Source: Escherichia phage outra. Taken from it: a DNA stretch of 64,000 nucleotides. Of this stretch, positions 1 to 64,000 are shown piece after piece. The position numbers were made by a program, and so were the translations under genes. Positions within the stretch are counted from its first letter, which is position 1. Each line of letters starts with the position of its first letter. The notes beneath the pieces were generated by a model that saw nothing but the letters and a program-made list of their open reading frames with translations, did not search any database and was not told the DNA's origin. The stretch lies in sequence record MN850645.1, one strand, 5' to 3'.

Positions 1-270
1 ATCTTTAAGAGGGAAATGGGTATATTCTAAATGCTCATATTCCTCCAGTCGGTATTCATACTTTCCGTCAGTCTCAACATACGGACGACCATCGAAAAGA
101 TATTTATCACCATCATGGAAAGCAATAATCTCTCCAGTATCATGACTTTCGCACACAATACAGTGCATTGCAAAACTATCTTTTAAACGATATGGACTTG
201 CCAAGTAATCTACACTTTCGTCATTAAGCAAGTTGTTACTTTCAATGTCGAAAGTAAAAGCTCCCATTCT
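1..270 (-). CDS. hypothetical protein, 3' end truncated by window edge
   Basis: ATG at 270 preceded by GGAGGG; ORF runs off the window start. Confidence 0.45.
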
Positions 271-357
271 CCCTCCTTAAAATATTTCTAAAGTCTTAAT
301 TTGTTAATACTGTACCACAAATTAATTGTTTTGTAAAGGGGCTTTCGCCCCTTCTTG

Positions 358-753
358 TTATTTATTGTCAGCACTTAGTTGTACTTTAATAAGGCAATTA
401 GGGACACCATTGGTATTTCTCAAGCCTACACGTTCAATTTTAACAGTGCCTGTCAAACCATTAAAAGTGGAAACAATGTTATTAATGTTTTCATCCTTAC
501 TAGTGATATCAAGAATAACTTTATCACTGACATTTTTCAACATACGATCTACAAGCTCTCCCACAAAACCACTGGTAGTTTGAATGAGAAGGTATAGACA
601 ACCATCCTCAAACCACAAATGTTCACCATAAGCATAACCGTATGGTTCTAATTCTGATCCGTCTTGAAATTTAAACTTAGCAATAGTTTTCGTATAATCA
701 TACGCTAAAGCAGAAGGGCATACCCCATAGAGGATGTTTTCGTTGTCTTTCAT
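358..753 (-). CDS. hypothetical protein
   Basis: ORF-track frame; start moved to internal Met at 753 (GGAG upstream, 11 nt after primase-helicase stop). Confidence 0.45.
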   Translation of the reverse strand: MKDNENILYGVCPSALAYDYTKTIAKFKFQDGSELEPYGYAYGEHLWFEDGCLYLLIQTTSGFVGELVDRMLKNVSDKVILDITSKDENINNIVSTFNGLTGTVKIERVGLRNTNGVPNCLIKVQLSADNK

Positions 754-763
754 ATTTTTCTCC

Positions 764-2536
764 TTAATAAGAACCAGCAGAGATGTTCTCTGGGTTACTT
801 GTGTATTGATCGTAATCGTGAAGTGTAGCTGTTTTAATCTCATAGAAGAAACTACCTGCTGCACCAGTCTCTGAGAACTCACGGTTCTTTAGAATGTAGC
901 AATATGTGCGGTTACGTTCCATAGGATCTTCAGCTTGTTTATCACGCTCCAGCGCAATTGTGATACCAGCACCTTTAGCAAGGAAGCTACTACCCATTGC
1001 ATCATCTTCTACAATATGTTCATTACTATTGTTAGAAGACTTTTTAACGTGTGAAATTACAACAATGGTTATTGCATACTCTTTCATAATGCGTTTCAGC
1101 CACGTCGCAAGTTCCTCTTGTTGTGACACGTCCATACCAGAAAGCAAATCAGAATAAGGGTCGATAACAAGAATGGTTACTCCGAAATAAATAATCATTT
1201 CCAGAACCTTCTCTTTAATCACATCTACGTTAGCTCCACGATCATCACAAACATAGAAACGTGGTGTTCCATCTTCTCGTTCGTAAAAATCACGAATCTT
1301 TTCTTCATTATCTTTTAAAATCTTTTCCTTCTCTTCTTTCGTTTTACGGTGAAGAGGGATATGCAAGAATGAAGACAGTAAGTTACGAGAATACTTCTTA
1401 TACGTTGCCTCCAAAGATAAAATACCAAGAGTATGTTCTGGATGTGCAAGAATAATGTGCTTTGTAATCTCGTTAACCAACAGTGTCTTACCAATACTTG
1501 TTTTTGCAAGTATAACAGTAATTTCTTCTTCTACCAAGCCTCCACCTAACATATTAGAAGCAACACGCATGAATGGAGGAAGGGTGATCATTTTAGCTTC
1601 CAGGCATTCCAAGGCTGCTTCATACAGTACGTTAGAAGCGTAAACACCAGCAGGTGTGTACAATTTAGCTTTGAAAAAGCGATCAATAAAATGATCAATT
1701 TTTCCTTCTACTAGTGCCTGGTTAGGATCTTTAACATCCGTTAGTTCCATCACGTAAACTTTATTACGTGGTAAGATTTTAACACATTTCTCAACTGCTG
1801 CACGTCCAGCTTCATCATTATCCATACATAGAACAATCTTTTTAAATTGATCTAAGAATTTATAACGATGTTGAAGCTGCTTATGCAGAGATGTTTCGCC
1901 ACAAGTACCAGATACTACAGCAGGAACAGGATATTTACCACCCTTGTTATAATCTTTTAGCATCTGTGTTGCAGCCAGCATATCGTGTTCACCACCAACG
2001 ATTAGAATAGTACCGCTGTGGTTACGATATTTAAACTCCCCAAAAAGATCACAATCCTTTCCTGTTTCACCGATAGGATGCGAGAAATCTTTTGGATCGA
2101 TACGTTGTTTATACCCAGCAATATTGTAATCTTTAGTTGTAGGGTATAGTGTTGAAATTACTTCGCCAGTAGCTTCATCGTACATATAACGTACACCGAA
2201 AGGCTTAGAGATATCTTCACGAATACCGCGATAACCTTTTGGATTAGTTCCAGTGCTGGCTTTTAGTTTATCATGTACTTCTGGATTAAACTCACTACCC
2301 AAGATATCCTCCTCTTCAATTTCTTCGCCGTGTGCATTTAACCATTTTTGATCAGGGATAGTAAAGCCACAAGAAAAACAATGTGCGCCTCGATGGTCTT
2401 CATCGGCATCTAAGCCATATACCATCAAATTGTTTTGTGATCGATCACGCCCTCCTTTCATACAACGAGGACACCCAGTATGTCCTTCTTGACTTAGATC
2501 AATGTTATACCCATATTTATTTACAACATAAGACAC
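764..2536 (-). CDS. DNA primase-helicase fusion (zinc-binding primase N-terminus, DnaB-like helicase C-terminus)
   Basis: 590 aa; CPRC...CFSCGF zinc motif, primase-type GGEHD, Walker A AKTSIGKT, Walker B-like VIDPYSDL; GGAGA RBS. Confidence 0.85.
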   Translation of the reverse strand: MSYVVNKYGYNIDLSQEGHTGCPRCMKGGRDRSQNNLMVYGLDADEDHRGAHCFSCGFTIPDQKWLNAHGEEIEEEDILGSEFNPEVHDKLKASTGTNPKGYRGIREDISKPFGVRYMYDEATGEVISTLYPTTKDYNIAGYKQRIDPKDFSHPIGETGKDCDLFGEFKYRNHSGTILIVGGEHDMLAATQMLKDYNKGGKYPVPAVVSGTCGETSLHKQLQHRYKFLDQFKKIVLCMDNDEAGRAAVEKCVKILPRNKVYVMELTDVKDPNQALVEGKIDHFIDRFFKAKLYTPAGVYASNVLYEAALECLEAKMITLPPFMRVASNMLGGGLVEEEITVILAKTSIGKTLLVNEITKHIILAHPEHTLGILSLEATYKKYSRNLLSSFLHIPLHRKTKEEKEKILKDNEEKIRDFYEREDGTPRFYVCDDRGANVDVIKEKVLEMIIYFGVTILVIDPYSDLLSGMDVSQQEELATWLKRIMKEYAITIVVISHVKKSSNNSNEHIVEDDAMGSSFLAKGAGITIALERDKQAEDPMERNRTYCYILKNREFSETGAAGSFFYEIKTATLHDYDQYTSNPENISAGSY

Positions 2537-2548
2537 AGGATTCTCCTA

Positions 2549-2818
2549 CTAAAATGATTCGTTTGTCTCCATAATATATTGCATTTCCAAATCTTCCATA
2601 TGTTTCTTAAATTGGTAAACAATTTCCGATGGGGAAATATCTATATCAAAAAGTTCTTTTGTACCAGAATAAAACCTAATACCATCAACAATAAGACCAC
2701 CATAATAATCCCAATCACTTTCTCGTGAGAAAGGGTTAGGTTCTTCATAATAGTAATCTACTTCAACAATAATAGGTTCTTTATTATCTTGTTTATACTC
2801 AAAATCAAAAGTGTTCAT
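2549..2818 (-). CDS. hypothetical protein
   Basis: 89-aa ORF packed between neighbours. Confidence 0.4.
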   Translation of the reverse strand: MNTFDFEYKQDNKEPIIVEVDYYYEEPNPFSRESDWDYYGGLIVDGIRFYSGTKELFDIDISPSEIVYQFKKHMEDLEMQYIMETNESF

Positions 2819-3762
2819 TATAAATCCTCGATAAGCAGTCTGCGGGTTTCATTTAAATCATCAATATTGTAGTTATCTCTTACATACTTAGCAAGAGCCA
2901 ATCCTTTCTCAATACAAACATCAGGAGATTCGATTAAGTATTCTACAATATCTTTCCACTCTTTAACTGAATCAGCAAAGAAGATTAGATCTTTAAATTC
3001 TTCAGTATAATAGTTCTCTCGTGGCGAACAAACGAGTGGCAAACCTTTAGCACCAGCTTCAAGAATTTTTAAATTACTTTTGGCATTATTAAAATGATTA
3101 TTTACTAATGGAGCTATGGAGATTTGATGACCATCGTATGCTTCCATATAACACTCATAAGGACGAATACCTTCATAAACACAATCTGGTTGAATATCTT
3201 CTTTAATTTGCAACCATTGAGCACTACTTAACTCTTCGTGATCTCTACGAAATCCACATAAAGTTAAATCTTTACCAAAATCAGGAAGAATTGCTAAATC
3301 ATGTTTATGGGTTTCACTTCCCGCCCAAACCAGTGGACTTTTAGAATAACGATCTTTAGTAAGAACAAACTGTCCTTCATCAAAAGGTAGTCCGTTAGGC
3401 ACAATATGTACATTATCATTGTATTGGCTTAATTCAACCTTTAATGCCGGAGTTGTTGTAGTTACAAGATCGCTTCTTTCAAGAAACCATTTTAGGTCAT
3501 CTCGGATTTGATTTTCAAATAGTCCTTCAAGCATATGTCCTTCAGGAATAATTAAAGAATCATCCAGATCCATTACCAATTTAAACCCAAGTTGTTTAAG
3601 AGCCAGGAAACCTGGCTTTCCACGTGTTGGTACACCATTGAACACAAAAATATTATGCTTAGGATTAATGGTCAGTTTGCGTTTATATGGCAAAATGATT
3701 CTATGAAAATCACATACACTATACTTTTCATTTCCGCGTGTGTCAAGAATAATATTAGGCAT
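2818..3762 (-). CDS. glycosyltransferase-like protein (GT-B-like), paralog 1
   Basis: 314 aa; SNLKILEAGAKGLP motif typical of GT1-type donor-binding region; paralogous to 3774..4748; GGAG RBS. Confidence 0.5.
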   Translation of the reverse strand: MPNIILDTRGNEKYSVCDFHRIILPYKRKLTINPKHNIFVFNGVPTRGKPGFLALKQLGFKLVMDLDDSLIIPEGHMLEGLFENQIRDDLKWFLERSDLVTTTTPALKVELSQYNDNVHIVPNGLPFDEGQFVLTKDRYSKSPLVWAGSETHKHDLAILPDFGKDLTLCGFRRDHEELSSAQWLQIKEDIQPDCVYEGIRPYECYMEAYDGHQISIAPLVNNHFNNAKSNLKILEAGAKGLPLVCSPRENYYTEEFKDLIFFADSVKEWKDIVEYLIESPDVCIEKGLALAKYVRDNYNIDDLNETRRLLIEDL

Positions 3763-3773
3763 ATAACTCCTTG

Positions 3774-4748
3774 TTAAAGACTTTCAATAACTTGACGACG
3801 CAGTTCATTGGCATCTGCAAGATTATAATTAAGACGAACGTGTTCTGCAAGCATCATACCACGATCTTCTGTGTATCTAGGGTTCCTCATTAGCTTGACA
3901 ACTTCATAATGCCAAGATGCTTTAGAGTCTGCATAGATAACAGCCTTTGCATCTACCGGATTGAAGTACGGCAGCACAGGAGAACAGATAATAGGAAGAC
4001 CCTTTGCACCTGCTTCCAAAATCTTCAAATTGCTTTTACAGTTGTTGAAGTCATTATCTACCAGGGGAGCAATTGCAATGCTGTGACCGTCATACACAGA
4101 CATATACTCACCTAAATTTTTAATAGCTGGTTTATACTGTGCATTTGGAATTTTACGTTTTATTTTAACCCACTCCGCAGTAGTTAGATACTGACTGTTA
4201 TTTCCAACAGGTGCAGAAGGATACACTTCATACCCTGCAATTGTCAATAGTGTATCATCAAATGTATTAGCTACAAGAGATAAATCAGGCTCGTGGCTTG
4301 CTCCTCCAGCCCAGATAATAGGCGTGTCAGAATTACGGTCTTTTGTCAAAGTAAATTGACCTTCGTCGTAAGGTAGTGCGTTTCTAATTACGACAACATT
4401 ACGATTTAAATGACGAATTTTGTAAGCTAGGTATTCTGTTGTTACAGTAACAACATCTGCTAACTTAACCATCTCTACAATAGTCTTTGAATGATTAGTA
4501 AATACGCCAGCCATATAATGTTCAGGATTAAGTGAATAAAAGTCATCTAAATCAACAATAATCTTAACACCTTGTGCCTTCAGGCGTTTAACCTCGTCTG
4601 CTCCACGAGAATACACTCTATTAAAAACTAAAACGTCTTTCTTAGGTTTAAACGTATTTCCAGCAAATGGCATTACAATACGATGGTAATCACAACCACT
4701 GCCTAACTTATTATCACACTTAAGTACAGGAGTATTAGGATTTACCAT
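3774..4748 (-). CDS. glycosyltransferase-like protein (GT-B-like), paralog 2
   Basis: Shares DGHxIxIAPLVxNxFNNxKSNLKILEAGAKGLP and LTKDR..W motifs with 2818..3762; start set at Met with GGAGG RBS. Confidence 0.5.
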   Translation of the reverse strand: MVNPNTPVLKCDNKLGSGCDYHRIVMPFAGNTFKPKKDVLVFNRVYSRGADEVKRLKAQGVKIIVDLDDFYSLNPEHYMAGVFTNHSKTIVEMVKLADVVTVTTEYLAYKIRHLNRNVVVIRNALPYDEGQFTLTKDRNSDTPIIWAGGASHEPDLSLVANTFDDTLLTIAGYEVYPSAPVGNNSQYLTTAEWVKIKRKIPNAQYKPAIKNLGEYMSVYDGHSIAIAPLVDNDFNNCKSNLKILEAGAKGLPIICSPVLPYFNPVDAKAVIYADSKASWHYEVVKLMRNPRYTEDRGMMLAEHVRLNYNLADANELRRQVIESL

Positions 4749-5421
4749 ATTTTTGAGCCTCCTCATAAGAGATAAAAGTTTTACCATTGCGAAGATCCTC
4801 CAAGGATTGTTTATATTGTTCCCAGTTTACACCAATCCCCTGTTCTTTCTCTTCTTTTGACAGATTCGCAAAAGGTAAAGGATTGTCTCCAAATACATCA
4901 TCAGGATGGATAAACGCCATAATTCGAATAGGACATGGCACGCCTTGAATACCTCGGTTCAAACCTGCCAGTGGAACGCGATGAATCCACTCTGCATCTT
5001 CATATCCATAACCGTGGGTGTATGAGCGGAAATAGCCAGCTTTCTCAATAACTGCACGGGAATACATACCAAACTGGCACATACCTAGTTCCCAAATAAC
5101 CACTTCCCCTTCAATACCTTTTACTTTATCTTTAAAGTATTCAGGCATACCAAAGAAATCCCAACCATTTTCCTTCGCCTGTTTTACAAAATATGTTTCC
5201 CAACCTTGAACAACAGGATAGCAATCATCATCAAAAATAAACCAGTAATCATACCCTTCATCATAAAACTTTTTCATCAGTTCATTACGAGCATATGCAA
5301 CACCTTTTCGCTCCCGATCATACTGTACAACAAAAGTAGCATTAGGATCAGTCACAAGATAATCTTTAAGAGGACGCTTACCTACAGTAATAACACCAAC
5401 ACCAATTTTTGTATTTTCCAA
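4735..5421 (-). CDS. glycosyltransferase-like protein (GT-A-like, DxD motif)
   Basis: 228 aa; WFIFDDDCYPV acidic DxD-type motif; GGAG RBS. Confidence 0.45.
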   Translation of the reverse strand: MENTKIGVGVITVGKRPLKDYLVTDPNATFVVQYDRERKGVAYARNELMKKFYDEGYDYWFIFDDDCYPVVQGWETYFVKQAKENGWDFFGMPEYFKDKVKGIEGEVVIWELGMCQFGMYSRAVIEKAGYFRSYTHGYGYEDAEWIHRVPLAGLNRGIQGVPCPIRIMAFIHPDDVFGDNPLPFANLSKEEKEQGIGVNWEQYKQSLEDLRNGKTFISYEEAQKYGKS

Positions 5422-5430
5422 AATAACTCC

Positions 5431-5994
5431 TTAAATAATTTTATTCATGTCTTGACAATGTAAAAGGTGTGAAATAGCTTTTCTAGGATCATCATTACCT
5501 AAACGGTATGTGTGAAATAAATATAACCCACGTAGTAAACCTAGCCTTTTATTGTTAGCGTGCAATGCTTTAGAGAAAATTATATCAAACTGTATTGATC
5601 TTTCCTCAAAAGGGATTTCATTCCACAGACTCTTACGAAAGAGAAGAAAGAATCCTGCTAAGATAGCATCTGTAGGTACTTCCTCTATTGAGTTTCCCCA
5701 TTCTAGATGTGCTCTTTTTGCAATCTCAATGTGGTGTAGTATATTCGGATCTTCACTTCTTTCATTATTAAATAATTGATATGTTGATCCCAATCTATTA
5801 CAAGATGCACCAAGAACATCAAAATCAGGATTTGAACGGACTATTGATTCCAGCCAAGCAGGTTGTTCTGGAAGAAGAAACATTGTATCAATGTCTCTTA
5901 GGCAAATCCAACTATCTTCTGGTAAGACACTTATTGTGTCATTGATACCTTTTCCAATATCTCCAGAAAGATAGGGAGTTATGTGAAATATCAT
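5431..5994 (-). CDS. hypothetical protein, possible second GT-A-like glycosyltransferase
   Basis: 187 aa; CLRDIDTMF acidic motif; GGAGGG RBS. Confidence 0.35.
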   Translation of the reverse strand: MIFHITPYLSGDIGKGINDTISVLPEDSWICLRDIDTMFLLPEQPAWLESIVRSNPDFDVLGASCNRLGSTYQLFNNERSEDPNILHHIEIAKRAHLEWGNSIEEVPTDAILAGFFLLFRKSLWNEIPFEERSIQFDIIFSKALHANNKRLGLLRGLYLFHTYRLGNDDPRKAISHLLHCQDMNKII

Positions 5995-6051
5995 ACTCCC
6001 TCCGTATTATTACTTTAGCATTTTTAGACTAAAAAGTCTAAATGGTTTTAC

Positions 6052-6246
6052 CTATTGATTACGTTTTGCGAGTTCCATTTGGATAGCTAAACTGTGATCT
6101 CGTGCTTCCATATACTCTTTATACGTTTCATTAAGATGATCACGACAAACATCACGCAGTTTAATCAATTTATCTGTAGGGATACCACTAAGATCATCCC
6201 AAGATTTTACAACTTCGCCAGTATCATTGATCCCAATGGTTTTCAT
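6052..6246 (-). CDS. hypothetical small protein
   Basis: 64-aa ORF in operon context. Confidence 0.35.
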   Translation of the reverse strand: MKTIGINDTGEVVKSWDDLSGIPTDKLIKLRDVCRDHLNETYKEYMEARDHSLAIQMELAKRNQ

Positions 6247-6454
6247 CTACAACCTCCTTAATTGCTACAGCACAGTTTTTGCAGATACACTGCCCTTTAC
6301 CTTTAGAAATCTGGATGTAAGGTTCATTTTCATTTTCGCCCTTACGTGAGTCATATATTACAGAATTGAAGCACACAACGCAAATATTTTTTAAGATTGT
6401 ATACTTATCAACTTTCTTTTTTGTTTTAAAGTTAACTTCAATAACATCAGCCAT
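6224..6454 (-). CDS. small Cys-rich (zinc-ribbon-like) protein
   Basis: CVVCF...CICKNC motif; start at Met overlapping upstream stop (ATGA-type coupling). Confidence 0.4.
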   Translation of the reverse strand: MADVIEVNFKTKKKVDKYTILKNICVVCFNSVIYDSRKGENENEPYIQISKGKGQCICKNCAVAIKEVVDENHWDQ

Positions 6455-6732
6455 CAGTGTAACACTCCCAGTATGTTGCTTTGTGACATAACCATAGAAC
6501 ATTCAACATTATCGTGACTACGTGAAAAACGTTCCCAAACATCTTCATCGACTCGTAAAGCTATACAAGGATAGACGTTATCATTGATCATTTCAATTGA
6601 ATAAACATCCATATTGTCTTCGTCTTCGATGAACATCATTGCAAACTGTTCTAAATGTTTCCTAATGTAATGTACATCCTCTTCTGTAAGACCAATAACA
6701 AGATAACTTGCAACGATAACGCCATCTTTCAT
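6454..6732 (-). CDS. hypothetical protein
   Basis: 92-aa ORF. Confidence 0.4.
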   Translation of the reverse strand: MKDGVIVASYLVIGLTEEDVHYIRKHLEQFAMMFIEDEDNMDVYSIEMINDNVYPCIALRVDEDVWERFSRSHDNVECSMVMSQSNILGVLH

Positions 6733-6742
6733 CTATATCTCC

Positions 6743-7252
6743 TTAGCGATAGAATTGATGTTCTTTGTAGCGGTACACTAGAACCATATCTTTTTCCCAG
6801 TGTGCTCTTATTGTAGATTTTTTAAAGTATAATGCTCCTTTTGTAATATCTAATGCAATTCGTAATTCTGGAAAATGCGTATCGAGATAAAGTAGACGTT
6901 CTGCTATAGTCTTAGCTTCCTTCCACTTATCACGTTCCATAACGTTGAATGTCTTTGTGTAAGAGAATTGTCCTTTTTGAAACAAAACTTCTTTTATAGT
7001 ATCAGGGAAATATGAATCTCTAGCCCTATTCAATACTACATTACCAACAGCAGACATACCTCGCTTTCCTTGATTACGACTTTCTGCATAGATTGCACAA
7101 GCTAATAGATTTTCTTTACTATCACGCTTTGTACACTTGTGAACTACTTTAGCAGTTTTTACGTTTGCAGCTTCGGCTTGCGCCACAACAGGTGTAAATG
7201 TAAAAGCAGTTAAGGATAGTAACGCAATTGCGACAAAGGTTTTTATTGACAA
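6743..7252 (-). CDS. SleB/CwlJ-like cell wall hydrolase with N-terminal signal peptide
   Basis: 169 aa; hydrophobic N-terminus ending AQA; LACAIYAESRNQG...AVGNVVLNRA matches Hydrolase_2 core. Confidence 0.65.
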   Translation of the reverse strand: MSIKTFVAIALLSLTAFTFTPVVAQAEAANVKTAKVVHKCTKRDSKENLLACAIYAESRNQGKRGMSAVGNVVLNRARDSYFPDTIKEVLFQKGQFSYTKTFNVMERDKWKEAKTIAERLLYLDTHFPELRIALDITKGALYFKKSTIRAHWEKDMVLVYRYKEHQFYR

Positions 7253-7344
7253 ACTTGCCTCCTATTTTGTTAAACGAACTTTTATTGTAACACAGAAGAG
7301 GCTGTTTTGCAAGTGGAGGGGGATTATCCCCCTCTTACACCCTG

Positions 7345-7947
7345 TTAGATGTTGTAAACCTTTGTATGAGTTACTACACCATCTTCTACAAAATCAATAC
7401 GTTCTTGATCCGTAACTAGTGCAGACAATACTTTAAATTTAATTGTTACACGTTCAAAAGCTGGTTGACCATCTTTAAGATAATTATGTTCAGTTGTTAC
7501 TGTCTTGTTTACAAAATCAACTTTTGCTTTACCGTTTTCACGCAAGTGGAATGTTTTTCCTGCTTTATACACAATTTCAACATTACCTTCGAGAGTAATT
7601 CCTTCAAAAAGTTCACCCTCTTCTTCATTTTCTTCACTTTTGAACAGACGACGAAACTCTTCCATATCAAGATAAACAACATCTTCAGAATAACTATCAG
7701 TAAGGTATGTCTTACCATCCATTAACCCGAAATATTGCCAGATCGCAGAATAAACATCACTAGTTGATCCAAGGGTTTCTCTGAGTTTAGTTCCACGGAT
7801 TACTTCATAAACTTCAAAATTGAAACCAGACTGCAAAGCATTAAACAGTACATCACTAACTTCTAAAGCATAATCTTCATTGTTGTCAATATCCACAAGA
7901 AAATTACCGCTGCGAATAAGTTTTTGACCTTCTAAAGTAATACCCAT
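7345..7947 (-). CDS. hypothetical protein
   Basis: 200-aa ORF. Confidence 0.45.
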   Translation of the reverse strand: MGITLEGQKLIRSGNFLVDIDNNEDYALEVSDVLFNALQSGFNFEVYEVIRGTKLRETLGSTSDVYSAIWQYFGLMDGKTYLTDSYSEDVVYLDMEEFRRLFKSEENEEEGELFEGITLEGNVEIVYKAGKTFHLRENGKAKVDFVNKTVTTEHNYLKDGQPAFERVTIKFKVLSALVTDQERIDFVEDGVVTHTKVYNI

Positions 7948-7974
7948 TGTTTTCTCCTCTTCTATTTAAAATAT

Positions 7975-7990
7975 GCGCCCCGAAGGGCGC
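7975..7990 (-). terminator. hairpin downstream of terD
   Basis: gcgccccgaagggcgc followed by atatttt on minus strand. Confidence 0.5.
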
Positions 7991-7999
7991 TATGATTTA

Positions 8000-8596
8000 T
8001 TACTCGAACCAATCGTCGCCAGCGCCAAACGCTTTAACTACATCATAAATGTCAAGTCCAGCTTTACCTACACCATATGCTTTCAGTTTCCATTCGCTAT
8101 CTTCCCGCACCAGGGAGGCAACGTGGCAAATGGTATTACCTGCAAGTTCTGGAGCCAAGAAGTCAAAATCCAGCAGTTCAACGTTACGTTCATCATCGAA
8201 GATTTTAAGGAAACCTTCGGTAGCGTGACCAAGGCGTTTCTTACCCGTTTCGTCATCAATAGTGATTACGAATGCAATTTCCTGTGCTTCAGCAGAGATA
8301 TTATCCAGTGTAACATCAATCTGCTCCATTTGTCCTACACCGTCACGAACATCTTCACCTGCAAAAGTAGAACGTTCAGGATCAAATTTCTGTGCGTAGC
8401 ATACCAGGTGGCGAGGAGACAACAGTTCCGGCAGACCAGATGCATTGTGTCGGCAAATCAGAGCACTAACATCCAGATCCAGTTTTTCGTTAGATTTCCA
8501 AGAGAATTCCAGACGAATGCGTTTCAGTGCTGGTGCAATCTTTTTCAGAGAAACTTTTTCGCTAGAACCTTTTTTCAGGGAAATTTTCTGAGTCAT
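8000..8596 (-). CDS. terD: TerD-family protein
   Basis: 198 aa; KISLKKG...VSLKK N-terminus, DLDVSAL, GEDVRDG, EIAFVITI, EWKLKAYG match TerD architecture; AAGGAG RBS. Confidence 0.8.
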   Translation of the reverse strand: MTQKISLKKGSSEKVSLKKIAPALKRIRLEFSWKSNEKLDLDVSALICRHNASGLPELLSPRHLVCYAQKFDPERSTFAGEDVRDGVGQMEQIDVTLDNISAEAQEIAFVITIDDETGKKRLGHATEGFLKIFDDERNVELLDFDFLAPELAGNTICHVASLVREDSEWKLKAYGVGKAGLDIYDVVKAFGAGDDWFE

Positions 8597-8668
8597 AATT
8601 TATTATCTCCTTTGTTGTTAATTTACGTTGTCTATTTTACTAATCTTTTCTACAAAGTCAAGCGTTTT

Positions 8669-9463
8669 TTACGCTTTTGCTCCAAATTTTTTAACCCACT
8701 CGCCAAACTCTTCGGATAGCAGTTTATCGTAAAGTTCTTCGTCAGACAAGGACAAATCTGCAATACCGATAAAATCAACGTTATCGTATTCTTTTGCCAA
8801 GTCTTTCAGGAATTTAAAGTTTGCATTACCTACACCAACCATAAACCAGTAAACAGGAGTGTTGCGGTGTTTGTTCAGCAAACTACGTACTGCTGAAGTA
8901 TCCATGTTCTCCCCGTCAGTTTGGAAGAAAATCATTGCAGGAGTACGATCAACTTGTGCATCAGTATCTACAACCTGTTCTACAACAGTACGTGTAACTT
9001 CTACACGTTCTTTTTTACCAGTTAGTTTAGCAAGGAAACCCTTAGCCGGAACTTCTTCATACTCAACGACTTCGCGTGTAATATTTTTCATAGGTACACT
9101 ACCGAAGTATGTATCATAGATCTCTTGCATTACTGGAGCATAAGCTGTACCACCATTGATGCAAACATTAGACATACAAGAGCCGACATAATCATCATAT
9201 ACATCAGCCGTTGCAGGAGGCAGTTCAAAAGAAGAACTATTGAAAGCCCACATGTCAATCTGTGCATTATCATCAAACTTCATACCAAACGGCAGTAGCT
9301 TACCTACAAAATCACTAACAGTGCCATCACGATACAGCTCACACATACTACCCGAAATATCTAAGGCGCTACCGACACGAAGAACAACATCGTTAATCTT
9401 TTTCTTACGCAGAGATACGGTAAGAGTTTCTTGACGTTTTTTAAGACTGATTTTATTGGACAT
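8669..9463 (-). CDS. vWA-domain protein with TerD-like N-terminal motif (TerY-like)
   Basis: 264 aa; N-terminal KISLKK, DISGSM (DxSxS MIDAS), FFQTDGEN; GGAG RBS. Confidence 0.55.
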   Translation of the reverse strand: MSNKISLKKRQETLTVSLRKKKINDVVLRVGSALDISGSMCELYRDGTVSDFVGKLLPFGMKFDDNAQIDMWAFNSSSFELPPATADVYDDYVGSCMSNVCINGGTAYAPVMQEIYDTYFGSVPMKNITREVVEYEEVPAKGFLAKLTGKKERVEVTRTVVEQVVDTDAQVDRTPAMIFFQTDGENMDTSAVRSLLNKHRNTPVYWFMVGVGNANFKFLKDLAKEYDNVDFIGIADLSLSDEELYDKLLSEEFGEWVKKFGAKA

Positions 9464-9464
9464 A

Positions 9465-9734
9465 TTATTTCTCCTTTCTGAGTGTAATGTTAGTAACTTC
9501 TAAATCCACTTCTACCATTTCTGTATCATACGAAATACAGCTAAGTTGACCTCTTTGCGAACCGTTCAGACACATTGCTTGGTTTGTATTAACTTTAATA
9601 AACACTAAGTTTCTGAACGTATCTAAACCAGAATCTTGATAGGCAACATAATATACAAATGTATCACCTACGTCAAGTTCTCCAAAACATTTAGGTTCAT
9701 CTGATTTGTCGTCTTTGATATTAAATTTAAGCAC
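9465..9734 (-). CDS. hypothetical protein
   Basis: 89-aa ORF. Confidence 0.4.
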   Translation of the reverse strand: MLKFNIKDDKSDEPKCFGELDVGDTFVYYVAYQDSGLDTFRNLVFIKVNTNQAMCLNGSQRGQLSCISYDTEMVEVDLEVTNITLRKEK

Positions 9735-10290
9735 TATCTCCTCCTTTACCTACTTTCCAACCTAAATAGAAAGCCTCTCTAGTGATTTTTTGCAACTCGT
9801 TTAAAGAGATAGTTACAACTAAATCATCTTCAATTTCTAGCTTTGAGTCTTCTTCTGTCTCAATGCAAGTATTATGCACTTTGTGGTAAGGATTGTCAAC
9901 ACGTTTAAATTTATTATTTTCAGTGTTGAAGAAGCAATCTGGATCTTCTTCTCCATCACCCCAACCCTGGTTAGGATCTTCTTCAGATCTTTCTGTTGGG
10001 ATCTCACCTGTAAAGTGCTCTTCTAATACCAGAGCAATCCCATCTCCAAGATCGGAAGAGAACATCAAATTACAAACTTCTTCCCAAGGCATAGACCACT
10101 TAAATCTTTTACGATTGCCATGTTTATCTTCTTCGTTAGAGAAAACACTACCATAGCTATCATAATTCCCATACATCTCTTCGACAACCTTACCACCTTT
10201 CAAAAGAAATAGGTAGCAAGGAGAGCCATCAAAAGAGGTAGAAAGAGCAGCATTACCAGACTCTTTGCACAAGAAACTAAAACACCCCAT
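9727..10290 (-). CDS. hypothetical acidic protein
   Basis: 187-aa ORF; C-terminal ELQKITREAFYLGWK motif also present in 10290..10490. Confidence 0.45.
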   Translation of the reverse strand: MGCFSFLCKESGNAALSTSFDGSPCYLFLLKGGKVVEEMYGNYDSYGSVFSNEEDKHGNRKRFKWSMPWEEVCNLMFSSDLGDGIALVLEEHFTGEIPTERSEEDPNQGWGDGEEDPDCFFNTENNKFKRVDNPYHKVHNTCIETEEDSKLEIEDDLVVTISLNELQKITREAFYLGWKVGKGGDSA

Positions 10291-10490
10291 TATACACCAG
10301 CCTTAAGATCAATTAAAGCCAAAGTTGTTTCAGAGTGTGTTTGCTCGTCTACAGGTGCAGTCATATGATAATACAAAAAATCTTCGGCATCATACCAATC
10401 TGATTCTTGACCTTGTTTCCAACCATCAATGAAAGCATCTTCCATAATGGTTTGCAATTCTTCACGAGTTAAGTGAATATCTTTACTCAT
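10290..10490 (-). CDS. hypothetical protein
   Basis: 66-aa ORF. Confidence 0.4.
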   Translation of the reverse strand: MSKDIHLTREELQTIMEDAFIDGWKQGQESDWYDAEDFLYYHMTAPVDEQTHSETTLALIDLKAGV

Positions 10491-10723
10491 TACACATTCT
10501 CCTCTTTTACCAATTCCATCGTTGAATTGTCAAAACCATCTTTAGAAGAATAGGTATAGACAGAACGTAGTTCTCGCAGGACAGTGAATACATTAGGATC
10601 ATCTAACCAAGCATCCTGGAGGAGAACATAACGATCTTCATTATCATACTGAACAGCAATCATAGAACCAGACAGTTTGTAAATTTTAATATTCATAATA
10701 TATTTCTCCTTAAAGTAGACCAC
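10490..10723 (-). CDS. hypothetical protein
   Basis: 77-aa ORF. Confidence 0.4.
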   Translation of the reverse strand: MVYFKEKYIMNIKIYKLSGSMIAVQYDNEDRYVLLQDAWLDDPNVFTVLRELRSVYTYSSKDGFDNSTMELVKEENV

Positions 10724-11813
10724 GTTTAACAGTTTGAATCATACCATCTTCAAGAGATTGCACTTCTTGAATGTAATCAATACGAGCAGCACGGGCTTCA
10801 GTGTTGATTCGGTTAGTTTCTTCCAACATTTTAACCAAGTTTTCTTGATCACGACGTAATGTTTCAATATCCAATACTTGACGATTAGCAAGTTGTGTAG
10901 CTTCAATTTGGTTTTGTGCAGCCAAATCACTACCCATTGCAATCGCAGCATTAAATTCATTTAGTACATTGTTCTGTGTATCGGCTGCTTTCTTCTGGCG
11001 TAGACTTTCAATATACATAGAAAAGTTTGCAGAGTAAGCAGGGATAACATTATTCACAATATTACGGGCTGATCGCATCAAACTTGCAGATACTTTCTGC
11101 ATACTTTGTACACGTGGCCCCATCTGAACACATAGTAAGCGTAAGGCTTTCAGGTCTGCAATACGAATTTCAAGCAGATCCATAGTATCACGAGTACGTT
11201 GACGCTCTTCTACCTCATTTTCAGGCAGTGTATTAAGGCGAATTTCTTCTTTTTCATAAGTAGCTGTTAGAAGCTCTATATCCCTGTTTAAACTAAGGGC
11301 ATATTTTGCAATAGCCTCTTCTAAACGTTGCAGATATCGTAAAGAATCTTCTTCTTTTTTCAAGTCTGTTTGGAGTGTCTTTACCAAACCTTCAATACGG
11401 TTATTGATGGTGTCAAATTCTCCAAACAAATCTTCTTTCATACCTAAAACTTTCTTAACTAGTTTACCTAAACCTTTAGATTGTTTAATAGAGTTAGGAT
11501 CAAGTTGCTTTGCTTGCTTAATAAGCGCAGTTAAACGTTCACTCATTTCATCTCCCTGAGATGAACGCTGGTGTTTAAGCACTTCAGCATTAAGGTTACG
11601 AAGAGTAAGTCCTGCATCAGCACCAACCTGTTCAATCTCTTCACGAGACATTGGAGGCAGCATTTGTACAGGTCGTGCAACAGCAGGGGCATATACAGGA
11701 CTTGCATCCATAGCAGTTGGAGCAAACAAAGACTTACTTTTTTCTGTTGTTGCCGTGAATACACTCATTTCAGACGGTTTGCTTTTTACGGCACTGATAA
11801 AAGGACTGGACAT
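10710..11813 (-). CDS. TelA-like (toxic anion resistance family) coiled-coil protein
   Basis: 367 aa, size and long coiled-coil profile fit TelA/KlaB; position inside ter-like cluster; GGAGG RBS. Confidence 0.45.
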   Translation of the reverse strand: MSSPFISAVKSKPSEMSVFTATTEKSKSLFAPTAMDASPVYAPAVARPVQMLPPMSREEIEQVGADAGLTLRNLNAEVLKHQRSSQGDEMSERLTALIKQAKQLDPNSIKQSKGLGKLVKKVLGMKEDLFGEFDTINNRIEGLVKTLQTDLKKEEDSLRYLQRLEEAIAKYALSLNRDIELLTATYEKEEIRLNTLPENEVEERQRTRDTMDLLEIRIADLKALRLLCVQMGPRVQSMQKVSASLMRSARNIVNNVIPAYSANFSMYIESLRQKKAADTQNNVLNEFNAAIAMGSDLAAQNQIEATQLANRQVLDIETLRRDQENLVKMLEETNRINTEARAARIDYIQEVQSLEDGMIQTVKRGLL

Positions 11814-11881
11814 TCAATTTCCTCCATATTCTTTAGTAGATGGTGATACTTCTATACCACCATCATAACACAAGTTAAGTA

Positions 11882-12733
11882 TTAAACAAACATATCTAAA
11901 TAATTTGTAGTAATAAATGCTCCATCTGCTTCCAGATTAACATAACCCGTGGTATTAGCAGTTAAGAAATCCAGATCGAAGGACTCTTTAACACCCCGTA
12001 CCTCAACACGAGAGATATCGAATACAGGTAGTGTAACAGCCTCTTCGTGCAATACCGTACCTTTGTAGGTTGCCTTAATGATAAACTTGATATTACCCGT
12101 TCCAGCATCATACAAAACACTTTCAAACCCTTTGAGAGTATATTTATCACCAGAAGTGAAGTGCAAAGTTGCTTTGTTTACAGTACGTTTTTTACGAGGA
12201 GTTCCTTTCACACGTTTATGATCACTACGTTTTTTGTATTTAGGAATGAATACAAACGATACACTCTCAAGAAAGGTATCAACATCAAGGATTTTAATAT
12301 CCTCTGTTGCAGCAAATTTTGAAGTCGTTGCATCAAAATGCTTTTCCCTGCGATCATACATAAAGATATCAAACCGATCTTCTAAATCAAACAAATTATG
12401 TATTTTAATTTCAGAATGCTTGCGCATTGCAGCAACCTTGAACTCTTCAAAACGTGGGTGTTCTACAAGTTCTTCAAGTTTTACACCAAAGACAGTATAT
12501 TGCTTCGAAGTCTTTTCTGGTGTTGGCATTACAGAAGCATAATCACCGATTGCGCTCTTAAAGCAAAATTGTTCTTGACCTGTATTTTTACCAACGAATT
12601 TACAGTATTCGTCATTGTGCATACTTTCCTTGGTAGTACCAACAAACTCAAAACCATCTTTATTCTTCTCAAGAATTTCTTGATTAAAGATCCAACCTTC
12701 CAGGCGATACACTTTACCAACTTCTAGTTTCAT
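11882..12733 (-). CDS. hypothetical protein
   Basis: 283-aa ORF. Confidence 0.45.
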   Translation of the reverse strand: MKLEVGKVYRLEGWIFNQEILEKNKDGFEFVGTTKESMHNDEYCKFVGKNTGQEQFCFKSAIGDYASVMPTPEKTSKQYTVFGVKLEELVEHPRFEEFKVAAMRKHSEIKIHNLFDLEDRFDIFMYDRREKHFDATTSKFAATEDIKILDVDTFLESVSFVFIPKYKKRSDHKRVKGTPRKKRTVNKATLHFTSGDKYTLKGFESVLYDAGTGNIKFIIKATYKGTVLHEEAVTLPVFDISRVEVRGVKESFDLDFLTANTTGYVNLEADGAFITTNYLDMFV

Positions 12734-12768
12734 CTGTTTCTCCTTCTTATTTAATCTGTATTAAATTA

Positions 12769-13374
12769 TTAACGACGACGTGAGCTACTAAAACTACGTT
12801 TCGACGAAGAATAACTTTTCGAAGACTTACTATAAGAGCTAATAGGACTTGAGTAAGACTTACGAGCAGAGTAATCACTATTCACTTTTGTTGTTGATGG
12901 GCGTGAATACGTTTGTACACTTTGCTGCTTAATTGTGTTTTGTTTAGTGGTTGTATATGTATTCCCTTGTTTATCATAAAACCTATGCTTTTGTGTTGTA
13001 TATGCTTTACTATTAGTTGTAGGAGCAGCGTTGTTATTGATAATTGTTGTATTGCTACCGCCATCTCTATAACCACCACCGCCACTATTACCACTCAACA
13101 TATGACCAAGAAGCATACCTGTAGCAAACTCACCTACGCCAGAAGAACCACTGCCGCCTCCTTGCACAACAACTGTTGAAGGTTGTGCAGGTGCTGCTTG
13201 AACAACTTGAGGTGCAGGCTGATTTACATATTGTTCATCTACCATCTGATTTGGTGTTTGTTGGTAACGTTGATTTTGTACATTTTCAGAATCATCACAA
13301 CCTACCAGCAATGCACTACCTAAAACAACTGCAACAATAAAAGATTTAATGTTTTTCATTTGTAACCCTCTCAT
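12769..13374 (-). CDS. lipoprotein with Gly-rich and S/Y/K-rich low-complexity C-terminus
   Basis: Signal peptide plus lipobox LLVGC; GGGSGSSG and SYSSPISSYSKSSKSYSSS tracts. Confidence 0.55.
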   Translation of the reverse strand: MRGLQMKNIKSFIVAVVLGSALLVGCDDSENVQNQRYQQTPNQMVDEQYVNQPAPQVVQAAPAQPSTVVVQGGGSGSSGVGEFATGMLLGHMLSGNSGGGGYRDGGSNTTIINNNAAPTTNSKAYTTQKHRFYDKQGNTYTTTKQNTIKQQSVQTYSRPSTTKVNSDYSARKSYSSPISSYSKSSKSYSSSKRSFSSSRRR

Positions 13375-13567
13375 TTAAAATCTCAACACAATTTTTAAAA
13401 TCCCTAGAGAAACAATACATCTGTTCTCCGTTCCTGTTGATAGTAATTGTATGGTTATCAATATATGTTGTCAAGATAAAAATCAAACAAAACAAACCTA
13501 GAGCAAAACAAATATTTTCAAACAGAATCCAAAGAACACGTAAAACCACCATCAGATCACCTCAATA

Positions 13568-13585
13568 AAGCCCCCGAAGGGGCTT
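13568..13585 (-). terminator. hairpin downstream of terC
   Basis: aagcccccgaaggggctt. Confidence 0.5.
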
Positions 13586-13591
13586 AATGAA

Positions 13592-14569
13592 TTAAGCAAC
13601 AGCCTGGTCTTCTTTTTCAGGGAAGATTAAACTTGCAAGAACACCCAGCCCAAGAGTACCTAACACAATATACATACTGATCGTCGGGTCAATGTGTGCT
13701 GGCAGGAAACTCACTTTTGCGTGCAGAGTTTCTGCAAACGGGTGATACATCAGTTTTACACCCACAAACACCAGGACTACGATAACTGCTTTCTCCAGAT
13801 GAACCAAATACTTCAGTGCAACACTAAGAACAAAGAACAGAGCACGTAAACCTAAGATTGCACAGAGCATCGAAGAGAACACCAGCAGAGGTTCTTGTGT
13901 CACTGCAATTACTGCTGGAACAGAGTCTACTGCAAAGATTACGTCAACCATTTCCATTACAAACACACAAACCAGAGCCGGAGTTGCTACACGAACACCA
14001 TTTTTGATTGTGAAGAACTTCTCACCATCCATCTGATCAGATACAGGGAACAGCTTACGAACAATGCGAGTAGCCCAGTGTTTAGAGTAATCAACTTCTG
14101 CATCATTATCTCCAGCGAATACCATTTTAGCCGCACAGAAAAGGATGACAGCACCGAAGAAGATATTAACATACCAGCCCAAACTCAACAAGTAAGTACC
14201 TACTGCTACAAACACACCTCGGAAGACAATCGCACCTGCAATACCCCAAAGTAGAATCTTGTGCTGCAAGTGTGTGCTTTTAATACCAAAACTTGCGAAT
14301 ACTGCTACAAATACTACTAAGTTATCTACAGAAAGAGATTTCTCCAACACATACCCACTCAAGAACAAGCTCGCAAAATCAGCACCGTGTTGGAAGTATA
14401 CAAAACCATAGTAGGCTAATGATACCCCAATCCAGAAAATTGACCAGCCAATTGCAGATTTAAATGAAATTTCTTTGTTTTCTCTGTGTCCAAAGAAGTC
14501 AATACAAATCGACAAGACTAAAATACCCACTAAAACAACCACATCAATAATTGGGAAACCCAGTTGCAT
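13592..14569 (-). CDS. terC: TerC-family integral membrane protein
   Basis: 325 aa, multiple TM segments, EKSLSVDNL hallmark; GAGGAG RBS. Confidence 0.8.
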   Translation of the reverse strand: MQLGFPIIDVVVLVGILVLSICIDFFGHRENKEISFKSAIGWSIFWIGVSLAYYGFVYFQHGADFASLFLSGYVLEKSLSVDNLVVFVAVFASFGIKSTHLQHKILLWGIAGAIVFRGVFVAVGTYLLSLGWYVNIFFGAVILFCAAKMVFAGDNDAEVDYSKHWATRIVRKLFPVSDQMDGEKFFTIKNGVRVATPALVCVFVMEMVDVIFAVDSVPAVIAVTQEPLLVFSSMLCAILGLRALFFVLSVALKYLVHLEKAVIVVLVFVGVKLMYHPFAETLHAKVSFLPAHIDPTISMYIVLGTLGLGVLASLIFPEKEDQAVA

Positions 14570-14646
14570 TCTTTTCTCCTCTTTAATGCGGAGGACAATC
14601 CTCCGCTCTATGTCTTATACTATAAACTGTTTTTAAAGAAAGTCAA

Positions 14647-14895
14647 CTAGTTCAGTTCTGTAATTTTAAGTTTATCTTCTTTGTTAATGACAGGGAAAGC
14701 TACAGCATCACCTACGTCATCAATAAAGCAAATAGCAAGACCACCTTCCACTTTGCTGATTTGACCATTAAAGGCGTGATACGGGGCAGGAACTTGATCT
14801 CCATCTTCAAGGAGAATAGCCTCGTAAACCTTGCCGATAGTACAATCACGAGTGTTTCTAAATTTTTCAAGCACTTCAACATTTACTTTACGCAT
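14647..14895 (-). CDS. hypothetical protein
   Basis: 82-aa ORF. Confidence 0.4.
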   Translation of the reverse strand: MRKVNVEVLEKFRNTRDCTIGKVYEAILLEDGDQVPAPYHAFNGQISKVEGGLAICFIDDVGDAVAFPVINKEDKLKITELN

Positions 14896-14909
14896 ATAAA
14901 AATCCTCTC

Positions 14910-15116
14910 TTATTTGTTAGATTGAAAGATACCACGAAGTACCGCAAGAATGAACGTCACACAGACTACACTCCAAAACGTTACAGGAACATGATGCCAG
15001 TCTAAGCCGATAATGTCAATCATATAGTTGTATGCTAAAAGCAGTAGCCAACTAGGGATTAACACAATCAAAAACACAACAATAAAACAACCTAATACTG
15101 CTAAAACACCTGCCAT
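14910..15116 (-). CDS. small membrane protein
   Basis: 68 aa, two hydrophobic segments. Confidence 0.4.
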   Translation of the reverse strand: MAGVLAVLGCFIVVFLIVLIPSWLLLLAYNYMIDIIGLDWHHVPVTFWSVVCVTFILAVLRGIFQSNK

Positions 15117-15125
15117 ACTTTCTCC

Positions 15126-15842
15126 TTATTTCAGTTTGTAAACAATTACATTTAAACCTTTGTTTACTAGAGTTTCTTCGATCATAAGTTTTACAATACT
15201 CCAAGAACCTCCAGCCAAACCACAACCAAGCATTGGTAAACCTACAATTTTACCGCCTGAAGATACAACATCGTCTCCCATACTATCTAACGCATTGTAG
15301 ATAGCTTCATAATTCAGGTCACGCTTACCTTCCTCACGACGACTATAACCATATTGTCCATATAAATTATAAATTGTCAAATTGTTTTCTATATATTTGG
15401 TAAACGTACCTAATTTTTTATAATCACCATGTTTAGTGGCACAATCTGCTTTAAACGCACCAGGCCACTTGCTTTTAATTTTTGGTGCAATACCACTACC
15501 CATAGTGCAAAAACAGTTACAGCAGTGTGCTATAGCGTCTATATCGCCTCTCTCGGCTGCTGCTAAAAGATCACCGTATACCTCAATGATACCTGCCGGA
15601 TAACTTGTTACAATTTCATCTTCCCAATACATTTTCTCTACACCACCGATCAGTGCAAAGTTTTGTGTAATGCGATCATCAATATAGTTAAGACCTGAAA
15701 CATACACAGCATATTCATCCTGTGCTGTAATACCTTGTACACGAATTCTTAAGACACCATCTTTATCTGTTGCTACACGCCCAAAATCTTTTTCTGTAAT
15801 ATTGGTGATAGGATCTCCGAAAGTCATTACTTTATTAGACAT
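15126..15842 (-). CDS. macro-domain protein (ADP-ribose binding/processing) with unknown N-terminal extension
   Basis: IAHCCNCFCTMGSGIA and GLPMLGCGLAGG resemble macro-domain glycine-rich loops; start placed at Met just after upstream stop. Confidence 0.55.
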   Translation of the reverse strand: MSNKVMTFGDPITNITEKDFGRVATDKDGVLRIRVQGITAQDEYAVYVSGLNYIDDRITQNFALIGGVEKMYWEDEIVTSYPAGIIEVYGDLLAAAERGDIDAIAHCCNCFCTMGSGIAPKIKSKWPGAFKADCATKHGDYKKLGTFTKYIENNLTIYNLYGQYGYSRREEGKRDLNYEAIYNALDSMGDDVVSSGGKIVGLPMLGCGLAGGSWSIVKLMIEETLVNKGLNVIVYKLK

Positions 15843-16692
15843 AATAATCCCCTTTAACATTAGATTTGTTGATAATGTTGCTTTCAAAAAATTGACGTAG
15901 GAAATCAAAGTTCTCTTTATATTTTTCAATGTTATTGTAGCCTTCTGCAAGGCAACCAAAGAACAGTTGTTCTACATAATACAAAGGAAGCTGTGAAAGT
16001 GCAATTTTAAAATCAACTTCGCTTTGACTCATTAGATACTTAATAGGACGAACCAAACATTTAGCATCAGTTTCTTGTTTAATCATTTTAATAAAAGCTG
16101 CCAGGTTATTGATATAGTTGAAGTTAAGTGCAGCTTCGGTATTGGCTTCTGTACCTTCATACTTTGCAAAGTACAGGAAAAACGTATCGTTTTCAACACC
16201 TTCTTTGTCTAAAATTTCAATAAGTTTTTCTTCGTGCGTTCCTGTAATATTAACATCATCAATGAAAATCAGAGTTTTATTACCCCAGAAATCACGATTG
16301 ATAGAGAAAGTGTCACCATCGATCAAAGCCTTACGATCTTCTTTGCTAAGAAATCCATAATCATTGATATAGCTCACTTTACGATGAACGATATCCCACT
16401 CCACTGCTTTACCTCCTTTGATAGAGATTAGGTAGTTGAGGTGATCTACAAAATGTTCAGATAACACTGTAGCTGCATTTTTCACATAGTTATATGGAGA
16501 TGGAATAACAACAAAACTTTCATTTACCAGTCGTTCTTCATACTTGGAAAAGAAACTTTCAGCCAGAATGCGCCCCATTCTTTTTGCTGCCTGGTTACTA
16601 CCAAACTTTAGCTTGGAATAATCTGCAATGTTAAATTTTGCTTCCTTCAGGTTAGTAAAAGTATTAGCAAAATGTTGAATTTGATTACGCAT
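15835..16692 (-). CDS. phosphoribosyltransferase (PRTase type I)-like protein
   Basis: 285 aa; TLIFIDDVNITGTH resembles the PRPP-binding motif. Confidence 0.5.
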   Translation of the reverse strand: MRNQIQHFANTFTNLKEAKFNIADYSKLKFGSNQAAKRMGRILAESFFSKYEERLVNESFVVIPSPYNYVKNAATVLSEHFVDHLNYLISIKGGKAVEWDIVHRKVSYINDYGFLSKEDRKALIDGDTFSINRDFWGNKTLIFIDDVNITGTHEEKLIEILDKEGVENDTFFLYFAKYEGTEANTEAALNFNYINNLAAFIKMIKQETDAKCLVRPIKYLMSQSEVDFKIALSQLPLYYVEQLFFGCLAEGYNNIEKYKENFDFLRQFFESNIINKSNVKGDYYV

Positions 16693-17341
16693 TAATAAGT
16701 TCCTCTTTTTTAAGTTTAGCCAACAAGTCTTCTGGATTAATAATATGACAGAACTTCATCCCTATGTCAACAGCTTTTCCATCATAGATCAAACTATCTC
16801 CAACGTGTAAGATCTCCTCTGGTGCGAGATCAAACGTTACCATTTCATCAAAAGAGAGTTTAAAAAACCTAGGATCTGGTTTACACAAGCAAAACTCGTC
16901 AGAAAAATGCATAAAGTCGAATGGTAATTTTGTCAAGCCAGAATATACAGCTAAAAAACTACCAGGTACAAAATTAGTATTGCTTTTAATACTCAAAGAA
17001 TAGGTTGAACTTAGCTCTTCCAACTTCTTGCAAAGTTCAGGGTTTAATGTTGGAGGATGTTTTATAAACATTGCTAAACAGTCTCTTTTTAACCCATCTA
17101 CTTTATCAAGATCAATGTTCAAACGAGCAGAAAGTGTTTCCCAAGCATTTCTAGATGTTCCACAAATGCCTTTTTCTGCTTTTAAATCCAGGAGAGTTTT
17201 TACCTCTTTATATACGGTAGCTGCTTCTACCTCAGAACAAGAGGCATACTCGGCAATAACCTTGTTGCGTTCTTCTGCATACAAAGGATTAGCAGTAATA
17301 AGAGTATTCCATACATCAAAAGAAATATGCTTAACAGTCAT
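16685..17341 (-). CDS. HAD-superfamily hydrolase-like protein
   Basis: ISFDVWNTL (motif I-like) and HVGDSLIYDGKAVDIG (motif IV-like); start at Met with GGAGG RBS. Confidence 0.5.
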   Translation of the reverse strand: MTVKHISFDVWNTLITANPLYAEERNKVIAEYASCSEVEAATVYKEVKTLLDLKAEKGICGTSRNAWETLSARLNIDLDKVDGLKRDCLAMFIKHPPTLNPELCKKLEELSSTYSLSIKSNTNFVPGSFLAVYSGLTKLPFDFMHFSDEFCLCKPDPRFFKLSFDEMVTFDLAPEEILHVGDSLIYDGKAVDIGMKFCHIINPEDLLAKLKKEELINA

Positions 17342-17510
17342 TTTTAATCCTCCGTCCAAAAGAATATCATCTGCTTAATTTTATTGATCTCTTGATGTAG
17401 TAACTTTCCAGCATGTGATTGATCTTTAATATTGACAGCAAGAATTTCAAGTTCCGTTAGTTTTTCTTGGATAGCTTTATATTCATCATCTGTAAGCATT
17501 TTCTTCCCCT

Positions 17511-17714
17511 TTAGAATGGTAATCTTTGTATGTCACTTATCCCCACACCAAGAAGTCTAGCAATATCCTTATCTAAAAGCAACTCTTTTTGTTCTAAAAT
17601 GTTAATCAGATCTCCTAATACTTCTTTAATGTCACGATCATTTTTAGCAACGTGACCACCTGCGGTATCAACTTTATCTTTAAAAACAAAATAATGATCC
17701 ATAATACCCTCCAT
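17511..17714 (-). CDS. hypothetical protein
   Basis: 67-aa ORF. Confidence 0.35.
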   Translation of the reverse strand: MEGIMDHYFVFKDKVDTAGGHVAKNDRDIKEVLGDLINILEQKELLLDKDIARLLGVGISDIQRLPF

Positions 17715-17715
17715 A

Positions 17716-17748
17716 CAAATAAAGGAGGCTTTCGCCTCCTTTTATCAC
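17716..17748 (-). terminator. bidirectional-looking hairpin terminator downstream of 17749..18909
   Basis: ggaggctttcgcctcc with T-tracts on both sides. Confidence 0.55.
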
Positions 17749-18909
17749 TTAGTAAGAACGACCACCAAACACATACTCTGTGTAGTTTTTACGTTCTTTG
17801 TTTTTAATAACAACTTCAATGTTGTTACCTTTATCATCGGTGAACATAAAGTGATAACCGTCACCGCCCATTGTACGGATGTGTTTTTCATCATACGTCA
17901 GCAAGATACGGTCTACACCCCAGTAGTAGTCACCTTCTTCGTCTTTATCTTCTACGGTAACGACTCCTTCCATTTCAGGAAGATGCTCTTCTCCTAGCTT
18001 ATGGTCTACAGCTACAACATAACGATTACCGCTAAACAAACCCTGTGCTGTCATACCGTCAATATCGGTATCTGCCGAAACATCTCCTGTACGATCTACA
18101 CCGTTAACTTTCAGAAGTTTAACTTCTTTTGCAGCATAGCGGTGTTCAGTAATACTGATACCCATTAATGCAAGTGCATCAGAGAATTTGTCATTAGGGT
18201 AACGGTTAAGTTCTTCTACTAATGACTGAACAATATCAAAGTTCAAGTCCACGGACAGATTATAAAGCGTTTCAAAATCTGGTAAAAAGGCTTTGTTCTC
18301 CAGATTTTTAGCCAGATAATCATCCATAGTAGCTTTAGGTAGTTTCTTATAGCTAAAGCTGTAGAAAATACGGCTAGGGCGATTACGCAAAAATTCTGAT
18401 ACATAACCATCATTTTTAGTCAATACAAACAGCTTGTCATAGCCACCAACACCATCCAGCAGGGTAAGCAAACCATCCTGTGCATCTTTTTCAGCATACA
18501 GTTTATCAAATTCATCGATCATAATCATCACAGGTTGTGTGATTTTAGACATAAAATTGATAAAGCCTTCACCATTAAAAGCACTACCGATAGAAATAGT
18601 AGGAATACCCATTTCACGAAGAGCAGAAGACAGCATTTTAGCTTGCAAAGTTTTACCGCTACCCTTCGTACCCTCAAGGAGAACACCTGTGTTTTTACCT
18701 TTGCGGCTAAGGAACGTCTTGATAATACGTTCTGATTTATCATCAGTATCACCGTATGTTACTGAAGGGACTTCCATATCGTTTTTAGGATACAGGAAGA
18801 ACTCGCCACTTTGAGTAACACCTACACCAAAAGTTCCTGCTGGAATTTCTTCAATATCTGTACCAGACTTCTGACGCAGGAAGATTTGATTGCCGAATAC
18901 TGTAAACAT
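17749..18909 (-). CDS. AAA+ family ATPase, paralog A
   Basis: 386 aa; Walker A GTKGSGKT, Walker B IMIDEFDKL; paralog of 33477..34604; GGAG RBS. Confidence 0.75.
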   Translation of the reverse strand: MFTVFGNQIFLRQKSGTDIEEIPAGTFGVGVTQSGEFFLYPKNDMEVPSVTYGDTDDKSERIIKTFLSRKGKNTGVLLEGTKGSGKTLQAKMLSSALREMGIPTISIGSAFNGEGFINFMSKITQPVMIMIDEFDKLYAEKDAQDGLLTLLDGVGGYDKLFVLTKNDGYVSEFLRNRPSRIFYSFSYKKLPKATMDDYLAKNLENKAFLPDFETLYNLSVDLNFDIVQSLVEELNRYPNDKFSDALALMGISITEHRYAAKEVKLLKVNGVDRTGDVSADTDIDGMTAQGLFSGNRYVVAVDHKLGEEHLPEMEGVVTVEDKDEEGDYYWGVDRILLTYDEKHIRTMGGDGYHFMFTDDKGNNIEVVIKNKERKNYTEYVFGGRSY

Positions 18910-18929
18910 AGTTTTCTCCTCTATTTAAT

Positions 18930-19400
18930 TTAGTCAGATTCCCAAATGTTGTCTTTCTTAACCCACATTCGTTGATTATCTGAACCTCTATAACGTTTCG
19001 TTGTTGGTTGAGTCATATCATACTTACCATCTATTACTATGTCAACCAGTTTTTTAATTTTCTCTGGAATTTCTTCAAAAAGATATCCTGTATATAAGAC
19101 AATATCTTTTTTGTTTCTAAAACAATCTCTTACCTTCTCAAGAACATACTCTACAGTGTCAATGTTCTCTTTGTCAAGAGGTTCACCACCTAAAACTGTT
19201 AATCCTTTAATGAAAGGTCGAGATAAATCTTTCAAGATAAGATCTAATGTTTCAGTAGTGAACTCTTGTCCGTAGTTATACGACCAGGCTTTCTGGTTAA
19301 AGCAGCCACGGCAACCGTGGCTACAACCGCTCACCCACAAAGAGCATCTTACACCATCACCGTTGAGCATGTCAACAGGTTCATATCCGGCGTAATTCAA
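18930..19400 (-). CDS. nrdG: anaerobic ribonucleotide reductase activating protein (radical SAM)
   Basis: 156 aa; CSHGCRGC radical-SAM cluster motif; overlaps nrdD stop. Confidence 0.85.
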   Translation of the reverse strand: MNYAGYEPVDMLNGDGVRCSLWVSGCSHGCRGCFNQKAWSYNYGQEFTTETLDLILKDLSRPFIKGLTVLGGEPLDKENIDTVEYVLEKVRDCFRNKKDIVLYTGYLFEEIPEKIKKLVDIVIDGKYDMTQPTTKRYRGSDNQRMWVKKDNIWESD

Positions 19401-21196
19401 AAATGTTTCTCCCTTTCTAATACCTCTTGCATTTTACCTTTATTATAAGGGCGAGAGTTAGGGGCAGACAGGTATCCTGACACTCTTCTGATTACAGATA
19501 TAGATTCTTCCTCATGATTGCCACAACTTGGACACTCGAAGCCTTTAGCTGTTGCCTTAAATTCACCATGAAAACCACATTTGAAACACTGATCTACAGG
19601 TTGGTTCACGCCAAAATAAGGAATTTTGTTGTAGGCATAATCTACAAGGGTTTCCAGTGCTTGCAAGTTATTTTTAAGGTTTGGTGTTTCTACATAGCCT
19701 ATGTTCCCACCATTACTGATTTGTGCAAAACCTTCCTCATAATCCCACTTTTGGAACGGGGTAGTGTGCATCCACACAGGTTGATGGAAAGAGTTTGTCA
19801 AGTAGTCACGATCAATAGAACCAGGATAGCGATCATTTAATGCTTTGGCAAATTTATAACACAAGGATTCTGCTGGTGTTCCATACAAACTAAAAGCTAA
19901 ACCAGAACGTTCTTTAAATGTGCCACAGATATCCTTCATATATTGAAGGATGTTTTTACCCATTGCTTTTGGATTGGTGTTACCTGGGTATAAAATCTCC
20001 ATAGCTTCTGCTAAACCTACATAACCGATACTAATAGAGGCATAACCACCTTCGAATAGCTTACCAATCTCTTCATTAGCTTCTAGTCGAGCTAAAGCCC
20101 CTTCCATAAACAATGTAGGGTTTTGAGATGCTTTGGTATGTCTAATACGGTTAACACGTAGCATATGTGCCTTATACGCCATCTCCATATGTTGTTCCAA
20201 CAGTTCAGTAAATAAGATGCCCTTTTCACGGGACTCTGCTGCAATGATAGGTAAGTTTAAAGAAACTACGCCTAAGTTGAAACGACCATCATATTTTTCA
20301 CCTTGCTCTGTTGCATAGTATGACAAGAAGCTACGGCAACCCATGCTTGTGACGCGACCATCTGAAGATCCTGTAACTTCTTTGTTTAAAGGTACAGAGA
20401 TAAAATCAGGATAAATGCGTTCAGCACAACACTCCATTGCCAGTTGCTTCAAATCATAATTTGGATCGCCAGCTTTCATGTTAACACCATCTTCCAAGAA
20501 GAAGATAACTTTAGGAAACACAGGAGTTACCCTATCTTTTCCCAATCCTTGTTTGTGCACCATTAGGTAGTTTTTAGTGATCATTCTACCAAAAGCAGAG
20601 GTATCCAAACCTAAACTAATTGTTATAAAAGGTGACTGACCATTTACACTCATTAGAGTGTTCACCTGGTAGATTAAAGTTTGCATTGCATCATAGACCT
20701 GTTTATCTACCATACGCATAGCAATATCATAATCGCCAACATCGGCATATATTTTATTAAAACTTGCTTTAACGTATTGACTAAGCCCAGTATCAACATG
20801 TGCACAAGTTTGTCCACCATATTGGCTAGAAGCTACTGCTTGAATAATTTGAGTTAGGACAGTAGTCGCTACACCGATAGATTTTGGTTTTTCAATATGT
20901 GCATTACCAATACGGAAACCGTTCTCAAGCATATCTTGGTAATTTACCAGGCAACAATTAGTTAAAGGTGAGAGTAAATAATCTAAATCGTGAATGTGAC
21001 CATACCCACTTTTATGCCATTCTGCCAGATCTTCCGGTAAAATATGGGTCATTGCCATGTGCTTGCTTAGGATACCTGCTAGTAAGTCTCGGTGAGTATT
21101 AACAATCATTGCAGGTTTGTTTGCATTTTCACGAGTAAATTCTTCGGATGTTTGTTCGAGGAATCCGATTACATCCTCATATAGTTTTTGGGTCAT
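19397..21196 (-). CDS. nrdD: anaerobic ribonucleoside-triphosphate reductase
   Basis: About 600 aa; C-terminal CFKCGF...CPSCGN zinc ribbon and glycyl-radical-type RVSGYL; start at Met with GGAGG RBS. Confidence 0.9.
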   Translation of the reverse strand: MTQKLYEDVIGFLEQTSEEFTRENANKPAMIVNTHRDLLAGILSKHMAMTHILPEDLAEWHKSGYGHIHDLDYLLSPLTNCCLVNYQDMLENGFRIGNAHIEKPKSIGVATTVLTQIIQAVASSQYGGQTCAHVDTGLSQYVKASFNKIYADVGDYDIAMRMVDKQVYDAMQTLIYQVNTLMSVNGQSPFITISLGLDTSAFGRMITKNYLMVHKQGLGKDRVTPVFPKVIFFLEDGVNMKAGDPNYDLKQLAMECCAERIYPDFISVPLNKEVTGSSDGRVTSMGCRSFLSYYATEQGEKYDGRFNLGVVSLNLPIIAAESREKGILFTELLEQHMEMAYKAHMLRVNRIRHTKASQNPTLFMEGALARLEANEEIGKLFEGGYASISIGYVGLAEAMEILYPGNTNPKAMGKNILQYMKDICGTFKERSGLAFSLYGTPAESLCYKFAKALNDRYPGSIDRDYLTNSFHQPVWMHTTPFQKWDYEEGFAQISNGGNIGYVETPNLKNNLQALETLVDYAYNKIPYFGVNQPVDQCFKCGFHGEFKATAKGFECPSCGNHEEESISVIRRVSGYLSAPNSRPYNKGKMQEVLEREKHF

Positions 21197-21210
21197 TAAT
21201 CCTCCGTGGA

Positions 21211-21240
21211 AAATAAAAGCCAGCATTAAGCTGGCTTTAG
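21211..21240 (-). terminator. Rho-independent terminator (minus strand) between 21286..22236 and nrdD
   Basis: aaagccagcattaagctggcttt flanked by A/T tract. Confidence 0.6.
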
Positions 21241-21285
21241 GGTGGATCTTTATTTTAAATCTTTTTCGTAAGATTGTCCTTGATC

Positions 21286-22236
21286 TTAGTCAAGGTTTTT
21301 GGTAATACGTGTACAACCATCAGAAGTCAAACCGTCAACTTGAGTTTCCCAAGTGCCATGAATATTTCGGAACAATGTTGTTACACCTTTTGGTTCATTA
21401 ATAATGATTGCCATAACAAGTTTAGGATCGATAACAGACATAATCTTTTCCTCAATACCCTCTGTAATAACATTATTACGCACAATATTAATTACATCTT
21501 CTTGTACAGAAAGGGTACTTACGTTCTTAAGAGTATATACCTGCTGCGTAGTGTAAATGATACGAACATAACTTACAGAACGAGTAGGCACAGGTTTACG
21601 CGGTCGGCGAAAACGTGGTTTTGGTGAAGATTCAGTCTTACTTTCATTTTTTGAATAATACTCCTCAAACAGTTTAGTAAATGTTTTTACATCAACTACA
21701 AACCGATCTTTCCTATATGGAGAATTCTTATGTGCACCATTAATACCACTGTTTTCATCGAAGAAAGTAATGTTTTCTTCAGTTGAATATGTTAGATAAT
21801 GGTCTGCATCTTTCCAATGTGGTTGTGGACAATGCGGATTACAAACGGAAAGCAGATAACTAATATCTTCTTCCGTTGCACTAGTATCCAGGAAACACGT
21901 ATTGTGCACAGTCAGTTGTACTTTTGCAACCATATCCATTTCTTTATCCTCGTTGGCAAGATATTCAGTACGAATAATTTCCAGAAAACCTTCAGGTGTT
22001 ACTTCCATAAATGTGTATTCAGGGTGAAGTTCCATATATTCAAATCCACAACCATCTAATTGCTGTAGGAAGTTAGGATAGAAGAACAAGTCATTAACAC
22101 TATGAATCAGATCATTGATTTCTGCTTCAGATGTGTAACCAAAACTTTTGTGAATTGCTTCATTAAGAATATGCAGGATACCCATCTCTTCTGCTGCTTT
22201 TTTAACTTCCAGTTTATTAGCGTAAAATGCAATCAT
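21286..22236 (-). CDS. hypothetical protein
   Basis: 316-aa ORF followed by hairpin terminator at about 21211-21240. Confidence 0.5.
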   Translation of the reverse strand: MIAFYANKLEVKKAAEEMGILHILNEAIHKSFGYTSEAEINDLIHSVNDLFFYPNFLQQLDGCGFEYMELHPEYTFMEVTPEGFLEIIRTEYLANEDKEMDMVAKVQLTVHNTCFLDTSATEEDISYLLSVCNPHCPQPHWKDADHYLTYSTEENITFFDENSGINGAHKNSPYRKDRFVVDVKTFTKLFEEYYSKNESKTESSPKPRFRRPRKPVPTRSVSYVRIIYTTQQVYTLKNVSTLSVQEDVINIVRNNVITEGIEEKIMSVIDPKLVMAIIINEPKGVTTLFRNIHGTWETQVDGLTSDGCTRITKNLD

Positions 22237-22253
22237 TATGTTCTCCTTCTAAA

Positions 22254-22688
22254 TTAGTTTAAAATTTCTTTGGCAATGGTAGAAGCAAGTTTTCCATCAT
22301 ATTGATTAGGATACTCTGCTTTAAGGTGTTTCATCATATCTGGCATTTTCTTGCCTGTCAAGGCAAATTCTTCAGCAATCGCTCGAAGGTCATCTTCAGA
22401 TAGCATTTCTGGCAAATATTTTTCCAGAGTGGTGATATCACGCATAGCTCGCTCACATTTGCTAATGGAAGCATTAACTTTCTTAAGTGAGTCTAGCTCC
22501 TCTTTAGCGTGTGCAATACCAATCTTAACAATGTTAATCATAATATCATCTTCTGATTTATTTAGATTTGCCTTTTGAGTACGCGCAAGGTCAAACTCAC
22601 CAATAATATTAGTTAACAAAGCAAAAGCACCCTTATCGGTTGTACGTGCTAAGATACGATCTGCTTTCATTTGTGTCACAATAGACAT
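22254..22688 (-). CDS. GatB/YqeY-domain protein
   Basis: 144 aa; YLPEMLSEDDLRAIAEEF...GKKMPDMMKHLKAEY...GKLASTIAKEIL matches the YqeY pattern. Confidence 0.55.
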   Translation of the reverse strand: MSIVTQMKADRILARTTDKGAFALLTNIIGEFDLARTQKANLNKSEDDIMINIVKIGIAHAKEELDSLKKVNASISKCERAMRDITTLEKYLPEMLSEDDLRAIAEEFALTGKKMPDMMKHLKAEYPNQYDGKLASTIAKEILN

Positions 22689-22700
22689 TCTATTCTCCTC

Positions 22701-23273
22701 TTATTTGCTAATGCTTTGAGTCTTGTTTACAACACGGTTTATTGCCAGTGAAGCCCTAGGCTCTGCAATACCTGTTGCATAGATATAAGGATGACCTTTT
22801 GGAGACTCCCTCATACCGAATGAACCTAATTCTAAACCATATTCATCCTCTACGTCAACCCCAATATTAGTGGGTACTAAATATGTTTTAACTCCATAAT
22901 AAGTAGAGAAGAAACAGCGCATAGAGTTAGCATACTCTTCAATTGTAGCATCAGGGTAGAACTCAATCAACTCCAATTTCAAGAAAATATTAAAATGGGT
23001 ATCATCTAAATTTTCTTCTGTGCGGTAACATGGTGTTAGTGCCATATACGGATTACCTACTGCAAATTCAAAACCATCCTTCTCCATTTGCAGGAAAGAT
23101 TGTTCTGCACTAGCTACATAGTATTTACCGTTAGGATGCCCTAATGGGCGATCCTCTTTATTTTCTGGTAGTGTATACGCCAGTATATCAGCATCCACGA
23201 GATATGGAACTTCCAACATTTGTGCAAATCGACCATAGTAATCAATAGCTTGAGCTATTACTGCAACATTCAT
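22701..23273 (-). CDS. hypothetical protein
   Basis: 190-aa ORF; no confident domain. Confidence 0.45.
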   Translation of the reverse strand: MNVAVIAQAIDYYGRFAQMLEVPYLVDADILAYTLPENKEDRPLGHPNGKYYVASAEQSFLQMEKDGFEFAVGNPYMALTPCYRTEENLDDTHFNIFLKLELIEFYPDATIEEYANSMRCFFSTYYGVKTYLVPTNIGVDVEDEYGLELGSFGMRESPKGHPYIYATGIAEPRASLAINRVVNKTQSISK

Positions 23274-23521
23274 GATCGACCTCCATTGCGGAATGCACGT
23301 TTAGTAATGTTTGACATAGTGATCAAATCTTGAAGCGTCATACCAGGAAAATGCTGTTCAAGAACACCTTCAACAGCGCCTACAATATCTGATAACTCAA
23401 TAAGTTGCATCAGCTTGCAATCTTGATCAATAGCATCTTGAAGTTCATAAAGCTCTTCTTGAATCTTAGCAACAGAACCATATTCCTCTTTGCTAATCTC
23501 CTTCAAATGATACCCTGCCAC
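23270..23521 (-). CDS. MazG/HisE-like nucleotide pyrophosphohydrolase-like small protein
   Basis: 83 aa; EELYELQDAI...LIELSDIVGAVEGVLEQH resembles the all-alpha NTP-PPase helix pair. Confidence 0.4.
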   Translation of the reverse strand: MAGYHLKEISKEEYGSVAKIQEELYELQDAIDQDCKLMQLIELSDIVGAVEGVLEQHFPGMTLQDLITMSNITKRAFRNGGRS

Positions 23522-23533
23522 TTTAACCCCCCC

Positions 23534-25270
23534 TTAGTTTACCAGTTTATTTATATCTGGTAAAAGATTTATTTCACCTAAGAAATCACCTTCACCTTCC
23601 TCTAGCCAACTCTCATATGCTTGTGCATGATTATAGTTACCATCAAAAGAATCTGCAACAAATTTTTCTACAGTTTTTCGAGATGTGCCAGCGCCAAATA
23701 CACCAAGTTTAATACCATTGATCGGTAAAGTGGTACTTGTGGGTACTTTCTCTGTTGCAACACGGTTGATATCTATAATCTCCTGTACGGTTGTGTTCCA
23801 TTGTAAGCATTTAACACAACGGGTATGCGCTACATACAGTAGGTTTCGCTCTGCCTCTTCCAGTCCTACCCATTCACCAGTCTTTTTATCATAGTTGGAA
23901 GGAAAATCATTAGCAACAATAACCTGATCCCACTCCAAACCTTTAGACTTGTGTGCTGTAGTCAGTGTGACTTTTGCTGTAGGAGAATTTCTATGCGTTC
24001 TAAGTGTATGTGCTATAGTGTTTGCCTTACCAGAAACTACGATGTTTAACAAGCGTTTAGCATCTGGATCAGCCTCTGCACACTCAACAAATTCATCCCA
24101 GTCTGCGTAAGGTAATACAGTTTCATGTTTTACTTTCTCAATATCTCCTCTCCGAAGAGCATTAACACTATCTACCATAGAGATAAAATCCCTGGTATCT
24201 ACGTTAATAATAATTTCTTCCCCATCTGCAATACGATCCATTGCCTCCATAAGCAAGGTTAAATTCTTGCGAAAGATGATAGTGTAAGGTTTTGTATAGT
24301 CTACAACATCTGATTTGTAGCTACCTACTACAGTATCAAAACCTTTACCAACCAAAGGATGACGCAAAGGTTCTTTATCGCTTAAAATCATATTGGCAAT
24401 GTTTGCCACTTTGGGGCCAAAACGGAAGCAAGCAGTTAATGGAAGCTCTGCCCCATATGTAGAGGTTTCCTTCATCATATTTTGGCTTCCACGGAACTGG
24501 TAGATGCTCTGATATTCGTCACCCACCACTACTACTTGTTTTGCAGATTTAGCATTTCGCAGAATAGACAAGAATGCAGGGTTAACATCCTGGAATTCAT
24601 CACCAAAAATAATATCATAACCAAGATCAGCACCAGATAATTCAAACAATTTTACATAGGTGTCATGCGTCATCAAAGTATCTGTGTTAGGATCGATGCG
24701 CTCTCGCCACAATTGTTTTGCATACTTAACTACTTCTGTAATTAGTTTGTGTTCGTTAATACCTTTTCTTTTAATATCTGCAAGATGTACACTAGGAAAA
24801 TGTTTACGGCTGATAAAAGGATCATCCGAAAATTCAAACTTACCTACGGTTTGCTTGATCATTAAACCGATCATAGCACGAGTTAAAAGTGTTTTCCCTC
24901 GTTTATCAATAAGATTATTAATCTTAAATTTCTTTGCTATCTCACTACCTGTACCTGCAACGTTAACATACTGTCCTTCTGGTCGTGACAGTTTTGCACG
25001 TAAACGATGATCCAGGAATTGATAGCAAATAGAATGCAATGTACGGCATTCTACATTTAGTGGCATCTTACGTCGTGCTTCTTCTGCCATGCTTTTATTG
25101 AAAGCTAAGTAAAGAATGCGATCTTCTGTACTGTTAGCCAGCAAATAAAGTGTTGACGTTTTGCCTGATCCAGATTTAGCTTGGATAGTTAAAAAGCGAT
25201 GGTCTGGAAAAGCCTCCTTAATAGCTGTCTGCTCTTCTGTTGGAGTGAAGCTCAACTCTTTCTTAGCCAT
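23534..25270 (-). CDS. UvrD/Rep-like superfamily 1 DNA helicase
   Basis: Walker A SGSGKTST, VVGDEYQSIYQFRG (SF1 motif III), IFGDEFQD; start at Met overlapping upstream stop. Confidence 0.8.
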   Translation of the reverse strand: MAKKELSFTPTEEQTAIKEAFPDHRFLTIQAKSGSGKTSTLYLLANSTEDRILYLAFNKSMAEEARRKMPLNVECRTLHSICYQFLDHRLRAKLSRPEGQYVNVAGTGSEIAKKFKINNLIDKRGKTLLTRAMIGLMIKQTVGKFEFSDDPFISRKHFPSVHLADIKRKGINEHKLITEVVKYAKQLWRERIDPNTDTLMTHDTYVKLFELSGADLGYDIIFGDEFQDVNPAFLSILRNAKSAKQVVVVGDEYQSIYQFRGSQNMMKETSTYGAELPLTACFRFGPKVANIANMILSDKEPLRHPLVGKGFDTVVGSYKSDVVDYTKPYTIIFRKNLTLLMEAMDRIADGEEIIINVDTRDFISMVDSVNALRRGDIEKVKHETVLPYADWDEFVECAEADPDAKRLLNIVVSGKANTIAHTLRTHRNSPTAKVTLTTAHKSKGLEWDQVIVANDFPSNYDKKTGEWVGLEEAERNLLYVAHTRCVKCLQWNTTVQEIIDINRVATEKVPTSTTLPINGIKLGVFGAGTSRKTVEKFVADSFDGNYNHAQAYESWLEEGEGDFLGEINLLPDINKLVN

Positions 25271-25271
25271 T

Positions 25272-25748
25272 TCAACCTCTCTTAATTTGTTTAACAAGCA
25301 TAGGAACAAAATCTCGTTTTAAAATTTGTTCAATAATGTGATCAGGTAGCTGTTGGAAATTATAATTAAATGCTACTGTCTCACCTTTAGGTGTTTCTAC
25401 CCGCACATATAACATGTTACGAAGTTTATCCACTTGTGCTGTATATTCTAAACCATGTAATTGATGCATTGCAAACATCAAATCATCAGTTTCAGTTTGG
25501 AATCTATCATTTGCTTGCATCAAGGACAAGGTAAAAGGTAGATTTTCCCTAAGAGCCACCTTCTTAGGAACTAGTGAAGGAAAATACTCACCAATAACTT
25601 CCTGTGTAAGCTGGATACACTCTTTTTCAAGTTGGTTTTGTTCCTTGAGTTCACAAACACTTTTTTGTAAAGTGTTAACCTCTTTTTGCAAAGCTGCTAG
25701 TTGAGCACTTAACTTTCTTTTTTGATTACGACCAAAACGTTTAGACAT
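25272..25748 (-). CDS. hypothetical protein
   Basis: 158-aa ORF. Confidence 0.45.
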   Translation of the reverse strand: MSKRFGRNQKRKLSAQLAALQKEVNTLQKSVCELKEQNQLEKECIQLTQEVIGEYFPSLVPKKVALRENLPFTLSLMQANDRFQTETDDLMFAMHQLHGLEYTAQVDKLRNMLYVRVETPKGETVAFNYNFQQLPDHIIEQILKRDFVPMLVKQIKRG

Positions 25749-25757
25749 ATTTCCCCC

Positions 25758-26273
25758 CTAGTAAAACCCTTTAACAATCTGTATTAACTCGGCACAACGG
25801 TTGACCAACTTTTCCTCATACAATACACGTTGTGGCATATGTTGTATAATATACTCCATTTGCTCATGCCATGTCCACTTCTCTTTTTTGTCTGGGATAA
25901 CATCACTAGCACGAGAATTATCTTTTAATGTTTGTATAATCCAATTGCTTGGAAAGTGCTCTCCACCTTTCTTAAATGGTTTATAGTGGCCTAGAGTAAA
26001 TTGAGAATCCCCTGTTAGAGCACCCAATTTATTTAGATGGATAATCAAACTACGAAACACGTAGTATTCATAGATGTTATCCACCGTATAGCAAGCATAA
26101 TATTTCAAGATGCCCTTATCTCGCGGATACTTACCAACATCCAGATTGCACCAGTTAACATTTTCTGGATCATAGTGGTGTTCCTTAAGCCATATTTCTC
26201 TTTCATCAAAGTCTGGATATATTACCGCCCTGCTTACAGAGTCAACAAGTGGAGATTGAGCATCAAAAAACAT
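25758..26273 (-). CDS. hypothetical protein
   Basis: 171-aa ORF. Confidence 0.45.
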   Translation of the reverse strand: MFFDAQSPLVDSVSRAVIYPDFDEREIWLKEHHYDPENVNWCNLDVGKYPRDKGILKYYACYTVDNIYEYYVFRSLIIHLNKLGALTGDSQFTLGHYKPFKKGGEHFPSNWIIQTLKDNSRASDVIPDKKEKWTWHEQMEYIIQHMPQRVLYEEKLVNRCAELIQIVKGFY

Positions 26274-26294
26274 TATATTTTCCTTATTGGTTTG

Positions 26295-26660
26295 TTAAAC
26301 GTTTTCTAAATCTTTTAAGGCATTACCCAACGTTAGAACAATAACATCGTTTGCTGCCTCTTCCCCATTGATATTGGTGAAATTTGGTGTGACAAAAGTA
26401 ACCATATAAAACTCGTCCACCTGGAAGACAGCAATAACACCATCCATCTTAACATCTTGACGAAAGGAAAAACCAATCATCTTCTCTTGCAAAGGCATAT
26501 CCCCTTCCTTCATTACCGCCAGGGAGTTTTCAGGAATGTTATATTTATCTGATCCGATGTAGATGTACGTAATGTTATCTTTATCGTGATGATACAGGGT
26601 TGCTTTTTCCATATCTAAACCTGACAGATCAAATACGTTAATTTCTTGTGTAGTCTTCAT
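26295..26660 (-). CDS. hypothetical protein
   Basis: Start moved to internal Met with GGAGG RBS. Confidence 0.4.
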   Translation of the reverse strand: MKTTQEINVFDLSGLDMEKATLYHHDKDNITYIYIGSDKYNIPENSLAVMKEGDMPLQEKMIGFSFRQDVKMDGVIAVFQVDEFYMVTFVTPNFTNINGEEAANDVIVLTLGNALKDLENV

Positions 26661-27024
26661 AAATATCCTCCCAAATCCAATAATCATCTGTGTAAGTAGG
26701 ATGCCTTTTATCCCACTCTGCTCTAGCCCAAGCAACCGCTGCTACCAACACATCACCATGACAAGGTTGAGGTGCGCAGAAGCAAACTAAGTCTTTCCCT
26801 TCTAATTCTAACAAATCCTCAAGAGTGATTTTACCACAACGAATTTGTTCCCACAACCACTCTTTATATCTTTGTATAGTTGACCCTCGTGGTTCATCAT
26901 CCTTTAACTTAAAAGGATTTGCAAACTTTGAGGCTTTTAACCCCATATGAGGCATAGCTCTGCCAATGTAAACTGCACCTTCAGGTATTACTTTACCTAA
27001 GTGGTAAAAATTTAATACTTTCAT
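26638..27024 (-). CDS. hypothetical protein (DUF4326-like C.C.P..CHGD motif)
   Basis: CFCAPQPCHGDVL motif; start at Met next to upstream stop. Confidence 0.35.
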   Translation of the reverse strand: MKVLNFYHLGKVIPEGAVYIGRAMPHMGLKASKFANPFKLKDDEPRGSTIQRYKEWLWEQIRCGKITLEDLLELEGKDLVCFCAPQPCHGDVLVAAVAWARAEWDKRHPTYTDDYWIWEDIYEDYTRN

Positions 27025-27025
27025 A

Positions 27026-27376
27026 TTAACCCAAACACATCTGTGCAATCAAGCCCTGTATAAATTTATTAGCTTCTTTACTGTCGTAGTCAGTCTCTTC
27101 TGGATATCCATCTTCATCGTACACAACTGTACCTTCAATATACCCTGCCTCAATTAAGGCGCGGATCATATCAAATTGCCAGCATGAGTTACCAAATGGA
27201 CGTTTACCATTAAAACACTCTTCTTCTCTCCATAACGTAGAGAGTAGTTGTCGGAAATATTCCCGTACAGTGACAGTACCAAGATCTGAATCCTCAAACA
27301 TAACATCCAGGGCATCAGGATTGCTTTTCTCTACGTAAGGAATATATTTAACACCATTAATAGTTACATCAAGCAT
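27026..27376 (-). CDS. hypothetical protein
   Basis: 116-aa ORF. Confidence 0.4.
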   Translation of the reverse strand: MLDVTINGVKYIPYVEKSNPDALDVMFEDSDLGTVTVREYFRQLLSTLWREEECFNGKRPFGNSCWQFDMIRALIEAGYIEGTVVYDEDGYPEETDYDSKEANKFIQGLIAQMCLG

Positions 27377-27739
27377 TTATTTCTCCTTATCATCATATTC
27401 TAGGAACATATCTGCACGATATGCTTTACGCTCTTCAAACTTAGCAGGATCTACAACAATAAGCAATACAAGGTTAACATCTAAATACTTTTTAACAAAT
27501 AGAAATAAATCTTTTCCACAGTTAAAACCTACACCAGTATAGGCATCCCCATATTGATCTACTGATTTAATCTTCTTACTAACCGTACATTCTATGCTAT
27601 TCTTTTCTTCTTGGTATAAGGCTTTCCCACCCCAATATGTAAAGAATTTAGTACCGTCAGCACCAAGTTTAAAACCTTCTGTTGCATGTCCAGCAAATGA
27701 AAGTAAACATAACCAAGTAATCATCAGGTACTTTAGCAT
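27377..27739 (-). CDS. secreted protein (signal peptide)
   Basis: MLKYLMITWLCLLSFAGHA hydrophobic leader. Confidence 0.4.
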   Translation of the reverse strand: MLKYLMITWLCLLSFAGHATEGFKLGADGTKFFTYWGGKALYQEEKNSIECTVSKKIKSVDQYGDAYTGVGFNCGKDLFLFVKKYLDVNLVLLIVVDPAKFEERKAYRADMFLEYDDKEK

Positions 27740-27740
27740 T

Positions 27741-28223
27741 TTAACCACCCAATTGCAAATGTTTAGAAAGAACAATATCCCACTGATCACCACAACCATT
27801 ATCTATGCGGAACATAATGTACGTATCATCTTCTTCTACGACATATAATACCTCATAGGAATTACAACAGCCTTCCCAATTTTTAACAGCCTCTGGTGTA
27901 TGATGTGTAAGGATTTCATTACCATCATATGACCAAAACAAAGGGGTAAGGTTTTCGAAGGTCAGTGAAGTAGGGTTTACTTCATCTTTAACTGCTTCCT
28001 CATATTCTTTATGCGTTTGTACTGCTTTAGTTAGTGTACTCATGTCTATCTCCTTTTCTCCTTCTTGACTATGGAGGATAGCGAACTCTCTAAACTCCAC
28101 CTCACGCCATGTTTTCAGGTAGTGCTTTATAATTTGATCAACATCTACCTGTTCAACGTTACTTTTCAAGCAATAGTAGTCATGGTCTTCACCCATTCTA
28201 CCCCATATGCTATACATTGTCAT
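27741..28223 (-). CDS. hypothetical protein
   Basis: 160-aa ORF. Confidence 0.4.
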   Translation of the reverse strand: MTMYSIWGRMGEDHDYYCLKSNVEQVDVDQIIKHYLKTWREVEFREFAILHSQEGEKEIDMSTLTKAVQTHKEYEEAVKDEVNPTSLTFENLTPLFWSYDGNEILTHHTPEAVKNWEGCCNSYEVLYVVEEDDTYIMFRIDNGCGDQWDIVLSKHLQLGG

Positions 28224-28491
28224 CTGATTGATCCTTCACATTGTTCTTGGCATACACAGGAATAACATCATGGTGATCTTTATTACTTTCGTCTGTTAAA
28301 GCCCAAAACAACTTACCTGCCGGATGTTTAAAGATGTAAGCAATAGGTTCCTCTTCCTGTGCTTCTTTGCTACGGATGCCATCCCGCCAGGCAAGCCAAG
28401 TGTAGATCATCATCTCTTGACGTTCTTCTTCATTAGGCCACAGATGGGGTAGAAAGTTTTTATCAAACCATTGCTTAAACTCTTCAGTCAT
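28210..28491 (-). CDS. hypothetical protein
   Basis: 93-aa ORF. Confidence 0.4.
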   Translation of the reverse strand: MTEEFKQWFDKNFLPHLWPNEEERQEMMIYTWLAWRDGIRSKEAQEEEPIAYIFKHPAGKLFWALTDESNKDHHDVIPVYAKNNVKDQSDDNV

Positions 28492-28726
28492 AATCTACTC
28501 CTTAGCGTACAAAGTTAACTTCTGCTTCTTTCAGCTTTGACACTTCTACATAACCACCATGATCATCTTTAATCCATTCTTTTCCTTTTCGGATGATAAC
28601 AGGGTAGGTAGAGTGAGTAAGTTTAGGTACAGATCTTTTTGTTTTAGTGATAGAAATGTTTTGCATAGTAGTCTCCTTAGTAAATTTTACATAGAATCTA
28701 GATTATTTAGTAGGTAGAGTCAATAA

Positions 28727-28993
28727 CTAATTACTGTTAGATCTGTACTCTGTCTTCCATTCACAATGGTAAACTTCAACAGGTTCTAACTTCCAGTGTT
28801 CAGGAACTAGTTCAGGACAATATCTACAAAAGAGAAATAGATAGATAACTAAGACAGGTATTAAATAGTAAAATGGTATACGATCATAACCATACTTACG
28901 AGATAACATGTAGACATATAGATAGGGTATAACAATTAATCCTATAACTATAAGTAAGAAGAGAAGTATAAACCTTAGTGTAGTAACATCCAT
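28727..28993 (-). CDS. small membrane protein
   Basis: 88 aa, two hydrophobic helices. Confidence 0.4.
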   Translation of the reverse strand: MDVTTLRFILLFLLIVIGLIVIPYLYVYMLSRKYGYDRIPFYYLIPVLVIYLFLFCRYCPELVPEHWKLEPVEVYHCEWKTEYRSNSN

Positions 28994-29157
28994 AGTATTC
29001 TCCTATACAGTAATATACTCTGTTCCTGCCCCTCCATGAGTGACAGGAACAATATCTATAGAGAATACTAACTCGCTTCGCTCGTCACCTTTCAGGTTTA
29101 GGGTAGCATGTTTTTCTGAAAAAGTCAATACTCTCCACAAAACTTTACAAAATACTT

Positions 29158-29430
29158 TTACATAGGTACAACAGAGTCTGTTTTGAAGTCGTACATATGA
29201 TTTACACCTGTGATTTTTGACATAGAGATTGCACGTTTAGCACCTGCAATTACCTGGTCTGTCTTCTTAATCTCTTCACGGAACTTACGTACAGTTAAAG
29301 AGAAGAAACGATGATCCATCCATTGACGATTCACACGATCACGCTTGAAGTGACGGAAATCTTCAATCTGCTTATTGCGCAATCGGCGCAGTACATGCAA
29401 TAGTTGATAGTAAGGGTGTTTATTTTTCAT
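29158..29430 (-). CDS. hypothetical basic protein
   Basis: 90-aa ORF. Confidence 0.4.
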   Translation of the reverse strand: MKNKHPYYQLLHVLRRLRNKQIEDFRHFKRDRVNRQWMDHRFFSLTVRKFREEIKKTDQVIAGAKRAISMSKITGVNHMYDFKTDSVVPM

Positions 29431-29433
29431 AAA

Positions 29434-29862
29434 TTATTCTCCAAATCGAAAATCGTCAATATCATCAAACCATACACAATGGCGAGTCCTTTCTTTTTCT
29501 GTTGCAGACATTGTTTCAACAGCTTTAGGACTAAGCACAACAGGAGTGTAACGAATAGGTCGTTCATAATAGTAGCCATACTTTTCTGTATTAGCTGCCT
29601 CAAAGACTTTACGGCGTTCTTCAAGATCTTCTATGGTGAATCCTACCATATAGCCATCATATTTGCTACCCCATCCTTCCTCGCTTTCAACAATCGGGAT
29701 ATAAAAGCCGTTACGCGTCCCTAACGCTGGTTTTTCTTGAGCCTGAAGGCAAGCCTCCCATCCTGCTTTAAAGACGTTATAGAGCGATTTACGCACGTTA
29801 TGAGTGCCGCTTTCGCTTGCTGGATAGAGTTCATTAAATTTATCTTGGATTTGTTGTGTCAT
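29434..29862 (-). CDS. hypothetical protein
   Basis: 142-aa ORF. Confidence 0.45.
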   Translation of the reverse strand: MTQQIQDKFNELYPASESGTHNVRKSLYNVFKAGWEACLQAQEKPALGTRNGFYIPIVESEEGWGSKYDGYMVGFTIEDLEERRKVFEAANTEKYGYYYERPIRYTPVVLSPKAVETMSATEKERTRHCVWFDDIDDFRFGE

Positions 29863-30005
29863 ACTCGCCCCTTAGTGATTATTTGACCAGCTAAACAAAT
29901 AGCTTGTAGTACAATAAAGAAGTAGCCTAATTTTACACTACCCAATACCCAGAATGCAATGTTTGCAAACAAACAAAAAGCAATATTAAGTCTAAAGAAT
30001 AACAT

Positions 30006-30206
30006 TTAATCCCCTTCATATTTAGGTAAAGGCATATATGCCACAATAGGAGGGTAATCAAAGTGAAAATGATGGTTCACCACAATAATCTTACCAGACA
30101 TACTTTTATGCACTTCACAATACCCTTTTTCACCATCTTCCATTACCACCACATACTCACCTAGTGGGATATCGTATGGATCTTCTACTTTTACCCATTC
30201 TGTCAT
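30006..30206 (-). CDS. hypothetical protein
   Basis: 66-aa ORF. Confidence 0.35.
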   Translation of the reverse strand: MTEWVKVEDPYDIPLGEYVVVMEDGEKGYCEVHKSMSGKIIVVNHHFHFDYPPIVAYMPLPKYEGD

Positions 30207-30472
30207 TTTGGAAATACCTCTTGTCCATCTTCATGCATTTGTAGTAAAGTTTCACAGATTTCATACACATCTTGGTATGTTACAACTGAGAGATCAGATT
30301 CTTGATCTTCGACAAGCATAGCACAAAGAGCTTTAATGTCAATACCTTTACAATGTTCCGTAGCTACACGGTACATTTCACCATCCTCCCAAACAATTGG
30401 TTGCGGGAGCAAAACATCTGTACCATCTTCACAAGTTACAATGTAGTCTGCAATATTATCACGAATTTTCAT
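30203..30472 (-). CDS. hypothetical protein
   Basis: 89-aa ORF, overlapping stops/starts with neighbours. Confidence 0.35.
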   Translation of the reverse strand: MKIRDNIADYIVTCEDGTDVLLPQPIVWEDGEMYRVATEHCKGIDIKALCAMLVEDQESDLSVVTYQDVYEICETLLQMHEDGQEVFPK

Positions 30473-30726
30473 TGTACTACCCCCTTAAATCCAGATGTAC
30501 TGCCAGTTTTAACTTTTGCTTTAAGAGGTTCCAACTCTACCATAGGTGTTGCTACTTGTATAGGATTTTCCTCAACCTCATAAATATAATATTCATAATA
30601 AGCATACTTACCAATAGAGTGCAGATACTTAATTGCATGTTCAGGTGAATCTGCTTCAACATACCCCAAATCTTTTGTAGTGCGGCCTTCACAGTCGCCT
30701 TCTGTAGTTACGTGATAAAGTGTCAT
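30469..30726 (-). CDS. hypothetical protein
   Basis: 85-aa ORF. Confidence 0.35.
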   Translation of the reverse strand: MTLYHVTTEGDCEGRTTKDLGYVEADSPEHAIKYLHSIGKYAYYEYYIYEVEENPIQVATPMVELEPLKAKVKTGSTSGFKGVVQ

Positions 30727-31046
30727 AAAACCTCCTTCTTGTTGGCTGCTTCAATCATAGCGTTAAGAGTCTCCATACCACTGTCAACTGCTTGAGCAAT
30801 CTCTTGGAACACCGTTTTCTTAAAGATGTATAAAGATCCTGCCTGTAAGCGTTGCACACAGCATAAGATGGTTTGGTGATCCATAACAAAATCACCATAA
30901 GCACAATCAATTTTCCCTGTGATTGGGTTGTCTCGTGAGCGAGGATCGTATTCTAATGTGATATGCGTTACACCAGGTAAAGTAACAAACTGACAACGGA
31001 TATTGACACGTGGTGCAATTGACACGCTAAACAGACTGTTTGACAT
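30723..31046 (-). CDS. hypothetical protein
   Basis: 107-aa ORF. Confidence 0.35.
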   Translation of the reverse strand: MSNSLFSVSIAPRVNIRCQFVTLPGVTHITLEYDPRSRDNPITGKIDCAYGDFVMDHQTILCCVQRLQAGSLYIFKKTVFQEIAQAVDSGMETLNAMIEAANKKEVL

Positions 31047-31189
31047 TTAAACCTCCTCATAGTAAGGTAAAGCCTTGATCAGTTGTTCTGAAGTGCCATT
31101 TTGCACCCACGTAACACCATTGTCAACAGAAACATACCCTTTTTTGTCAATAAATTTACGCAGACAGCCAGTGAACTTATTTTTGTAGA

Positions 31190-31357
31190 TCATTTCTTCT
31201 TTCCTTTTTGATTACACCCCCCATCACTCCCTTGCCAAACTTCCGATCTGAATTCCATCTCAAACCACTCACCACCGCAAAAACGGTTATGTTCAACACG
31301 TCTATCTTCCTTCATTGCTTCTTTAGCTTCGATAGAAGTTAGTTCGATGTTTTGCAT
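31190..31357 (-). CDS. hypothetical small protein, first gene of the minus-strand block
   Basis: Start at Met with AAAGGAG RBS. Confidence 0.35.
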   Translation of the reverse strand: MQNIELTSIEAKEAMKEDRRVEHNRFCGGEWFEMEFRSEVWQGSDGGCNQKGKKK

Positions 31358-31475
31358 TTGTTTTTCTCCTTTCATTTGGTATGCGCTAATCTTAACAAAA
31401 TAAAAATGTATGTCAATACTTGATTTGAAATTAGTTTCTGGTACTCTGTGGGTATCGTAACAAAAGAGGTTAGAT

Positions 31476-31766
31476 ATGAACATCACACTAGCAACTAAGA
31501 ATATTACAGAAACTTTTGATGGTTTTGGCATTATTATTGCTGTTCATGGGCATAACGAAAAATGGTTAGCCTCTTTTGAAGAGGACAAAGAACGCAATGT
31601 ACGTTTGAATGCACCAATCAAAGTTTTACACCAGGTAGGTGAGAATAAGAAACAATGGAGATCATACAAAGAGTGGAACATTACGAACGAGTTAATACAC
31701 AAACTTGACAAAGTGATAAACATGTTCGACAATGCACCAAGCAGTGCAAAACGTGTTTTACTATAA
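31476..31766 (+). CDS. hypothetical protein, first gene of plus-strand block
   Basis: 96 aa; AGAGG RBS. Confidence 0.45.
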   Translation: MNITLATKNITETFDGFGIIIAVHGHNEKWLASFEEDKERNVRLNAPIKVLHQVGENKKQWRSYKEWNITNELIHKLDKVINMFDNAPSSAKRVLL

Positions 31767-31777
31767 AGGAGAGTGAT

Positions 31778-32131
31778 ATGAAAATTGTACACGATGAAAT
31801 TCAATTTGAAGAGAGTGATCTTCTTGATCTGGATGTGACACTAAGTAAACTGATCTACAACGCACTTTCTGCATATCGTGCAAAAGTGATAGCCACAAAC
31901 AATGTTAAAATTCCTAGCGGGTTACTTCGTCGGATGTACCCACACGCTAAAGGTGACTATCTACCTTATATGGAAGAACGAGCAGCAGAACACTGGTTAG
32001 AAATTCTTGAAAAAATGGAGTCCTCTTTTAAGGATTCAACTCCACCTGAAGAAGTTAATGAAAAACAACGGCAAGAGCGTTTAGAAGGTCGTATTTTGTT
32101 TGCTAAGTATTTCCATAATTTGTGGAGCTAA
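31778..32131 (+). CDS. hypothetical protein
   Basis: 117 aa; GGAGAG RBS. Confidence 0.45.
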   Translation: MKIVHDEIQFEESDLLDLDVTLSKLIYNALSAYRAKVIATNNVKIPSGLLRRMYPHAKGDYLPYMEERAAEHWLEILEKMESSFKDSTPPEEVNEKQRQERLEGRILFAKYFHNLWS

Positions 32132-32229
32132 ACATATCTGGTAAAATCACTTATATGTTCTTAGTATACTTGTGTAAAGAAGTTATCTAACAGGTGTTGA
32201 GTGGACTATTAAATTAGGAGGGCTTTAAT

Positions 32230-32568
32230 ATGTTTAGTAAAGAAATGAGAGAAGTAATTGCCACTTTGGTAGTTGATCATGGTGTTGAAGTTGAGCGTCA
32301 CGTTTGGAACGATGAACCTCCTTTCTTCGATTTGGCATCACGAGCTAAAAGTCATATGCACCTGCTGGAAGACGGTAATGAGTTTGTTCTCCGTATGCGT
32401 TATGATCGAGAGTTTCGAATTCCGCTTGACACTGAACCAGATGGTGTAGTAATGTGGTTGGCAGAACATTTCGCATACGATGCACTACATGGAAGAAGTT
32501 TTGGTAATGAGCGTTGGGATGCCATTTGTCGTAAGCATAATATTGAACCAGAGTACGGAGTTTTATAA
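32230..32568 (+). CDS. hypothetical protein
   Basis: 112 aa; AGGAGGG RBS. Confidence 0.45.
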   Translation: MFSKEMREVIATLVVDHGVEVERHVWNDEPPFFDLASRAKSHMHLLEDGNEFVLRMRYDREFRIPLDTEPDGVVMWLAEHFAYDALHGRSFGNERWDAICRKHNIEPEYGVL

Positions 32569-32819
32569 TGTTAAGTATCAAACCTAAAATGATAACAGCA
32601 GATGAAGCAGACTTTATTTTCAAATGTGGACGTGTATGGAGAGAATTCACAAAAGGGAATGAAGTGGTTGTTGTTGTCGAACACAAGATATCTATCCAGG
32701 ATCTGTTTGGACAATATGTTGATGTTATTAAATTAGGTATTGACAAGGGTTTAGTTGAGGTGTTAACATTAGATCAAGTTGAAGCAGAGCACCTCGATAA
32801 AGTGGTGGTTGAATTTTAA
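32568..32819 (+). CDS. hypothetical protein
   Basis: 83 aa; ATG overlaps upstream stop. Confidence 0.4.
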   Translation: MLSIKPKMITADEADFIFKCGRVWREFTKGNEVVVVVEHKISIQDLFGQYVDVIKLGIDKGLVEVLTLDQVEAEHLDKVVVEF

Positions 32820-32839
32820 AATACAGACGGGAGAAAGGT

Positions 32840-33013
32840 ATGAGTTTCTTTGTTACAGTATTTATGGCTATCTGGATTGTAGTCTCACTCGTTCTTTTCC
32901 TGGTGGGTTGTCTGGAAGAGATTAAGAAAGCGGTTATTTGCGGTTTCTTTGGCTTTATTATCTCTCCTGCCTGGATGTGGTTCTTCATTATGATTGGTTT
33001 CCTTAAAAGGTAA
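32840..33013 (+). CDS. small hydrophobic membrane protein
   Basis: 57 aa hand-translated (MSFFVTVFMAIWIVVSLVLFLVGCLEE...), GGGAGAAAGG RBS. Confidence 0.35.
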   Translation: MSFFVTVFMAIWIVVSLVLFLVGCLEEIKKAVICGFFGFIISPAWMWFFIMIGFLKR

Positions 33014-33027
33014 GTGAGGAATAAAGA

Positions 33028-33465
33028 ATGAGTAAAACAAACGCAATCGCAGATAAAGCAACGGATGTACTTCTGAACATGGTTAACGTCACTATTCAAA
33101 CAATGAGTGATGTTGTAGAGTTTGGAAAACAACAAATTCCAGAAGTAATCCATCAACTATTAGTGTGGAAAGCAGTATCCGCAGGTTTATGGCAACTTTT
33201 TAGTATTTGCTTTATGTTTATTACTTTTATTGCTGTGCGGAACCTCGTAAAAGCAATTAAAGATAAAGAATGCCTGTGGTCACGAGATCGCTATGGTGAA
33301 GTATCTGCTTTACCTATTGTTGGCCTTGTTGTCTGTGCTTTCTTTTTCTTTTTAGGATTTGTTATTTTCTTTTCGAATTTTGATTGGCTAAAAATCATTA
33401 TTGCACCAAAAGTGTATCTGATTGAATTTGCTGCTGATTTAATTCGTTCATCTCAACAAAAATAA
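33028..33465 (+). CDS. membrane protein
   Basis: 145 aa, several hydrophobic helices. Confidence 0.45.
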   Translation: MSKTNAIADKATDVLLNMVNVTIQTMSDVVEFGKQQIPEVIHQLLVWKAVSAGLWQLFSICFMFITFIAVRNLVKAIKDKECLWSRDRYGEVSALPIVGLVVCAFFFFLGFVIFFSNFDWLKIIIAPKVYLIEFAADLIRSSQQK

Positions 33466-33476
33466 AAGGGGTTAAA

Positions 33477-34604
33477 ATGAAATACACGATTTATGGTGAT
33501 ATTGTAAGTGTAAATAAAGATATGGGCGTGGAATCTAACTATCTTCCACCTGGATTCTATACTGTTAGTCGTGATCCCCTTGGCAATTATTTTTTAAGCC
33601 GTGGTAATCTGACAGGTGTACCTGATGTTCTGTATGGTGAAACAGAAAAACGAGCAAATCACGTTATCCGTACATTCCATCGCCGGAGTGCACAAGGTAA
33701 AAATACAGGATTGCTTCTGACAGGAACTAAGGGTAGTGGTAAAACTATGTTAGCCAAACTCATTAGTCGTGACCTTGTAGAAGAAGGTATTCCAACTATT
33801 ATGGTTACTCAAGCCTACAGCGATGCTAATTTCATTGAACTTATTAGCAAGATCACCGACAAAGCAGTGATTATTTTTGACGAGTTTGATAAAGTGTATG
33901 AGAAGAAACAAGATCAAGAAGCACTTCTCACTTTGTTAGATGGTACTGGCAGTGGTAATAAACTGTTTATTCTAACTAAAAACAGTGGCTTTATCTCTGA
34001 ATTCTTTCTAAATCGTCCTAGTCGTGTGTTTTATAATTTTAATTATGATAAAATCTCACTAGAAACTATGATTGACTATTTAGATAAAAACCTGGATAAC
34101 AAAGCACACTTTGATAATTTCCAAAGGCTTTGGGATGTAAGTTTAGAGTTGTCCTTTGATGTGATCCAAGGTATAGTAGAAGAACTTAATTTCTACCCTG
34201 ATTTATCCTTTAAAGAATGCATCTCTATGATGGGCGTTTCTTTGGGTGGTGGTAATAAGTGGGATATCAGCAGCGTTGTTATTAATGGGAAACTTCAGAA
34301 AGTTAGCTGGGTATCTAGTTGGCATAACTTCACACCTGCAATCTTTTTAGGTGGCTCGTGCACACTAGACGTGTACTTGTCATCTCCAAGTGATGCAGAC
34401 TCTAAAGAAGCCCTTGCTAATAGCTCTTACGTGGTTTTTGATGATGAAGGAGATGCTCGAATTCCATTGAATGCGACAAAAATGAAAGCAGATCTTATTA
34501 CAGGCGGTAAAATCGTTGTGTTTAGTGATGATCCAGAAGATTCTTTCCGTATTGTTCTGGAACCAACTATCACCAATGGTGCAACTTTGGCAAGCGTGTT
34601 TTAA
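33477..34604 (+). CDS. AAA+ family ATPase, paralog B
   Basis: 375 aa; Walker A GTKGSGKT, Walker B IIFDEFDKV; LLTLLDG.G...LF.LTKN.G..SEF..NRPSR.FY.F.Y shared with 17749..18909. Confidence 0.75.
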   Translation: MKYTIYGDIVSVNKDMGVESNYLPPGFYTVSRDPLGNYFLSRGNLTGVPDVLYGETEKRANHVIRTFHRRSAQGKNTGLLLTGTKGSGKTMLAKLISRDLVEEGIPTIMVTQAYSDANFIELISKITDKAVIIFDEFDKVYEKKQDQEALLTLLDGTGSGNKLFILTKNSGFISEFFLNRPSRVFYNFNYDKISLETMIDYLDKNLDNKAHFDNFQRLWDVSLELSFDVIQGIVEELNFYPDLSFKECISMMGVSLGGGNKWDISSVVINGKLQKVSWVSSWHNFTPAIFLGGSCTLDVYLSSPSDADSKEALANSSYVVFDDEGDARIPLNATKMKADLITGGKIVVFSDDPEDSFRIVLEPTITNGATLASVF

Positions 34605-34618
34605 GTAAGCCAGCAAAT

Positions 34619-34650
34619 AAAAACCCGCTCCGGCGGGTTTTCTTGTATTG
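34619..34650 (+). terminator. Rho-independent terminator
   Basis: aaacccgctccggcgggttt hairpin followed by a T-tract. Confidence 0.7.
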
Positions 34651-34678
34651 ATGCCAGATTTAATAAGAGGAGTAATAG

Positions 34679-35851
34679 ATGACAGCACCAAAATCATGGG
34701 AACAATATAAAGAAGAATTAACACCCCTTGCTAAAAATCGCAATATTCAAATCCTGGGTTATGTTGGTGAATGGAAAGGGAACAAGACTAAACTTAAGCT
34801 ATCTTGCCCTAAACATGGAGAGTGGAACACCACGAACATTAATGATTTTAAGAAGGGACGTGGTTGTCCTATCTGTTCTGGTAAGAAGCCGTTAACATGG
34901 GAAACAGAATTGCCGATCTTGGAAGAGATAGCACAGAAGAGGGGGTATCAGGTGTTAGGGTACGTGGGAGAATGGAAAGGGAATAAAACAAAACTTGATT
35001 TGTTGTGTCATTGTGGTAATAAATGGGATACTACAAGTATTAACAATTTTAAACGTGGTAGCGGTTGTCCACAATGTAAGAGGGAGAGACAAACAATGTC
35101 CGACGATCAACATATTGCAGATTTCTTTTCTACAGGGGAATTTAAGGAAGGCACTATCTTCACCAATACAGGGAAACGTAACAAGCGTGATGCAGTATGG
35201 ATGGTTGAGTGTCCTGTTTGCTCCCATGATGAATATGTTCAAGCAGGTGTTTGTGATGGTAAATTTTACTCTGCAGGACATAACCTTAAACAAGGGTATA
35301 TTCCGTGTCGTTGTGGGAACTATCAGTATACAGAAGACCAGATCACCTATAGGGTAAAAAAGGAAGTAGAAGGGAAAGGGTATGTCTGGGTAGATTGGAT
35401 TACCAAACCCTCTTCTATAGGTAAGTTTAAATATCTTTGTCTTGTGCATGGTGAGCAGATAGGGAGTGCTCGTAATTTATTAAGCCTCGGTCAAGGTTGT
35501 CCACAGTGTGCTGGTCATAATCAACAGCAATTATATATTAATATTGTTAAAGATAATGATATTATAGTTGCTCTTAAGTTTGGTATATCTAAAGATAGCG
35601 ATAGACGATTAAACGGTCAAAATAGCCGTAATCTGTTTTTTATGGGGCGTATTTGTTTATATGATTTTAGCACAGTGAAACAATGTAGGGCTGCTGAAAG
35701 AGCTATAAAGAAAAAATTAAAAACTGGTATTTTAACGGCAAGAGAGTTGAAAGATGGTTATACAGAAACAGTAAGTGTTTCTGATTTGGAAAATCTTCAA
35801 AAAATTATTACACAATATGGTGGCAAATTAGTATACAGTAAGGAGATGTAA
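34679..35851 (+). CDS. homing-endonuclease-like protein (tandem Zn-ribbon repeats plus C-terminal T5orf172/GIY-YIG-like domain)
   Basis: Two repeats LGYVGEWKGNKTKL...C..G..W.TT.IN.FK.G.GCP.C and a third CPQCAG unit; C-terminal YINIVKDNDIIVALKFGISKDSDRR; GAGGAG RBS. Confidence 0.5.
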   Translation: MTAPKSWEQYKEELTPLAKNRNIQILGYVGEWKGNKTKLKLSCPKHGEWNTTNINDFKKGRGCPICSGKKPLTWETELPILEEIAQKRGYQVLGYVGEWKGNKTKLDLLCHCGNKWDTTSINNFKRGSGCPQCKRERQTMSDDQHIADFFSTGEFKEGTIFTNTGKRNKRDAVWMVECPVCSHDEYVQAGVCDGKFYSAGHNLKQGYIPCRCGNYQYTEDQITYRVKKEVEGKGYVWVDWITKPSSIGKFKYLCLVHGEQIGSARNLLSLGQGCPQCAGHNQQQLYINIVKDNDIIVALKFGISKDSDRRLNGQNSRNLFFMGRICLYDFSTVKQCRAAERAIKKKLKTGILTARELKDGYTETVSVSDLENLQKIITQYGGKLVYSKEM

Positions 35852-36403
35852 ATGCGGATTACTGATAAGTATGTGTTCTTCTTCTCGGCAAAAGATGAAT
35901 TTAGCAACTGGTATCTATCATCTTTTATTGAACCTTTAGCTCCCAAGTATAATAATTCTATTACAAGTTCTGTTGAATTTACTTGTGTGGAACAATATAT
36001 GATGTGGAGAAAAGCATGTTTGTTTTATGATTACAACATTGCATCTTCTATTTTAACCGGAGATCTAAGATATACAGGAGAAAAAGAACAGGCATATTAT
36101 AAGCGACTAGGTAGATTAGTTAAAGATTACGATGAAGCTACTTGGACTTCTTTACGGGAGAAGATTGTCAAGCGTGGTTTGTATCTTAAATACACACAAA
36201 ATGAAGATCTCAAAAATAAACTTATCGCTTACGCAGATAAGGAGTTCGTAGAGGCAAGCCCTTATGATTCTATTTATGGTATCAAAATGGGAATGTGGGA
36301 TCGTGATGTGGAAAATAAGGACTGTTGGAAAGGACAAAATCTTTTAGGAAAATGGCATACAGACCTTGCTGTTTATCTAAAAGCACAATCTGATATTTCC
36401 TGA
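35852..36403 (+). CDS. NADAR (YbiA-like, DUF1768) family protein
   Basis: 183 aa; FFFSAKDEFSNWYLS...FTCVEQYMMWRKA and GQNLLGKWHTDLAVYL fit NADAR conserved blocks; AAGGAG RBS. Confidence 0.55.
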   Translation: MRITDKYVFFFSAKDEFSNWYLSSFIEPLAPKYNNSITSSVEFTCVEQYMMWRKACLFYDYNIASSILTGDLRYTGEKEQAYYKRLGRLVKDYDEATWTSLREKIVKRGLYLKYTQNEDLKNKLIAYADKEFVEASPYDSIYGIKMGMWDRDVENKDCWKGQNLLGKWHTDLAVYLKAQSDIS

Positions 36404-36599
36404 TATTTTGAAAATTTTTATTTTTATAAAAAGGGGTGTGGGTTTCATGTACGGAAATCCACCCTCTGAATAATATATCCAGAGTAAATATTATTCTGTA
36501 CTCTGTTAATAAAGTATTTAATTTGTTTGTTTGACTATGGTATCTGATCTTTAAAAGGCATACTATCTCTTAACTACTACTTATAACAGAACAGTAAAA

Positions 36600-36840
36600 T
36601 CATTTTTATAAAAAGGACAAAATTATTTAAAGTTTTTACAGATTTTTGGGTACAAATTTTGAAAATGAAAAGTTCAAGTTTGGTCAAAATTATTTAAAGT
36701 TTTTGTACGTATTTCTATCCAGATTTTGAAAATGAAAACTTCAATTTTTTAAAAATTCCCCAGTTTATTTAAAGTTTTTTTGCCTTTTTCCGTAGAAAAA
36801 TCAAAAATGAAAAGTTCAATTTCGTGTTTTTATGGGTGTG
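36600..36840. repeat. tandem direct repeats (about 60-70 bp period, 3-4 copies) in a non-coding region
   Basis: Recurring TTTTGAAAATGAAAAGTTCAA and ATTATTTAAAGTTTTT blocks near 36623, 36658-36698, 36724-36777, 36800-36830. Confidence 0.6.
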
Positions 36841-36841
36841 C

Positions 36842-36955
36842 GTATGATAATCATTTTCATTTGTAAATGAGAATCATTATCATTTAAGTATGTAAGTGAT
36901 AATCATTCTCAGTAAGAGAATGAGAATCATTAGCAAATGAGAATTTTCTCATTTA
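36842..36955. promoter_or_regulatory. cluster of AT-rich dyad operator-like sites (AATGA-n3-TCATT, Fur-box-like)
   Basis: gataatcatt, aatgagaatcattatc, gtgataatcattctc, gaatgagaatcattagc and the perfect palindrome aaatgagaattttctcattt. Confidence 0.45.
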
Positions 36956-37595
36956 GAGAATAACGCGCAGGGGCGGTGTTTGTCTCGCGCTCCCGTGTCC
37001 CCTCGCCATACAATAAGAATAGCATAACCAACAACAAAAGCAAGCGATTATTTTTATCTTTACATTTCTTTACAAATTTATTTTAGACGAGCTACCGGCG
37101 ATCAACCTTCCAACCAGTAGTGCCCTGGTATGTTAGCCCCGCCTTTACGCCGTGGGGGTGGCGCTTCCTCTTCTGTATGTAAAACAGTATAAGCCCGATC
37201 CCTGGGCTTGTCAAGATTATTTTTTGTTTTCTTGCCAGGATAGGACACCTAGCCAAAAATACATGTCGCCCCGCGCCCCTGGCGGGATCTTGCTTTCCCC
37301 GCCGCCACTGCAAGCCCATAGATAACCATTTGCGAACGTATCAAAATGATCTATTTCTTCCACCTTATGATCGCCCAGGTTGAGAACGGTTTCAACCTTT
37401 AAGCCCGTTGCGCTTGCTACCTGGTGCACCGTGCCGCCTTGCCAGCCTAATGAGTGCATGAGGTGTAAAGTAGTATTTGTCATGGTATCGCCCTTTCTTT
37501 GATGTGCGCCCTGGTTGGCGCGGTAGAAAGATAATAGCCCCTTTCCTTTATAGATAGCAAGCAAAAAAGAAATGAAAAAAGATTAAAAAAGGGGT

Positions 37596-37624
37596 TGACG
37601 TTCCTCACCTGGTAGCGTATTATT
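37596..37624 (+). promoter_or_regulatory. sigma70-like promoter (TTGACG-17-TATTAT)
   Basis: Read directly; located in a locally GC-richer island. Confidence 0.45.
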
Positions 37625-37854
37625 CATCTTGTCGAGGGGGGCGAGGCACAACGACAATAAACAAAAGGAGGGCGCAATGCAGGACGGGCAAAGGTGAGGA
37701 TCTCCACAATCCACCGTCACAATAACATTACTTATAAAAGGTTGATAACGATGATCAAGAAAGAAAACAGCTTGACGGTTGGAACGATTAACGCTATCAT
37801 TCTAGCCGTTCCATTTTGGATTGTAGTAGCGGTTATTATCTTTTAAAAATATTC

Positions 37855-37912
37855 TTGACAACGTTTTTTAATCTGATAAGATGTATCACATAGGGCGGCA
37901 ATAGTGCCGCTC
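37855..37912 (+). promoter_or_regulatory. early promoter plus stem-loop cassette (TTGACA, TAAGAT, hairpin GGGCGGCAATAGTGCCGCTC)
   Basis: Module directly precedes the RBS and ATG of 37935..38207. Confidence 0.6.
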
Positions 37913-37934
37913 ATAACAGAAGAGAGAAATAATC

Positions 37935-38207
37935 ATGGCATCATATAGCGCATCAATGATCGTAGCTGGCATCACTGGTAAACCTATGCGCGGTGGCGGA
38001 TCTTTCGCTAACATCAATATTGATGGGCGTTTATCCCTGGATGCAGCGATCACCGTGGCACGGGAAACATTTAAAAAAGAATGTAATTTCAATAAACAAG
38101 ATTATCTCGGCTTCGTTATTGAAAAAACCGCGCGCTTTGTGGATTATAAAAGCCCGAAAATGATCGACACTACACTAAAAGCGCAAGATGTAGCGTTTTT
38201 GCTTTAA
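37935..38207 (+). CDS. hypothetical early protein
   Basis: 90 aa; promoter/stem-loop/RBS module upstream. Confidence 0.5.
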   Translation: MASYSASMIVAGITGKPMRGGGSFANINIDGRLSLDAAITVARETFKKECNFNKQDYLGFVIEKTARFVDYKSPKMIDTTLKAQDVAFLL

Positions 38208-38210
38208 GGC

Positions 38211-38271
38211 TTGACACTTAAAAATAATTTTGTAATATATACCACATAAGGCGGGGAAATGGTTTCCCGCC
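38211..38271 (+). promoter_or_regulatory. early promoter plus stem-loop cassette (TTGACA-17-TAATAT, hairpin GGCGGGGAAATGGTTTCCCGCC)
   Basis: Consensus-like spacing; hairpin abuts RBS. Confidence 0.65.
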
Positions 38272-38293
38272 AAATCAAAGAAAGGGTAATGCA

Positions 38294-38656
38294 ATGAGCA
38301 AGCAAATCAATACTATCATGTTAAACCTGGTATCTTTCCGCGACGACGTGAAAAATCTTCCACGTGATGCAGTGGATGCACGGATCGAAAGCTATCGCTC
38401 ACAGATCGCAACGCTACCGCTAAAACGTGATCAACATGCCGCTAATATGATGCTTAATGCTATGCTTAAAAAGATGATTCAATGTGATCTTACCCTGGCT
38501 TATGAATATGCTGGCGATCTCTTTGTAACATATAGCAAGCCCGTACCAGGTATGAGCACAACCGAAGAATTGCATGCCTTAAATCTGCGACAAGATGCAT
38601 GGGATAACATGCGCCGTGTTATGGTATGGGTAGAAAGCGGTAAAATTTACGAATAA
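38294..38656 (+). CDS. hypothetical early protein
   Basis: 120 aa. Confidence 0.5.
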   Translation: MSKQINTIMLNLVSFRDDVKNLPRDAVDARIESYRSQIATLPLKRDQHAANMMLNAMLKKMIQCDLTLAYEYAGDLFVTYSKPVPGMSTTEELHALNLRQDAWDNMRRVMVWVESGKIYE

Positions 38657-38734
38657 AAACGGTTAACATTGCACTAAAACCTGATAAGCTATCTTAAAGC
38701 GGGAACTATTCCCGCTTACATAGGATAAAACTTT

Positions 38735-38884
38735 ATGAAACAATATGTAATGAGTATTCACACCAAAAACGGCGCTACTGTTACAACTCCGGCACGGTTT
38801 GCACTTGTAAACCGTTGCAAGAGACTAAAACGAGAGTTAAAAAATAACCGTGCAACGGGCTGCTTTAAACGCTGGGGAGGATAA
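38735..38884 (+). CDS. hypothetical small basic protein
   Basis: 49 aa hand-translated; preceded by hairpin AAGCGGGAACTATTCCCGCTT. Confidence 0.3.
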   Translation: MKQYVMSIHTKNGATVTTPARFALVNRCKRLKRELKNNRATGCFKRWGG

Positions 38885-38886
38885 TC

Positions 38887-39159
38887 TTGTTTTTTCTAAA
38901 AGTTTTTGATAATGTGATCGCTTTTGAACATGCTACAACGTTCAACCTGGCGAGATACGCTATCAGGTTTAAAGATAATGTTTATCCCCGTGCTGGTGGC
39001 GGTTACACTATCTTTAATCATCGTAACGCTCAATTAACAGATATAACGAATCCAGATCCTGGAGTGTATCGCATAGGCTGGCTACCGTCAAAAGACGCGG
39101 CAAGCATGTTTAAGGTGTGTAAACTACTAACAGAAGAGGCGAACGAACATGGGGCGTGA
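38887..39159 (+). CDS. hypothetical protein (TTG start per ORF track)
   Basis: 90 aa; GGGGAGGA RBS 6 nt upstream. Confidence 0.4.
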   Translation: MFFLKVFDNVIAFEHATTFNLARYAIRFKDNVYPRAGGGYTIFNHRNAQLTDITNPDPGVYRIGWLPSKDAASMFKVCKLLTEEANEHGA

Positions 39160-39703
39160 ATATGTGATCCAGTCATGGGTAAAGCATGACGCTAATGATC
39201 CGCGCATAATACCAGATGACATGATCGATCACATGGTAGGGTACAGCGGGGAGCAGATAGGGAATCGAGCGGCAAAGAGCAACGGGCACACAAAGACGCG
39301 ATCCGTTCGCCCTGGTTGGCTGGCAAATGGTAACGCTGACATTGCAAGCGCCGCAGATCCAAGCGATGACGCTAAAAATAATCCCTTATATAGCATTGAT
39401 CCGGCTTTTAAGGTGTTAGAAGAGTATCCCGCTAAATTAGCCGCACTAGATAAGGCATACGAAGAAAAGCGCATGGCATGGACTGTATACAACACCGCTA
39501 AAATGGTGCTAGATGCAAAATTGATTAAAGCCCAGGAGAAGATCAATAAACTTGTTGCAGTAGCGCAAGAGGAAGACCAGGACGACCAGGAGGAAGAGGA
39601 AGAAATCATGCCTACCCTGGAAGAGGAAGAGATCCAGCCATACATGCCGACGGAAGAGGAAAAAAGACAAGCCCTAAAAAATTATGAAAATTGCATTGTG
39701 TAA
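39149..39703 (+). CDS. hypothetical protein with acidic D/E-rich C-terminus
   Basis: 184 aa. Confidence 0.45.
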   Translation: MGREYVIQSWVKHDANDPRIIPDDMIDHMVGYSGEQIGNRAAKSNGHTKTRSVRPGWLANGNADIASAADPSDDAKNNPLYSIDPAFKVLEEYPAKLAALDKAYEEKRMAWTVYNTAKMVLDAKLIKAQEKINKLVAVAQEEDQDDQEEEEEIMPTLEEEEIQPYMPTEEEKRQALKNYENCIV

Positions 39704-39784
39704 GGCTTGACATATGCAAATAAGCCCCGTAATATGTACCACATAAAGCGGGGCAACGCCCCATAAAGTGAAATAAAAAATCAC

Positions 39785-39812
39785 TTGACACCTGAAATCA
39801 GTAAGCTATAAT
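39785..39812 (+). promoter_or_regulatory. consensus sigma70 promoter (TTGACA-16-TATAAT), second of a tandem pair (first TTGACA near 39707)
   Basis: Read directly. Confidence 0.6.
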
Positions 39813-39849
39813 GCTTATATAGATTGAAACATTACTAAGGAATAAAAGC

Positions 39850-40029
39850 ATGGCTATTATTGCAAAAACTGAGATCGTAGGTTTAGATTCTATCATCCTG
39901 GCATATGAGGAAGCTGTAGAAATGTATGTGGTTTCCTATGGTGATTATATCCGTGAATATAAATCTATTGATCTAGCTTTTGAATGCTATATTCGCCAGG
40001 TCAATAAAGCATATGATGATTATCGTTAA
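39850..40029 (+). CDS. hypothetical small protein
   Basis: 59 aa hand-translated downstream of consensus promoter. Confidence 0.35.
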   Translation: MAIIAKTEIVGLDSIILAYEEAVEMYVVSYGDYIREYKSIDLAFECYIRQVNKAYDDYR

Positions 40030-40124
40030 AAGTTTTAGTCTTGTGCTATTGACAACGAACGATAGTACAAGCATAATAACTTTTATCGGGAATACTCCTA
40101 ACTAATCAAAAGAGATTAAAGACT

Positions 40125-40490
40125 ATGGCTAAAAATATCAATGTTTCTGCTTATGCTACCCTGGCTAACACTGCTAAAATTGAACTATCTAGCATTGAAG
40201 CGGTACATATTAGCGCCCGTCGCTGGTTTCAAAAGTCTTATGGTAACACTTATTTCTCTTTGATGGTTGACGTTGAGATCGGCGGTAAACTGATCGAAGT
40301 CGTTAACGTTCCGTTTCACTATGGCTACGGGGATCATTTTGATACCGTTGCCCTAGAAGAGTTTAGCAAGGTTATCAACCTGGAAGGTAAAGAGTTTTCA
40401 AATTATGCCTACCTTTCCCGTTTTTGCCGTGATAATGGGATCGCTGTATACAGTCATGCAAGCGATGTTAAACGTAAAAAAGATTTATAA
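40125..40490 (+). CDS. hypothetical early protein
   Basis: 121 aa; TTGACA promoter near 40049. Confidence 0.5.
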   Translation: MAKNINVSAYATLANTAKIELSSIEAVHISARRWFQKSYGNTYFSLMVDVEIGGKLIEVVNVPFHYGYGDHFDTVALEEFSKVINLEGKEFSNYAYLSRFCRDNGIAVYSHASDVKRKKDL

Positions 40491-40610
40491 AAAGCATTGA
40501 CAGCACGAATAAAAAGCGTAAAATGTTTCATATCAGGACGGGGAACGAAGTAACACCCCGTTAAGTAGCCCAGGAGTAAGGCACACGAAAAACTCCCCTG
40601 ATAAAATAGT

Positions 40611-40670
40611 TTGACAATGGTTTCTAATAACGTATAATACTTACATCGAGAGCGGGAACACTTCCCGCCT
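40611..40670 (+). promoter_or_regulatory. early promoter plus stem-loop cassette (TTGACA-16-TATAAT, hairpin GAGCGGGAACACTTCCCGCCTC); second TTGACA/TAAAAT promoter with hairpin at about 40497-40562
   Basis: Read directly. Confidence 0.6.
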
Positions 40671-40693
40671 CACTGAAAAAAGAGATTAACATC

Positions 40694-40933
40694 ATGGCTA
40701 AATCTAAAATGTTCTTAGGTCACAAAAACAAAACTCATTGGAATGTAAGCCTTTGGATCAACAACGATGAAGGTTTTTATAATCTTGCGCGTGAATTTAT
40801 CGCAGCTAACACCAATAAGAATGACGCAGCGCGTGATATGATGTTATTTCTTGAAAGTATGGATCAAGATAAAACGCCAGACGGTTACAAGTTCAGTAAA
40901 ACCGCGATCCGTGCCGCTATGGTTGGAATGTAA
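40694..40933 (+). CDS. hypothetical early protein
   Basis: 79 aa. Confidence 0.5.
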   Translation: MAKSKMFLGHKNKTHWNVSLWINNDEGFYNLAREFIAANTNKNDAARDMMLFLESMDQDKTPDGYKFSKTAIRAAMVGM

Positions 40934-41029
40934 AGGAGACATAAAAATGAAACATCGTTCGACCTATCTCACAAAACGTTTTAGCTTAGATCATAAATTG
41001 GGCTATTACGGAAGAAATAGAAAATAATT

Positions 41030-41090
41030 TGACAACGTTTTAAATTAGTGTAAGATATATCACATAGGGCGGGAAATGGTTTCCCGCCAA
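41030..41090 (+). promoter_or_regulatory. early promoter plus stem-loop cassette (hairpin GGGCGGGAAATGGTTTCCCGCC)
   Basis: TTGACA, TAAGAT, hairpin, AAAGAAAGG RBS; near-identical to module at 38211. Confidence 0.65.
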
Positions 41091-41110
41091 ATCAAAGAAA
41101 GGTTATCATT

Positions 41111-41338
41111 ATGGCTATCATTATTGTTCGCGTATCCGGTACGGTTGGAAGCTCCCAGGTAGTAGCAGTTATCACCGAGAAGAAAGGGGATGATCTTCAC
41201 TCTTCCTTGAATAGCTGGGCGGTAGCTAACTTCGGGCAATGGTCGAGCGTTGAGTACATCGAATCCTACCAGGTGCCAACGATTAGCCTAACCGATCTAA
41301 ATGTTGATCGCTTGTTGTGCCTGGATGGATTAAACTAA
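41111..41338 (+). CDS. hypothetical early protein
   Basis: 75 aa. Confidence 0.5.
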   Translation: MAIIIVRVSGTVGSSQVVAVITEKKGDDLHSSLNSWAVANFGQWSSVEYIESYQVPTISLTDLNVDRLLCLDGLN

Positions 41339-41346
41339 AAATAATC

Positions 41347-41405
41347 TTGACAAGATAACTAAAATCAGTAAAATGTAATGCATAGGGCGGCAATAGTGCC
41401 GCTCC
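41347..41405 (+). promoter_or_regulatory. early promoter plus stem-loop cassette (hairpin GGGCGGCAATAGTGCCGCTC)
   Basis: TTGACA, TAAAAT, hairpin. Confidence 0.6.
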
Positions 41406-41425
41406 TAGTGAGAGAGATTATCAAA

Positions 41426-41638
41426 ATGGCTAATATCCGCACACTGTTAAAAAATGCAAAACAAGTTTTATTTTCTGATCACGATCATTTTAATAAAGAT
41501 ATTACAGGCGTGAAGAATATCAAAGAGGTAAAAAGTGTTATGGGTATCTATTGCAATATGAAGCGAGTAGGCACATTTGGTGATAAAGTATTATATCAGG
41601 CAGGTGACTACAATTTTACTTTGACAATTATCAACTAA
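41426..41638 (+). CDS. hypothetical early protein
   Basis: Start at Met after module. Confidence 0.45.
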   Translation: MANIRTLLKNAKQVLFSDHDHFNKDITGVKNIKEVKSVMGIYCNMKRVGTFGDKVLYQAGDYNFTLTIIN

Positions 41639-41649
41639 GGGATCACAAA

Positions 41650-41808
41650 ATGAAAACTTGCCAATGTGGTAAAAAGTCTATCTCTGGTTTAAAACGTGGC
41701 GTTGCTCTTTGTCAATATCACTATAACGCTCAAACGTGGGGTAAGCAGTGGGCGGATCAGGTGGAAGAGGCAAAGAAAGAAAATATAAAAGTAGTTGCAA
41801 AGAAATAA
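41650..41808 (+). CDS. small Cys-containing protein
   Basis: 52 aa hand-translated (MKTCQCGKK...). Confidence 0.3.
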   Translation: MKTCQCGKKSISGLKRGVALCQYHYNAQTWGKQWADQVEEAKKENIKVVAKK

Positions 41809-41879
41809 AAATAGAGTAAACTGTATTCATCAAGGCGGTGGAATAGCTCACCGCCTAACAAAGAGAAGAGGAAAACATC

Positions 41880-42050
41880 ATGATCACTTTCGCTACCCGT
41901 GAAGCCGCTCGCAACGTTGCACGTAAAGTTAATGCCGCCAACCTGGGCGCTACGCTTAAAGCCCCGGTAAAAGATGAATCAGGTAAATGGATCTTTCCTG
42001 GTCTGCGTCACGCTGATAAGCTGGGAACATTAACGTTAAAAAATAAATAA
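41880..42050 (+). CDS. hypothetical small protein
   Basis: 56 aa hand-translated; preceded by hairpin GGCGGTGGAATAGCTCACCGCC. Confidence 0.3.
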   Translation: MITFATREAARNVARKVNAANLGATLKAPVKDESGKWIFPGLRHADKLGTLTLKNK

Positions 42051-42057
42051 TATCCGC

Positions 42058-42117
42058 TTGACAGTAGCATGGTTTATAAGTAAAGTAACAACAACGGCGG
42101 GAAATGGTTTCCCGCCA
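42058..42117 (+). promoter_or_regulatory. early promoter plus stem-loop cassette (hairpin GGCGGGAAATGGTTTCCCGCC)
   Basis: TTGACA plus hairpin abutting RBS. Confidence 0.55.
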
Positions 42118-42136
42118 TCAATAAAGAGATAAGATT

Positions 42137-42496
42137 ATGAAATCAGTAAAAGCAATCAAAACTTACATTGTATCGGCTATTTCTTTTGAAGGTACTACAA
42201 CCGAAAAAGAAAAAATCACCGAACTGATGCGCCGTTTTAATTCTGAATACTGGTATCCCGATAATCAAAAACGTTACAATTATAACGTGATCAAGGCGAT
42301 AGCCTCATGGTTACAAGGTTTACCGTCAGACATTAACATTGCCTTTGATTATAACGAGATTGATCATTTATTAATTGAATGGAAGTACATAAAAGAAACA
42401 AGCAAAGAAACAACCGTTACCCGTGAGCGGGAAAATTATTGGTTATATATTGCAAGCATGATCGTAATCCTGGCAAAACAGCATAACGTGGCGTAA
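42137..42496 (+). CDS. hypothetical early protein
   Basis: 119 aa. Confidence 0.5.
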   Translation: MKSVKAIKTYIVSAISFEGTTTEKEKITELMRRFNSEYWYPDNQKRYNYNVIKAIASWLQGLPSDINIAFDYNEIDHLLIEWKYIKETSKETTVTRERENYWLYIASMIVILAKQHNVA

Positions 42497-42511
42497 TTAA
42501 GAGGAAGAAAC

Positions 42512-42649
42512 ATGAACGCATCACAGCAGATCGAAAAATTCAACCGCAGCAAGGCGCGTAAAGATTGGAACGAAGAGATCACCAAAAAAGGCGACAAGCG
42601 GAACAAAACAAAAAGAGATCGCAGCACAAAAAGATACTGGAACGAATAA
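42512..42649 (+). CDS. small highly basic (K/R-rich) protein
   Basis: 45 aa hand-translated; GAGGAAG RBS; terminator follows. Confidence 0.3.
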   Translation: MNASQQIEKFNRSKARKDWNEEITKKGDKRNKTKRDRSTKRYWNE

Positions 42650-42650
42650 C

Positions 42651-42680
42651 AAAAAAGGGCGCAATAAGCGCCCTTTTAGC
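42651..42680 (+). terminator. Rho-independent terminator
   Basis: aagggcgcaataagcgccctttt. Confidence 0.7.
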
Positions 42681-42768
42681 TTATATAGGGGCTTGTTACC
42701 CATAGGCAATGGTAACGCCAGGGCAAGCCTATAAATCAACGTTAGACGGCTTTACAGGAGCTTTAAAA

Positions 42769-42951
42769 ATGAGATTAGAAGAAATAAGCAAGGCACTAGA
42801 CCAGGAGCAAAGGTTATGCGCCCGATATCGTGATCAATATGGCTTCATAACTAGCGGCGTGATCCTGGGGATGGAAGGCAATAAGATTTTTATTGACACG
42901 TTGAAAAACGTTGTATATAGTGACAATATAATCTCAATAAAACATATATGA
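42769..42951 (+). CDS. hypothetical protein
   Basis: Start at Met with CAGGAG RBS. Confidence 0.4.
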   Translation: MRLEEISKALDQEQRLCARYRDQYGFITSGVILGMEGNKIFIDTLKNVVYSDNIISIKHI

Positions 42952-42959
42952 GGCAAGAA

Positions 42960-43361
42960 ATGAAAAACTTATTGATCGCTGGTTTAATCTCTTTTGGCAT
43001 GGTTGGAACATCTAGCGCGGCGATATCCTCCACAGTAGCAGAATTAAGCGCCGTTGATGCAATGGAAAACGTCATGCTTATTAATAATGCGATCCCCGAT
43101 GAAATCATGGAGGATTCACACATGATCGCTTATGGTGCTGTTACACAACTAACGGCAAAAATAGATAAATCTATTGTTAATGGCTTAAATGAAGATGTAC
43201 CATGTGAAATTATTACCAGTGTGCTGACTACTCAAAATTTTACGCCGTGGTTAAAAAGTATTCAAAAAGTACACAGTACAGCCGCAGATCGTAGCAATGA
43301 AAAACTAGTGTCAGCACTTGCAACGTATACCCTAGCAAAATGCACTGAGATAAAAGATTGA
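42960..43361 (+). CDS. secreted protein (signal peptide)
   Basis: MKNLLIAGLISFGMVGTSSAAIS leader. Confidence 0.45.
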   Translation: MKNLLIAGLISFGMVGTSSAAISSTVAELSAVDAMENVMLINNAIPDEIMEDSHMIAYGAVTQLTAKIDKSIVNGLNEDVPCEIITSVLTTQNFTPWLKSIQKVHSTAADRSNEKLVSALATYTLAKCTEIKD

Positions 43362-43408
43362 CAACATAGAAAGCACGTTATAAGATACACACAACAAAGG
43401 AGAACTAC

Positions 43409-43711
43409 ATGAACGGCATAGCTAAAACGTTTTTTCTTTTTTCTGGTGTAAATGATCCATCAATAAAAGTCGATAGTGTAAAAGAAAAAAATACTATCAC
43501 CGCTAAATTGTTTCAAGATGAAACAAATAACGTGCTAATCATTAATCTTAAAGAAGTAACGAAAGGTTATTATACTATTGCTTACCATGCGATCTATCAT
43601 GCTGGTACTGGTGAGGAAGTGCAAACAAGCAACAACGAAAGCGCGGCGCTACCTGGTGATCTGGTGCTGGGCGTTATCAGTTTAATTGTCAATGATTTTT
43701 TTAAGGAGTAA
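43409..43711 (+). CDS. hypothetical protein
   Basis: 100 aa. Confidence 0.45.
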   Translation: MNGIAKTFFLFSGVNDPSIKVDSVKEKNTITAKLFQDETNNVLIINLKEVTKGYYTIAYHAIYHAGTGEEVQTSNNESAALPGDLVLGVISLIVNDFFKE

Positions 43712-44040
43712 AACCATGCCCTATTTACATTTATTTTTCGGTATCTTATTAACAGGATCTTTTTTCTTCTGTATGCTTGTTTCTATTGTAAACCACGTTT
43801 TAAGACATTAAGGAAACAGCATGAAAATTATTCCCGTACAATATAGCGTAATAAATCCAGCATATGAGGAAGGAAGGAAAACAAGCATGGCTTTATGTTG
43901 TATTGCTACTATAGCCATGTTGTTATACATTGTGTTTTAATAGGTTTTATAGTTGTACGCTTTAAAGGCTTGACAATTTTTTGTTATGCTTTAAACTATA
44001 TCTTGAAAACGGCAAAGGCCGCAAACAAAAGGGTAAAATT

Positions 44041-44364
44041 ATGAAATCTGTGATCGGTGTTTATTTGGATAACTCTGATTTTTTCTATCATCGCGCGCGT
44101 TTACTTGATGCTATTGAAATGATAGAATCAGGCTTTAAAGAGTATCGCCTTGCACATGATGACCTGGAAGCATTACAGGGCAATAGTGTTTTTACATTGC
44201 AAGCGAAAGCACTATGCAAAAGCCGGATCGAGATTGCAAGTAAAAAGATAGAGCGCGGCATGTCCTGGTTGCGCACCGCAGAAATCAACATGGGGCAATG
44301 GTACGGCGAAAACTTAGAAAATAAACATGCTTTTGTCAATGTAGAAAATATTGAAGATTATTGA
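44041..44364 (+). CDS. hypothetical early protein
   Basis: TTGACA near 43970; start at Met after short hairpin. Confidence 0.45.
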   Translation: MKSVIGVYLDNSDFFYHRARLLDAIEMIESGFKEYRLAHDDLEALQGNSVFTLQAKALCKSRIEIASKKIERGMSWLRTAEINMGQWYGENLENKHAFVNVENIEDY

Positions 44365-44427
44365 TTGACAGCACACCGAACGGGGAGTATATTGTATCTC
44401 ATAGAGCGGGGAAATGGTTTCCCCGCC
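44365..44427 (+). promoter_or_regulatory. early promoter plus stem-loop cassette (TTGACA-17-TATATT, hairpin GAGCGGGGAAATGGTTTCCCCGCC)
   Basis: Read directly. Confidence 0.6.
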
Positions 44428-44446
44428 TTAAAAGAAGAGATAAGCT

Positions 44447-44731
44447 ATGAAGATCACAAAAGCACTTTCCAACTATGCAGCACGTCGCGGCTTATGTTTA
44501 ACCGTTGAAAACCTGGGGAAAGAAGATTTTTTGTGCTTTTGGGAGCTTGAGAATGATAATGAGTGGATCTTCTCTTATTCTATCTGCGAAGATCAAAACG
44601 GTTGTTTATTAGCCTGGCGCGGTAATATCTATCTACCGGAAGAAATCAAAGAAGAATTACCAGGCACGATCATGACTGAGAAACAGCTTAAGGAAGTGAT
44701 CAATTTTGTAGGGCAAAACATTAAAAAATAA
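44447..44731 (+). CDS. hypothetical early protein
   Basis: 94 aa. Confidence 0.5.
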   Translation: MKITKALSNYAARRGLCLTVENLGKEDFLCFWELENDNEWIFSYSICEDQNGCLLAWRGNIYLPEEIKEELPGTIMTEKQLKEVINFVGQNIKK

Positions 44732-44732
44732 T

Positions 44733-44790
44733 TTGACACTAGGCAAACAACGTAGTAAAGTTTATCACATAGGGCGGCAATAGTGCCGCT
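44733..44790 (+). promoter_or_regulatory. early promoter plus stem-loop cassette (hairpin GGGCGGCAATAGTGCCGCTC)
   Basis: The stretch from the hairpin to the RBS is almost identical to the module at 37855. Confidence 0.6.
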
Positions 44791-44812
44791 CATAACAGAA
44801 GAGAAACAAATC

Positions 44813-44983
44813 ATGATCCCAACTATGTTTTATGTATCGCGCAAAGGTCACAATATTTTTTGGTCTGAAGATTTAAATGAAGCCATGACGTTTGCCCGTG
44901 ATCGTGTCGCTATCGGTGGCGTTAACATTACCGTAACCGATGAAAATGGCATTGAATACTATAACGGCGACGATGAAGAGTAA
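44813..44983 (+). CDS. hypothetical small protein
   Basis: Start at Met after module. Confidence 0.4.
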   Translation: MIPTMFYVSRKGHNIFWSEDLNEAMTFARDRVAIGGVNITVTDENGIEYYNGDDEE

Positions 44984-45030
44984 TTAATGAGGCGGGGGAA
45001 TATTCCCCGCCGTCAATAAAGAGGTAAATC

Positions 45031-45300
45031 ATGAAAATATCATTGGACGTTGCAATCAAGGCCATCGAATCCGGTTACACCCTGGTAAAAGATGATAAGG
45101 CTAAAATAGTGCATCATGTTAACAAGGAAACAGGCGAAAGCATGATCACATATAAAGCCGCCTACTTTCTCCAATCAGTAGCAGATCCGCGCGTACAACG
45201 CCAGGTTACGGCGGCTATTGCTAAAAAAGTATGTGCTTTACAGGGTACAAGTTTTAACGAGATCGCCCCGTGTTTTGACTGGTCGAGCTTGAAAAAATAG
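45031..45300 (+). CDS. hypothetical protein
   Basis: 89 aa; preceded by hairpin GGCGGGGGAATATTCCCCGCC. Confidence 0.45.
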   Translation: MKISLDVAIKAIESGYTLVKDDKAKIVHHVNKETGESMITYKAAYFLQSVADPRVQRQVTAAIAKKVCALQGTSFNEIAPCFDWSSLKK

Positions 45301-45496
45301 TTTGACAATATGCGGTTATCTGGTAAAGTGTACGACATAGGGCGGGGCAATAAGGCAACGCCCACTAATGAGGGTAAAATCATGTTAGAGAAAATTTTCA
45401 CGGTTGTAGTAGTGGGCCTGGCGTTATCGGTTGGAGTGATTGCAACTATGGCTAACATGATCCTATCTTCCCACGGTATTGGATAAGGTGAATCAA

Positions 45497-45712
45497 ATGA
45501 TCACGAATAAGACAGGTAAAACAGAATTTTTACGCGGCTTGCAAATTGGTAAACCTGAAATATGGCATTGCACTAAATCCGCGCATAATGAGATGAAAGA
45601 CTTTACCGCCACGTTACAACGTGTTAAAATATCTATTACGCAGAAAAAAGCCTTATTAGTAGTAGAAAACGAGATACCGCAAACCATTATTATTGTCGAG
45701 CGTACAGCATGA
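45497..45712 (+). CDS. hypothetical protein
   Basis: Start at first ATG; a 34-aa hydrophobic micro-ORF lies upstream (about 45382-45486) after a TTGACA promoter at 45302. Confidence 0.4.
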   Translation: MITNKTGKTEFLRGLQIGKPEIWHCTKSAHNEMKDFTATLQRVKISITQKKALLVVENEIPQTIIIVERTA

Positions 45713-46095
45713 AAACTGAAATCATTATTGAAATCATCAACGGTTATAAAGAAGCCTTTATTTTTGCTGAATCAGCCAGGGATCATGAAGGTAATTTTGT
45801 AAACGACATGACTGACTATGATTTTTCAGATCAAGCCCATCAGCGGATCATTCATGACGTAGCGGCTTATTGTGATGCCAATGATGCTGCTATCTCTGAG
45901 GCAATGAGCGACGGCGCAACAGCAAACCAGATCGGGAATGACTTACATTTCACCCGTAACGGTCACGGCGTAGGCTTTTGGGATCGCCCTGAAATATACA
46001 CTACTAACACCGCCAACCGCCTAACAAATGCAGCTAAATTAATGCCATCGGTGCATGCTTACATTGGTGAAGATAATTTGATTTATATTGAATAA
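45709..46095 (+). CDS. hypothetical protein
   Basis: 128 aa; ATGA overlap with upstream gene. Confidence 0.45.
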   Translation: MKTEIIIEIINGYKEAFIFAESARDHEGNFVNDMTDYDFSDQAHQRIIHDVAAYCDANDAAISEAMSDGATANQIGNDLHFTRNGHGVGFWDRPEIYTTNTANRLTNAAKLMPSVHAYIGEDNLIYIE

Positions 46096-46101
46096 AAAGT
46101 A

Positions 46102-46160
46102 TTGACACCGATCCCCGATATGTTATTATTTACCACGTAGGCGGGAAATGGTTTCCCGCC
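46102..46160 (+). promoter_or_regulatory. early promoter plus stem-loop cassette (hairpin GGCGGGAAATGGTTTCCCGCC)
   Basis: TTGACA, TATTAT-like -10, hairpin. Confidence 0.6.
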
Positions 46161-46184
46161 AGGTAATCAAAAAAGGTAAATACT

Positions 46185-46574
46185 ATGCGCAACCTGGTTT
46201 CTGTTTCTAACGTTGAAAAATTTCAATCCTTGCAGGGTATCGTTAACAACGTAGCGCCTTTTCTAGTCAATGGCTTGATTGCAAAGATGAAAAATAAACA
46301 TCATGCAGCATGGTCTGCTTACTGCTTTGATAATGATGAAAAAGCGGCTGAAATGATGTTAAATATGCTGTTAGATAGTGTAGAATCATCTTTACCGGAA
46401 AACATCGCAGAAGAGATCACCTATCGTTATAATATGGCGATCACCTATCAGGAGGTTGCGCAATTCAATATGATGGACGATGACGAACAACAGGATCAGG
46501 AAATGTTTTGGGAATATGCAGATCGTCAATCGGCTTTTGATGAAAAGTTAGCGATGTATTATAACGAATATTAA
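46185..46574 (+). CDS. hypothetical acidic protein
   Basis: 129 aa. Confidence 0.5.
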   Translation: MRNLVSVSNVEKFQSLQGIVNNVAPFLVNGLIAKMKNKHHAAWSAYCFDNDEKAAEMMLNMLLDSVESSLPENIAEEITYRYNMAITYQEVAQFNMMDDDEQQDQEMFWEYADRQSAFDEKLAMYYNEY

Positions 46575-46587
46575 TACACGGTAAAAG

Positions 46588-46618
46588 AAAGGGGCGCACT
46601 AAGCGCCCTTTTTTGTAT
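46588..46618 (+). terminator. Rho-independent terminator
   Basis: ggggcgcactaagcgcccctttttt. Confidence 0.7.
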
Positions 46619-46959
46619 TCTTTTTCACGATGGAAGTAACACGTAAAGAATAAACGTAAGAGGTGGCGTAAAACAGCCTAAAACCGATTATAACCGCTTA
46701 AACAAGGTAGTAATGACTAATCACCTTGCCAGGATGAAAAAGCTGTTATAAAGCTATCTAGAGCGTTTAAAGCACATAGGAAATAATTTGCTTTTTATCT
46801 TGCCTTTTATCCTGCTTTTGATTATTATTATGGAACGGGCGGCACCTGGGGACAGGGGAAGATAATCACCGGAAGATCCCGCTATATATTAATAGCTAAT
46901 ACCTATCAAACAACAAAACATCAAAGGAATAAACTATCAAATCTTTACAATCCTACCTA

Positions 46960-47019
46960 TTGACACAGGATCACCCTTATACTAATATGTATCCCGTAGG
47001 GCGGGAAATGGTTTCCCGC
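46960..47019 (+). promoter_or_regulatory. early promoter plus stem-loop cassette (hairpin GGGCGGGAAATGGTTTCCCGC)
   Basis: TTGACA, TATACT/TAATAT, hairpin. Confidence 0.6.
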
Positions 47020-47038
47020 TTGATATAGGAATCATACC

Positions 47039-47272
47039 ATGATCGAACAAATTAAAAGCACTACACCAAATGTTAACGGCAATGTTTCACACTTTATCGG
47101 TGATAATGAAAGGGGCACACCATACGCCGCCGTAACCGTGCAACCTAACGGGGATTATTGGTTTACCGTGTACGGATCATACTCTTTCGGACGCCCGGCA
47201 CATGATAAGATCTTGCAAGCGGTTAAACCTGCGGGGAAGAATATCACAGTAGAAAAATTCTATGAAAAATAA
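47039..47272 (+). CDS. hypothetical protein
   Basis: 77 aa. Confidence 0.5.
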   Translation: MIEQIKSTTPNVNGNVSHFIGDNERGTPYAAVTVQPNGDYWFTVYGSYSFGRPAHDKILQAVKPAGKNITVEKFYEK

Positions 47273-47347
47273 CTTGCTTTATAGCCTCTGTTAATTTATA
47301 GTTATCGTGTAGGGCAAACAATTTTAAACGGTAAACGAGGAATCACC

Positions 47348-47731
47348 ATGAGCAATATCATCAACCTGGCAGCGACTGTAAACGGTAAAGATTTTAACGG
47401 CGCTGTAGATCATGATCCTATGTGGTGCTTATCAGTGTTTAAAGGTGACTTGGTTGAAGTTAGAACAACCGAAGGTTATAGCGACGATTATAAATGCGAG
47501 ATTCATTTACACAACTGGTACACGGGTAAAACTTATGCGCTGAATCATGCGTTTATCGGCAAGGTTGAATATAGGGAAATGATCGACGAAGAAACGGGGC
47601 AAGATTTTAGCGATTATGTTTATATTCGTTCCGAGACATTAGCCGAACGTTTGATCGAGAAAATGAAAGCAAAAAATAAAATTAATTTAGCTCATTGGAT
47701 TGATATAACAAACGATCCTGCTTATCAGTAA
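47348..47731 (+). CDS. hypothetical protein
   Basis: 127 aa; followed by terminator. Confidence 0.5.
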   Translation: MSNIINLAATVNGKDFNGAVDHDPMWCLSVFKGDLVEVRTTEGYSDDYKCEIHLHNWYTGKTYALNHAFIGKVEYREMIDEETGQDFSDYVYIRSETLAERLIEKMKAKNKINLAHWIDITNDPAYQ

Positions 47732-47744
47732 ATAACATTTCAAA

Positions 47745-47773
47745 CAAGGGCGCTTATTGCGCCCTTTCTTTTT
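47745..47773 (+). terminator. Rho-independent terminator
   Basis: aagggcgcttattgcgcccttt plus T-tract. Confidence 0.7.
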
Positions 47774-47977
47774 ACCTAAATAAAGATGATAGCTTTTACC
47801 TATCAAAAACGTTCACCGAAAAAAGTGAATAGATCGCGGTATCGAGCTAATCAGGGAGCAGATGAACAACCATACCATGAAGATCATAAGGCGCTTACAA
47901 CGGCTTTTAGACCGCTTATTTTTAATTTCTTCATGCAACTATCTGGCAAAAACAGCCTTTTTCTTGTCTTTCCTCTT

Positions 47978-48052
47978 AAATGATAATCATTCTTATTTAT
48001 AGCTGATTATTTATGCAATAAACTGCATAATGCAATAATGATAATCATTCTT
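47978..48052. promoter_or_regulatory. two Fur-box-like dyads (AATGATAATCATTCTT), 55 bp apart
   Basis: Read directly. Confidence 0.4.
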
Positions 48053-48906
48053 AACTTATGACCATCTAACCTATAAAATAATAAGCTATCTAACTAAATT
48101 AAAACTAATTATCTCACCTTTATTTATAACTTACTGTTACTATCTCATTGATAACCTTATATTAAACAACAATAACTAATATAAATCATTACTAAGCTAA
48201 ATATAATCTATCTAACCTTTAAAACTATAACTATAATCTATCGAATTGTTGCACAAAGTAACTATTAAATTGTTAGTAACATTGCTAAATAATTAATATC
48301 CTATCTATTTATGATCTAATCTTTACCTTCCTATTTATTACCTAAATAACCATTTCATATAGTAATTATTTCATACAATAACTATAACAAGAAACATAAT
48401 TCGCAAGCGTATCATTAGCAGCCTATGCCGGACACATAGGCGGCTAATAATAACGCAACTACACACCCCACATAATAACCATCACCGATAGTTATTATTT
48501 GTGCTTATGTAGCTTGCAACAATTGCAAGCGCAACAATATACTAAGGTATATTGTATCCCTTACATTGTTGCGGTGCGTTATTATTAGCTAATGTTTAGA
48601 ACATTGGCTATAATATAAGCTGCATATAATAAGCTATTCAATAATAAACATCGTGAATAATGACATTGATGATCATAATGCGCCACCCTCCAGGGGGCGC
48701 TATGTGAACACAAAGAAATCTTTCTTATCAAGAAAATATTATCACTATTGCGCAAAATTATTTACATCTGAATAGATGATTTTTCATACTATTATTGTTA
48801 TTTGTTGAGCATAGTTATAGCCTATTTGTTGAGCCTACTTTCTTAAAAGCGCAATAAATCAGAATTATCTTGATTTTTAGTGCGTTTTATAGTATAGAAA
48901 ATATGC

Positions 48907-48923
48907 AAATGATAATCATTATC
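48907..48923. promoter_or_regulatory. near-perfect Fur-box-like site (AAATGATAATCATTATC) just downstream of a TTGATT-N17-TATAGA promoter-like element
   Basis: 15-nt identity with positions 5-19 of the E. coli Fur consensus GATAATGATAATCATTATC. Confidence 0.45.
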
Positions 48924-49480
48924 AGCTATCTTCCACGGGTAGCACTATTTCACGCCAGATCATTTCATTTGGCAAGGTGTATATAGATGTTTAGACTTGC
49001 CAAGTTATTGATTTACTTAGAATTTATCTATTTTGTTGTGAGTAGTACCTTTCTTGCTTAGAAAATAATCAAAAGTCTTATAAGTCATTGAATGATAATA
49101 CAAATGATAATTATTCTCATTGATATTTGAGGGGGACGGTCGGCAGAAATCGGGGGGTGCTGAAAATCGCGTTAAGCACCTCTCGCAAGCGAGCAGTATT
49201 TTGCGGCAAGTTATTGATATTATTGGCTTTACGCTTATGAAAAGGGGGTGTGTCGAAATAAAGCGGGTATACCGGAAAATTTTTGTGGCATAGATATTTA
49301 TTTGTCTATATTATGTACAAAGGGGTGTGTTAAAAATATTAGGTATATATAGAATAATTGATAGGGAAATCCTATACTAATCCCTCCATTAATGATGTTT
49401 CTATGTTACTGTTCTTGTAATAGATGAAAAGACGCTGTATGATGTGTGGCATGAAACGTAAACTTATAAAGGAGTCTGAT

Positions 49481-49858
49481 ATGTGTGTTCCTCTTAGCAG
49501 TCCACTGCTGTTAGAATTTTATAAAGCATGGATGCAAGATCATTCCTCAATGCATCGTGAGAATGTTGGTTTGTGTATTTGCCTTATGGATTATCTGGCA
49601 ACCACTATGTCAAAGAAAAAACCTACGCGAGAAGATATAGAACATTTCAAGATGGTTCGTAGTAAAACGCTGGAAGAGATGAAATTGCAATTCACGTGTG
49701 CTGGGCTATCCTCCTTCCTGCCCTTTAATGATGATCTTCTGTGTTATGAAGATGAAGGTAAGAAACATTCTTGCCATACTAACCCAGAGAGATTGCAGTG
49801 GGTGAAAGATCGTATTGCCGATTCGTGTTTGGTGTTAGGGGGTGACAATGAAAAGTAA
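49481..49858 (+). CDS. hypothetical protein, paralog family member 1
   Basis: LLLEFYKAW...GLCICLMDYL...QFTCAGL...LPFN...CHTN..RLQWVKDRI; AAAGGAG RBS. Confidence 0.5.
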   Translation: MCVPLSSPLLLEFYKAWMQDHSSMHRENVGLCICLMDYLATTMSKKKPTREDIEHFKMVRSKTLEEMKLQFTCAGLSSFLPFNDDLLCYEDEGKKHSCHTNPERLQWVKDRIADSCLVLGGDNEK

Positions 49859-50216
49859 TATTCCGTTGAGTAGTGCAGCTTTAATACGATTCTATAAAGC
49901 ATGGATTGCCAACCATCCGGCAATGAATCGCACAACGAGTGGCTTGTGTGGTTGTCTGGTAGATTATGTAGATGATTTTGTTGGTGAGGTAACTAGAGAA
50001 GAAGATAAAAGATGGCGTGATCGTTTGTTGGATAGTTTGAAATACGAAATGAGGAAACAATTTACATGTGCAGGACTGGACTACAATCTTCCGTTCAATG
50101 CAGATTGCATGGATTACCTTTCAGAATGTATAGACTTGGCGTGTCATACCAACACGTTACGTCTTCAATGGGTGAAAAACAGAATCGAAGATGCAAATAA
50201 TGCTTGCATTGAATAG
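49848..50216 (+). CDS. hypothetical protein, paralog family member 2
   Basis: Same motif set as 49481..49858; tandem duplicate. Confidence 0.5.
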   Translation: MKSNIPLSSAALIRFYKAWIANHPAMNRTTSGLCGCLVDYVDDFVGEVTREEDKRWRDRLLDSLKYEMRKQFTCAGLDYNLPFNADCMDYLSECIDLACHTNTLRLQWVKNRIEDANNACIE

Positions 50217-50286
50217 AAATGCCTGTACACTGTGTTCCATAAGATATGCAATATCGCGCATAACAAACTACTAATGAGAGGTGTAA

Positions 50287-50745
50287 ATGAAAACTGTATC
50301 TTTGTATCTTGCTAACACGGAGCGTGTACATAATCTTGTAAAAGAATGTGGTGTGAGTGTTCAATTTAACACAGGAAAGCCTTCTGTGGTGATAGGCAGT
50401 GAGATGTGTGTTATTGATTTCATCAATGAATATTTTCGTGGGAAGCCTATTGCTCGTCACTTCATCCGAGAAATGCGAGATGTACAACAGGATTATGAAT
50501 TCTACCCAGAAATTTGTGAACGCTATGAAACTATTCTTAGTTCTGTAGAAGATCCAGATACCAGTGAAACAGGTGCTTCCCACTTACTGTGGATGTTGAA
50601 TGAAATTCAGGATGGGTGTAATGGTATGTCTGAAACCAAACGCCATCGTTGGCTAGGTTATATTCAGGGTGTTATGGTTATGAAAAACCTTATTACAGTG
50701 AATGACGAACGTAATGCTACACGCCCCGTCTTTAATGGAGCATAA
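50287..50745 (+). CDS. hypothetical protein
   Basis: 152 aa. Confidence 0.45.
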   Translation: MKTVSLYLANTERVHNLVKECGVSVQFNTGKPSVVIGSEMCVIDFINEYFRGKPIARHFIREMRDVQQDYEFYPEICERYETILSSVEDPDTSETGASHLLWMLNEIQDGCNGMSETKRHRWLGYIQGVMVMKNLITVNDERNATRPVFNGA

Positions 50746-50746
50746 C

Positions 50747-50962
50747 ATGAAAAGGATTCAGGTGTGTATTGAAAATAATTGTGGTTATCTGGGGTTGACA
50801 CACGTTGCTTTCCCTCTTATATTAGATGCTGATATCGCTTACAGCGGAGTTGCTTATGTGTCATTCAAGACAATGAGCCAAGTACCTGGCTGGAAGTGGG
50901 AAGTAGTTGATGTTGTTGAAGGAGAAGATTATGTTTTCCTTCCACACGAATATACTGTTTAA
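50747..50962 (+). CDS. hypothetical protein
   Basis: Start at ATG next to upstream stop. Confidence 0.4.
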   Translation: MKRIQVCIENNCGYLGLTHVAFPLILDADIAYSGVAYVSFKTMSQVPGWKWEVVDVVEGEDYVFLPHEYTV

Positions 50963-50977
50963 AGAGAGGAAAAGAAG

Positions 50978-51154
50978 ATGGATAAACAAACTACTGTGTA
51001 CTTAGTAACAAAGAATACCCCAGGCTGGAGCCAATGCAGCACTGTCCCTTACAAGATCTGTGCAACATTAGAACTAGCACAACGTGCAGAAGCAGAAGTG
51101 AATGCCATGCAATACAGCTATGGTGAAATCATTCCTTTTACTCTTGAACAATAA
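50978..51154 (+). CDS. hypothetical small protein
   Basis: 58 aa hand-translated; GAGAGGAAAAG RBS. Confidence 0.3.
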   Translation: MDKQTTVYLVTKNTPGWSQCSTVPYKICATLELAQRAEAEVNAMQYSYGEIIPFTLEQ

Positions 51155-51165
51155 GGAGTTGTGTA

Positions 51166-51618
51166 ATGTTTGAAATTGGTAAAGTGTATCGTTTTAAAAA
51201 CCCATCTTATATCCGTAAGTTTGCTAACATGTCTGAGTGCAATAGCAGGATTGCTTCTTTTTTAGGTGATTCCTATTTTCGTGTATTAGATGTGGATGAT
51301 TGGTATGGTGTCACTGCTTTGCAATCCTTAGCAGGAGAACAAGAAATTATCGCTCAAAATGAAGGAGACTTTCTTCAGTGTTACACGTTGCTTGCAAAAA
51401 GTGAGTTTGAGTATTTTGTAGAAGTCTTAGAGGAAGCACCAAAAAGTAAACACGAAGAGAAATACCTGCTTGTAGTGGATGGAGTTCCGATCATGGAAAC
51501 CATCTCCCGTGAGGAAGTTGAAAAAGAGGCGAAACGTTACAAGCTGGATCGTACACAGAGTGTAGTTGAAGTCTATTCTCTTGTTGGTGTTGCAGATATT
51601 AGTGTGAACATCGTATAA
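51166..51618 (+). CDS. hypothetical protein
   Basis: 150 aa. Confidence 0.45.
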   Translation: MFEIGKVYRFKNPSYIRKFANMSECNSRIASFLGDSYFRVLDVDDWYGVTALQSLAGEQEIIAQNEGDFLQCYTLLAKSEFEYFVEVLEEAPKSKHEEKYLLVVDGVPIMETISREEVEKEAKRYKLDRTQSVVEVYSLVGVADISVNIV

Positions 51619-51621
51619 TAT

Positions 51622-51834
51622 ATGTGTAATGACAGATACATTCTTCGTGTATCTGATAAGTCTCCTATGTTTGACTGGCGGGGCTGGTGGCTACTAGCTC
51701 CGATGCAAGGTCTGACAGACGTGGAAAAGGAGGCTTATGTGTATACAAAAGAAGAGATAGAAGATAGTCTTTATTTGACAGATAACATTAAGAATGGTAT
51801 CTTTGAGTGTAAATTGAAAGGAGAGGAAGAATGA
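51622..51834 (+). CDS. hypothetical protein
   Basis: 70 aa. Confidence 0.4.
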   Translation: MCNDRYILRVSDKSPMFDWRGWWLLAPMQGLTDVEKEAYVYTKEEIEDSLYLTDNIKNGIFECKLKGEEE

Positions 51835-52130
51835 CTGTTACAGAAAAACTGCGTTGTATTGCAAAGCAAAGTGGAGAAGGTTTATGGTTTCCTATTGAGG
51901 AAATTATTCAGGACTGTTATGATCAGGCTAAGACTGGCAAATATTCCAAAGCATTTAAACCATCTGTTTTCGGTTTGGATGACTATCCAAAAAATGAACA
52001 AGCAAAGAAACGACAAGTTGATTTGATTGATCTTGCTATGGAAGCACTACGAGAGCATGGACTTAGTAAGGTGTATGCTTTAAACACCAAAGAGGGCTTT
52101 GTAGATTCAGTGATCGTAGACTGGTATTAA
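51831..52130 (+). CDS. hypothetical protein
   Basis: 99 aa; ATGA coupling. Confidence 0.45.
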   Translation: MTVTEKLRCIAKQSGEGLWFPIEEIIQDCYDQAKTGKYSKAFKPSVFGLDDYPKNEQAKKRQVDLIDLAMEALREHGLSKVYALNTKEGFVDSVIVDWY

Positions 52131-52139
52131 GGAGAAGTC

Positions 52140-52508
52140 ATGCAAGAGAATACTAAAGTGTGTAGCATGAAAAGCAGCCCCTATTTGCTACAATTTTATG
52201 CGTGGTGGTTAGAACAAGAAGATACAAACTTTAGCAAAAAGCATTATGGTCTTTGCACGTGTCTTGTAGACTTCTTATACAATATTGCTTGGATAAAAGA
52301 TGTTGAGAATGTAGCAAACCTCCAATCCTCTGTACGAGAGGAAATGAAGGAACAATTTAAGAAAGCGGGTTTGAACCATTTACATCCGTTTAATACGGAT
52401 TTCTCGCACTACTTTACGGAAACAGAGTTAGGCATTGCACACCTTAATAAAGAACGTGTACAATGGGTGATTGATCGTATTCGTGATATGGAGGAATACA
52501 ATGGTTAA
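52140..52508 (+). CDS. hypothetical protein, paralog family member 3
   Basis: YLLQFYAWW...GLCTCLVDFL...QFKKAGL...HPFN...ERVQWVIDRI. Confidence 0.5.
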   Translation: MQENTKVCSMKSSPYLLQFYAWWLEQEDTNFSKKHYGLCTCLVDFLYNIAWIKDVENVANLQSSVREEMKEQFKKAGLNHLHPFNTDFSHYFTETELGIAHLNKERVQWVIDRIRDMEEYNG

Positions 52509-52719
52509 GTTTAAAACTTTCTGTGCAATCACTGTTTGTCTTATTCTTGCATACGTGTTATTCTCTGGTATCGTTCGTTTAGGTGAGTATATGGCAAGAG
52601 AAGCTCGTGAAAGTGCAGCTAAAAAAGAACAGTGTATTGTGTTCAAGCATCAAAGAGATGCTGAAAAGTTTCTCGCACTTGATTGCAATCGTTATGTATC
52701 TTATCAAATGTATGAGTAA
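52501..52719 (+). CDS. small membrane-anchored protein (paralog of 57210..57434)
   Basis: N-terminal TM helix; KEQCIVFKHQRDAEKFL motif shared with 57210..57434. Confidence 0.4.
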   Translation: MVKFKTFCAITVCLILAYVLFSGIVRLGEYMAREARESAAKKEQCIVFKHQRDAEKFLALDCNRYVSYQMYE

Positions 52720-52728
52720 GGAGGGTTT

Positions 52729-52953
52729 ATGGTAAAACGTCTGGAATGGGATGCGTGTACTGCTCACGCTTGTCACTGTGATATTGTTGAAGATCCTAAT
52801 GGAGAAATGGTGTATTATGAAGATTACGAAGCATTGCATAATGCTGTGATCGCTTTACTGGATGATATTAGCTCACGCTATCCAGGACAACAGTTTACGT
52901 GTCCACATATTCAACTGTTAGCCAAACTTACGGAGTATCCAAGTGTTCCATAA
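52729..52953 (+). CDS. hypothetical protein (CDIV.DP.GE motif, paralog of 58086..58358)
   Basis: 74 aa. Confidence 0.4.
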   Translation: MVKRLEWDACTAHACHCDIVEDPNGEMVYYEDYEALHNAVIALLDDISSRYPGQQFTCPHIQLLAKLTEYPSVP

Positions 52954-53131
52954 TATGGGTGTCCCTGAACAACTCCTCTTTATTGTAGGACTAGTAGGCT
53001 TATTGGCGGCTGGCGCTAAAGCCGCTTCTCACACGCATCACATAATGTTAAGATTTCTATTCCTGCTCCCTTCTATCCTCGTGTTATTAGTCATACTGAT
53101 CGATAATATTTTGCACAATTAAGGAGAGGTT

Positions 53132-53716
53132 ATGAGTAAAATTATACCAAGCAGTTATGAATTATTGCAGTTTTATGTCTATTATATAGACTGGGTTACT
53201 AGATCGAATGTTAAAGACAATGCGATGTTTAGTAAAAACATCTGTTTAACAGAAAGTATCTTCCGTTACTGGCACACAGGCAGAAAGTGTACACACAGTG
53301 AAGCTATGCGCATTGTAGGAGAATATCTGGAGCAATTGCAAAAAGCAGAGTTACCTGTCCTTCACCCATTCAACGAATCTAAAGAAGAATTAGAACAAGA
53401 GTGTAGAGAAGGTAAGTGCCATTTGAATGAAAAACGTATCGAATGGGTGAGGCAACGTTTAGCCGATACAGGAAAGCCTCCTAGTGACTCTGACTATACG
53501 TGGTATGATGTAGAGGGTTTAGTTCAAGGTTTTGAGGCTTGTGCTATAGATAATACCAACTTTGCCAAAGTTTTATGCGAGGCTTATGATCTGGCAGATA
53601 AAATCCGAAATCAAGGATGGAAACAAGAGCATAAAGAATCATATGAACGTCTTGACAAGATTTTCAAACAGATCTATTCTAACCACAAAGAGATGTTCCA
53701 AATGGAGGATGTGTAA
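53132..53716 (+). CDS. hypothetical protein, paralog family member 4 (divergent, with C-terminal extension)
   Basis: YELLQFYVYY...LHPFN...CHLNEKRIEWVRQRLAD. Confidence 0.45.
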   Translation: MSKIIPSSYELLQFYVYYIDWVTRSNVKDNAMFSKNICLTESIFRYWHTGRKCTHSEAMRIVGEYLEQLQKAELPVLHPFNESKEELEQECREGKCHLNEKRIEWVRQRLADTGKPPSDSDYTWYDVEGLVQGFEACAIDNTNFAKVLCEAYDLADKIRNQGWKQEHKESYERLDKIFKQIYSNHKEMFQMEDV

Positions 53717-54399
53717 TGAAAGAGATTATGTTTGAAGGTCATCGTTACGAAGTTCCAGACAATGCAAATTTCATGGCTCGTGATATCACTGGAGATGTGT
53801 TCTGGTTTGAAGATGAACCTGTGTTTTCGAACAAACACTGGTTTTCACAACAATCTTCTTCGGAAAATATGACTTTTGGTTATGTAGAACCTAAAGTACG
53901 TTGCAAAGCAGCTTCTTCTTTGGTAAAAATTTCCCAAGATGACCAAGAAAATACTCAAGATGTTGTTAGTGCGCTACTGAAGTACATTGCAGAACTTGAG
54001 AAGAAAATTAAAGAAGCAGAAACTAAGGTGGAAGCACGATCAGCAATCATCGAAGCTATGTCTGAACGTATTTTAGAACTAGAAGATTTGTGTGGAGAGG
54101 CTTATCAAGTGGTTGGTGCACTGGCTTGTGAAGCACAAATGTTTGAAACTTCAGAACAAGTTTCACATATGTTAGATAATTTGAGTGAATGTAAAATGAT
54201 TCATGATGATGTGTTACCATTTTGTTGCAATGTTAACAAAACAGAGCAAACACAAGATTCAGAAACAGTTTATGTTCCGCTAATGTGTGTTCCAGATCAT
54301 CTAAAAGGTGTATTCTCTTGTAAATGGTCGCTGTTGAGCGTTACTAATTGTGGTGAAAACTATTCTGCTAACATTGAATTGCTAAAACACGTTAAATAA
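53716..54399 (+). CDS. hypothetical protein with central coiled coil
   Basis: 227 aa. Confidence 0.45.
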   Translation: MKEIMFEGHRYEVPDNANFMARDITGDVFWFEDEPVFSNKHWFSQQSSSENMTFGYVEPKVRCKAASSLVKISQDDQENTQDVVSALLKYIAELEKKIKEAETKVEARSAIIEAMSERILELEDLCGEAYQVVGALACEAQMFETSEQVSHMLDNLSECKMIHDDVLPFCCNVNKTEQTQDSETVYVPLMCVPDHLKGVFSCKWSLLSVTNCGENYSANIELLKHVK

Positions 54400-54409
54400 G
54401 GAGAGTAAG

Positions 54410-54814
54410 ATGTGGTCTGTTAAAATCAAATATAATGCACAGTATTATGGTGGACAACCTTATGAAGTTGTTATTTGTGACTGTATCTCTAAAGAAGTTG
54501 CACAGCTTTGTGGCACTGGTGTTAGTGAAGCTATGAACAAAATGCATAACTCGACTGTGCGTTACCTGGATCAAGATATTCCAGAAGATGTAAATGATTA
54601 TGGTTACGAAATTATTTACAGTGAAGGTAAGAAGCTCTCTATTGAAGATGCACTTAAAGCACTACCTGCTATGTGCAATCCAACACCAGAAGCAGTTAAA
54701 AAGATTTTACCAGAATCCAACCCCGATGAATATGCTGCTATGGTTGCTTCAGACATGTGGAATCTCTGTCGAGAAACTATGATTAAAAATCTGGTGGAAA
54801 TGGCGCATGAGTAA
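54410..54814 (+). CDS. hypothetical protein
   Basis: 134 aa. Confidence 0.45.
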   Translation: MWSVKIKYNAQYYGGQPYEVVICDCISKEVAQLCGTGVSEAMNKMHNSTVRYLDQDIPEDVNDYGYEIIYSEGKKLSIEDALKALPAMCNPTPEAVKKILPESNPDEYAAMVASDMWNLCRETMIKNLVEMAHE

Positions 54815-55025
54815 AACGCACTTTATACATCCATTTGATCCAAAGAACAAGGCGGTTATACACCGCCGTTGGACTGAAACGCGCATTACAAAATGTCCTG
54901 TGCCAGCAGCAGAGGAATATAACAAAACATATAAAGCAGAATTTGTGGAGTACACCTTTGTGAATAACAAAGGGAAAGAGGTTTATGTTCCAGAATACTG
55001 CCTTTGGATAAAATGGGAGGAATAA
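54807..55025 (+). CDS. hypothetical protein
   Basis: 72 aa. Confidence 0.4.
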   Translation: MSKTHFIHPFDPKNKAVIHRRWTETRITKCPVPAAEEYNKTYKAEFVEYTFVNNKGKEVYVPEYCLWIKWEE

Positions 55026-55193
55026 TGCAAACATTTTTTATCGACAAGTTCAATAAAAATATGAACACGTGGATGGCAACATTCACTATGCAATTTGCAT
55101 CGTTTAAAGAAGCTCAAGAATGGTGCGATCAACACAAGGATTTTGATTTTTACTATCAAATCAATCCGAATCTCTCTCCAGAGGAGAAATAAT

Positions 55194-55538
55194 ATGTTGG
55201 CTGATATTGAAATCCTTATGTACCGACAAGGTATGATCAAAATGTGGCTAGATTCTTTTAGCAACATATACTGCACAGTGCGATCAGCAGAGGAGCGTAA
55301 AACGCTTATTTTATCTGCTATTGTTGATAAACAACGTTTCTTCAAAGAAGTTTTGCAAACAGGCTTCTCCGATGCAGGAGTAGAAATTGCAACTCTTAGT
55401 CTTGGGGTGCTGTCTTACTTGGAATCCGTTGTTTTATATGTCTTCTCTTTAGAAGAACACTTGCAATTTGAAGCATTAAAACTTATCTTAGATGCTGCAA
55501 TTGACATAGAACAAAATCGAATTGATTCTTTTGAATAA
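55194..55538 (+). CDS. hypothetical protein
   Basis: Start at Met with GGAGA RBS. Confidence 0.4.
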   Translation: MLADIEILMYRQGMIKMWLDSFSNIYCTVRSAEERKTLILSAIVDKQRFFKEVLQTGFSDAGVEIATLSLGVLSYLESVVLYVFSLEEHLQFEALKLILDAAIDIEQNRIDSFE

Positions 55539-55554
55539 AAATAAGGAGGAAACT

Positions 55555-56013
55555 ATGCAAGAGGTTAAACATTATCCACATGGTCGTAGTTTTGTAGCTG
55601 TATGGCATGTTCCTGCTCGTAATGAACTATTTTGTGCATCTTTTCATTACAAAGATGGACAATATTTCACCTATGACGAGACAATGGATGATTTTATCCC
55701 AGAGTGCGATCACGGGTATACACCAATGTTCTTTAAACGTATGAAAGCTCGTTTCTTCGTTACAGATGTTGATGGTGAACCTACTTGGCATATCGAAGAA
55801 GATTGGCAAGATTCTGTAGATATTAAAGAAGCCCCAGAATGGGCTACATTACTGGTACACGTCAAAACCCCTACTCTTGACGTTATGGCGTGGGTTAATC
55901 ATGATGATACCCATTACCAATACATAAATGGTAGCACAGAGATTTCTGGTGAGATTATTGGTCGTTGGAAGCCTACGAATCAGGTTGCCATTGTCGGGTA
56001 TAAGACAGTATAA
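55555..56013 (+). CDS. hypothetical protein
   Basis: Start at Met with AAGGAGG RBS. Confidence 0.45.
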   Translation: MQEVKHYPHGRSFVAVWHVPARNELFCASFHYKDGQYFTYDETMDDFIPECDHGYTPMFFKRMKARFFVTDVDGEPTWHIEEDWQDSVDIKEAPEWATLLVHVKTPTLDVMAWVNHDDTHYQYINGSTEISGEIIGRWKPTNQVAIVGYKTV

Positions 56014-56199
56014 TATGAAAAATAGTGTAGACTGGGATGATTTATCCGATTTTGAAAAATGGTTCTTAGGTAGTGGTTGTTATGCAGATGGGGATCTCGA
56101 AAGAGATCCTTCTGGAAATTACACTATGCCATTAACCCAAGGTTTTTATGAGTGCTGGTGCGCAGCACAAAACAACGTACTGAATAAGGAGACAACACA

Positions 56200-56439
56200 A
56201 TGCAATTAAACATCGGACAACCAATTTTTGATGCAGATACTGGTCAATATGCAGTGATTGTTGCTCGTATGAGCGGTGATGACCTTATTGTTTCAGAACT
56301 ACTCGGATCAGATCCGCAACTGCGCGTAGTATGTGACCTATATCTTCGAGACGAAAGTGATCGCATTGCACTGAAAGAAGATGGTATGCTCTACTACACC
56401 TGGACTAGAGATCCTGGGGTAACGGAGGTAGAGGTATAA
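56200..56439 (+). CDS. hypothetical protein
   Basis: 79 aa. Confidence 0.4.
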   Translation: MQLNIGQPIFDADTGQYAVIVARMSGDDLIVSELLGSDPQLRVVCDLYLRDESDRIALKEDGMLYYTWTRDPGVTEVEV

Positions 56440-56738
56440 TGGTAAGGAATAGGGGTTTACATAAAAGAAGACACCTTACTTACTGGCATCGTAAAGTACA
56501 TGAACCTGTATCAAAGAAAGAATGGCAATATCTGCCTTATGGGAAGGAGCGAAGAAAGTATTTGTTAGCTCATTTAAGGGTACATGGTTCTCTTCCTGTT
56601 AACAGTAAGTGGCAATTGCAAACAGCTTATGACGAAGATATGAAATATCTGTTAAAGAGAGGCATTATTTGCCTTGTTAAGATAGGACGATGGAAATCTC
56701 GTCAATCTTATATCGTACTTAAACAGGAGAAACGATGA
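56439..56738 (+). CDS. hypothetical basic protein (possible nucleic-acid binding)
   Basis: 99 aa, R/K/H-rich N-terminus. Confidence 0.4.
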   Translation: MVRNRGLHKRRHLTYWHRKVHEPVSKKEWQYLPYGKERRKYLLAHLRVHGSLPVNSKWQLQTAYDEDMKYLLKRGIICLVKIGRWKSRQSYIVLKQEKR

Positions 56739-56986
56739 ATATCAAAGATGTTGTAGCATACGTAGAAGATGAAGTTAAAAACCATACAAGTTTACTGAAA
56801 GTAATGGTTGTGGTTAAAGATGGTATTGGACAAGTAAACGTACAACATGTCTTATCTGACACTGTATATAATGTGTTTGAATGTAAAGAAACACCTCATG
56901 GAGTACGTGTGGTTTATATTGATAACAATTTCAAAGAATGTGTGAGACATACCTTAGAAAATGAACTAAGGATCACAATCTTATGA
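56735..56986 (+). CDS. hypothetical protein
   Basis: 83 aa. Confidence 0.4.
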   Translation: MNIKDVVAYVEDEVKNHTSLLKVMVVVKDGIGQVNVQHVLSDTVYNVFECKETPHGVRVVYIDNNFKECVRHTLENELRITIL

Positions 56987-57209
56987 GTTATTATGTTGTA
57001 CCTTATGCCAATAAGTGGAGAGTAAGAGAAACTTGTTTTCTATTCTCCTGGTGGGCTACGTTCGGAGATGGTTGTGGAAATGATACAGGAAAGCCTGTAG
57101 AGTACGACACAAAAGAAGAATGTGAACAGTGGATAAAATTAACACAAAGATGTTGACACGATCTTAACTTCTTGTTAGTATCAATGTGTACTAACGATAA
57201 GGAGGGTTT

Positions 57210-57434
57210 ATGAAGTCTGTAAACAAGTTGCAACAATTTTTGTTATCAACAGCAATCTTTTTGCTTTTGTTAATTGGTATTCTGTATGGTGCATCTAACT
57301 TATACAATCTACATAATGATGTAGAACAGAATAAAGAGAAGTGCATCATTCTAAAACACAAGAAACAAGCAGAAGATTTCTTAAAGAATAAGTGTTACAA
57401 CTACATTGATTATGAGGAGACAAACAATGATTAA
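57210..57434 (+). CDS. small membrane-anchored protein (paralog of 52501..52719)
   Basis: TM helix plus KEKCIILKHKKQAEDFL. Confidence 0.4.
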   Translation: MKSVNKLQQFLLSTAIFLLLLIGILYGASNLYNLHNDVEQNKEKCIILKHKKQAEDFLKNKCYNYIDYEETNND

Positions 57435-57669
57435 AGAATTAGGTATGCGAGTATACAGTGAGTGGACTCCAAGCAATGGCCCAGGAGTTGTTGCAGCTAA
57501 ATGTATCAATGGTCGTATTGAGTACCTGGAAGGGTATGAAGATAATGAAGAGTTAGTAGATTATGCTAAATCTTTTATTGAAGATGATACAGACTTTATT
57601 GTATTATATGATACAGGAGAGTTAGAGTATGGATATGATGGAGATGGGGATATCTTTGAACTTCAATAA
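57427..57669 (+). CDS. hypothetical acidic protein
   Basis: Start at Met. Confidence 0.4.
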   Translation: MIKELGMRVYSEWTPSNGPGVVAAKCINGRIEYLEGYEDNEELVDYAKSFIEDDTDFIVLYDTGELEYGYDGDGDIFELQ

Positions 57670-57876
57670 GAGTAGTAAGTAAGGTATAAAGAGTATATAG
57701 TTAGTTATAGAGTTAGTAACATTACATATACTCTTTCCATGTATAACATGGAATATTCTCTACCTCGCTATCGCTCGGTATATAAGATTAGGGTAGCATG
57801 TTTTTTACGAAAAGTAAAACTGTTTATACCGATTGATAGCAGGTTTTTAATAGATTCTATCTATGAGGAGTAGAAA

Positions 57877-58095
57877 GTGTACAAATTATATAAAGGAAAA
57901 GATAAGTTTACGGGTAATACATCTGGTTTCTATGTAACACCACGTGGCGTTGCTGTATTTGACTGGATTCCTGGTACTCCAGATCGTGAAATGATCTCTC
58001 TTGTAAAACTGTCGGAACAAGAGTACACTTACGGTGACATTACAACATTCTATTCTCGTGCAGAAAATCCAAAACTGATTGCGGAGTGGGAATAA
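57877..58095 (+). CDS. hypothetical protein
   Basis: 72 aa; GAGGAG RBS. Confidence 0.45.
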   Translation: MYKLYKGKDKFTGNTSGFYVTPRGVAVFDWIPGTPDREMISLVKLSEQEYTYGDITTFYSRAENPKLIAEWE

Positions 58096-58358
58096 TGGTT
58101 ACACGATATGATTTAGAGGTGTACAGCCAAGGTGCTGCTGGTCAATGTGATATTGTACCAGATCCAGAAGGAGACTATGTTCTTCTTGCTGATTACAATA
58201 AGCTAGAAGAAAGGCTTCGGGCTGTGTATGCTAAAGAGAACAAAACAATCTGTCCTTATTGCAGTGGAATGGGTTGGGTGGTTGCAGATGTTGGACAAAT
58301 GTATGAATGTGTACCTTGTAAAACCACAGGCTTTATTGAAAAGGATACTGACAAATGA
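58086..58358 (+). CDS. hypothetical protein (CDIV.DP.G motif plus C-terminal Cys pairs)
   Basis: CPYCSG...CVPC. Confidence 0.4.
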   Translation: MGIMVTRYDLEVYSQGAAGQCDIVPDPEGDYVLLADYNKLEERLRAVYAKENKTICPYCSGMGWVVADVGQMYECVPCKTTGFIEKDTDK

Positions 58359-58603
58359 CTGTAGCAGATAAAATGAGAGAACTGGCAGAAAACGCAGAAC
58401 TTAACAAAGCAAAAGAGAGTTTACAAAGCATCTACGCGTATATTGAAAGAGCAGCTAAAGATGGAGACAGAGAAGCTGCTATATACACGCTTTATCCAAC
58501 TTTCGTAAAAGTTAGCTTGGATGCTGAAGGTTTTTCAACTTTTATTGATACAGAAACATCTCATTACGATGAAAACTTTACTCGAATAGTTATTCGATGG
58601 TAA
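58355..58603 (+). CDS. hypothetical protein
   Basis: 82 aa. Confidence 0.4.
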   Translation: MTVADKMRELAENAELNKAKESLQSIYAYIERAAKDGDREAAIYTLYPTFVKVSLDAEGFSTFIDTETSHYDENFTRIVIRW

Positions 58604-58708
58604 ATTTCTGATATTTATGCGCCCTGGCTACCTGGGCGTAATAAATTCAGCTTATATTTGATCCGCGCCTTCGGCGCTTAGGCAAAGCCACGCCACATAG
58701 GAGAGTTT

Positions 58709-59119
58709 ATGTTCAAATGGTTAAAAGGGTTTCTAACATCTTTGGCAGAACCTAAGCAAGATGTTATTAAAAGCTCTATCACAGGAAAACCGCTTGTTAT
58801 AGTTACAGGCGGCTTTGGTCATGGGTTTTCTCTTAAACAAACAGATATAGGTTTACAGGGATGCTTGATTAGCTTTAGAATCACTCAATTAGGAGATAAT
58901 AGACAAACAATCTTAGACCTTTTCAATGGGGAATTTGATGATTATTTATCTAAGAGTGGTAAAGAACGTCTGATCGAACATATAAAACACCGCTATGAGC
59001 ATGGTGGTTACTACTTAGATACAAAACGTAATGCACAAGGTGATCTTGACATAGTTCGTATAGCGTGGGATAATGAATTTAAAACTAAACTTGGTAAACT
59101 TCTGGAGGAGTTATGGTAA
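58709..59119 (+). CDS. hypothetical protein
   Basis: 136 aa; AGGAGAG RBS; preceded by GC-rich hairpins at 58620-58690. Confidence 0.45.
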   Translation: MFKWLKGFLTSLAEPKQDVIKSSITGKPLVIVTGGFGHGFSLKQTDIGLQGCLISFRITQLGDNRQTILDLFNGEFDDYLSKSGKERLIEHIKHRYEHGGYYLDTKRNAQGDLDIVRIAWDNEFKTKLGKLLEELW

Positions 59120-59295
59120 ATATTAAAACAGGTGATATTGTACGTCTTGCCAGTGAAGAAATGTTAATGACTGTAATGGTATCTACCTATGATACTTGCG
59201 AAGTGGTATGGTTTGATGTTAATGAACAACTACAGAAAGCTACATTTGATAAACGTATGCTTCGTAAAGTTGAAGAAGTGAAGGAGGAAGAATAA
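59113..59295 (+). CDS. hypothetical protein
   Basis: 60 aa. Confidence 0.35.
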   Translation: MVNIKTGDIVRLASEEMLMTVMVSTYDTCEVVWFDVNEQLQKATFDKRMLRKVEEVKEEE

Positions 59296-59296
59296 T

Positions 59297-59509
59297 ATGA
59301 CAATGTTGCTTCGTATGTTTGTGTTTCTTATGTTCTGGATTATCGTTGGTAACGGTATTGTATTTTTGATTTTTCCTGAAGTAATGACAGGTAATGAAAA
59401 TAAGGCAGTGCCTTACATTATGCTTATCGGTTACGGTATTGGTACACTTGGATTACTGTTTGCTGACTGGTTAGTCAATACCTTGTTCTCTAAGTACAGG
59501 AACAACTAA
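59297..59509 (+). CDS. small membrane protein
   Basis: 70 aa, two TM helices. Confidence 0.4.
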   Translation: MTMLLRMFVFLMFWIIVGNGIVFLIFPEVMTGNENKAVPYIMLIGYGIGTLGLLFADWLVNTLFSKYRNN

Positions 59510-59510
59510 T

Positions 59511-59783
59511 ATGTCGGAAAAATTACCTAATGTTTTCTTTTGTTTTGTAGATTGTGTTACACAAGAAATTATAGTTGACGAAGAAGGTATGTTTACTTAT
59601 TTTGCATCTGAAGAAGAGGCAAAACTATCAGCTATGAAATGTATAAGCCAATTGTCAGTACCTGCTGTCAACAGGTTCGGTATTGCACAGGTGTATAAAA
59701 CAGTAACAGAGTTTACACCAGATCGAAAACTAACTTTTCTTAACGTTCACTTTGTTTGTAAGTTTAGTGAACTACGACATTAA
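59511..59783 (+). CDS. hypothetical protein
   Basis: 90 aa. Confidence 0.4.
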   Translation: MSEKLPNVFFCFVDCVTQEIIVDEEGMFTYFASEEEAKLSAMKCISQLSVPAVNRFGIAQVYKTVTEFTPDRKLTFLNVHFVCKFSELRH

Positions 59784-59796
59784 AGCAGGAGTAAAA

Positions 59797-60396
59797 ATGA
59801 AAGAATATTGGAGTGGTGAGAAGGGCTTACTAAAGCCAGGAATGCTTTTGCGAGTAAAGAACATGTTGATCACACAAGATTACATAATGCCTAATCCTGG
59901 AGCATTAGTAGAATTCCTTACTGCGCGAGATCAACCTGGGGTTGGTGAAATGTGGATTGTAACGTGGATATCTCTCGATAGTAAATTGCGCGTTGCTCCT
60001 ATTGACCCAAAACACCTAGAATCTCCTTACGCCAGTATTGATCCTCGGATCATAGATTTGGCTAGAGTTTATAAGGCTAGGACTGGTGTAGAATTAGATG
60101 TAGAAATTTTAAATCAATGTATTGACTTCTTACCTGAAAAAGTGCATAATGCACAACAAGAAGATAGCAGTTTAGAAGTTATTCTTCTGAATGATGGGAT
60201 GTTCTCTGGTTTGGCATCTGTAGATTTTCCAATAACATTAAGATTGTTACCTGGAGAATACGTACTGGATGAAGATACTATTGCTATATCCTCTAAAATT
60301 TTAGAACTCATTCCAGGTGCAAGGTGTGTTGGTGATACATCTTCCTTGCTGTTTACTCTGAATGAAGAAGCCATTATAGTTAAAAAGGAGAAGTAA
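59797..60396 (+). CDS. hypothetical protein
   Basis: Start at Met with GCAGGAG RBS. Confidence 0.45.
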   Translation: MKEYWSGEKGLLKPGMLLRVKNMLITQDYIMPNPGALVEFLTARDQPGVGEMWIVTWISLDSKLRVAPIDPKHLESPYASIDPRIIDLARVYKARTGVELDVEILNQCIDFLPEKVHNAQQEDSSLEVILLNDGMFSGLASVDFPITLRLLPGEYVLDEDTIAISSKILELIPGARCVGDTSSLLFTLNEEAIIVKKEK

Positions 60397-60552
60397 ATGA
60401 TGACGTTTATTGTTGGTGTTGTTGTTGGTTATTTTGGTCACAAGTACCAAGATGTTATCATCGCTAAAGTTGACGAAGTAATCGAAAAATTTAAACACTA
60501 ATTTTCTAAAAGGCTGTACTATTGTGCAGCCTATCTTTCAAAGGAGAGTAAA

Positions 60553-60726
60553 ATGTTCAAAGATACCAATTATAAATGTGTACATTGTGGTAAATCTTTT
60601 GGTGATCACCAAGCTAAAACATTCAATTGTCCACGAAAAGGGCGAGGTAGCTTTAAAGGTTTTAATCCATCCCACGTTTATTCTCCCAACTACGAGAAAC
60701 CAGAAGAAGAAAAATTTGTAATCTGA
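60553..60726 (+). CDS. small zinc-ribbon-like protein
   Basis: 57 aa hand-translated; CVHCGK...FNCPRKG; AAGGAGAG RBS. Confidence 0.35.
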   Translation: MFKDTNYKCVHCGKSFGDHQAKTFNCPRKGRGSFKGFNPSHVYSPNYEKPEEEKFVI

Positions 60727-60735
60727 GGAGGCAAT

Positions 60736-61023
60736 ATGGAACTAGTGCAAGAAGTTTATGAAAAACTGAAAGAAGAGAATCTTGATTGGCCTGAACATGC
60801 TCTTATTGTCGTCAAAGATACTAATGGTGAAATAAAATTCTCAAGTGTAAGTGAAGATGATGTTGTCTTAAGTCCTACAGGATATTATATGAGAGGTGTT
60901 ACGTGTCTATTCAACACCAAAGTGTATCCTGAAATTAAACTTAGTTACGGTGAACCTGATCATCCAGAAATCGTTACACGTAATGAATATGAAAATTATT
61001 ATTTTGCTCGTGAAAGCAAATAA
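60736..61023 (+). CDS. hypothetical protein
   Basis: 95 aa. Confidence 0.45.
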   Translation: MELVQEVYEKLKEENLDWPEHALIVVKDTNGEIKFSSVSEDDVVLSPTGYYMRGVTCLFNTKVYPEIKLSYGEPDHPEIVTRNEYENYYFARESK

Positions 61024-61031
61024 GGAAAACT

Positions 61032-61355
61032 ATGCAAAAAATAAACACTGGTTCTCGTCCTAAACAGAAGCAAACAAAAGCAAGGGTATCTTATGTTGAC
61101 AACTCTTGTTATAATTTCAAAAATGTTAAAGAAGTTATCATTGATGAAAAAGAAGGTTTGATTCACATTTCATCTGAACGTTTGAAAGGTAGTGTTACTC
61201 TTCGTGAGAATGTATCTATACCTATGAAAGTTGTGGCTACACTCTGTGTTGATAAACCAGATGTTGTTAACTACTATGTGTTCCGTGATAGTTGTATTTC
61301 ATTACATAATAAGATTTTTAAATCTTCGCACGTTAAAACAAAACACATTGTATAA
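61032..61355 (+). CDS. hypothetical protein
   Basis: 107 aa; followed by terminator. Confidence 0.45.
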   Translation: MQKINTGSRPKQKQTKARVSYVDNSCYNFKNVKEVIIDEKEGLIHISSERLKGSVTLRENVSIPMKVVATLCVDKPDVVNYYVFRDSCISLHNKIFKSSHVKTKHIV

Positions 61356-61360
61356 CACAT

Positions 61361-61390
61361 AAACCCGCTTCGGCGGGTTTTCTTGTATGT
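61361..61390 (+). terminator. Rho-independent terminator (near-identical copy of the one at 34619)
   Basis: aaacccgcttcggcgggttttcttgtat. Confidence 0.7.
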
Positions 61391-61440
61391 GTGTTCTTTA
61401 TTTGTTATAAGTATTCTTAGCATAAACAATAGGAGGTATT

Positions 61441-61662
61441 ATGTCTGTAGTTGTAGAAGGTAGTATTGGTTTCTTAGTAGATAACCCTCACCCTTTCGTG
61501 GTTAAGGTTCATATTCAAGAAAAGGTAAGCAACAATACGTGGTTGTGCTTGTTAGATAGTAAGATACACTCTTATACAGAGGTTTATCTTCACACTTGGC
61601 AAATTGGTACGATAACAGCAGAGGATGAATTGATAATTGAATTATATGAACGAGATCTATAG
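61441..61662 (+). CDS. hypothetical protein, last plus-strand gene
   Basis: 73 aa; AGGAGG RBS; terminator 61741-61775. Confidence 0.45.
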   Translation: MSVVVEGSIGFLVDNPHPFVVKVHIQEKVSNNTWLCLLDSKIHSYTEVYLHTWQIGTITAEDELIIELYERDL

Positions 61663-61740
61663 ATGACTTTACTAGAGAGTATCGTAGTGTTAATCATCTT
61701 TATCATTGTTGTCATAGGATATTTTACAGAAGACTAAAAT

Positions 61741-61775
61741 AAAGCCCCTAGAAGCGATTCTAGGGGCTTTTGTTT
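61741..61775 (+). terminator. Rho-independent terminator at convergent strand switch
   Basis: aaagcccctagaagcgattctaggggcttttgtttg. Confidence 0.65.
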
Positions 61776-61837
61776 GCATTAGATAGGGAAACGTATTACT
61801 AAAATAAAAAGTGCGTTAGAATGCGTTACAGGAGGTT

Positions 61838-62095
61838 TTAAGAATGCATAAAATCTTCTTCAGGGCAGGTTGAGAGATAAGAGATGCACGTTGGGACAAC
61901 AACAACATTATCTTTAAGGTTTGCAACCAAGCCTTTTGTAATTCCAGCCACTGCCCCGTTAATATCTGCTTGACGGATACCAAAACCTTGTTGTGCGGAT
62001 AGATAACAAAATCCCTCACCTTTCTGTTGATTATTATTGAAGTAATAAACGTAGTGCATCATAAAATGGTCTTTAACGATTTGTTCTGTGGTCAT
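61838..62095 (-). CDS. hypothetical protein
   Basis: 85 aa; GGAG RBS. Confidence 0.4.
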   Translation of the reverse strand: MTTEQIVKDHFMMHYVYYFNNNQQKGEGFCYLSAQQGFGIRQADINGAVAGITKGLVANLKDNVVVVPTCISYLSTCPEEDFMHS

Positions 62096-62139
62096 AATAT
62101 TCTCCTATAAGAAAAGGGGCTTTCGCCCCCTTGGTCAAG

Positions 62140-62952
62140 TTACTTAGTCAAATGATCTTCTATCATTTTTATGAAAGCAGGATTGCTAAAAGCCTCTGCT
62201 GCCTTTTCTCTATAAACAAAGACTCCTCTATCTTCGTAAAGAAGAGTTTCTTCGTAATTAATTCCTGGGTTAACAACAATCATTTTTGTACCCATATTAA
62301 GTGCAGGAAATAATTCCCAATTAAAATTGATAACTTGGTTTGAACATCCTACTACAACAACCAAATCTTGCATGGTCAGAGTATCAAACAAGTAAGCCAT
62401 ATCTGCATACAAAGGTGCAGCCTCGCCAAAAAATACAACATTAGGCTTCACCCAGTTATAATCATCTATGTTTATACTATTGTAACCAATGTCTACCAGT
62501 GTTTTGTAATCTCCAGGATGCATACGGTAAACTACTTCAGGAAGATACCCGTGCACGTGAATAACAGAATCCCTGTCCACACCTGCTCGCTCTAGTAGAT
62601 CATCAACGTTTGTTGTCAAGTTTACTACTTGGTTAGGATATTCCTTAAACCACTTTGCTATTTGAATATGTGCAGCATTAGGTTGTACATCTTTAAGCTC
62701 AACACGTCTTTTGTTATAAAATTCGTGTGTTTTGGCATACAAATCCATACCGTTCTCGTCTACACCACCGACCACTGGAAGATCTGGAGATGTTCTAACA
62801 CGATAACCTGCTTGGAAAGCTCCAATATCGCAGACCTCTTCTAAATCATATTCTTCCCATAAGGCACGACCACTATCTGTGTCTGTTCGGAATGTTCGAA
62901 TCCCACTGTCTGCACTTAAACCTGCGCCACTAACAAAAATTACTCTTCGCAT
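62140..62952 (-). CDS. Sir2-family (sirtuin-like) NAD-dependent protein
   Basis: 270 aa; VIFVSGAGLSADSGIRTFR (GAG..SG.P.FR), NLTTNVDDLLERAG, IHVHG, KPNVVFFGE, LVVVVGCS; terminator hairpin downstream at about 62112-62132. Confidence 0.75.
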   Translation of the reverse strand: MRRVIFVSGAGLSADSGIRTFRTDTDSGRALWEEYDLEEVCDIGAFQAGYRVRTSPDLPVVGGVDENGMDLYAKTHEFYNKRRVELKDVQPNAAHIQIAKWFKEYPNQVVNLTTNVDDLLERAGVDRDSVIHVHGYLPEVVYRMHPGDYKTLVDIGYNSINIDDYNWVKPNVVFFGEAAPLYADMAYLFDTLTMQDLVVVVGCSNQVINFNWELFPALNMGTKMIVVNPGINYEETLLYEDRGVFVYREKAAEAFSNPAFIKMIEDHLTK

Positions 62953-63509
62953 TCAATATCCTCTTCGTAATCATCATCCCAAGAAGATGCGTCGTAACGC
63001 TCTTCCTCTTCGAAATCCCAATTAATTTCTACTCCAAAATCTAAAAACAATTTAACAATGTTTTCTGTAGAATAGTATTTATCATAAGCGTTAGCTAGTT
63101 CCCAATACTTGTCACTCAATTTTTTATAAATAGGATCATTATAGTCATAATCTACTTTATAACCATAGTCATACATCTCTTGTTCAGCTTTAAGCATAGC
63201 TTCTGGTGTAAGAAGATTAGGGAACGGACGATTTCTTTCTTTTAACTTAGAAGCGATCCAGTTTGCAACATTCGCCACTTCACCATCTCGATTATCACCT
63301 AAACAACTTGCATAATCTCCATCTTGGTAAGTGCCTAAATCCCCACTAACTTCATGTACAATACTTGAATACGATCCACACGTTTCACAATCTGAAAAAG
63401 TGTCTACTGTTGTAATATCAATAGATAAAACTGGTAAAGCCATAGCTTCTTTCACACAAGCCTCCTCATATAATAACATATCATCAAAACCCATATATCC
63501 TCCACACAA
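62940..63509 (-). CDS. hypothetical acidic protein
   Basis: 189 aa with D/E/Y-rich C-terminus. Confidence 0.45.
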   Translation of the reverse strand: MCGGYMGFDDMLLYEEACVKEAMALPVLSIDITTVDTFSDCETCGSYSSIVHEVSGDLGTYQDGDYASCLGDNRDGEVANVANWIASKLKERNRPFPNLLTPEAMLKAEQEMYDYGYKVDYDYNDPIYKKLSDKYWELANAYDKYYSTENIVKLFLDFGVEINWDFEEEERYDASSWDDDYEEDIECEE

Positions 63510-63548
63510 ATAAAGCCCCTGATTGGGGCTTTGGTTAAGTTTTACGGA

Positions 63549-63968
63549 TTATACCAGACTTTTAAGGTACTTGTCAAGGGCTTCTTGATCACCTTGACAA
63601 ACATAGCAACGGAAATCTTGAGCCGAGGGTTCTTTGTCCTCGTCCCAATCCCAATAAACAGTACCTTTATAACGTGAACCTGGGAACTCGAAATATGCTG
63701 TATGAGTGATATGATGTGGGCCACCCCAAAACTGTATAAAAGTAAATTGAGGATATGCTGCTTTAACTGTATTTTCAAACCAAGTTTTACGATCTAATGC
63801 TTCGTTTATAAAATAAGCATGGCGTTCCATTTCATCCCAGTTTTTCCAAACGCATTTTTCATCCAGAGAAAAAACAAAATCTTCACTGTTGAATTCATCT
63901 GTATCTTCCAAAATATCATAATCATGTGCACTAGGTATCCACCATCCAGCTTCTAATAGTGCTTTCAC
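63549..63968 (-). CDS. hypothetical protein
   Basis: 139 aa; terminator hairpin downstream at about 63512-63533. Confidence 0.45.
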   Translation of the reverse strand: MKALLEAGWWIPSAHDYDILEDTDEFNSEDFVFSLDEKCVWKNWDEMERHAYFINEALDRKTWFENTVKAAYPQFTFIQFWGGPHHITHTAYFEFPGSRYKGTVYWDWDEDKEPSAQDFRCYVCQGDQEALDKYLKSLV

Positions 63969-64000
63969 GGGTACAAAACCTTTTTCAGCATATTGATCAA

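What the first reader, a model, noticed from the sequence alone, without database searches (positions are those of the whole stretch)
8000..17341. Phage-borne ter-like module: TerD, TerD-like vWA protein, TelA-like, TerC plus macro, PRTase-like and HAD-like enzymes
Within 9.4 kb on one strand the phage carries a TerD-family protein, a vWA protein whose N-terminus repeats the TerD KISLKK motif, a TelA-sized coiled-coil protein, a TerC membrane protein (EKSLSVDNL), and a contiguous macro / PRTase-like / HAD-like trio. Ter-family proteins have been reported in bacteria together with PRTase and HAD phosphatase partners and proposed to make a nucleoside-like metabolite; finding the set in a lytic-phage replication block suggests either phage-directed production of a modified nucleotide or nucleoside, or a membrane and ion-stress takeover function. 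The macro domain hints that an ADP-ribose-like intermediate is involved.
Basis: partly seen in the sequence, partly recalled or inferred. Interest (0 to 1): 0.85.

Follow-up and report, generated by a model that had tools for sequence, protein, structure and literature searches.

The report
Known phage copy of Ter system
This stretch of a phi92-like E. coli phage really does carry a compact version of the bacterial "tellurite-resistance" (Ter) stress system plus a nucleotide-making enzyme pair, but the cluster is already annotated and discussed in the literature, and what it does for the phage is still untested.

Summary
Window 8000-17341 is 100% identical to Escherichia phage vB_EcoM_ESCO8 (Justusliebigvirus, phi92 gp172-gp187). 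All genes lie on the minus strand: TerD, vWA-TerF-like, TelA, TerC (Alx subfamily), a macro domain, PRTase_3 (ComF-like) and a HAD hydrolase. All pass the curated Pfam cut-offs.

HAD sits directly upstream of PRTase_3 in every phage and bacterial locus I checked. TerD, vWA, TelA and TerC recur next to that pair, in shuffled order, in several unrelated large phages. That gives a six-gene core.

The macro domain is not part of this core. It is a T4 Tk.4-type gene found in about 2975 phage records, against 156 for PRTase_3, and it is adjacent to PRTase_3 only in this subfamily. The DNA-modification reading is disfavoured, because phi92-like phages are reported as highly restriction-sensitive.

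The cluster is already known. The phi92 ter cluster has been noted in print, and Iyer et al. 2021 described phage Ter systems with PRTase and HAD and proposed superinfection exclusion.

The most likely function is an early-expressed, membrane-proximal, cation-dependent envelope and exclusion device with a small-molecule ligand. This is inferred, not shown. Interest is low to moderate.

The parts
8000..8596 (-). TerD-domain protein (phi92 gp172), 198 aa
   Evidence: Pfam TerD E=5e-28. Aligns end to end with Klebsiella TerD 2kxt, E=9e-15. The DLD motif is kept, but the acidic Ca-binding motif is degenerate: GEDVRDGVGQMEQ against GDNRTGEGDGDDE.
8634..8661 (-). sigma-70-like promoter match in the gap upstream of TerD (TTGACT-16-TAAAAT)
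   Evidence: Consensus scan, 10 of 12 positions matched. This is a pattern match only.
8669..9463 (-). vWA-TerF-like protein (gp173), 264 aa, with a TerD-like N-terminal KISLKK strand motif and MIDAS DISGS
   Evidence: Pfam vWA-TerF-like E=7e-39. Motifs located.
9465..10723 (-). four ORFs of unknown function (gp174 89 aa, gp175 187 aa, gp176 66 aa, gp177 77 aa); conserved within the subfamily and probably not Ter components
   Evidence: No Pfam hits. The gp175 family occurs in 48 IMG/VR loci, and 46 of them have no Ter gene nearby. gp175 gives no fold match.
10710..11813 (-). TelA-family protein (gp178), 367 aa
   Evidence: Pfam TelA E=8e-34 covering 57-362. PHROG 5890 'tellurite resistance'. 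No relative with a solved structure.
11882..13552 (-). variable insert: gp179 (283 aa, unknown), gp180 (predicted lipoprotein, lipobox LLVGC), gp181 (68 aa, hydrophobic)
   Evidence: No Pfam hits. Only partly conserved in Phapecoctavirus.
13592..14569 (-). TerC/Alx-type integral membrane protein (gp182), 325 aa
   Evidence: Pfam TerC E=1e-38. TIGR03718 Alx subfamily, 323 bits above the 246 cut-off. E76/D82 and E206/D209/D215 match, by motif and spacing, the five acidic residues needed for Mn2+ export by E. coli Alx.
14588..14646 (-). sigma-70-like promoter (TTGACT-16-TATAGT) followed by a 5'-UTR hairpin GCGGAGGAttgTCCTCCGC and a Shine-Dalgarno site, just ahead of TerC
   Evidence: No riboswitch or other Rfam family found.
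14647..15116 (-). two small ORFs (gp183 82 aa; gp184 68 aa, hydrophobic)
   Evidence: No Pfam hits. gp184 is conserved in Phapecoctavirus.
15126..15842 (-). macro-domain protein (gp185): a lineage-specific N-terminal ~85 aa followed by a Tk.4/TARG1-class macro domain
   Evidence: Pfam Macro E=1.6e-6. Closest PDB entries are 5e3b SCO6735, 2fg1 BT1257 and TARG1. TARG1 K84 and D125 are replaced by Q and A. Matches the DarG macro domain at E~1e-13, far below the equivalog cut-off. Most homologues are about 150 aa and stand alone.
15835..16692 (-). PRTase_3 (ComF-like type I phosphoribosyltransferase; gp186), 285 aa
16685..17341 (-). HAD-superfamily hydrolase (gp187), 218 aa, obligate upstream partner of PRTase_3
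   Evidence: Pfam Hydrolase, 27.0 bits against 26.4. PDB 2om6 E=4.6e-9. Invariant S-x-D-x-W-x-T-L, SN, K and GDxxxxD motifs, with Trp at the D+2 position. Adjacent to PRTase_3 in every locus examined.
7975..7990 (-). GC-rich hairpin directly downstream of TerD (terminator-like)
17721..17742 (-). terminator-like hairpin upstream of the block, between the AAA ATPase and gp189
   Evidence: Also annotated as a terminator in phage Paula.

Best explanation
This is the phage-borne form of the bacterial Ter stress and phage-inhibition system.

Composition. The conserved core has six genes: TerD, a TerF-type vWA protein, TelA, an Alx-type TerC, and the HAD plus PRTase_3 enzyme pair.

Proposed working (inferred).
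- The block is transcribed early by host RNA polymerase from sigma-70-like promoters.
- TerC inserts into the inner membrane and moves Mn2+ or another divalent cation out of the cytoplasm.
- TerD, the MIDAS-bearing vWA protein and coiled-coil TelA assemble beneath the membrane in a cation-dependent way.
- PRTase_3 joins an unidentified base to PRPP. The HAD enzyme then processes the product into a nucleoside-like ligand for this assembly.
- The net effect is an altered envelope and ion state in the infected cell. That state shuts out superinfecting phages and colicins, or keeps the envelope intact until lysis.

Other genes. The macro-domain gene is a separate, widespread Tk.4-type ADP-ribose-processing accessory gene that happens to sit next to the pair in this subfamily. 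The small intervening ORFs are lineage-specific.

What is shown and what is inferred. Shown here: the family identities, the conserved catalytic, transport and MIDAS motifs, and the recurrent linkage. Inferred: expression timing, the complex, the ligand and the phenotype.

For: Transport. The five acidic residues required for Alx Mn2+ export are conserved in the phage TerC and in all 16 module TerCs. The vWA protein has a MIDAS DISGS motif.

Linkage.
- HAD lies directly upstream of PRTase_3 in all 42 phage and bacterial loci that carry PRTase_3.
- TerD, vWA, TelA and TerC flank that pair in shuffled orders in L075, L081, L089, L083, L084, L087, L088 and L079. They also do so in Bacteroidota (L007, L021, L022).
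- Among IMG/VR and isolate-phage loci, Ter genes lie within 10 kb in 5 of 14 non-Stephanstirmvirinae PRTase_3 loci, against 0 of 46 control phage loci (Fisher p about 4e-4, my calculation).

Expression. Promoter-like sites sit before TerC and TerD, and hairpins bracket the block.

Literature.
- Iyer et al. 2021 describe the same components in phages and propose use against superinfecting phages.
- Two phage papers cite Whelan et al. 1995 for ter genes in colicin and phage resistance.
- Klebsiella TerC gives tolerance to envelope-active agents.
Against: No experiment exists on any phage ter gene. Two papers state that the function during infection is unknown.

Several sequence features are non-canonical.
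- TerD in this subfamily has a degenerate acidic Ca-binding motif.
- The HAD enzyme lacks the usual D+2 general acid/base Asp, which is an invariant Trp here. 'Phosphatase' is therefore an assumption.

Linkage is not universal. Ten PRTase_3-HAD phage loci have no Ter gene within 10 kb. In CcrColossus and XaC1 the Ter genes lie far from the pair.

Other gaps. PADLOC defence models give no hit for the Ter proteins. Promoter matches in the region are not enriched over shuffled sequence: 42 found against 35.5 +/- 5.7 expected.
Confidence: 0.45

Rival explanations
1. Pure metal and ion housekeeping gene set. TerC/Alx exports Mn2+ (or moves Ca2+/Zn2+), and TerD, vWA and TelA buffer or sense cations. 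The aim is to keep the infected cell's metal balance right for phage enzymes such as the adjacent anaerobic ribonucleotide reductase. There is no exclusion or defence role.
For: The TerC is an Alx-subfamily member with all five Mn-export residues. TerC is the most widely distributed component on its own in small phages such as Vibrio, Proteus, Pectobacterium and Aeromonas phages. The block sits next to nrdD and nrdG. TerD and vWA are metal-binding folds.
Against: It does not explain the obligate PRTase_3-HAD pair or TelA. The Mn riboswitch that controls host alx is absent. The TerD Ca-binding motif is degenerate here. In Klebsiella, TerC was dispensable for resistance to metal stress.
Confidence: 0.25
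2. Counter-defence metabolite pathway. PRTase_3 and HAD, helped by the macro domain, make or recycle an NAD/ADP-ribose-like or otherwise unusual nucleotide or nucleoside. That molecule either neutralises host immune signalling or NAD depletion, or modifies phage nucleic acid. The Ter proteins would be secondary.
For: The macro domain overlaps the 3' end of PRTase_3 in both Stephanstirmvirinae genera. Single instances of related enzymes sit beside PRTase_3 elsewhere: a Nudix in Rhizobium phage L003, a cytidylyltransferase-like protein in L084, and macro domains 7-8 kb away in XaC1 and L075. The macro domain's best defence-related match is the DarG ADP-ribosyl glycohydrolase domain.
Against: Macro adjacency is confined to one lineage, and its family is about 20 times more widespread than PRTase_3. 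Each accessory neighbour is seen only once. PRTase_3 is a type I ComF/HGPRT-like fold. phi92-like phages are very restriction-sensitive, which argues against protective DNA modification. The macro domain lacks the TARG1 catalytic Lys and Asp, and scores 48 bits against a DarG cut-off of 250.
Confidence: 0.12
3. No joint function. The genes are unrelated accessory genes ('morons') kept together only by descent within one phage subfamily.
For: About half of the 9.4 kb is lineage-specific ORFs of unknown function. TerC shows signs of independent exchange: it is 95% identical to the TerC of some Phapecoctavirus phages but 71% identical to most.
Against: The same six families cluster together, in different orders, in several unrelated phage lineages and in bacteria. 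That pattern is not expected from descent alone.
Confidence: 0.08

Closest known systems
Phage Ter systems described by Iyer, Anantharaman, Krishnan, Burroughs & Aravind 2021 (PMC7824862), such as Acinetobacter phage vB_AbaM_ME3 and the Caulobacter jumbo phages; also the ter genes reported in phiPsa374 and phiKp34
   Same: The component list is the same: TerD, TerC, TerF-type vWA, TelA, and in ME3 also PRTase and HAD. They occur in virulent phages and the function is untested.
   Different: Here the host phage is about 148 kb, not a jumbo phage. The block carries extra lineage-specific ORFs and an adjacent Tk.4-type macro gene. PRTase_3-HAD is contiguous with the Ter genes, whereas in CcrColossus they are about 28 kb apart.
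phi92 gp172-gp187, the same genes in the type phage; Schwarzer et al. 2012 as cited in PMC11162368
   Same: About 98% nucleotide identity over the whole block. The cluster has already been called 'alx-like ter cluster genes' of unknown function.
   Different: Nothing of substance. The window is 100% identical to ESCO8, a sister isolate.
Bacterial Ter loci with the PRTase_3-HAD pair, such as the Hymenobacter monticola plasmid (L007) and the Tannerella MAG (L021)
   Same: The HAD then PRTase_3 pair has overlapping ORFs and sits beside TerD paralogues and a TerC/DUF475 membrane protein.
   Different: The bacterial loci carry several TerD paralogues plus the TerY vWA, PP2C phosphatase and kinase triad, and no TelA or TerF-type vWA within 10 kb. 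The phage has a single TerD, TelA and a TerF-type vWA, and no kinase or phosphatase.
terZABCDEF operon of IncHI2 plasmids and E. coli O157 / Klebsiella (tellurite, phage and colicin resistance)
   Same: TerC-, TerD- and TerF-type domains. The bacterial operon has phage-inhibition, colicin-resistance and envelope-stress phenotypes.
   Different: No TerB, TerA, TerZ or TerE paralogues were found in the phage block. The phage TerC is of the Alx subfamily and shows only about 69% DNA identity over about 20% of the gene to E. coli terC. phiPsa374's authors argued that such partial sets are unlikely to give tellurite resistance.
E. coli Alx (TerC family Mn2+ exporter)
   Same: Subfamily model passed. 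E-x5-D and E-x2-D-x5-D acidic motifs are conserved.
   Different: There is no yybP-ykoY riboswitch. Instead there is a sigma-70-like promoter and a simple 5'-UTR hairpin. Transport has not been tested.
T4 Tk.4 / SCO6735 / BT1257 / TARG1-class macrodomains
   Same: Sequence similarity E=1e-15 to 1e-10 over the whole macro fold, with a GCGLAGG phosphate loop. Annotated as tk.4-like in Phapecoctavirus.
   Different: It has an extra N-terminal domain of about 85 aa that is specific to Justusliebigvirus. The TARG1 catalytic K84 and D125 are Q and A, as in SCO6735 and BT1257.

Membership tests
Ter system core (TerD + TerC + TelA + TerF-type vWA) | All four Pfam families present and clustered on one strand | tested here: met
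   PF02342, PF03741, PF05816 and PF10138 are all far above their gathering scores within 6.6 kb.
Ter system core (TerD + TerC + TelA + TerF-type vWA) | Linkage conserved in independent lineages rather than inherited synteny only | tested here: met
   The same families occur in shuffled order in L075/L081/L089, L083, L084, L087 and L088.
Ter system core (TerD + TerC + TelA + TerF-type vWA) | Confers tellurite, colicin or phage resistance | not testable with these tools
   No experiment is available. The literature states that the function in phages is unknown.
Ter-associated biosynthetic module | PRTase with an intact PRPP-binding loop, paired with a HAD-fold enzyme | tested here: met
   PF15610 E=1e-41. 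DDVxITGTHE is invariant. ComF-like fold. HAD is directly upstream in all loci.
Ter-associated biosynthetic module | The HAD partner is a canonical phosphatase (DxD motif I) | tested here: not met
   Motif I is DxW with an invariant Trp at D+2 in all seven orthologues aligned. The nucleophile Asp and motifs II-IV are present.
Ter-associated biosynthetic module | Extended version with ATP-grasp and aldolase-like enzymes (recalled from Anantharaman et al. 2012, which could not be read here) | tested here: not met
   No such Pfam domains in any ORF of the block. This is the simple two-enzyme version.
terZABCDEF tellurite-resistance operon | TerB and multiple TerD paralogues (TerZ/A/E) | tested here: not met
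   There is a single TerD domain protein and no TerB hit among the 20 ORFs scanned.
TerC/Alx subfamily (TIGR03718) | Score above the curated cut-off, plus the acidic transmembrane residues needed for Mn2+ export | tested here: met
   322.9 bits against 246.4. E76, D82, E206, D209 and D215 match the E86/D92/E213/D216/D222 pattern.
TerC/Alx subfamily (TIGR03718) | yybP-ykoY Mn2+ riboswitch in the leader | tested here: not met
   No Rfam match at E<=1 in 7000-19500. The leader is about 50 nt with one hairpin.
DarG antitoxin (DNA ADP-ribosyl glycohydrolase) | Equivalog score and a C-terminal DarT-binding domain | tested here: not met
   48 bits against a cut-off of 250. Only the macro part matches (positions 4-147 of 338).
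TARG1/OARD1-type macrodomain hydrolase | Macro fold with the catalytic Lys84/Asp125 dyad | tested here: not met
   Fold-level similarity E=4e-10, but K84 aligns with Q and D125 aligns with A. It groups instead with SCO6735 and BT1257.
TerY-P or other catalogued anti-phage defence systems (PADLOC) | Match to PADLOC models | tested here: not met
   No hits for TerD, vWA, TelA, TerC, PRTase_3 or HAD. Only the macro domain matches, to DarG.

The most novel reading that the evidence does not exclude
The six-gene phage core (TerD, TerF-vWA, TelA, Alx-type TerC, DxW-type HAD, PRTase_3) is a self-contained, early-expressed device. Its enzyme pair makes the long-sought Ter 'nucleoside-like' ligand, possibly an NAD/ADP-ribose-related riboside. 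That possibility rests on macro, Nudix and nucleotidyltransferase neighbours, each seen once in different phages. The ligand would switch a sub-membrane TerD-vWA-TelA-TerC assembly that blocks entry of rival phages and colicins or counters membrane-collapsing host defences. The E. coli phi92-like phages would then be the minimal, genetically tractable system in which to identify that metabolite and the Ter mechanism.
Probability: 0.2. Interest if true: 0.65.

Novelty: already known. Interest (0 to 1): 0.3.

Why it matters
The Ter system is widespread in pathogens and has been linked to tellurite, colicin and phage resistance since the 1990s. Even so, its mechanism and its predicted small-molecule product are still unknown.

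A compact six-gene version in a culturable, engineerable coliphage is a convenient test bed, and phi92-like phages are in the BASEL collection. If it is a phage-encoded exclusion or envelope-hardening device, that would bear on the design of phage cocktails, because these phages are common therapy candidates. It would also bear on how the bacterial Ter system works.

As a genome-scan finding it adds little. The genes are already annotated and the hypothesis is already in print.

Tried and rejected
1. A riboswitch or other structured RNA ahead of TerC. Rfam gave no match at E<=1; only a simple hairpin is present.
2. gp175 as a new Ter component. It is highly conserved and models confidently. 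However, it has no fold relatives, and 46 of 48 viral loci carrying it have no Ter, PRTase or HAD gene nearby. Rejected.
3. Macro as an integral member of the pathway. Rejected on distribution.
4. Recent capture of TerC from the host. Only about 69% identity over about 20% of the gene to E. coli terC.
5. A catalogued defence system. PADLOC gave no hits apart from the macro-to-DarG match.
6. Extra Ter domains such as TerB in the small ORFs. None found.
7. Close bacterial relatives of PRTase_3.
   - The genome scan found only 15 loci, mostly Rhizobiaceae, with the HAD-PRTase pair alone.
   - Most of the 45-50% identical homologues that I looked up turned out to be phage contigs.
8. Sources and tools that were unavailable.
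   - The primary Ter paper (Anantharaman et al. 2012) and the phi92 paper (Schwarzer et al. 2012) are not held, so their content is cited only second-hand.
   - The afdb50 fold library was not available.
   - The look-up of encoding contigs failed seven times before it answered.

Full report
**What the window is.** Positions 8000-17341 are 100% identical to Escherichia phage vB_EcoM_ESCO8. They are 98-99% identical to some fifty other Justusliebigvirus (phi92-like) genomes. The genes correspond to phi92 gp172-gp187. In various records they are already annotated as 'putative stress / toxic anion resistance protein', 'membrane bound tellurium resistance protein', 'putative orotate phosphoribosyltransferase', 'putative macrodomain protein' and 'phosphatase/hydrolase'.

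**Checking the observation.**
- TerD: 8000-8596, E=5e-28.
- vWA-TerF-like: 8669-9463, E=7e-39.
- TelA: 10710-11813, E=8e-34.
- TerC: 13592-14569, E=1e-38.
- Macro: 15126-15842, E=1.6e-6.
- PRTase_3: 15835-16692, E=1e-41.
- HAD: 16685-17341, just above Pfam's cut-off. It is supported by a 4.6e-9 match to the HAD protein 2om6 and by conserved HAD motifs.

The KISLKK motif shared by TerD and the vWA protein is real. The vWA protein has an intact MIDAS DxSxS motif. The three enzyme ORFs overlap by 8 nt each.

About half of the 9.4 kb consists of nine further ORFs with no Pfam family. PHROG places each in a family with no known function. No TerB or additional TerD paralogue is present.

**Closer look at the parts.**
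- HAD. Its HAD partner keeps the nucleophile Asp and motifs II-IV, but has an invariant Trp where phosphatases carry the D+2 acid/base Asp. It resembles PH0253/2om6 in this respect. 'Phosphatase' is therefore an assumption.
- TerC. It passes the NCBIfam Alx-subfamily model with 323 bits against a cut-off of 246. It keeps the E-x5-D and E-x2-D-x5-D acidic residues, which were shown to be needed for Mn2+ export by E. coli Alx (PMC10197570). It lacks the Mn riboswitch. Instead it has a TTGACT-16-TATAGT promoter match and a short 5'-UTR hairpin.
- TerD. It aligns end to end with Klebsiella TerD. In this phage subfamily the acidic Ca-binding motif is degenerate: GEDVRDGVGQMEQ against GDNRTGEGDGDDE. 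Other phage and bacterial TerDs keep it.
- Macro. It belongs to the TARG1/SCO6735/BT1257 class. The TARG1 catalytic Lys and Asp are replaced by Gln and Ala. Its match to DarG covers the macro part only and is far below the equivalog cut-off.

**Which genes belong together.** I compared PRTase_3 loci from several sources.
- Isolate phages.
- Plasmids.
- GTDB genomes.
- IMG/VR.
- Metagenome contigs.

I searched them with iterated profiles built from the window proteins.

A HAD gene of the same family lies directly upstream of PRTase_3 in every locus. Hosts range from Caulobacter, Rhizobium and Xanthomonas phages to Rhizobiaceae and Bacteroidota.

TerD, vWA-TerF, TelA and TerC lie within 10 kb of that pair in Stephanstirmvirinae. 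They also do so, in different gene orders, in a distant relative (L079) and in at least four other uncultivated large-phage lineages: L075/L081/L089, L083, L084, L087 and L088. L084 has a divergent TelA that only Pfam detected. In bacteria the same is seen in a Hymenobacter plasmid and in Bacteroidota MAGs.

As a control I used 46 unrelated phage loci, those carrying the gp175 family. None has a Ter gene within 10 kb, against 5 of 14 non-Stephanstirmvirinae PRTase_3 loci from IMG/VR and isolate phages. Fisher's exact test gives p of about 4e-4 (my calculation).

All-against-all clustering of ORFs in these modules found exactly six families shared across lineages: HAD, PRTase_3, TerD, TerC, vWA-TerF and TelA. 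These six are the functional core.

**The macro domain is not part of the core.** It follows PRTase_3 only in the two Stephanstirmvirinae genera. Its family, T4 Tk.4-like, is found in about 2975 phage records. The counts for the others are 156 for PRTase_3, 147 for TerD, 176 for TerC and 245 for TelA.

Weak, single-instance hints in the same direction do exist. A Nudix gene follows PRTase_3 in a Rhizobium phage. A cytidylyltransferase-like gene follows it in L084. Macro genes lie 7-8 kb away in XaC1 and L075. I treat these as leads only.

**What is already known.**
- Iyer et al. 2021 (PMC7824862) describe Ter components in jumbo 'and certain other related smaller tailed phages'. [quoted passage not shown] They propose use against superinfecting phages.
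- A 2024 paper states that phi92 and its relative vKMB37 'carry alx-like ter cluster genes' of unknown function.
- Similar partial sets are reported for phiPsa374 and phiKp34.
- I found no experimental work on any phage ter gene.
- The founding Ter paper and the phi92 genome paper could not be read here.

**Most likely mechanism (inferred).** The block is transcribed early from host-type promoters. An Alx-type TerC changes divalent-cation flux at the inner membrane. TerD, the MIDAS vWA protein and TelA form a cation-dependent assembly beneath the membrane. PRTase_3 and HAD make a nucleoside-like ligand from PRPP. The outcome is either exclusion of rival phages and colicins or increased envelope tolerance.

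This matches the phenotypes reported for bacterial ter operons and for Klebsiella TerC. I am about 95% confident in the identity of the module and about 35-45% confident in this mechanism.

**Rival explanations.**
- Pure metal housekeeping. This does not explain the enzyme pair or TelA.
- A counter-defence or DNA-modifying metabolite. This is disfavoured by the macro distribution and by the reported strong restriction sensitivity of phi92-like phages (PMC8594841).
- No joint function. This is contradicted by the recurrent, reshuffled linkage.

**Verdict.** What this analysis adds:
- a delimitation of the six-gene core;
- the invariant HAD then PRTase_3 coupling;
- the non-canonical DxW motif of the HAD enzyme;
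- conservation of the Alx export residues in the absence of the riboswitch;
- exclusion of macro and gp175 from the module.

Novelty: already known. Interest: 0.3.

Noticed in passing
[not shown]
   Followed up: yes
window 10290-10490 (-), gp176, and the C-terminus of gp175: The 66-aa gp176 repeats the C-terminal motif of gp175 (LQxIxxxAFxxGWKxG). This suggests duplication of a small helical tail module.
   Followed up: no
window 14588-14646 (-): A near-consensus sigma-70-type promoter (TTGACT-16-TATAGT) is followed by a perfect 8-bp hairpin, GCGGAGGAttgTCCTCCGC, in the TerC leader. One arm of the hairpin is Shine-Dalgarno-like and the other anti-Shine-Dalgarno-like. There is no Rfam match. 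The record for phage Paula annotates it as a plus-strand terminator.
   Followed up: partly
window 12769-13374 (-), gp180: Predicted lipoprotein (lipobox LLVGC) with a Gly- and Ser-rich tail, located between TelA and TerC. Partial homologues are present in Phapecoctavirus and in the distant relative L079.
   Followed up: partly
window 13592-14569 (-), TerC: TerC is about 95% identical to the TerC of a subset of Phapecoctavirus phages (Mt1B1_P17, P3322, BI-EHEC) but about 71% identical to most members of that genus. This indicates recent exchange of this one gene between the two genera.
   Followed up: no
GenBank MG065645, MG065656, MG065689, MG065639 ('Campylobacter phage A145, C3, A110a, A150'): These records, labelled as Campylobacter jejuni phages, are essentially identical to phi92-like coliphages across the block. 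They are probably mislabelled or contaminant assemblies.
   Followed up: no
window 16685-17341 (-), HAD; also L002-L007 orthologues: The HAD partner of PRTase_3 has an invariant Trp at the D+2 position of motif I (S-x-D-x-W-x-T-L) instead of the catalytic Asp found in HAD phosphatases. The same is seen in Pyrococcus PH0253 (2om6).
   Followed up: partly
window 8000-8596 (-), TerD: The 13-residue acidic Ca-binding motif of TerD (GDNRTGEGDGDDE in Klebsiella) is degenerate in Stephanstirmvirinae (GEDVRDGVGQMEQ). It is retained in other phage and bacterial TerDs from PRTase_3 loci.
   Followed up: partly
L079:10838-11782, L084:10841-11926, L003:5834-6406, L005:12941-14527, L083:8813-9256; window 22254-22688 (-): The genes immediately next to PRTase_3-HAD vary between phages. 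They include an SPFH/Band-7 protein, a cytidylyltransferase-like protein, a Nudix hydrolase and a DUF2828/DUF7788 protein. In L083 a YqeY-like protein is inserted between TelA and HAD. A YqeY-like gene also lies about 5 kb upstream in the window.
   Followed up: partly
window 4735-7252 (-): Directly downstream of the block lie a signal-peptide SleB/CwlJ-type cell-wall hydrolase and a run of glycosyltransferase-like genes. These are syntenic in Phapecoctavirus and in the distant relative L079.
   Followed up: no

What the first reader, a model, noticed from the sequence alone, without database searches (positions are those of the whole stretch)
17749..34604. Two diverged paralogous AAA+ ATPases on opposite strands (17749..18909 minus, 33477..34604 plus)
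Both proteins share Walker A GTKGSGKT, Walker B DEFDK and a long collinear C-terminal block, but differ in their N-termini. One sits beside the ter-like block and nrdG/nrdD, the other beside the homing-endonuclease-like and NADAR genes. Duplicated regulatory ATPases in a phage are uncommon and may indicate subfunctionalised remodelers acting on different substrates.
Basis: seen in the sequence. Interest (0 to 1): 0.5.

Follow-up and report, generated by a model that had tools for sequence, protein, structure and literature searches.

The report
Two paralogous phage AAA ATPases
A phi92-like E. coli phage carries two old, diverged copies of a widespread but functionally unstudied phage ATPase that looks like a ring-shaped protein-remodelling motor; both genes are real and intact, but they are already annotated in dozens of public phage genomes and nothing here reveals their job.

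Summary
Both ORFs exist exactly as given: 17749..18909 minus (386 aa, here "copy 1") and 33477..34604 plus (375 aa, "copy 2"). They are true paralogs, 47% identical over 254 aa, E=1e-81. The shared block is the N-terminal two-thirds (small beta domain, AAA core, lid). The C-terminal ~120-130 aa have diverged to 11% identity but are still homologous through an intermediate clade.

The window is a Justusliebigvirus (phi92-like), 99.5-99.9% identical to phage ESCO8. Both genes are already annotated there as "ATPase" or "ATPase or Zn metalloprotease".

Both belong to PHROG 2376, a large stand-alone family (about 3,300 50%-identity clusters) on phages and other mobile elements, with no published function found. 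Motifs and AlphaFold models place them in the classical AAA clade (Bcs1, NSF, FtsH, Rpt and spastin are the top matches). They are not FtsH proteases (no HExxH) and do not fit DnaC or clamp-loader types.

Copy 2 sits in a slot conserved across Stephanstirmvirinae. Copy 1 is an extra copy found only in the phi92 lineage and its Klebsiella relatives, and it is not tied to nrdDG.

The most likely reading is two ATP-driven protein remodellers with different specificity domains. This is inferred, not shown. Interest is modest.

The parts
17749..18909 (-). Copy 1: 386-aa AAA ATPase (Phi92_gp190 ortholog), the lineage-specific extra copy
   Evidence: ORF. PHROG 2376 matched full length, E=5e-104. PF00004 at 29.4 bits, above its cut-off. 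99-100% aa identity to annotated genes in about 54 phage records. AlphaFold2 mean pLDDT 89.3.
18751..18909 (-). Copy 1 N-terminal five-strand beta domain (aa 1-53)
   Evidence: AlphaFold2 secondary structure. 28% identical to copy 2. No Pfam match.
18343..18750 (-). Copy 1 AAA alpha/beta module (aa 54-189). Walker A at 18649-18672, pore-loop-1 position A-F-N-G at 18571-18582, Walker B at 18502-18519, LLTLLDG at 18451-18471, sensor-1 LTKN at 18412-18423, NRPSR with two Arg at 18370-18384
   Evidence: Motif coordinates. Column conservation across 104 family members.
18154..18342 (-). Copy 1 four-helix lid (aa 190-252) with the invariant F-D pair
17752..18153 (-). Copy 1 C-terminal beta-rich domain (aa 253-386), fast evolving
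   Evidence: AlphaFold2 model. 11% identity to copy 2. dN 0.49 against 0.073 for the AAA core plus lid, compared with Klebsiella phage FKP3. Profile link to copy 2 through clade 3.
17721..17742 (-). Terminator-like hairpin 7 nt after the copy 1 stop codon, marking the end of the nrdD-nrdG-copy 1 gene run
   Evidence: 9-bp stem with 5 GC pairs, followed by a T-rich tail.
18930..21226 (-). nrdG (18930..19400) and nrdD (19397..21226), same strand, directly upstream of copy 1 with a 20-nt gap. This is context, not a conserved partner
   Evidence: Annotation. Klebsiella phage FKP3 keeps copy 1 but has no annotated nrdD or nrdG in the stretch shown. Phapecoctavirus keeps nrdDG without copy 1.
33477..34604 (+). 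Copy 2: 375-aa AAA ATPase, the copy at the slot conserved across Stephanstirmvirinae
   Evidence: ORF. PHROG 2376, E=7e-108. PF00004 at 38.9 bits. AlphaFold2 mean pLDDT 90.5. 64-75% identical orthologs at the same slot in Phapecoctavirus.
33477..33638 (+). Copy 2 N-terminal beta domain (aa 1-54)
33639..34052 (+). Copy 2 AAA alpha/beta module (aa 55-192). Walker A at 33723-33746, pore-loop-1 position A-Y-S-D at 33813-33824, Walker B at 33876-33893, LLTLLDG at 33924-33944, sensor-1 at 33972-33983, NRPSR at 34011-34025
34053..34241 (+). Copy 2 lid (aa 193-255)
34242..34601 (+). Copy 2 C-terminal beta-rich domain (aa 256-375)
34620..34641 (+). Terminator-like hairpin 16 nt after the copy 2 stop codon
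   Evidence: A terminator is annotated at the equivalent place in phage Schickermooser.
33028..33465 (+). 145-aa predicted membrane protein (phrog_3054) directly upstream of copy 2, 11-nt gap, same strand
   Evidence: Homologs lie elsewhere in the clade-3 phage locus L006, so it is not a fixed partner.

Best explanation
The two genes are ancient paralogs within one phage and mobile-element family of stand-alone classical-clade AAA ATPases (PHROG 2376). The architecture is a small N-terminal beta domain, an AAA alpha/beta module, a four-helix lid and a C-terminal beta-rich domain of about 120 aa.

Both copies keep every catalytic and inter-subunit element: the Walker A lysine, the Walker B D-E, the LLxxLDG element, the sensor-1 Asn and two SRH arginines. 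I therefore infer that each is an active, ring-forming ATPase that remodels or unfolds a protein substrate. This is the activity of essentially all characterised classical AAA proteins.

The conserved motor is flanked by fast-evolving N- and C-terminal domains, which I infer to be the substrate- or adaptor-recognition modules. Copy 2 is the ancestral copy, held at a conserved locus across Stephanstirmvirinae. Copy 1 is an additional copy present only in the phi92 lineage and its Klebsiella relatives, placed at a variable slot downstream of nrdDG.

The copies differ almost completely in the C-terminal domain and also at the pore-loop-1 position (F-N-G against Y-S-D). They therefore most likely act as separate homo-oligomers on different targets during infection.

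Shown here: paralogy, family, clade-level motifs and fold, distribution, synteny and the rate difference between domains. Inferred: oligomeric state, protein-remodelling activity, different substrates and timing.
For: Paralogy: 47% identity over 254 aa, E=1e-81. Both match PHROG 2376 full length. The C-terminal domains are linked by profile comparison through clade 3, at 3e-8 and 2e-7.

Clade, by sequence: PF00004 is the best Pfam hit for both and is above its gathering cut-off. Invariant columns across 104 members are GxxGxGK, D-E, Q..L..DG, N169, R180-P-x-R183 and F227-D228. These correspond to the classical AAA motifs LNQLLxEMDG, TNR, RPGR and GAD, which I identify from established knowledge of the clade.

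Selection: copy 1 is 99% conserved in about 54 phages. Whole-gene dN is 0.20 against dS 2.4 versus FKP3. The C-terminal dN is 3-7 times the core dN in both genes.

Distribution and synteny.

Family size and fixed architecture: 3,333 representatives at E<=1e-30, nearly all 340-440 aa.
Against: No substrate, partner or phenotype is known, and no conserved neighbour gene was found across lineages.

The canonical pore-loop-1 glycine is replaced by Asp in copy 2 and its whole clade. The middle residue is polar rather than hydrophobic in both copies. Threading through a pore is therefore not assured.

Oligomeric state was not modelled. Expression timing is unknown, and the promoter scan was not above chance.
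Confidence: 0.55

Rival explanations
1. Replication accessory ATPase. The proteins would be helicase-loader (DnaC/IstB/Hda-like) or clamp-loader-like AAA+ proteins that load a replication factor on DNA, as several GenBank records imply.
For: There are weak profile hits to clamp loader (phrog_168, 1e-8) and DnaC-like loader (phrog_50 and phrog_3277, about 1e-6), and to Hda and IstB. Some records annotate homologs as 'replicative helicase', 'DNA polymerase III subunit beta', 'DnaC' or 'putative DNA replication protein'. Copy 1 lies among nucleotide-metabolism genes and a UvrD-type helicase. One family member carries a P-loop intein, as replication proteins often do.
Against: Those hits score 16-36 bits, against curated cut-offs of about 190-200 and against about 350-360 bits for the proteins' own family. 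The SRH has two arginines. There is no Arg at the lid position where sensor-2 would sit (F-D instead), no initiator-specific helix and no SRC motif. The top 50 Foldseek hits are all classical AAA proteins. Family genes in other phages sit among small early ORFs, not in replication modules.
Confidence: 0.12
2. The two copies co-assemble into one hetero-hexameric motor, like Rpt1-6, Pex1/Pex6 or Ycf2-FtsHi, rather than acting separately.
For: All inter-subunit elements (Arg fingers, the LLTLLDG element) are identical in both copies. Hetero-oligomeric classical AAA rings are among the structural neighbours.
Against: Phapecoctavirus phages and nearly all other carriers have a single copy, so the family works as a homo-oligomer. 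The two genes lie about 15 kb apart on opposite strands in different transcription units. In the NJ tree the nearest relatives of copy 1 include clade 3, which gives no sign that copy 1 evolved as a dedicated partner of copy 2.
Confidence: 0.1
3. FtsH-like ATP-dependent zinc metalloprotease, as the legacy annotations 'ATPase or Zn metalloprotease' and 'FtsH-like protease' suggest.
For: The annotation appears in ESCO8, ECGD1, PHB05, PaulScherrer and JohannJBalmer. FtsH AAA modules are among the structural neighbours.
Against: There is no HExxH motif or reversed variant in either protein. There is no Pfam domain beyond AAA and related P-loop NTPase models. The C-terminal region is a 120-130 aa beta-rich domain with no Pfam match. 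The N-terminus is a soluble beta domain, not transmembrane helices.
Confidence: 0.02
4. Copy 1 is a redundant or decaying duplicate with no function of its own.
For: It is absent from the sister genus Phapecoctavirus and sits in a variable slot.
Against: The reading frame is intact and all catalytic motifs are retained. Copy 1 keeps the family-typical aromatic-x-Gly at the pore-loop position, which copy 2 has lost. It is 99% conserved across about 54 phages and 71-75% identical in Klebsiella relatives. dN is far below dS.
Confidence: 0.05

Closest known systems
PHROG 2376 ('ATPase'): uncharacterised phage AAA family. Members include Phi92_gp190, Salmonella phage 7-11 putative ATPase, GAP32_367, Brochothrix phage A9 gp41 and phiEF24C EFP_gp215
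   Same: Both copies match the full profile (E=5e-104 and 7e-108) with the same four-part architecture. BFVD full-length structural matches are to these phage proteins.
   Different: Nothing structural. This lineage carries two members where nearly all other phages carry one.
Classical AAA clade (PF00004): Bcs1, NSF-D2, FtsH/FtsHi, proteasomal Rpt/PAN/Mpa, spastin/katanin/Vps4, Msp1/ATAD1, B. subtilis YjoB
   Different: Only 13-22% identity. The N- and C-terminal domains have no counterpart in the matched chains. The pore-loop-1 motif is degenerate (F-N-G and Y-S-D instead of aromatic-hydrophobic-Gly). There is no protease, MIT, double-psi barrel, transmembrane or Bcs1-specific domain.
Trip13/Pch2-like ATPase of type III CBASS (PDB 6p8v)
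   Different: 13% identity. It does not rank above other AAA proteins, and no HORMA-type partner was identified. The resemblance is a lead only.
Helicase-loader and clamp-loader AAA+ proteins (DnaC/IstB/Hda, T4 gp44/RFC)
   Same: P-loop core and lid, with weak profile hits.
   Different: Scores are far below cut-offs. The arginine-finger arrangement differs, and there is no initiator-specific motif and no sensor-2 Arg.

Membership tests
PHROG 2376 (phage 'ATPase' family) | Full-length match to the family profile | tested here: met
   Copy 1 aa 1-376 against profile 2-359 of 363, E=4.8e-104. Copy 2 aa 1-367 against 1-357, E=6.6e-108.
Classical AAA clade (PF00004) | Pfam AAA model above its gathering score | tested here: met
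   29.4 and 38.9 bits against a cut-off of 21.2. It is the best Pfam hit for both.
Classical AAA clade (PF00004) | Walker A GxxGxGK[ST] and Walker B hhhhDE | tested here: met
   GTKGSGKT, and IMIDEF or IIFDEF. K, D and E are invariant in 104 members.
Classical AAA clade (PF00004) | Second region of homology: sensor-1 Asn followed by two arginines (RPGR-type) | tested here: met
   LTKN, then seven residues, then NRPSR. N169, R180 and R183 are invariant, and the family consensus is NRPGR.
Classical AAA clade (PF00004) | No sensor-2 arginine in the lid (GAD-type motif instead) | tested here: met
   Invariant F227-D228 at the start of the lid helix, with no conserved Arg or Lys at that position. 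The positional equivalence is judged from the motif pattern, not from a structural superposition.
Classical AAA clade (PF00004) | No pre-sensor-1 beta hairpin, helix-2 insert or initiator-specific helix | tested here: met
   AlphaFold2 secondary structure shows a 6-residue loop between beta2 and alpha2 and a 7-residue loop between alpha3 and beta4 in both models.
Classical AAA clade (PF00004) | Pore loop 1 with aromatic-hydrophobic-Gly | tested here: inconclusive
   At this position the family has an aromatic residue in 86 of 104 members, then a variable polar residue, then Gly in 78 or Asp in 19. Copy 1 has F-N-G and copy 2 has Y-S-D.
Classical AAA clade (PF00004) | Ring (hexamer or heptamer) assembly and ATP-driven substrate remodelling | not testable with these tools
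Confirmation needs biochemistry or multimer prediction.
FtsH / M41 zinc metalloprotease | HExxH zinc site in a C-terminal M41 protease domain, with N-terminal transmembrane helices | tested here: not met
   No HExxH or H..EH motif. No Pfam domain beyond AAA and related P-loop NTPase models. The C-terminal part is a 120-130 aa beta domain with no Pfam hit. The N-terminus is a beta domain.
Helicase loader / initiator clade (DnaC, IstB, Hda, DnaA, Orc/Cdc6) | Curated HMM cut-offs, an initiator-specific helical insertion and a sensor-2 Arg | tested here: not met
   Best NCBIfam scores are 16-30 bits against cut-offs of 181-215. There is no insertion in the models and no sensor-2 Arg.
Clamp loader (T4 gp44 / RFC / gamma-tau) | Family profile match, an SRC-type single arginine finger and a C-terminal helical collar domain | tested here: not met
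   phrog_168 scores E=1e-8 or 4e-5, against 1e-104 or better for the proteins' own family. The arginine motif is NRP[SG]R with no SRC. The C-terminal domain is beta-rich, not a helical collar.
Bcs1 | N-terminal transmembrane segment, Bcs1-specific domain and heptameric ring | tested here: not met

The most novel reading that the evidence does not exclude
The family is a mobile-element-borne 'disassemblase'. It would be expressed early and use a rapidly evolving C-terminal (and N-terminal) recognition domain to grab and unfold specific host proteins, for instance oligomeric immune effectors, in the way Trip13 takes apart HORMA complexes. The phi92 lineage would carry two copies with unrelated-looking recognition domains to cover two targets, which would fit its unusually broad host range.

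The supporting evidence is circumstantial. The clade is the classical remodeller clade. The C-terminal dN is 3-7 times the core dN. The genes sit among small early-region ORFs in many phages. In Firmicutes genomes, family members sit next to PcfJ-like, MoxR-type and VWA genes typical of conjugative elements.
Probability: 0.12. Interest if true: 0.75.

Novelty: new member of a known kind. Interest (0 to 1): 0.27.

Why it matters
If the inference holds, this is a large, architecture-stable family of phage and mobile-element AAA motors: about 3,300 50%-identity clusters, on hosts ranging from E. coli to Enterococcus and in crAss-like and jumbo phages. Its targets are unknown. The phi92 group offers a natural experiment, with two diverged copies in one tractable E. 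coli phage (BASEL phages Bas60-62 are available) next to a sister genus that has only one.

It matters less as a discovery in this window. Both genes are already deposited and annotated in dozens of genomes, and a duplicated ATPase is not surprising by itself.

One practical result is that the legacy labels can be corrected. 'Zn metalloprotease', 'FtsH-like protease', 'replicative helicase' and 'DNA polymerase III beta' are not supported.

Tried and rejected
- Curated family assignment. NCBIfam and PADLOC gave only sub-threshold P-loop hits, so there is no curated family and no defence-system model.
- Sequence search of the PDB. It gave only weak p97/Cdc48 D2 hits at E about 1e-4, plus a spurious influenza NS1 match to the lid and C-terminal region that I disregarded.
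- Pfam on the isolated N- and C-terminal domains. Nothing was significant.
- Domain-level fold search.
- Is the 201-aa gene at the copy 1 slot in Phapecoctavirus a remnant of copy 1? No. There is no similarity (E=0.43) and it belongs to a different PHROG.
- Is copy 1 functionally tied to nrdDG? Rejected. FKP3 has copy 1 but no annotated nrdD or nrdG in the stretch shown, and Phapecoctavirus has nrdDG without copy 1.
- Conserved partner gene. Neighbourhoods in 8 phage loci and 80 bacterial or MAG loci are heterogeneous. The only recurrent sets come from closely related Lachnospiraceae loci (LeuC/LeuD-like pairs, a low-molecular-weight phosphatase) and from conjugative-element-like genes.
- Origin of copy 1, duplication or lateral gain. 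The NJ tree groups copy 1 with a third clade from another ~154-kb phage. It has no support values and the flanks are rearranged, so this stays unresolved.
- dN/dS by domain. dS is saturated, so only dN values are usable.
- Promoter scan. Hits were not above the shuffled expectation.
- Literature. Seven searches and one full-text lookup found no study of this family.
Full report
**What is there**

Copy 1 is 17749..18909 on the minus strand, 386 aa. Copy 2 is 33477..34604 on the plus strand, 375 aa.

BLASTP aligns copy 1 aa 2-253 with copy 2 aa 3-256 at 47% identity with two gapped positions, E=1e-81. Both carry GTKGSGKT and DEFDK. The paralogy is real and far beyond chance.

The collinear block is the N-terminal two-thirds, and BLASTP finds nothing in the last 120-130 residues. 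On a 104-sequence family alignment the identity by domain is as follows:

| Domain | Identity, copy 1 vs copy 2 |
|---|---|
| N-terminal domain | 28% |
| AAA alpha/beta module | 54% |
| Lid | 46% |
| C-terminal domain | 11% |

The C-terminal domains are nevertheless homologous.
- Both proteins match the PHROG 2376 profile end to end.
- Some 73-76%-identical orthologs of copy 2 align to copy 1 over its full length.
- Profile-profile comparison links both C-terminal clades to a third clade at E=3e-8 and 2e-7, although the direct comparison gives only E=0.015.

**Source and prior annotation**

The window is a phi92-like myovirus, genus Justusliebigvirus, subfamily Stephanstirmvirinae. It is 99.5-99.9% identical to Escherichia phage vB_EcoM_ESCO8.

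Both genes are already annotated in dozens of records as 'ATPase', 'putative ATPase or Zn metalloprotease' or 'FtsH-like protease'. Copy 1 corresponds to Phi92_gp190.

**Family and clade**

- **Pfam.** PF00004 (AAA) is the best hit for both and the only model above its gathering score for copy 1. Copy 2 also marginally passes nSTAND3, RNA_helicase and AAA_5.
- **Other libraries.** NCBIfam and PADLOC give only sub-threshold P-loop hits.
- **Invariant columns across 104 family members.**
  - The Walker A G..G.GK.
  - The Walker B D-E, followed by an invariant Lys.
  - A Q..L...DG element.
  - A sensor-1 Asn.
  - R-P-x-R, with consensus NRPGR.
  - An F-D pair at the start of a lid helix.
- **Reading of the motifs.** From established knowledge of AAA+ classification, these correspond to the classical-clade signatures LNQLLxEMDG, TNR, RPGR (two SRH arginines) and GAD (no sensor-2 arginine).
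- **Models.** AlphaFold2 models are confident, with mean pLDDT 90.5 for copy 2 and 89.3 for copy 1. They show a five-strand N-terminal beta domain, a minimal AAA alpha/beta fold, a four-helix lid and a beta-rich C-terminal domain. There is no pre-sensor-1 hairpin and no insertion between beta2 and alpha2.
- **Foldseek against the PDB.** All 50 top hits are classical AAA proteins.
- **BFVD (viral structures).** The only full-length matches are uncharacterised phage ATPases from Erwinia, Salmonella, Proteus, Agrobacterium, Lactobacillus and crAss-like phages.
- **Pore-loop-1 position.** The family has aromatic-x-Gly: an aromatic residue in 86 of 104 members and Gly in 78. Copy 1 keeps F-N-G. Copy 2 and its whole clade have Y-S-D.
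- **Protease motif.** Neither protein has an HExxH motif, so the 'Zn metalloprotease' label is unfounded.

**Distribution and evolution**

- tblastn finds the family in 360 phage records. They include Herelleviridae, Lactococcus 949-like, Staphylococcus 6ec-like, Grimontviridae, Proteus and Acinetobacter phages, and jumbo phages such as GAP32, CBB and Atu_ph07.
- Only about 60 records have two places. Every two-copy record among the rows listed is a Justusliebigvirus or a Klebsiella relative.
- The sister genus Phapecoctavirus has one copy. It is 64-67% identical to copy 2 and sits at the same slot: ATPase, terminator, endonuclease-like gene, NADAR.
- The copy 1 slot is variable.

| Phage | Gene order at the copy 1 slot |
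|---|---|
| Window (Justusliebigvirus) | nrdD, nrdG, copy 1, 67-aa phrog_17780, ..., HAD hydrolase |
| Schickermooser (Phapecoctavirus) | nrdD, nrdG, 63-aa phrog_17780, 201-aa phrog_22504, HAD hydrolase |
| Klebsiella phage FKP3 | copy 1 present, no annotated nrdD or nrdG in the stretch shown |

- The unrelated 201-aa gene in Schickermooser is not a remnant of copy 1. Adjacency to the anaerobic reductase genes is therefore incidental.
- A neighbour-joining tree of the conserved core groups copy 1 with a third clade from another ~154-kb phage. That pair is sister to the copy 2 clade. The tree has no support values. The flanks of the third-clade gene are rearranged relative to the window. Whether copy 1 arose by an old duplication or by lateral gain stays open.
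- Copy 1 is not decaying.
  - It is 99% conserved among about 54 phages.
  - It keeps every catalytic motif.
  - Whole-gene dN is 0.20 against dS 2.4 versus FKP3.
- In both genes the C-terminal domain accumulates non-synonymous change 3-7 times faster than the core. The values are 0.49 against 0.073 for copy 1 and 0.48 against 0.17 for copy 2.
- A profile search of 1.84 billion representatives finds 3,333 clusters at E<=1e-30. Nearly all are stand-alone proteins of 340-440 aa.

**Context**

Each gene is followed within 7-16 nt by a strong terminator-like hairpin. Each therefore closes a gene run: nrdD-nrdG-copy 1, and membrane protein-copy 2.

In other phages the family gene lies among small early-region ORFs without a recurrent neighbour.

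In bacterial genomes and MAGs the contexts are prophage-like, conjugative-element-like or chromosomal, again without a universal partner.
- The conjugative-element-like loci carry PcfJ-like, MoxR-type AAA_5 and CobT-like VWA genes.
- The chromosomal contexts come from one group of related Lachnospiraceae loci.

**Interpretation**

The best-supported reading is two active classical-clade AAA motors. They are most likely ring-forming protein remodellers, with a conserved engine and fast-evolving N- and C-terminal recognition domains.

Copy 2 is the ancestral copy. Copy 1 is a lineage-specific addition with a different recognition domain and a more canonical pore loop. Separate homo-oligomers acting on different targets is the simplest model.

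What is shown is paralogy, family membership, clade-level motifs and fold, distribution, synteny and rate heterogeneity between domains. What is inferred is oligomeric state, substrate class and divergence of specificity.

Rivals:
- **Replication loader.** Weakly suggested by sub-threshold hits and by annotations in some records. Contradicted by the motifs and the fold neighbours.
- **Hetero-hexamer.** Possible, but unnecessary given that single-copy relatives exist.
- **FtsH-like protease.** Contradicted by sequence.
- **Redundant duplicate.** Contradicted by conservation.

**Novelty and interest**

No paper on this family was found in seven searches and one full-text lookup.

The genes themselves are not new. 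They are members of a catalogued but uncharacterised family within a very well-known superfamily, and a second copy in one lineage is a modest observation.

The more interesting possibility is a mobile-element 'disassemblase' whose variable domains track host targets such as immune complexes. The evidence does not exclude it, but it rests only on circumstantial points.

Noticed in passing
P0225 (metagenomic family member, 727 aa); corresponds to the Walker A region, window 33723-33746 in copy 2: One family member carries an intein with a LAGLIDADG or Hom_end homing endonuclease. It is inserted directly after the Walker A lysine (…GEKGSGK|ALRV…VTHN|TQLARL…). Inteins usually sit in conserved sites of genes important to the element.
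   Followed up: partly
Phage records MG065639.1 and MG065689.1 ('Campylobacter phage A150' and 'A110a', 146,366 bp): These records encode copy 1 at 99.2% aa identity and have two family copies like phi92-type coliphages. The Campylobacter label is probably a host or label error, or a contaminant.
   Followed up: no
window 34679..35851 (+) and 35852..36403 (+): The 390-aa protein after copy 2 has three CapR-homology treble-clef zinc modules (PF21817, 3e-43) and matches phrog_681 'endonuclease'. It is followed immediately by a NADAR-domain protein (PF08719, 2e-36). The same ATPase, endonuclease-like, NADAR order is kept in Phapecoctavirus.
   Followed up: partly
window about 10710..17359 (-); ESCO8_00201 to ESCO8_00210 in L001: Downstream of copy 1 lies a run of genes: HAD hydrolase (16685..17359, PF00702), a PRTase-like protein, a phosphatase, membrane proteins and a TelA-like 'toxic anion resistance' gene. 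The Phapecoctavirus counterpart also has TerD, TerC and vWA-TerF-like genes. This is a phage-borne Ter-type stress or metabolite module whose role in infection is unknown.
   Followed up: no
L035, L046, L048 (Pseudoflavonifractor capillosus, Lachnospiraceae bacterium A4, Eubacterium sp. 14-2): Bacterial homologs of the ATPase sit next to PcfJ-like proteins (PF14284), a MoxR-type AAA_5 protein and a CobT-like VWA protein. These gene sets are typical of conjugative elements, so the family is not restricted to phages.
   Followed up: partly
L039, L080, L058 and about 10 related Lachnospiraceae MAG loci: In one group of related loci the ATPase gene is flanked by two LeuC/LeuD-like (aconitase-family) gene pairs and a low-molecular-weight phosphotyrosine phosphatase. 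This is an apparently chromosomal, non-prophage context.
   Followed up: no
window about 19397..21226 (nrdD) compared with phages VEcB and 'Justusliebigvirus alia' (OZ035770): Relative to the window these records align in two pieces, with extra DNA of about 280-770 bp in the 17000-22000 stretch. VEcB annotates two NrdD large-subunit pieces. This suggests an insertion, possibly an intron or homing element, splitting nrdD in some relatives.
   Followed up: no
Annotations of homologs: PP919962.1 (KP2025), MT740244.1 (Proteus phage 3H10_20), MZ501100.1 and MZ501084.1: The same family is labelled 'replicative helicase', 'DNA polymerase III subunit beta' or 'FtsH-like protease' in different records. 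None of these labels is supported by the motif and fold analysis here.
   Followed up: yes

What the first reader, a model, noticed from the sequence alone, without database searches (positions are those of the whole stretch)
29005..29124. Conserved intergenic element of about 65-90 nt present twice in the same orientation (29005-29124 and 57720-57815)
Both copies share ATATACTCT ... GAATA(C/T)T ... CTCGCT..CGCTCG ... TTAGGGTAGCATGTTTTT ... GAAAAGT. The first lies inside the minus-strand block, the second in the plus-strand operon, yet both are in plus orientation. Candidate functions are a small RNA gene, a phage-specific (non-sigma70) promoter or a protein-binding site; at 29100 a plus-oriented promoter would give RNA antisense to 29158..29430.
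Basis: seen in the sequence. Interest (0 to 1): 0.5.

Follow-up and report, generated by a model that had tools for sequence, protein, structure and literature searches.

The report
Minus-strand promoter with conserved leader mini-hairpin
The repeated intergenic element is real and most likely a host-type (sigma-70) promoter on the opposite strand from the one proposed, followed by a small conserved hairpin; there are three copies per phi92-like phage genome, one of which fires antisense into the early genes.

Summary
An exact 18-mer, TTAGGGTAGCATGTTTTT, and a ~70-nt module occur at 29064-29135 and 57756-57825.

The window is a phi92-like coliphage (Justusliebigvirus). A covariance model finds exactly three copies in the genome; the third lies outside the window, in the opposite orientation. 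phAPEC8 has three syntenic copies.

Read on the minus strand, the conserved blocks are TTGACT/TTTACT, a 17-bp spacer, TGC-TACCCT (a sigma-70 extended -10 promoter), and 11-15 nt later CGAGC-[GAA|GATA|GCA|GGGA]-GCGAG. That box is a GCGNAGC/GCGNNAGC mini-hairpin with tandem G·A pairs. Its flanking pairs covary and use G·U, so the structure fits only that strand.

- **Copy 1** is an internal promoter with a ~100-nt leader for the minus-strand gene that starts at 28993.
- **Copy 2** points against the plus-strand early block, so it would give a non-coding antisense RNA.
- **Copy 3** heads the prs/tRNA block.

The same promoter-plus-box module recurs in unrelated phage contigs and at tRNA/rRNA operon promoters of some bacteria.

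There was no Rfam match, no plus-strand sigma-70 promoter, no conserved ORF and no boxA. The hairpin's function is inferred, not shown: either a 5' RNA structure or a non-template DNA mini-hairpin that primes an origin.

The parts
29123..29128 (-). Copy 1: -35 hexamer TTGACT
   Evidence: One search gives an exact match to TTGACW-N14-TGNTANNNT at 29100-29128 on the minus strand. The TTGAC is conserved in homologues.
29100..29108 (-). Copy 1: extended -10, TGC-TACCCT, 17 bp after the -35
   Evidence: TG and TACCCTA are invariant in 16 homologues. The -10 matches TATAAT at only 3 of 6 positions, so the simple scan did not list it.
29093..29093 (-). Copy 1: predicted transcription start, the G seven nt after the -10 (inferred, not mapped)
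   Evidence: Inferred from the usual -10-to-start distance of E. coli RNA polymerase (own knowledge). It lies in the loop of the small palindrome CCTGAAAGG (29088-29096).
29069..29087 (-). Copy 1: box hairpin UGA-CGAGC-GAA-GCGAG-UUA (core GCGAAGC mini-hairpin, tandem G·A, 3 outer pairs)
   Evidence: fold it as ((((..((...))..)))). One search shows the outer pairs covary. The motif definition is from PMC13037366.
29022..29050 (-). Copy 1: second hairpin, variable in sequence between homologues (GTTCCTG...CAGGAAC)
   Evidence: A hairpin is present at this relative position in all homologues, but with a different sequence in each.
28991..29003 (-). Copy 1: Shine-Dalgarno GGAG and the ATG of the downstream 88-aa membrane-like gene (28727-28993). 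The leader is ~100 nt.
   Evidence: The orthologous gene follows the copy-1-type element in Klebsiella phage KP13-26.
57813..57818 (-). Copy 2: -35 hexamer TTTACT
   Evidence: One search matches 57790-57818 on the minus strand with one mismatch. KP13-26 copy 2 has the same hexamer; Tr1 has TTGATT and phAPEC8 TTGACT.
57790..57798 (-). Copy 2: extended -10, TGC-TACCCT, 17 bp after the -35
57761..57780 (-). Copy 2: box hairpin UAC-CGAGC-GAUA-GCGAG-GUA (core GCGATAGC)
   Evidence: -7.9 kcal/mol as RNA, z -3.9, against -4.9 for the plus-strand version. Covariation.
57735..57753 (-). Copy 2: second hairpin (TTCCATGT-TAT-ACATGGAA). On the plus strand it looks like a weak terminator for the upstream plus-strand genes.
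57670..57734 (-). Copy 2: downstream tract that is G-poor on the transcribed (minus) strand, AT-rich and repeat-rich (ACTAACT x2; inverted repeat AAGAGTATAT 57689-57698 / ATATACTCTT 57726-57735). There is no ORF on this strand.
   Evidence: Comparable AT-rich repeat tracts follow copy-2-type elements in KP13-26 and Tr1 and follow the module in other phage contigs.

Best explanation
The element is a promoter-leader cassette that reads on the minus strand of the window.

Host RNA polymerase with sigma-70 would bind TTGACT/TTTACT, a 17-bp spacer and TGC-TACCCT, and start about 7 nt downstream. The first ~25 transcribed nucleotides carry a conserved mini-hairpin, C-GA-GC[G-N1-2-A]GC-GA-G, closed by 1-4 covarying outer pairs. 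A second hairpin of variable sequence follows.

- **Copy 1** is an internal promoter with a ~100-nt 5' UTR for the minus-strand gene at 28993 and the replication-gene block behind it.
- **Copy 2** fires against the plus-strand early block, about 3.9 kb before that block ends. It would make an untranslated antisense transcript.
- **Copy 3**, outside the window, heads the prs/NAD/tRNA block.

The hairpin most likely forms at the 5' end of the nascent RNA. There it could protect or insulate the 5' end and keep an untranslated leader structured.

Shown here: sequence conservation, synteny, strand-specific covariation, and recurrence of the module at bona fide stable-RNA promoters. Inferred: promoter activity, the start site, and what the hairpin does.
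For: **1. Promoter reading.**
- The conserved blocks line up as -35, a 17-bp spacer (18 bp in three copies), TGn and TAnnnT in all 16 distinct homologues.
- The spacer sequence can change completely (L008) while the hexamers stay.

**2. Copy number and synteny.**
- Model R1 finds exactly three copies in the ESCO8-type genome and three syntenic copies in phAPEC8.
- One copy is co-oriented with genes, one is antisense near the distal end of the early block, and one sits at a divergent junction before the tRNA cluster.

**3. Hairpin, on this strand only.**
- The half-sites CGAGC/GCGAG are invariant. The loop varies in sequence and length (GAA, GCA, GATA, GGGA), and the flanking pairs covary.
- Columns 57-72 are CG in 12 and AU in 4. 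Columns 55-74 are UA in 7, UG in 6 and CG in 3. No shuffle out of 500 reaches the observed score, and slid controls fall to 26-43% paired against 86%.
- In 54 distinct promoter-plus-box instances the outer pairs are WC 106, G·T 33 and A·C 12.

**4. Wider recurrence.**
- The pattern TTGAY-N15-TGnTAnnnT-N7-17-CGAGC-N3-4-GCGAG hits 37 viral loci. With a G..A loop it hits 24 bacterial-genome loci. My rough hand estimates of chance are about 6 and about 4.
- The unconstrained sixth base of the -35 is A in most of the viral-contig hits outside this phage group; over all 54 distinct instances the -35 is TTGACA in 29 and TTGACT in 18.
- Bacterial hits sit directly upstream of tRNA arrays in Cetobacterium and of a 16S rRNA gene in an Oscillospiraceae genome.

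**5. Local context.** Sigma-70 extended -10-like sites are enriched in the window (19 against 5.3 expected), mostly on the coding strand, so host-polymerase promoters are the norm here.

**6. Conservation.** The copy-1 gap is 100% identical in most of 55 genomes, while the flanking 2.5 kb is 97.7-99% identical.
Against: - No transcript data exist, so the promoter and start site are in silico only.
- The -10 TACCCT matches TATAAT at 3 of 6 positions, and the tool's simple sigma-70 scan did not list either site.
- Nearest-neighbour energies of the box hairpin are modest: -3.5, -7.9 and -5.8 kcal/mol as RNA, with z -1.5, -3.9 and -0.5. They are weaker still with DNA parameters.
- Copy 2 has no gene to express, and no terminator follows it.
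- Tetraloops GATA, GCTA and GCCA are not RNA GNRA loops, but they fit the DNA mini-hairpin rule GCGNNAGC.
- In some unrelated phages the 5' arm of the outer stem lies upstream of the expected start (L170, L173, L154). Small palindromes span the predicted start in this family. Both hint at a DNA-level structure.
- The wider-distribution searches required a promoter in the pattern, so they are partly circular. The bare box 15-mers are common in viral contigs without any sigma-70 promoter: 0 of 238 have one.
Confidence: 0.6

Rival explanations
1. Promoter-coupled DNA mini-hairpin acting as a replication origin or priming signal. Transcription from the sigma-70 promoter opens the duplex. The displaced non-template strand, which has the same sequence as the RNA, folds into the GCGNAGC mini-hairpin and its neighbouring hairpins. 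That stabilises an R-loop or offers a loading or priming site in front of an AT-rich, repeat-rich tract. The precedents are T4 oriF/oriG, ColE1 ssiA, and the G4 and RSF1010 ssi signals. Three per genome would mean three origins.
For: - The box core is exactly the 'mini-hairpin DNA' consensus GCGNAGC/GCGNNAGC. Kimoto and Hirao report this motif at G4, St-1 and alpha3 origins, at RSF1010 ssiA and at N4 early promoters, and note that its stability escapes standard thermodynamic parameters.
- Non-GNRA loops (GATA, GCTA, GCCA) fit DNA better than RNA.
- Palindromes overlap the predicted start, and in some phages the outer stems begin upstream of it.
- Copy 2 has no gene to serve but is conserved across genera while its neighbouring genes change.
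- AT-rich repeat tracts follow copies 2 and 3 and follow the module in other phages.
- The phiX174 F-G intergenic region, which I recall (own knowledge) holds the primosome assembly site, contains AAGCGAAGCGCGG.
- From memory, the exact 13-mer CGAGCGCAGCGAG lies on the displaced strand near the pBR322/pUC ssiA. One search shows only that this 13-mer occurs in papers that, judging by their titles, are unrelated to phage biology; I did not open them.
Against: - The same box follows tRNA and rRNA operon promoters in bacteria, which are not origins.
- GC skew follows gene direction only and does not switch at copy 1 or copy 2.
- The RNA made at copy 2 would be pyrimidine-rich and G-poor, which disfavours a stable R-loop (own knowledge).
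- The nascent RNA can form the same hairpin, and that competes with R-loop formation.
- G·T pairs are frequent in the outer stems, which is more typical of RNA.
- DNA folding parameters give almost no stability, although the review says such parameters fail for this motif.
Confidence: 0.2
2. An antitermination leader of the rrn type or lambda-nut type. The hairpin would be a boxB analogue placed just after a strong promoter. It would recruit Nus factors or a phage N-like protein, making RNA polymerase resistant to Rho on untranslated or long transcripts: the tRNA block, the replication block and the antisense RNA.
For: - The architecture parallels E. coli rrnB P2: TTGACT, then TATTAT, then ~10 nt, then a hairpin containing GCGAAGC, then boxA TGCTCTTTAACAA.
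- In an Oscillospiraceae rrn leader the box is followed after ~14 nt by TCCTTGAAAA, which resembles the Gram-positive boxA as I recall it, and the 16S gene starts ~210 nt later.
- Copy 3 heads the phage tRNA cluster.
Against: - The E. coli boxA core GCTCTTTA is not enriched in the 45 nt after the hairpin. The best match in copy 1 has 2 mismatches, a level reached by 26% of random windows. The mean background fraction over 64 instances is 0.69.
- The Cetobacterium tRNA leaders have the box but no boxA.
- No N-like protein was identified (not searched).
Confidence: 0.08
3. The element works on the plus strand, either as a phage-specific promoter (box CTCGCT(A)TCGCTCG as an activator site at about -30, TAGGGT as the -10) or as a plus-strand small RNA.
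For: - TAGGGTA is a symmetric TAnnnTA, so a -10-like hexamer exists on both strands (read directly from the sequence).
- In copy-2-type sites, and in L112, L123 and L124, a plus-oriented gene follows within 15-90 nt.
- The box-to-TAGGGT spacing of 10-15 nt is not far from the spacing I recall for MotA-type middle promoters.
Against: - There is no -35 and no TG on the plus strand.
- The box cannot fold on the plus strand: it gives T·C and C·T mismatches, and copy 1 folds at 0 kcal/mol.
- The 33:12 excess of G·T over A·C favours the other strand.
- A change in loop length of 3 to 4 nt between the two TCGCT repeats is awkward for a protein that reads two half-sites.
- There is no Rfam match and no conserved plus-strand structure.
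- In copy 1 a plus-strand transcript would have no target gene.
Confidence: 0.06
4. The box is a DNA operator. A phage or host DNA-binding protein would bind the direct or mirror repeat AGCGA-N0-2-AGCGA just downstream of the start and repress or time the three promoters.
For: - The 10 box bases are invariant across genera while everything around them drifts.
- The position at +5 to +25 is typical for repressor operators (own knowledge).
- Having three co-regulated promoters per genome would make sense.
Against: - The spacing between the two repeats varies from 3 to 4 nt.
- Flanking bases covary as base pairs, which a duplex-binding protein does not require.
- The same box occurs in unrelated phages and in bacteria of different phyla, where a shared DNA-binding protein is unlikely.
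Confidence: 0.05
5. A short plus-strand ORF (41-44 aa, ...RVACF..KV..) explains the conservation.
For: - Plus-strand ORFs 29040-29165 and 57739-57873 cover the two copies.
- Several GenBank records annotate such ORFs, for example phAPEC8_0059.
Against: - Across 15 homologues the frame through RVA(C/Y)F is open for only 15-29 aa in six.
- It has no start codon in three.
- Upstream of the core the frame shifts, because the loop (3 or 4 nt) and the spacer (10-15 nt) vary by non-multiples of 3.
Confidence: 0.01

Closest known systems
Sigma-70 extended -10 (TGn) early promoters of lytic coliphages (33 predicted in rV5, 11 of them extended -10; PMC3606486)
   Same: A -35 of TTGACT/TTGACA, a 17-bp spacer, TG one base upstream of a TAnnnT hexamer, use of the host polymerase, and a location in early or replication gene blocks.
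   Different: The -10 interior is CCC (TACCCT) and is strictly conserved. The promoter is welded to a conserved downstream hairpin. There are only three copies per genome, and one has no gene to serve. Neither the phi92 nor the phAPEC8 record annotates a promoter here.
PeSL (promoter-early stem-loop) cassettes of T4-like phages (PMC2839356, PMC4122927)
   Same: A repeated intergenic composite of a sigma-70-like promoter and a stem-loop in regions of small early ORFs.
   Different: In PeSLs the stem-loop lies just upstream of the promoter, the cassette ends with the SD and start codon of a co-oriented gene, and there are many copies that mark indel sites. Here the conserved hairpin is downstream of the promoter, there are three syntenic copies, and one is antisense.
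rrn P2 leader (boxB hairpin then boxA) and lambda nut sites
   Same: A strong promoter followed within ~10 nt of the start by a short hairpin. E. coli rrnB P2 boxB even contains GCGAAGC. The box occupies the boxB position in a Clostridial rrn leader.
   Different: No boxA-like element follows in the phage copies. The hairpin sequence differs from E. coli and lambda boxB. No N-type protein is known for these phages.
Mini-hairpin DNA motifs GCGNAGC/GCGNNAGC at replication and transcription initiation sites: G4, St-1 and alpha3 complementary-strand origins, RSF1010 ssiA, and N4 virion-RNAP early promoters (Kimoto and Hirao 2026, PMC13037366)
   Same: The box core is exactly this motif: GCGAAGC, GCGCAGC, GCGATAGC or GCGGGAGC. 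It sits at an initiation region. Like the three N4 early hairpin promoters (three is from my own recollection), there are three per genome.
   Different: Here the motif is extended by tandem G·A pairs (CGAGC...GCGAG). It sits downstream of an ordinary double-stranded sigma-70 promoter rather than forming the promoter or the primase site itself. No virion RNA polymerase is annotated in this genome.
Promoter-dependent origins (T4 oriF/oriG; ColE1 RNA II with ssiA) - from my own knowledge plus PMC3167613 for ssiA
   Same: A promoter plus a downstream element on the displaced strand and an AT-rich tract. A promoter can sit where it serves no gene.
   Different: No replication data exist, and there is no GC-skew signal. 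The phage encodes its own polymerase and helicase, so dependence on PriA is not expected.
5'-terminal stabiliser stem-loops of bacterial and phage mRNAs (the ompA 5' UTR type) - own knowledge
   Same: A stable hairpin within a few nucleotides of the 5' end of the transcript.
   Different: Those stabilisers are not conserved in sequence between genes. Here 10 bases are invariant across genera and recur in other phyla.

Membership tests
Sigma-70 extended -10 promoter | -35 hexamer close to TTGACA | tested here: met
   TTGACT in copy 1, TTTACT in copy 2 and TTGACA in copy 3. Over 54 instances: TTGACA 29, TTGACT 18.
Sigma-70 extended -10 promoter | 17 +/- 1 bp spacer and TG one base upstream of the -10 | tested here: met
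   17 bp in both window copies. TG is invariant in 16 homologues. The spacer is 18 bp in L008, L074 and L150.
Sigma-70 extended -10 promoter | -10 hexamer close to TATAAT | tested here: inconclusive
   TACCCT keeps T1, A2 and T6 but matches only 3 of 6, below the threshold of the tool's scan. Unrelated phages carry TATAAT, TACAAT or TAAGCT at the same distance from the box.
Sigma-70 extended -10 promoter | Transcription start and dependence on sigma-70 holoenzyme | not testable with these tools
   Needs 5'-end mapping or in vitro transcription.
Any Rfam RNA family | Covariance-model match | tested here: not met
   No hit at gathering thresholds over the whole window. Only chance-level hits at E up to 10 around both copies.
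Mini-hairpin motif GCGNAGC/GCGNNAGC | The sequence GCG-N1-2-AGC with a closing C-G pair and a sheared G·A pair | tested here: met
   GCGAAGC (29075-29081 on the minus strand), GCGATAGC in copy 2 and GCGCAGC in copy 3. All 16 family members fit. The definition is from PMC13037366.
Mini-hairpin motif GCGNAGC/GCGNNAGC | Exceptional stability | tested here: inconclusive
   Nearest-neighbour models give only -3.5 to -7.9 kcal/mol as RNA and 0 to -2.9 as DNA. The review states that such parameters do not capture this motif.
PeSL cassette (T4-like phages) | Stem-loop upstream of the promoter; SD and start of a co-oriented gene downstream; many copies at indel sites | tested here: not met
   The conserved hairpin is downstream of the promoter. 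There are three copies only. Copy 2 is antisense.
rrn / lambda nut antitermination site | boxA (GCTCTTTA-like) next to the hairpin | tested here: not met
   No enrichment over background in 64 instances.
rrn / lambda nut antitermination site | Promoter-proximal hairpin in the boxB position | tested here: met
   The position matches E. coli rrnB P2 and a Clostridial rrn leader. The sequence is not that of lambda or E. coli boxB.
Intrinsic terminator | GC-rich hairpin followed by a U-tract on the transcribed strand | tested here: not met
   None on the minus strand at either copy. Only the plus-strand reading of copy 2's second hairpin is weakly terminator-like.
phiX174-type primosome assembly site / ssi signal | Hairpins on the displaced single strand that are recognised by PriA or a primase | not testable with these tools
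   There is only a resemblance. The phiX174 F-G gap holds AAGCGAAGCGCGG. The pBR322 13-mer identity is recalled from memory, and GC skew is uninformative.
N4-type hairpin promoter | A virion RNA polymerase gene in the genome | tested here: not met
   No RNA polymerase appears among the annotated products of the ESCO8 stretches read, about 126 of 149 kb. This was checked by annotation only, and record ~86.1-111.0 kb (window ~1-25000) was not viewed.
Protein-coding small ORF | A conserved open frame with a start codon | tested here: not met
   The frame is broken, lacks a start or is shifted in most homologues.

The most novel reading that the evidence does not exclude
The cassette is a compact, transcription-activated replication-initiation or primosome-loading module. 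A sigma-70 promoter would expose a strand-specific DNA mini-hairpin (GCGNAGC flanked by tandem G·A) on the non-template strand in front of an AT-rich repeat tract. There would be three such origins per Stephanstirmvirinae genome. The same module would be spread among many uncultured phages. Copy 2 would then be an origin promoter with no coding role.
Probability: 0.15. Interest if true: 0.75.

Novelty: new variant of a known kind. Interest (0 to 1): 0.45.

Why it matters
**Annotation.** Nothing is annotated at these sites in phi92, phAPEC8 or ESCO8. Several records instead call spurious ORFs across them.

**Transcription map.** Recognising them as three fixed, strand-defined host-type promoters gives a first transcription map for a phage group used in therapy and in defence-system research. 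It also predicts a conserved antisense transcript at the distal end of the early block. That transcript could act in early-gene shut-off or make a non-coding RNA.

**The hairpin.** The promoter-proximal CGAGC-GNA-GCGAG hairpin also turns up in unrelated phages and at tRNA and rRNA promoters of Fusobacteria, Clostridia and CPR bacteria. This suggests a general accessory to very strong promoters that has not been described, or alternatively an origin-type DNA signal. Either reading can be tested directly with 5'-end mapping and a few mutants.

Tried and rejected
- **Rfam.** Scans at gathering and permissive thresholds found nothing. There are no tRNA or tmRNA genes in the window.
- **Plus-strand sigma-70 promoter.** No -35 and no TG (sequence).
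- **'All copies point the same way', as for an oriented origin or packaging signal.** Rejected by copy 3.
- **Plus-strand micro-ORF.** Rejected.
- **boxA / Nus-type antitermination.** No enrichment.
- **Terminator reading.** No U-tract on the transcribed strand. Only 11 of 238 box occurrences in viral contigs have T-rich tails, against 10 on the other strand.
- **GC-skew test for an origin.** Skew only follows gene direction.
- **Linkage of copy 2 to a particular neighbouring gene.** Neighbours differ between genera.
- **Identifying the uncultured phages that carry the module.** BLAST against cultured phages gave no match.
- **Non-circular test with bare box 15-mers.** None of 238 has a sigma-70 promoter upstream, and only ~20% sit in longer hairpins against 5% of controls. 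The box alone is therefore not diagnostic.
- **Literature.** Full-text searches found no transcriptomic or promoter study of Stephanstirmvirinae. The phi92 genome paper is not held. No relevant paper was found by searching for the box sequence.
- **MAFFT alignment of the two copies.** It misaligned the left halves, so the blocks were aligned by eye and then with 16 homologues.
Full report
**What is there.** Both copies exist as described.
- The 18-mer TTAGGGTAGCATGTTTTT is exact at 29098-29115 and 57788-57805. It has no other match in the window at up to 3 mismatches, where 0.15 are expected by chance.
- The window is the reverse complement of a phi92-like coliphage. It is identical to Escherichia phage vB_EcoM_ESCO8 over 28000-30500 (Justusliebigvirus, Stephanstirmvirinae). 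A 37-bp offset elsewhere in the window shows it is not the same record throughout.
- Copy 1 lies in a 164-nt gap between minus-strand genes. It is 2.4 kb inside the minus block that diverges from the plus block at ~31.4 kb.
- Copy 2 lies in a 207-nt gap inside the ~30-kb plus-strand block of small early genes, 3.9 kb before the convergent junction at ~61.6 kb.

**Reading the element.** Homologues from Phapecoctavirus (phAPEC8), from the Klebsiella phage KP13-26, from Citrobacter phage Tr1 and from metagenomes were collected. They show which bases matter.

On the minus strand the invariant blocks are:
- TTGAC(T), with variants TTTACT and TTGATT;
- a 17-bp spacer (18 bp in three copies);
- TG-N-TACCCTA;
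- after 11-15 variable bases, CGAGC-loop-GCGAG.

The first three blocks are the textbook layout of a sigma-70 extended -10 promoter (my knowledge of the consensus). The window copies match TTGACW-N14-TGNTANNNT with 0 and 1 mismatch. In L008 the spacer sequence is entirely different but the hexamers and TG are kept, as expected for a promoter. The -10 TACCCT keeps T1, A2 and T6 but is only 3 of 6 to TATAAT, which is why the tool's simple scan missed it.

On the plus strand there is no -35 (CGCTAT at the right distance) and no TG.

**The box is a hairpin on that same strand.** CGAGC-N3-4-GCGAG pairs C-G, G·A, A·G, G-C, C-G around loops GAA, GCA, GATA or GGGA.
- Its core is GCGNAGC/GCGNNAGC. This is the 'mini-hairpin' motif of Hirao and colleagues. 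They report it at replication and transcription initiation sites and say its stability is not captured by standard parameters.
- The bases flanking the box covary as pairs. Columns 57-72 are CG in 12 and AU in 4. Columns 55-74 are UA in 7, UG in 6 and CG in 3.
- 86% of cells are paired, against 26-43% when the partner column is slid. No shuffle out of 500 reaches the observed covariation.
- Over 54 distinct promoter-plus-box instances the four outer positions are WC 106, G·T 33 and A·C 12. The structure therefore belongs to the strand that reads CGAGC...GCGAG.
- Predicted energies are modest: -3.5, -7.9 and -5.8 kcal/mol as RNA, against 0, -4.9 and -4.9 for the complement. They are weaker with DNA parameters.
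- A second hairpin follows in every homologue but with unrelated sequence.

**Copy number and context.** A covariance model of the 71-position module finds exactly three copies in the ESCO8-type genome.
- They are the two window copies and one at record 13075-13147. The next-best hit scores 15.6 bits against 65-77.
- Copy 3 lies in the 457-nt divergent gap in front of prs, the NAD-salvage genes and the tRNA cluster. It points the other way.
- phAPEC8 has three syntenic copies. One is co-oriented with genes at 134.5 kb. One is antisense at 20.4 kb, 3.4 kb before the end of its early block. One sits in the divergent gap before the tRNA cluster.
- KP13-26 and Tr1 show the same copy-1 and copy-2 arrangements.
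- The copy-1-type element is followed after ~100 nt by the SD and ATG of an orthologous small membrane-like protein in ESCO8 and KP13-26.
- The genes on either side of copy 2 are not conserved between genera, and there is no ORF on its transcribed strand.
- Downstream of copy 2 on that strand is a G-poor, AT-rich tract with short repeats.

**Beyond this phage group.**
- A pattern requiring a consensus extended -10 promoter, then 7-17 nt, then the box, hits 37 viral loci. My rough hand estimate of chance is about 6.
- Outside this phage group most of these hits have TTGACA, although the sixth base was unconstrained. Their -10s include TATAAT, TACAAT, TAAGCT and TACGCT, and they have their own compensatory outer stems, for example GTTCTGC/GTAGAAC.
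- They typically sit at a divergent junction, followed by a 130-300-nt AT-rich, repeat-rich leader before the first gene.
- With a G..A loop the pattern hits 24 loci in bacterial genomes (about 4 expected by hand).
- Apart from prophage-like and mis-binned phage contigs, these bacterial hits are promoters directly upstream of tRNA arrays in Cetobacterium and of a 16S rRNA gene in an Oscillospiraceae genome. Similar leaders occur at contig ends in other Clostridia and in CPR bacteria.
- Caveats: these searches demanded a promoter, so they are partly circular. The bare box 15-mers are common in IMG/VR, with no sigma-70 promoter upstream in 238 occurrences. About 20% of those lie in longer hairpins, against 5% of controls.

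**Alternatives tested.**
- Rfam gives nothing.
- The plus-strand micro-ORFs (41-44 aa) are not conserved as frames.
- An rrn- or nut-like antitermination site is attractive. E. coli rrnB P2 has the same layout, with a hairpin containing GCGAAGC followed by boxA. However, a boxA core is not enriched after the phage hairpins.
- PeSL cassettes of T4-like phages have the stem-loop upstream of the promoter, occur in many copies and are always co-oriented with genes.
- An origin or priming role for a non-template-strand DNA mini-hairpin remains open. In its favour are the exact match to the DNA motif, the non-GNRA tetraloops, palindromes that overlap the predicted start, the gene-less copy 2 and the AT-rich repeats. 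Against it are the bacterial tRNA and rRNA promoters that carry the same box and the absence of any GC-skew signal.

**Mechanism, with status.**
- Shown: a strongly conserved three-copy cassette; a sigma-70 extended -10 layout on the minus strand; a strand-specific covarying hairpin 11-15 nt after the -10; synteny across genera; the same module at genuine stable-RNA promoters.
- Inferred: that host RNA polymerase starts near 29093 and 57783. Also inferred: that copy 1 drives the gene at 28993 and the genes behind it, and that copy 2 makes an untranslated antisense RNA, probably limited by Rho because of its G-poor tail.
- Also inferred: that the hairpin acts at the 5' end of the RNA. It may also act, or act instead, as a DNA mini-hairpin on the displaced strand.

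**Verdict.** It is a new variant of a known kind. The open points are the conserved antisense copy and the cross-phylum hairpin.

Noticed in passing
window 47979-49335 (ORF-poor stretch ~48000-49420): A ~1.4-kb stretch without long ORFs carries four copies of AATGATAATCATT(C/A)T(T/C)A (47979, 48037, 48908, 49103). The segment 48905-48923, GCAAATGATAATCATTATC, matches 17 of 19 positions of the E. coli Fur-box consensus as I remember it. Four G-rich repeats, AAGGGGGTGTGTCGAAA, lie at 49149-49335. phAPEC8 has a comparable gene-free gap and the rV5 paper draws a 'non-coding' box. These could be iterons or an origin, or Fur-binding sites.
   Followed up: partly
ESCO8 record 13075-13147 (L022), outside the window: A third copy of the element sits in the 457-nt divergent gap before the prs, NAD-salvage and tRNA genes. 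Its orientation is opposite to the two window copies. Its leader contains two AGATCTA(A/T)C repeats with GATC sites, which also occur in the phAPEC8 and Klebsiella-phage copy-3 leaders.
   Followed up: partly
window 29040-29165 and 57739-57873 (+); phAPEC8 20383-20502: Short plus-strand ORFs run across the element and are annotated as hypothetical proteins in several GenBank records (for example phAPEC8_0059). The frame is not conserved among homologues, so these are probably mis-annotations.
   Followed up: yes
whole window: Sites matching TTGACW-N14-TGNTANNNT with at most 1 mismatch number 19, against 5.3 expected. They lie mostly on the local coding strand (for example 43358, 44733, 46960, 50795, 51775, 57153 and 59046 on the plus strand). 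This is consistent with many host-type promoters inside the early block.
   Followed up: no
window 61361-61380 and 61741-61770: Two perfect, GC-rich hairpins with T-tracts on both strands (bidirectional terminators) mark the convergent junction at the end of the plus-strand early block.
   Followed up: no
window 29054-29072 with 29122-29140 (minus strand): In copy 1 only, the region upstream of and including the -35 (GGAGAGUAUUGACUU) can pair with the region just after the box (GAGUUAGUAUUCUCU) through G·U pairs. The 136-nt minus-strand fold has z = -4.2. This pairing was not seen in KP13-26, so it is probably lineage-specific or due to chance.
   Followed up: partly
L152 (IMG/VR 3300003886_000013), L168, L154: Some uncultured phages carry two modules or two boxes in tandem. 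In L152 the promoter and two boxes are followed by a run of 16-nt purine-only tandem repeats, AGAAATAAGAAGAAAG.
   Followed up: no
box-bearing promoters in many loci: Non-consensus -10 hexamers of the form TAnnCT preceded by TG recur among promoters that carry the box: TACCCT, TAAGCT, TACGCT, TACACT and TAAACT. This may be a promoter subclass.
   Followed up: no
window versus OM386653.1: The window is collinear with ESCO8, but the coordinate sum differs by 37 bp between the copy-1 and copy-2 regions (111093 against 111130). The window therefore carries an indel relative to that record, or comes from a near-identical phage.
   Followed up: no
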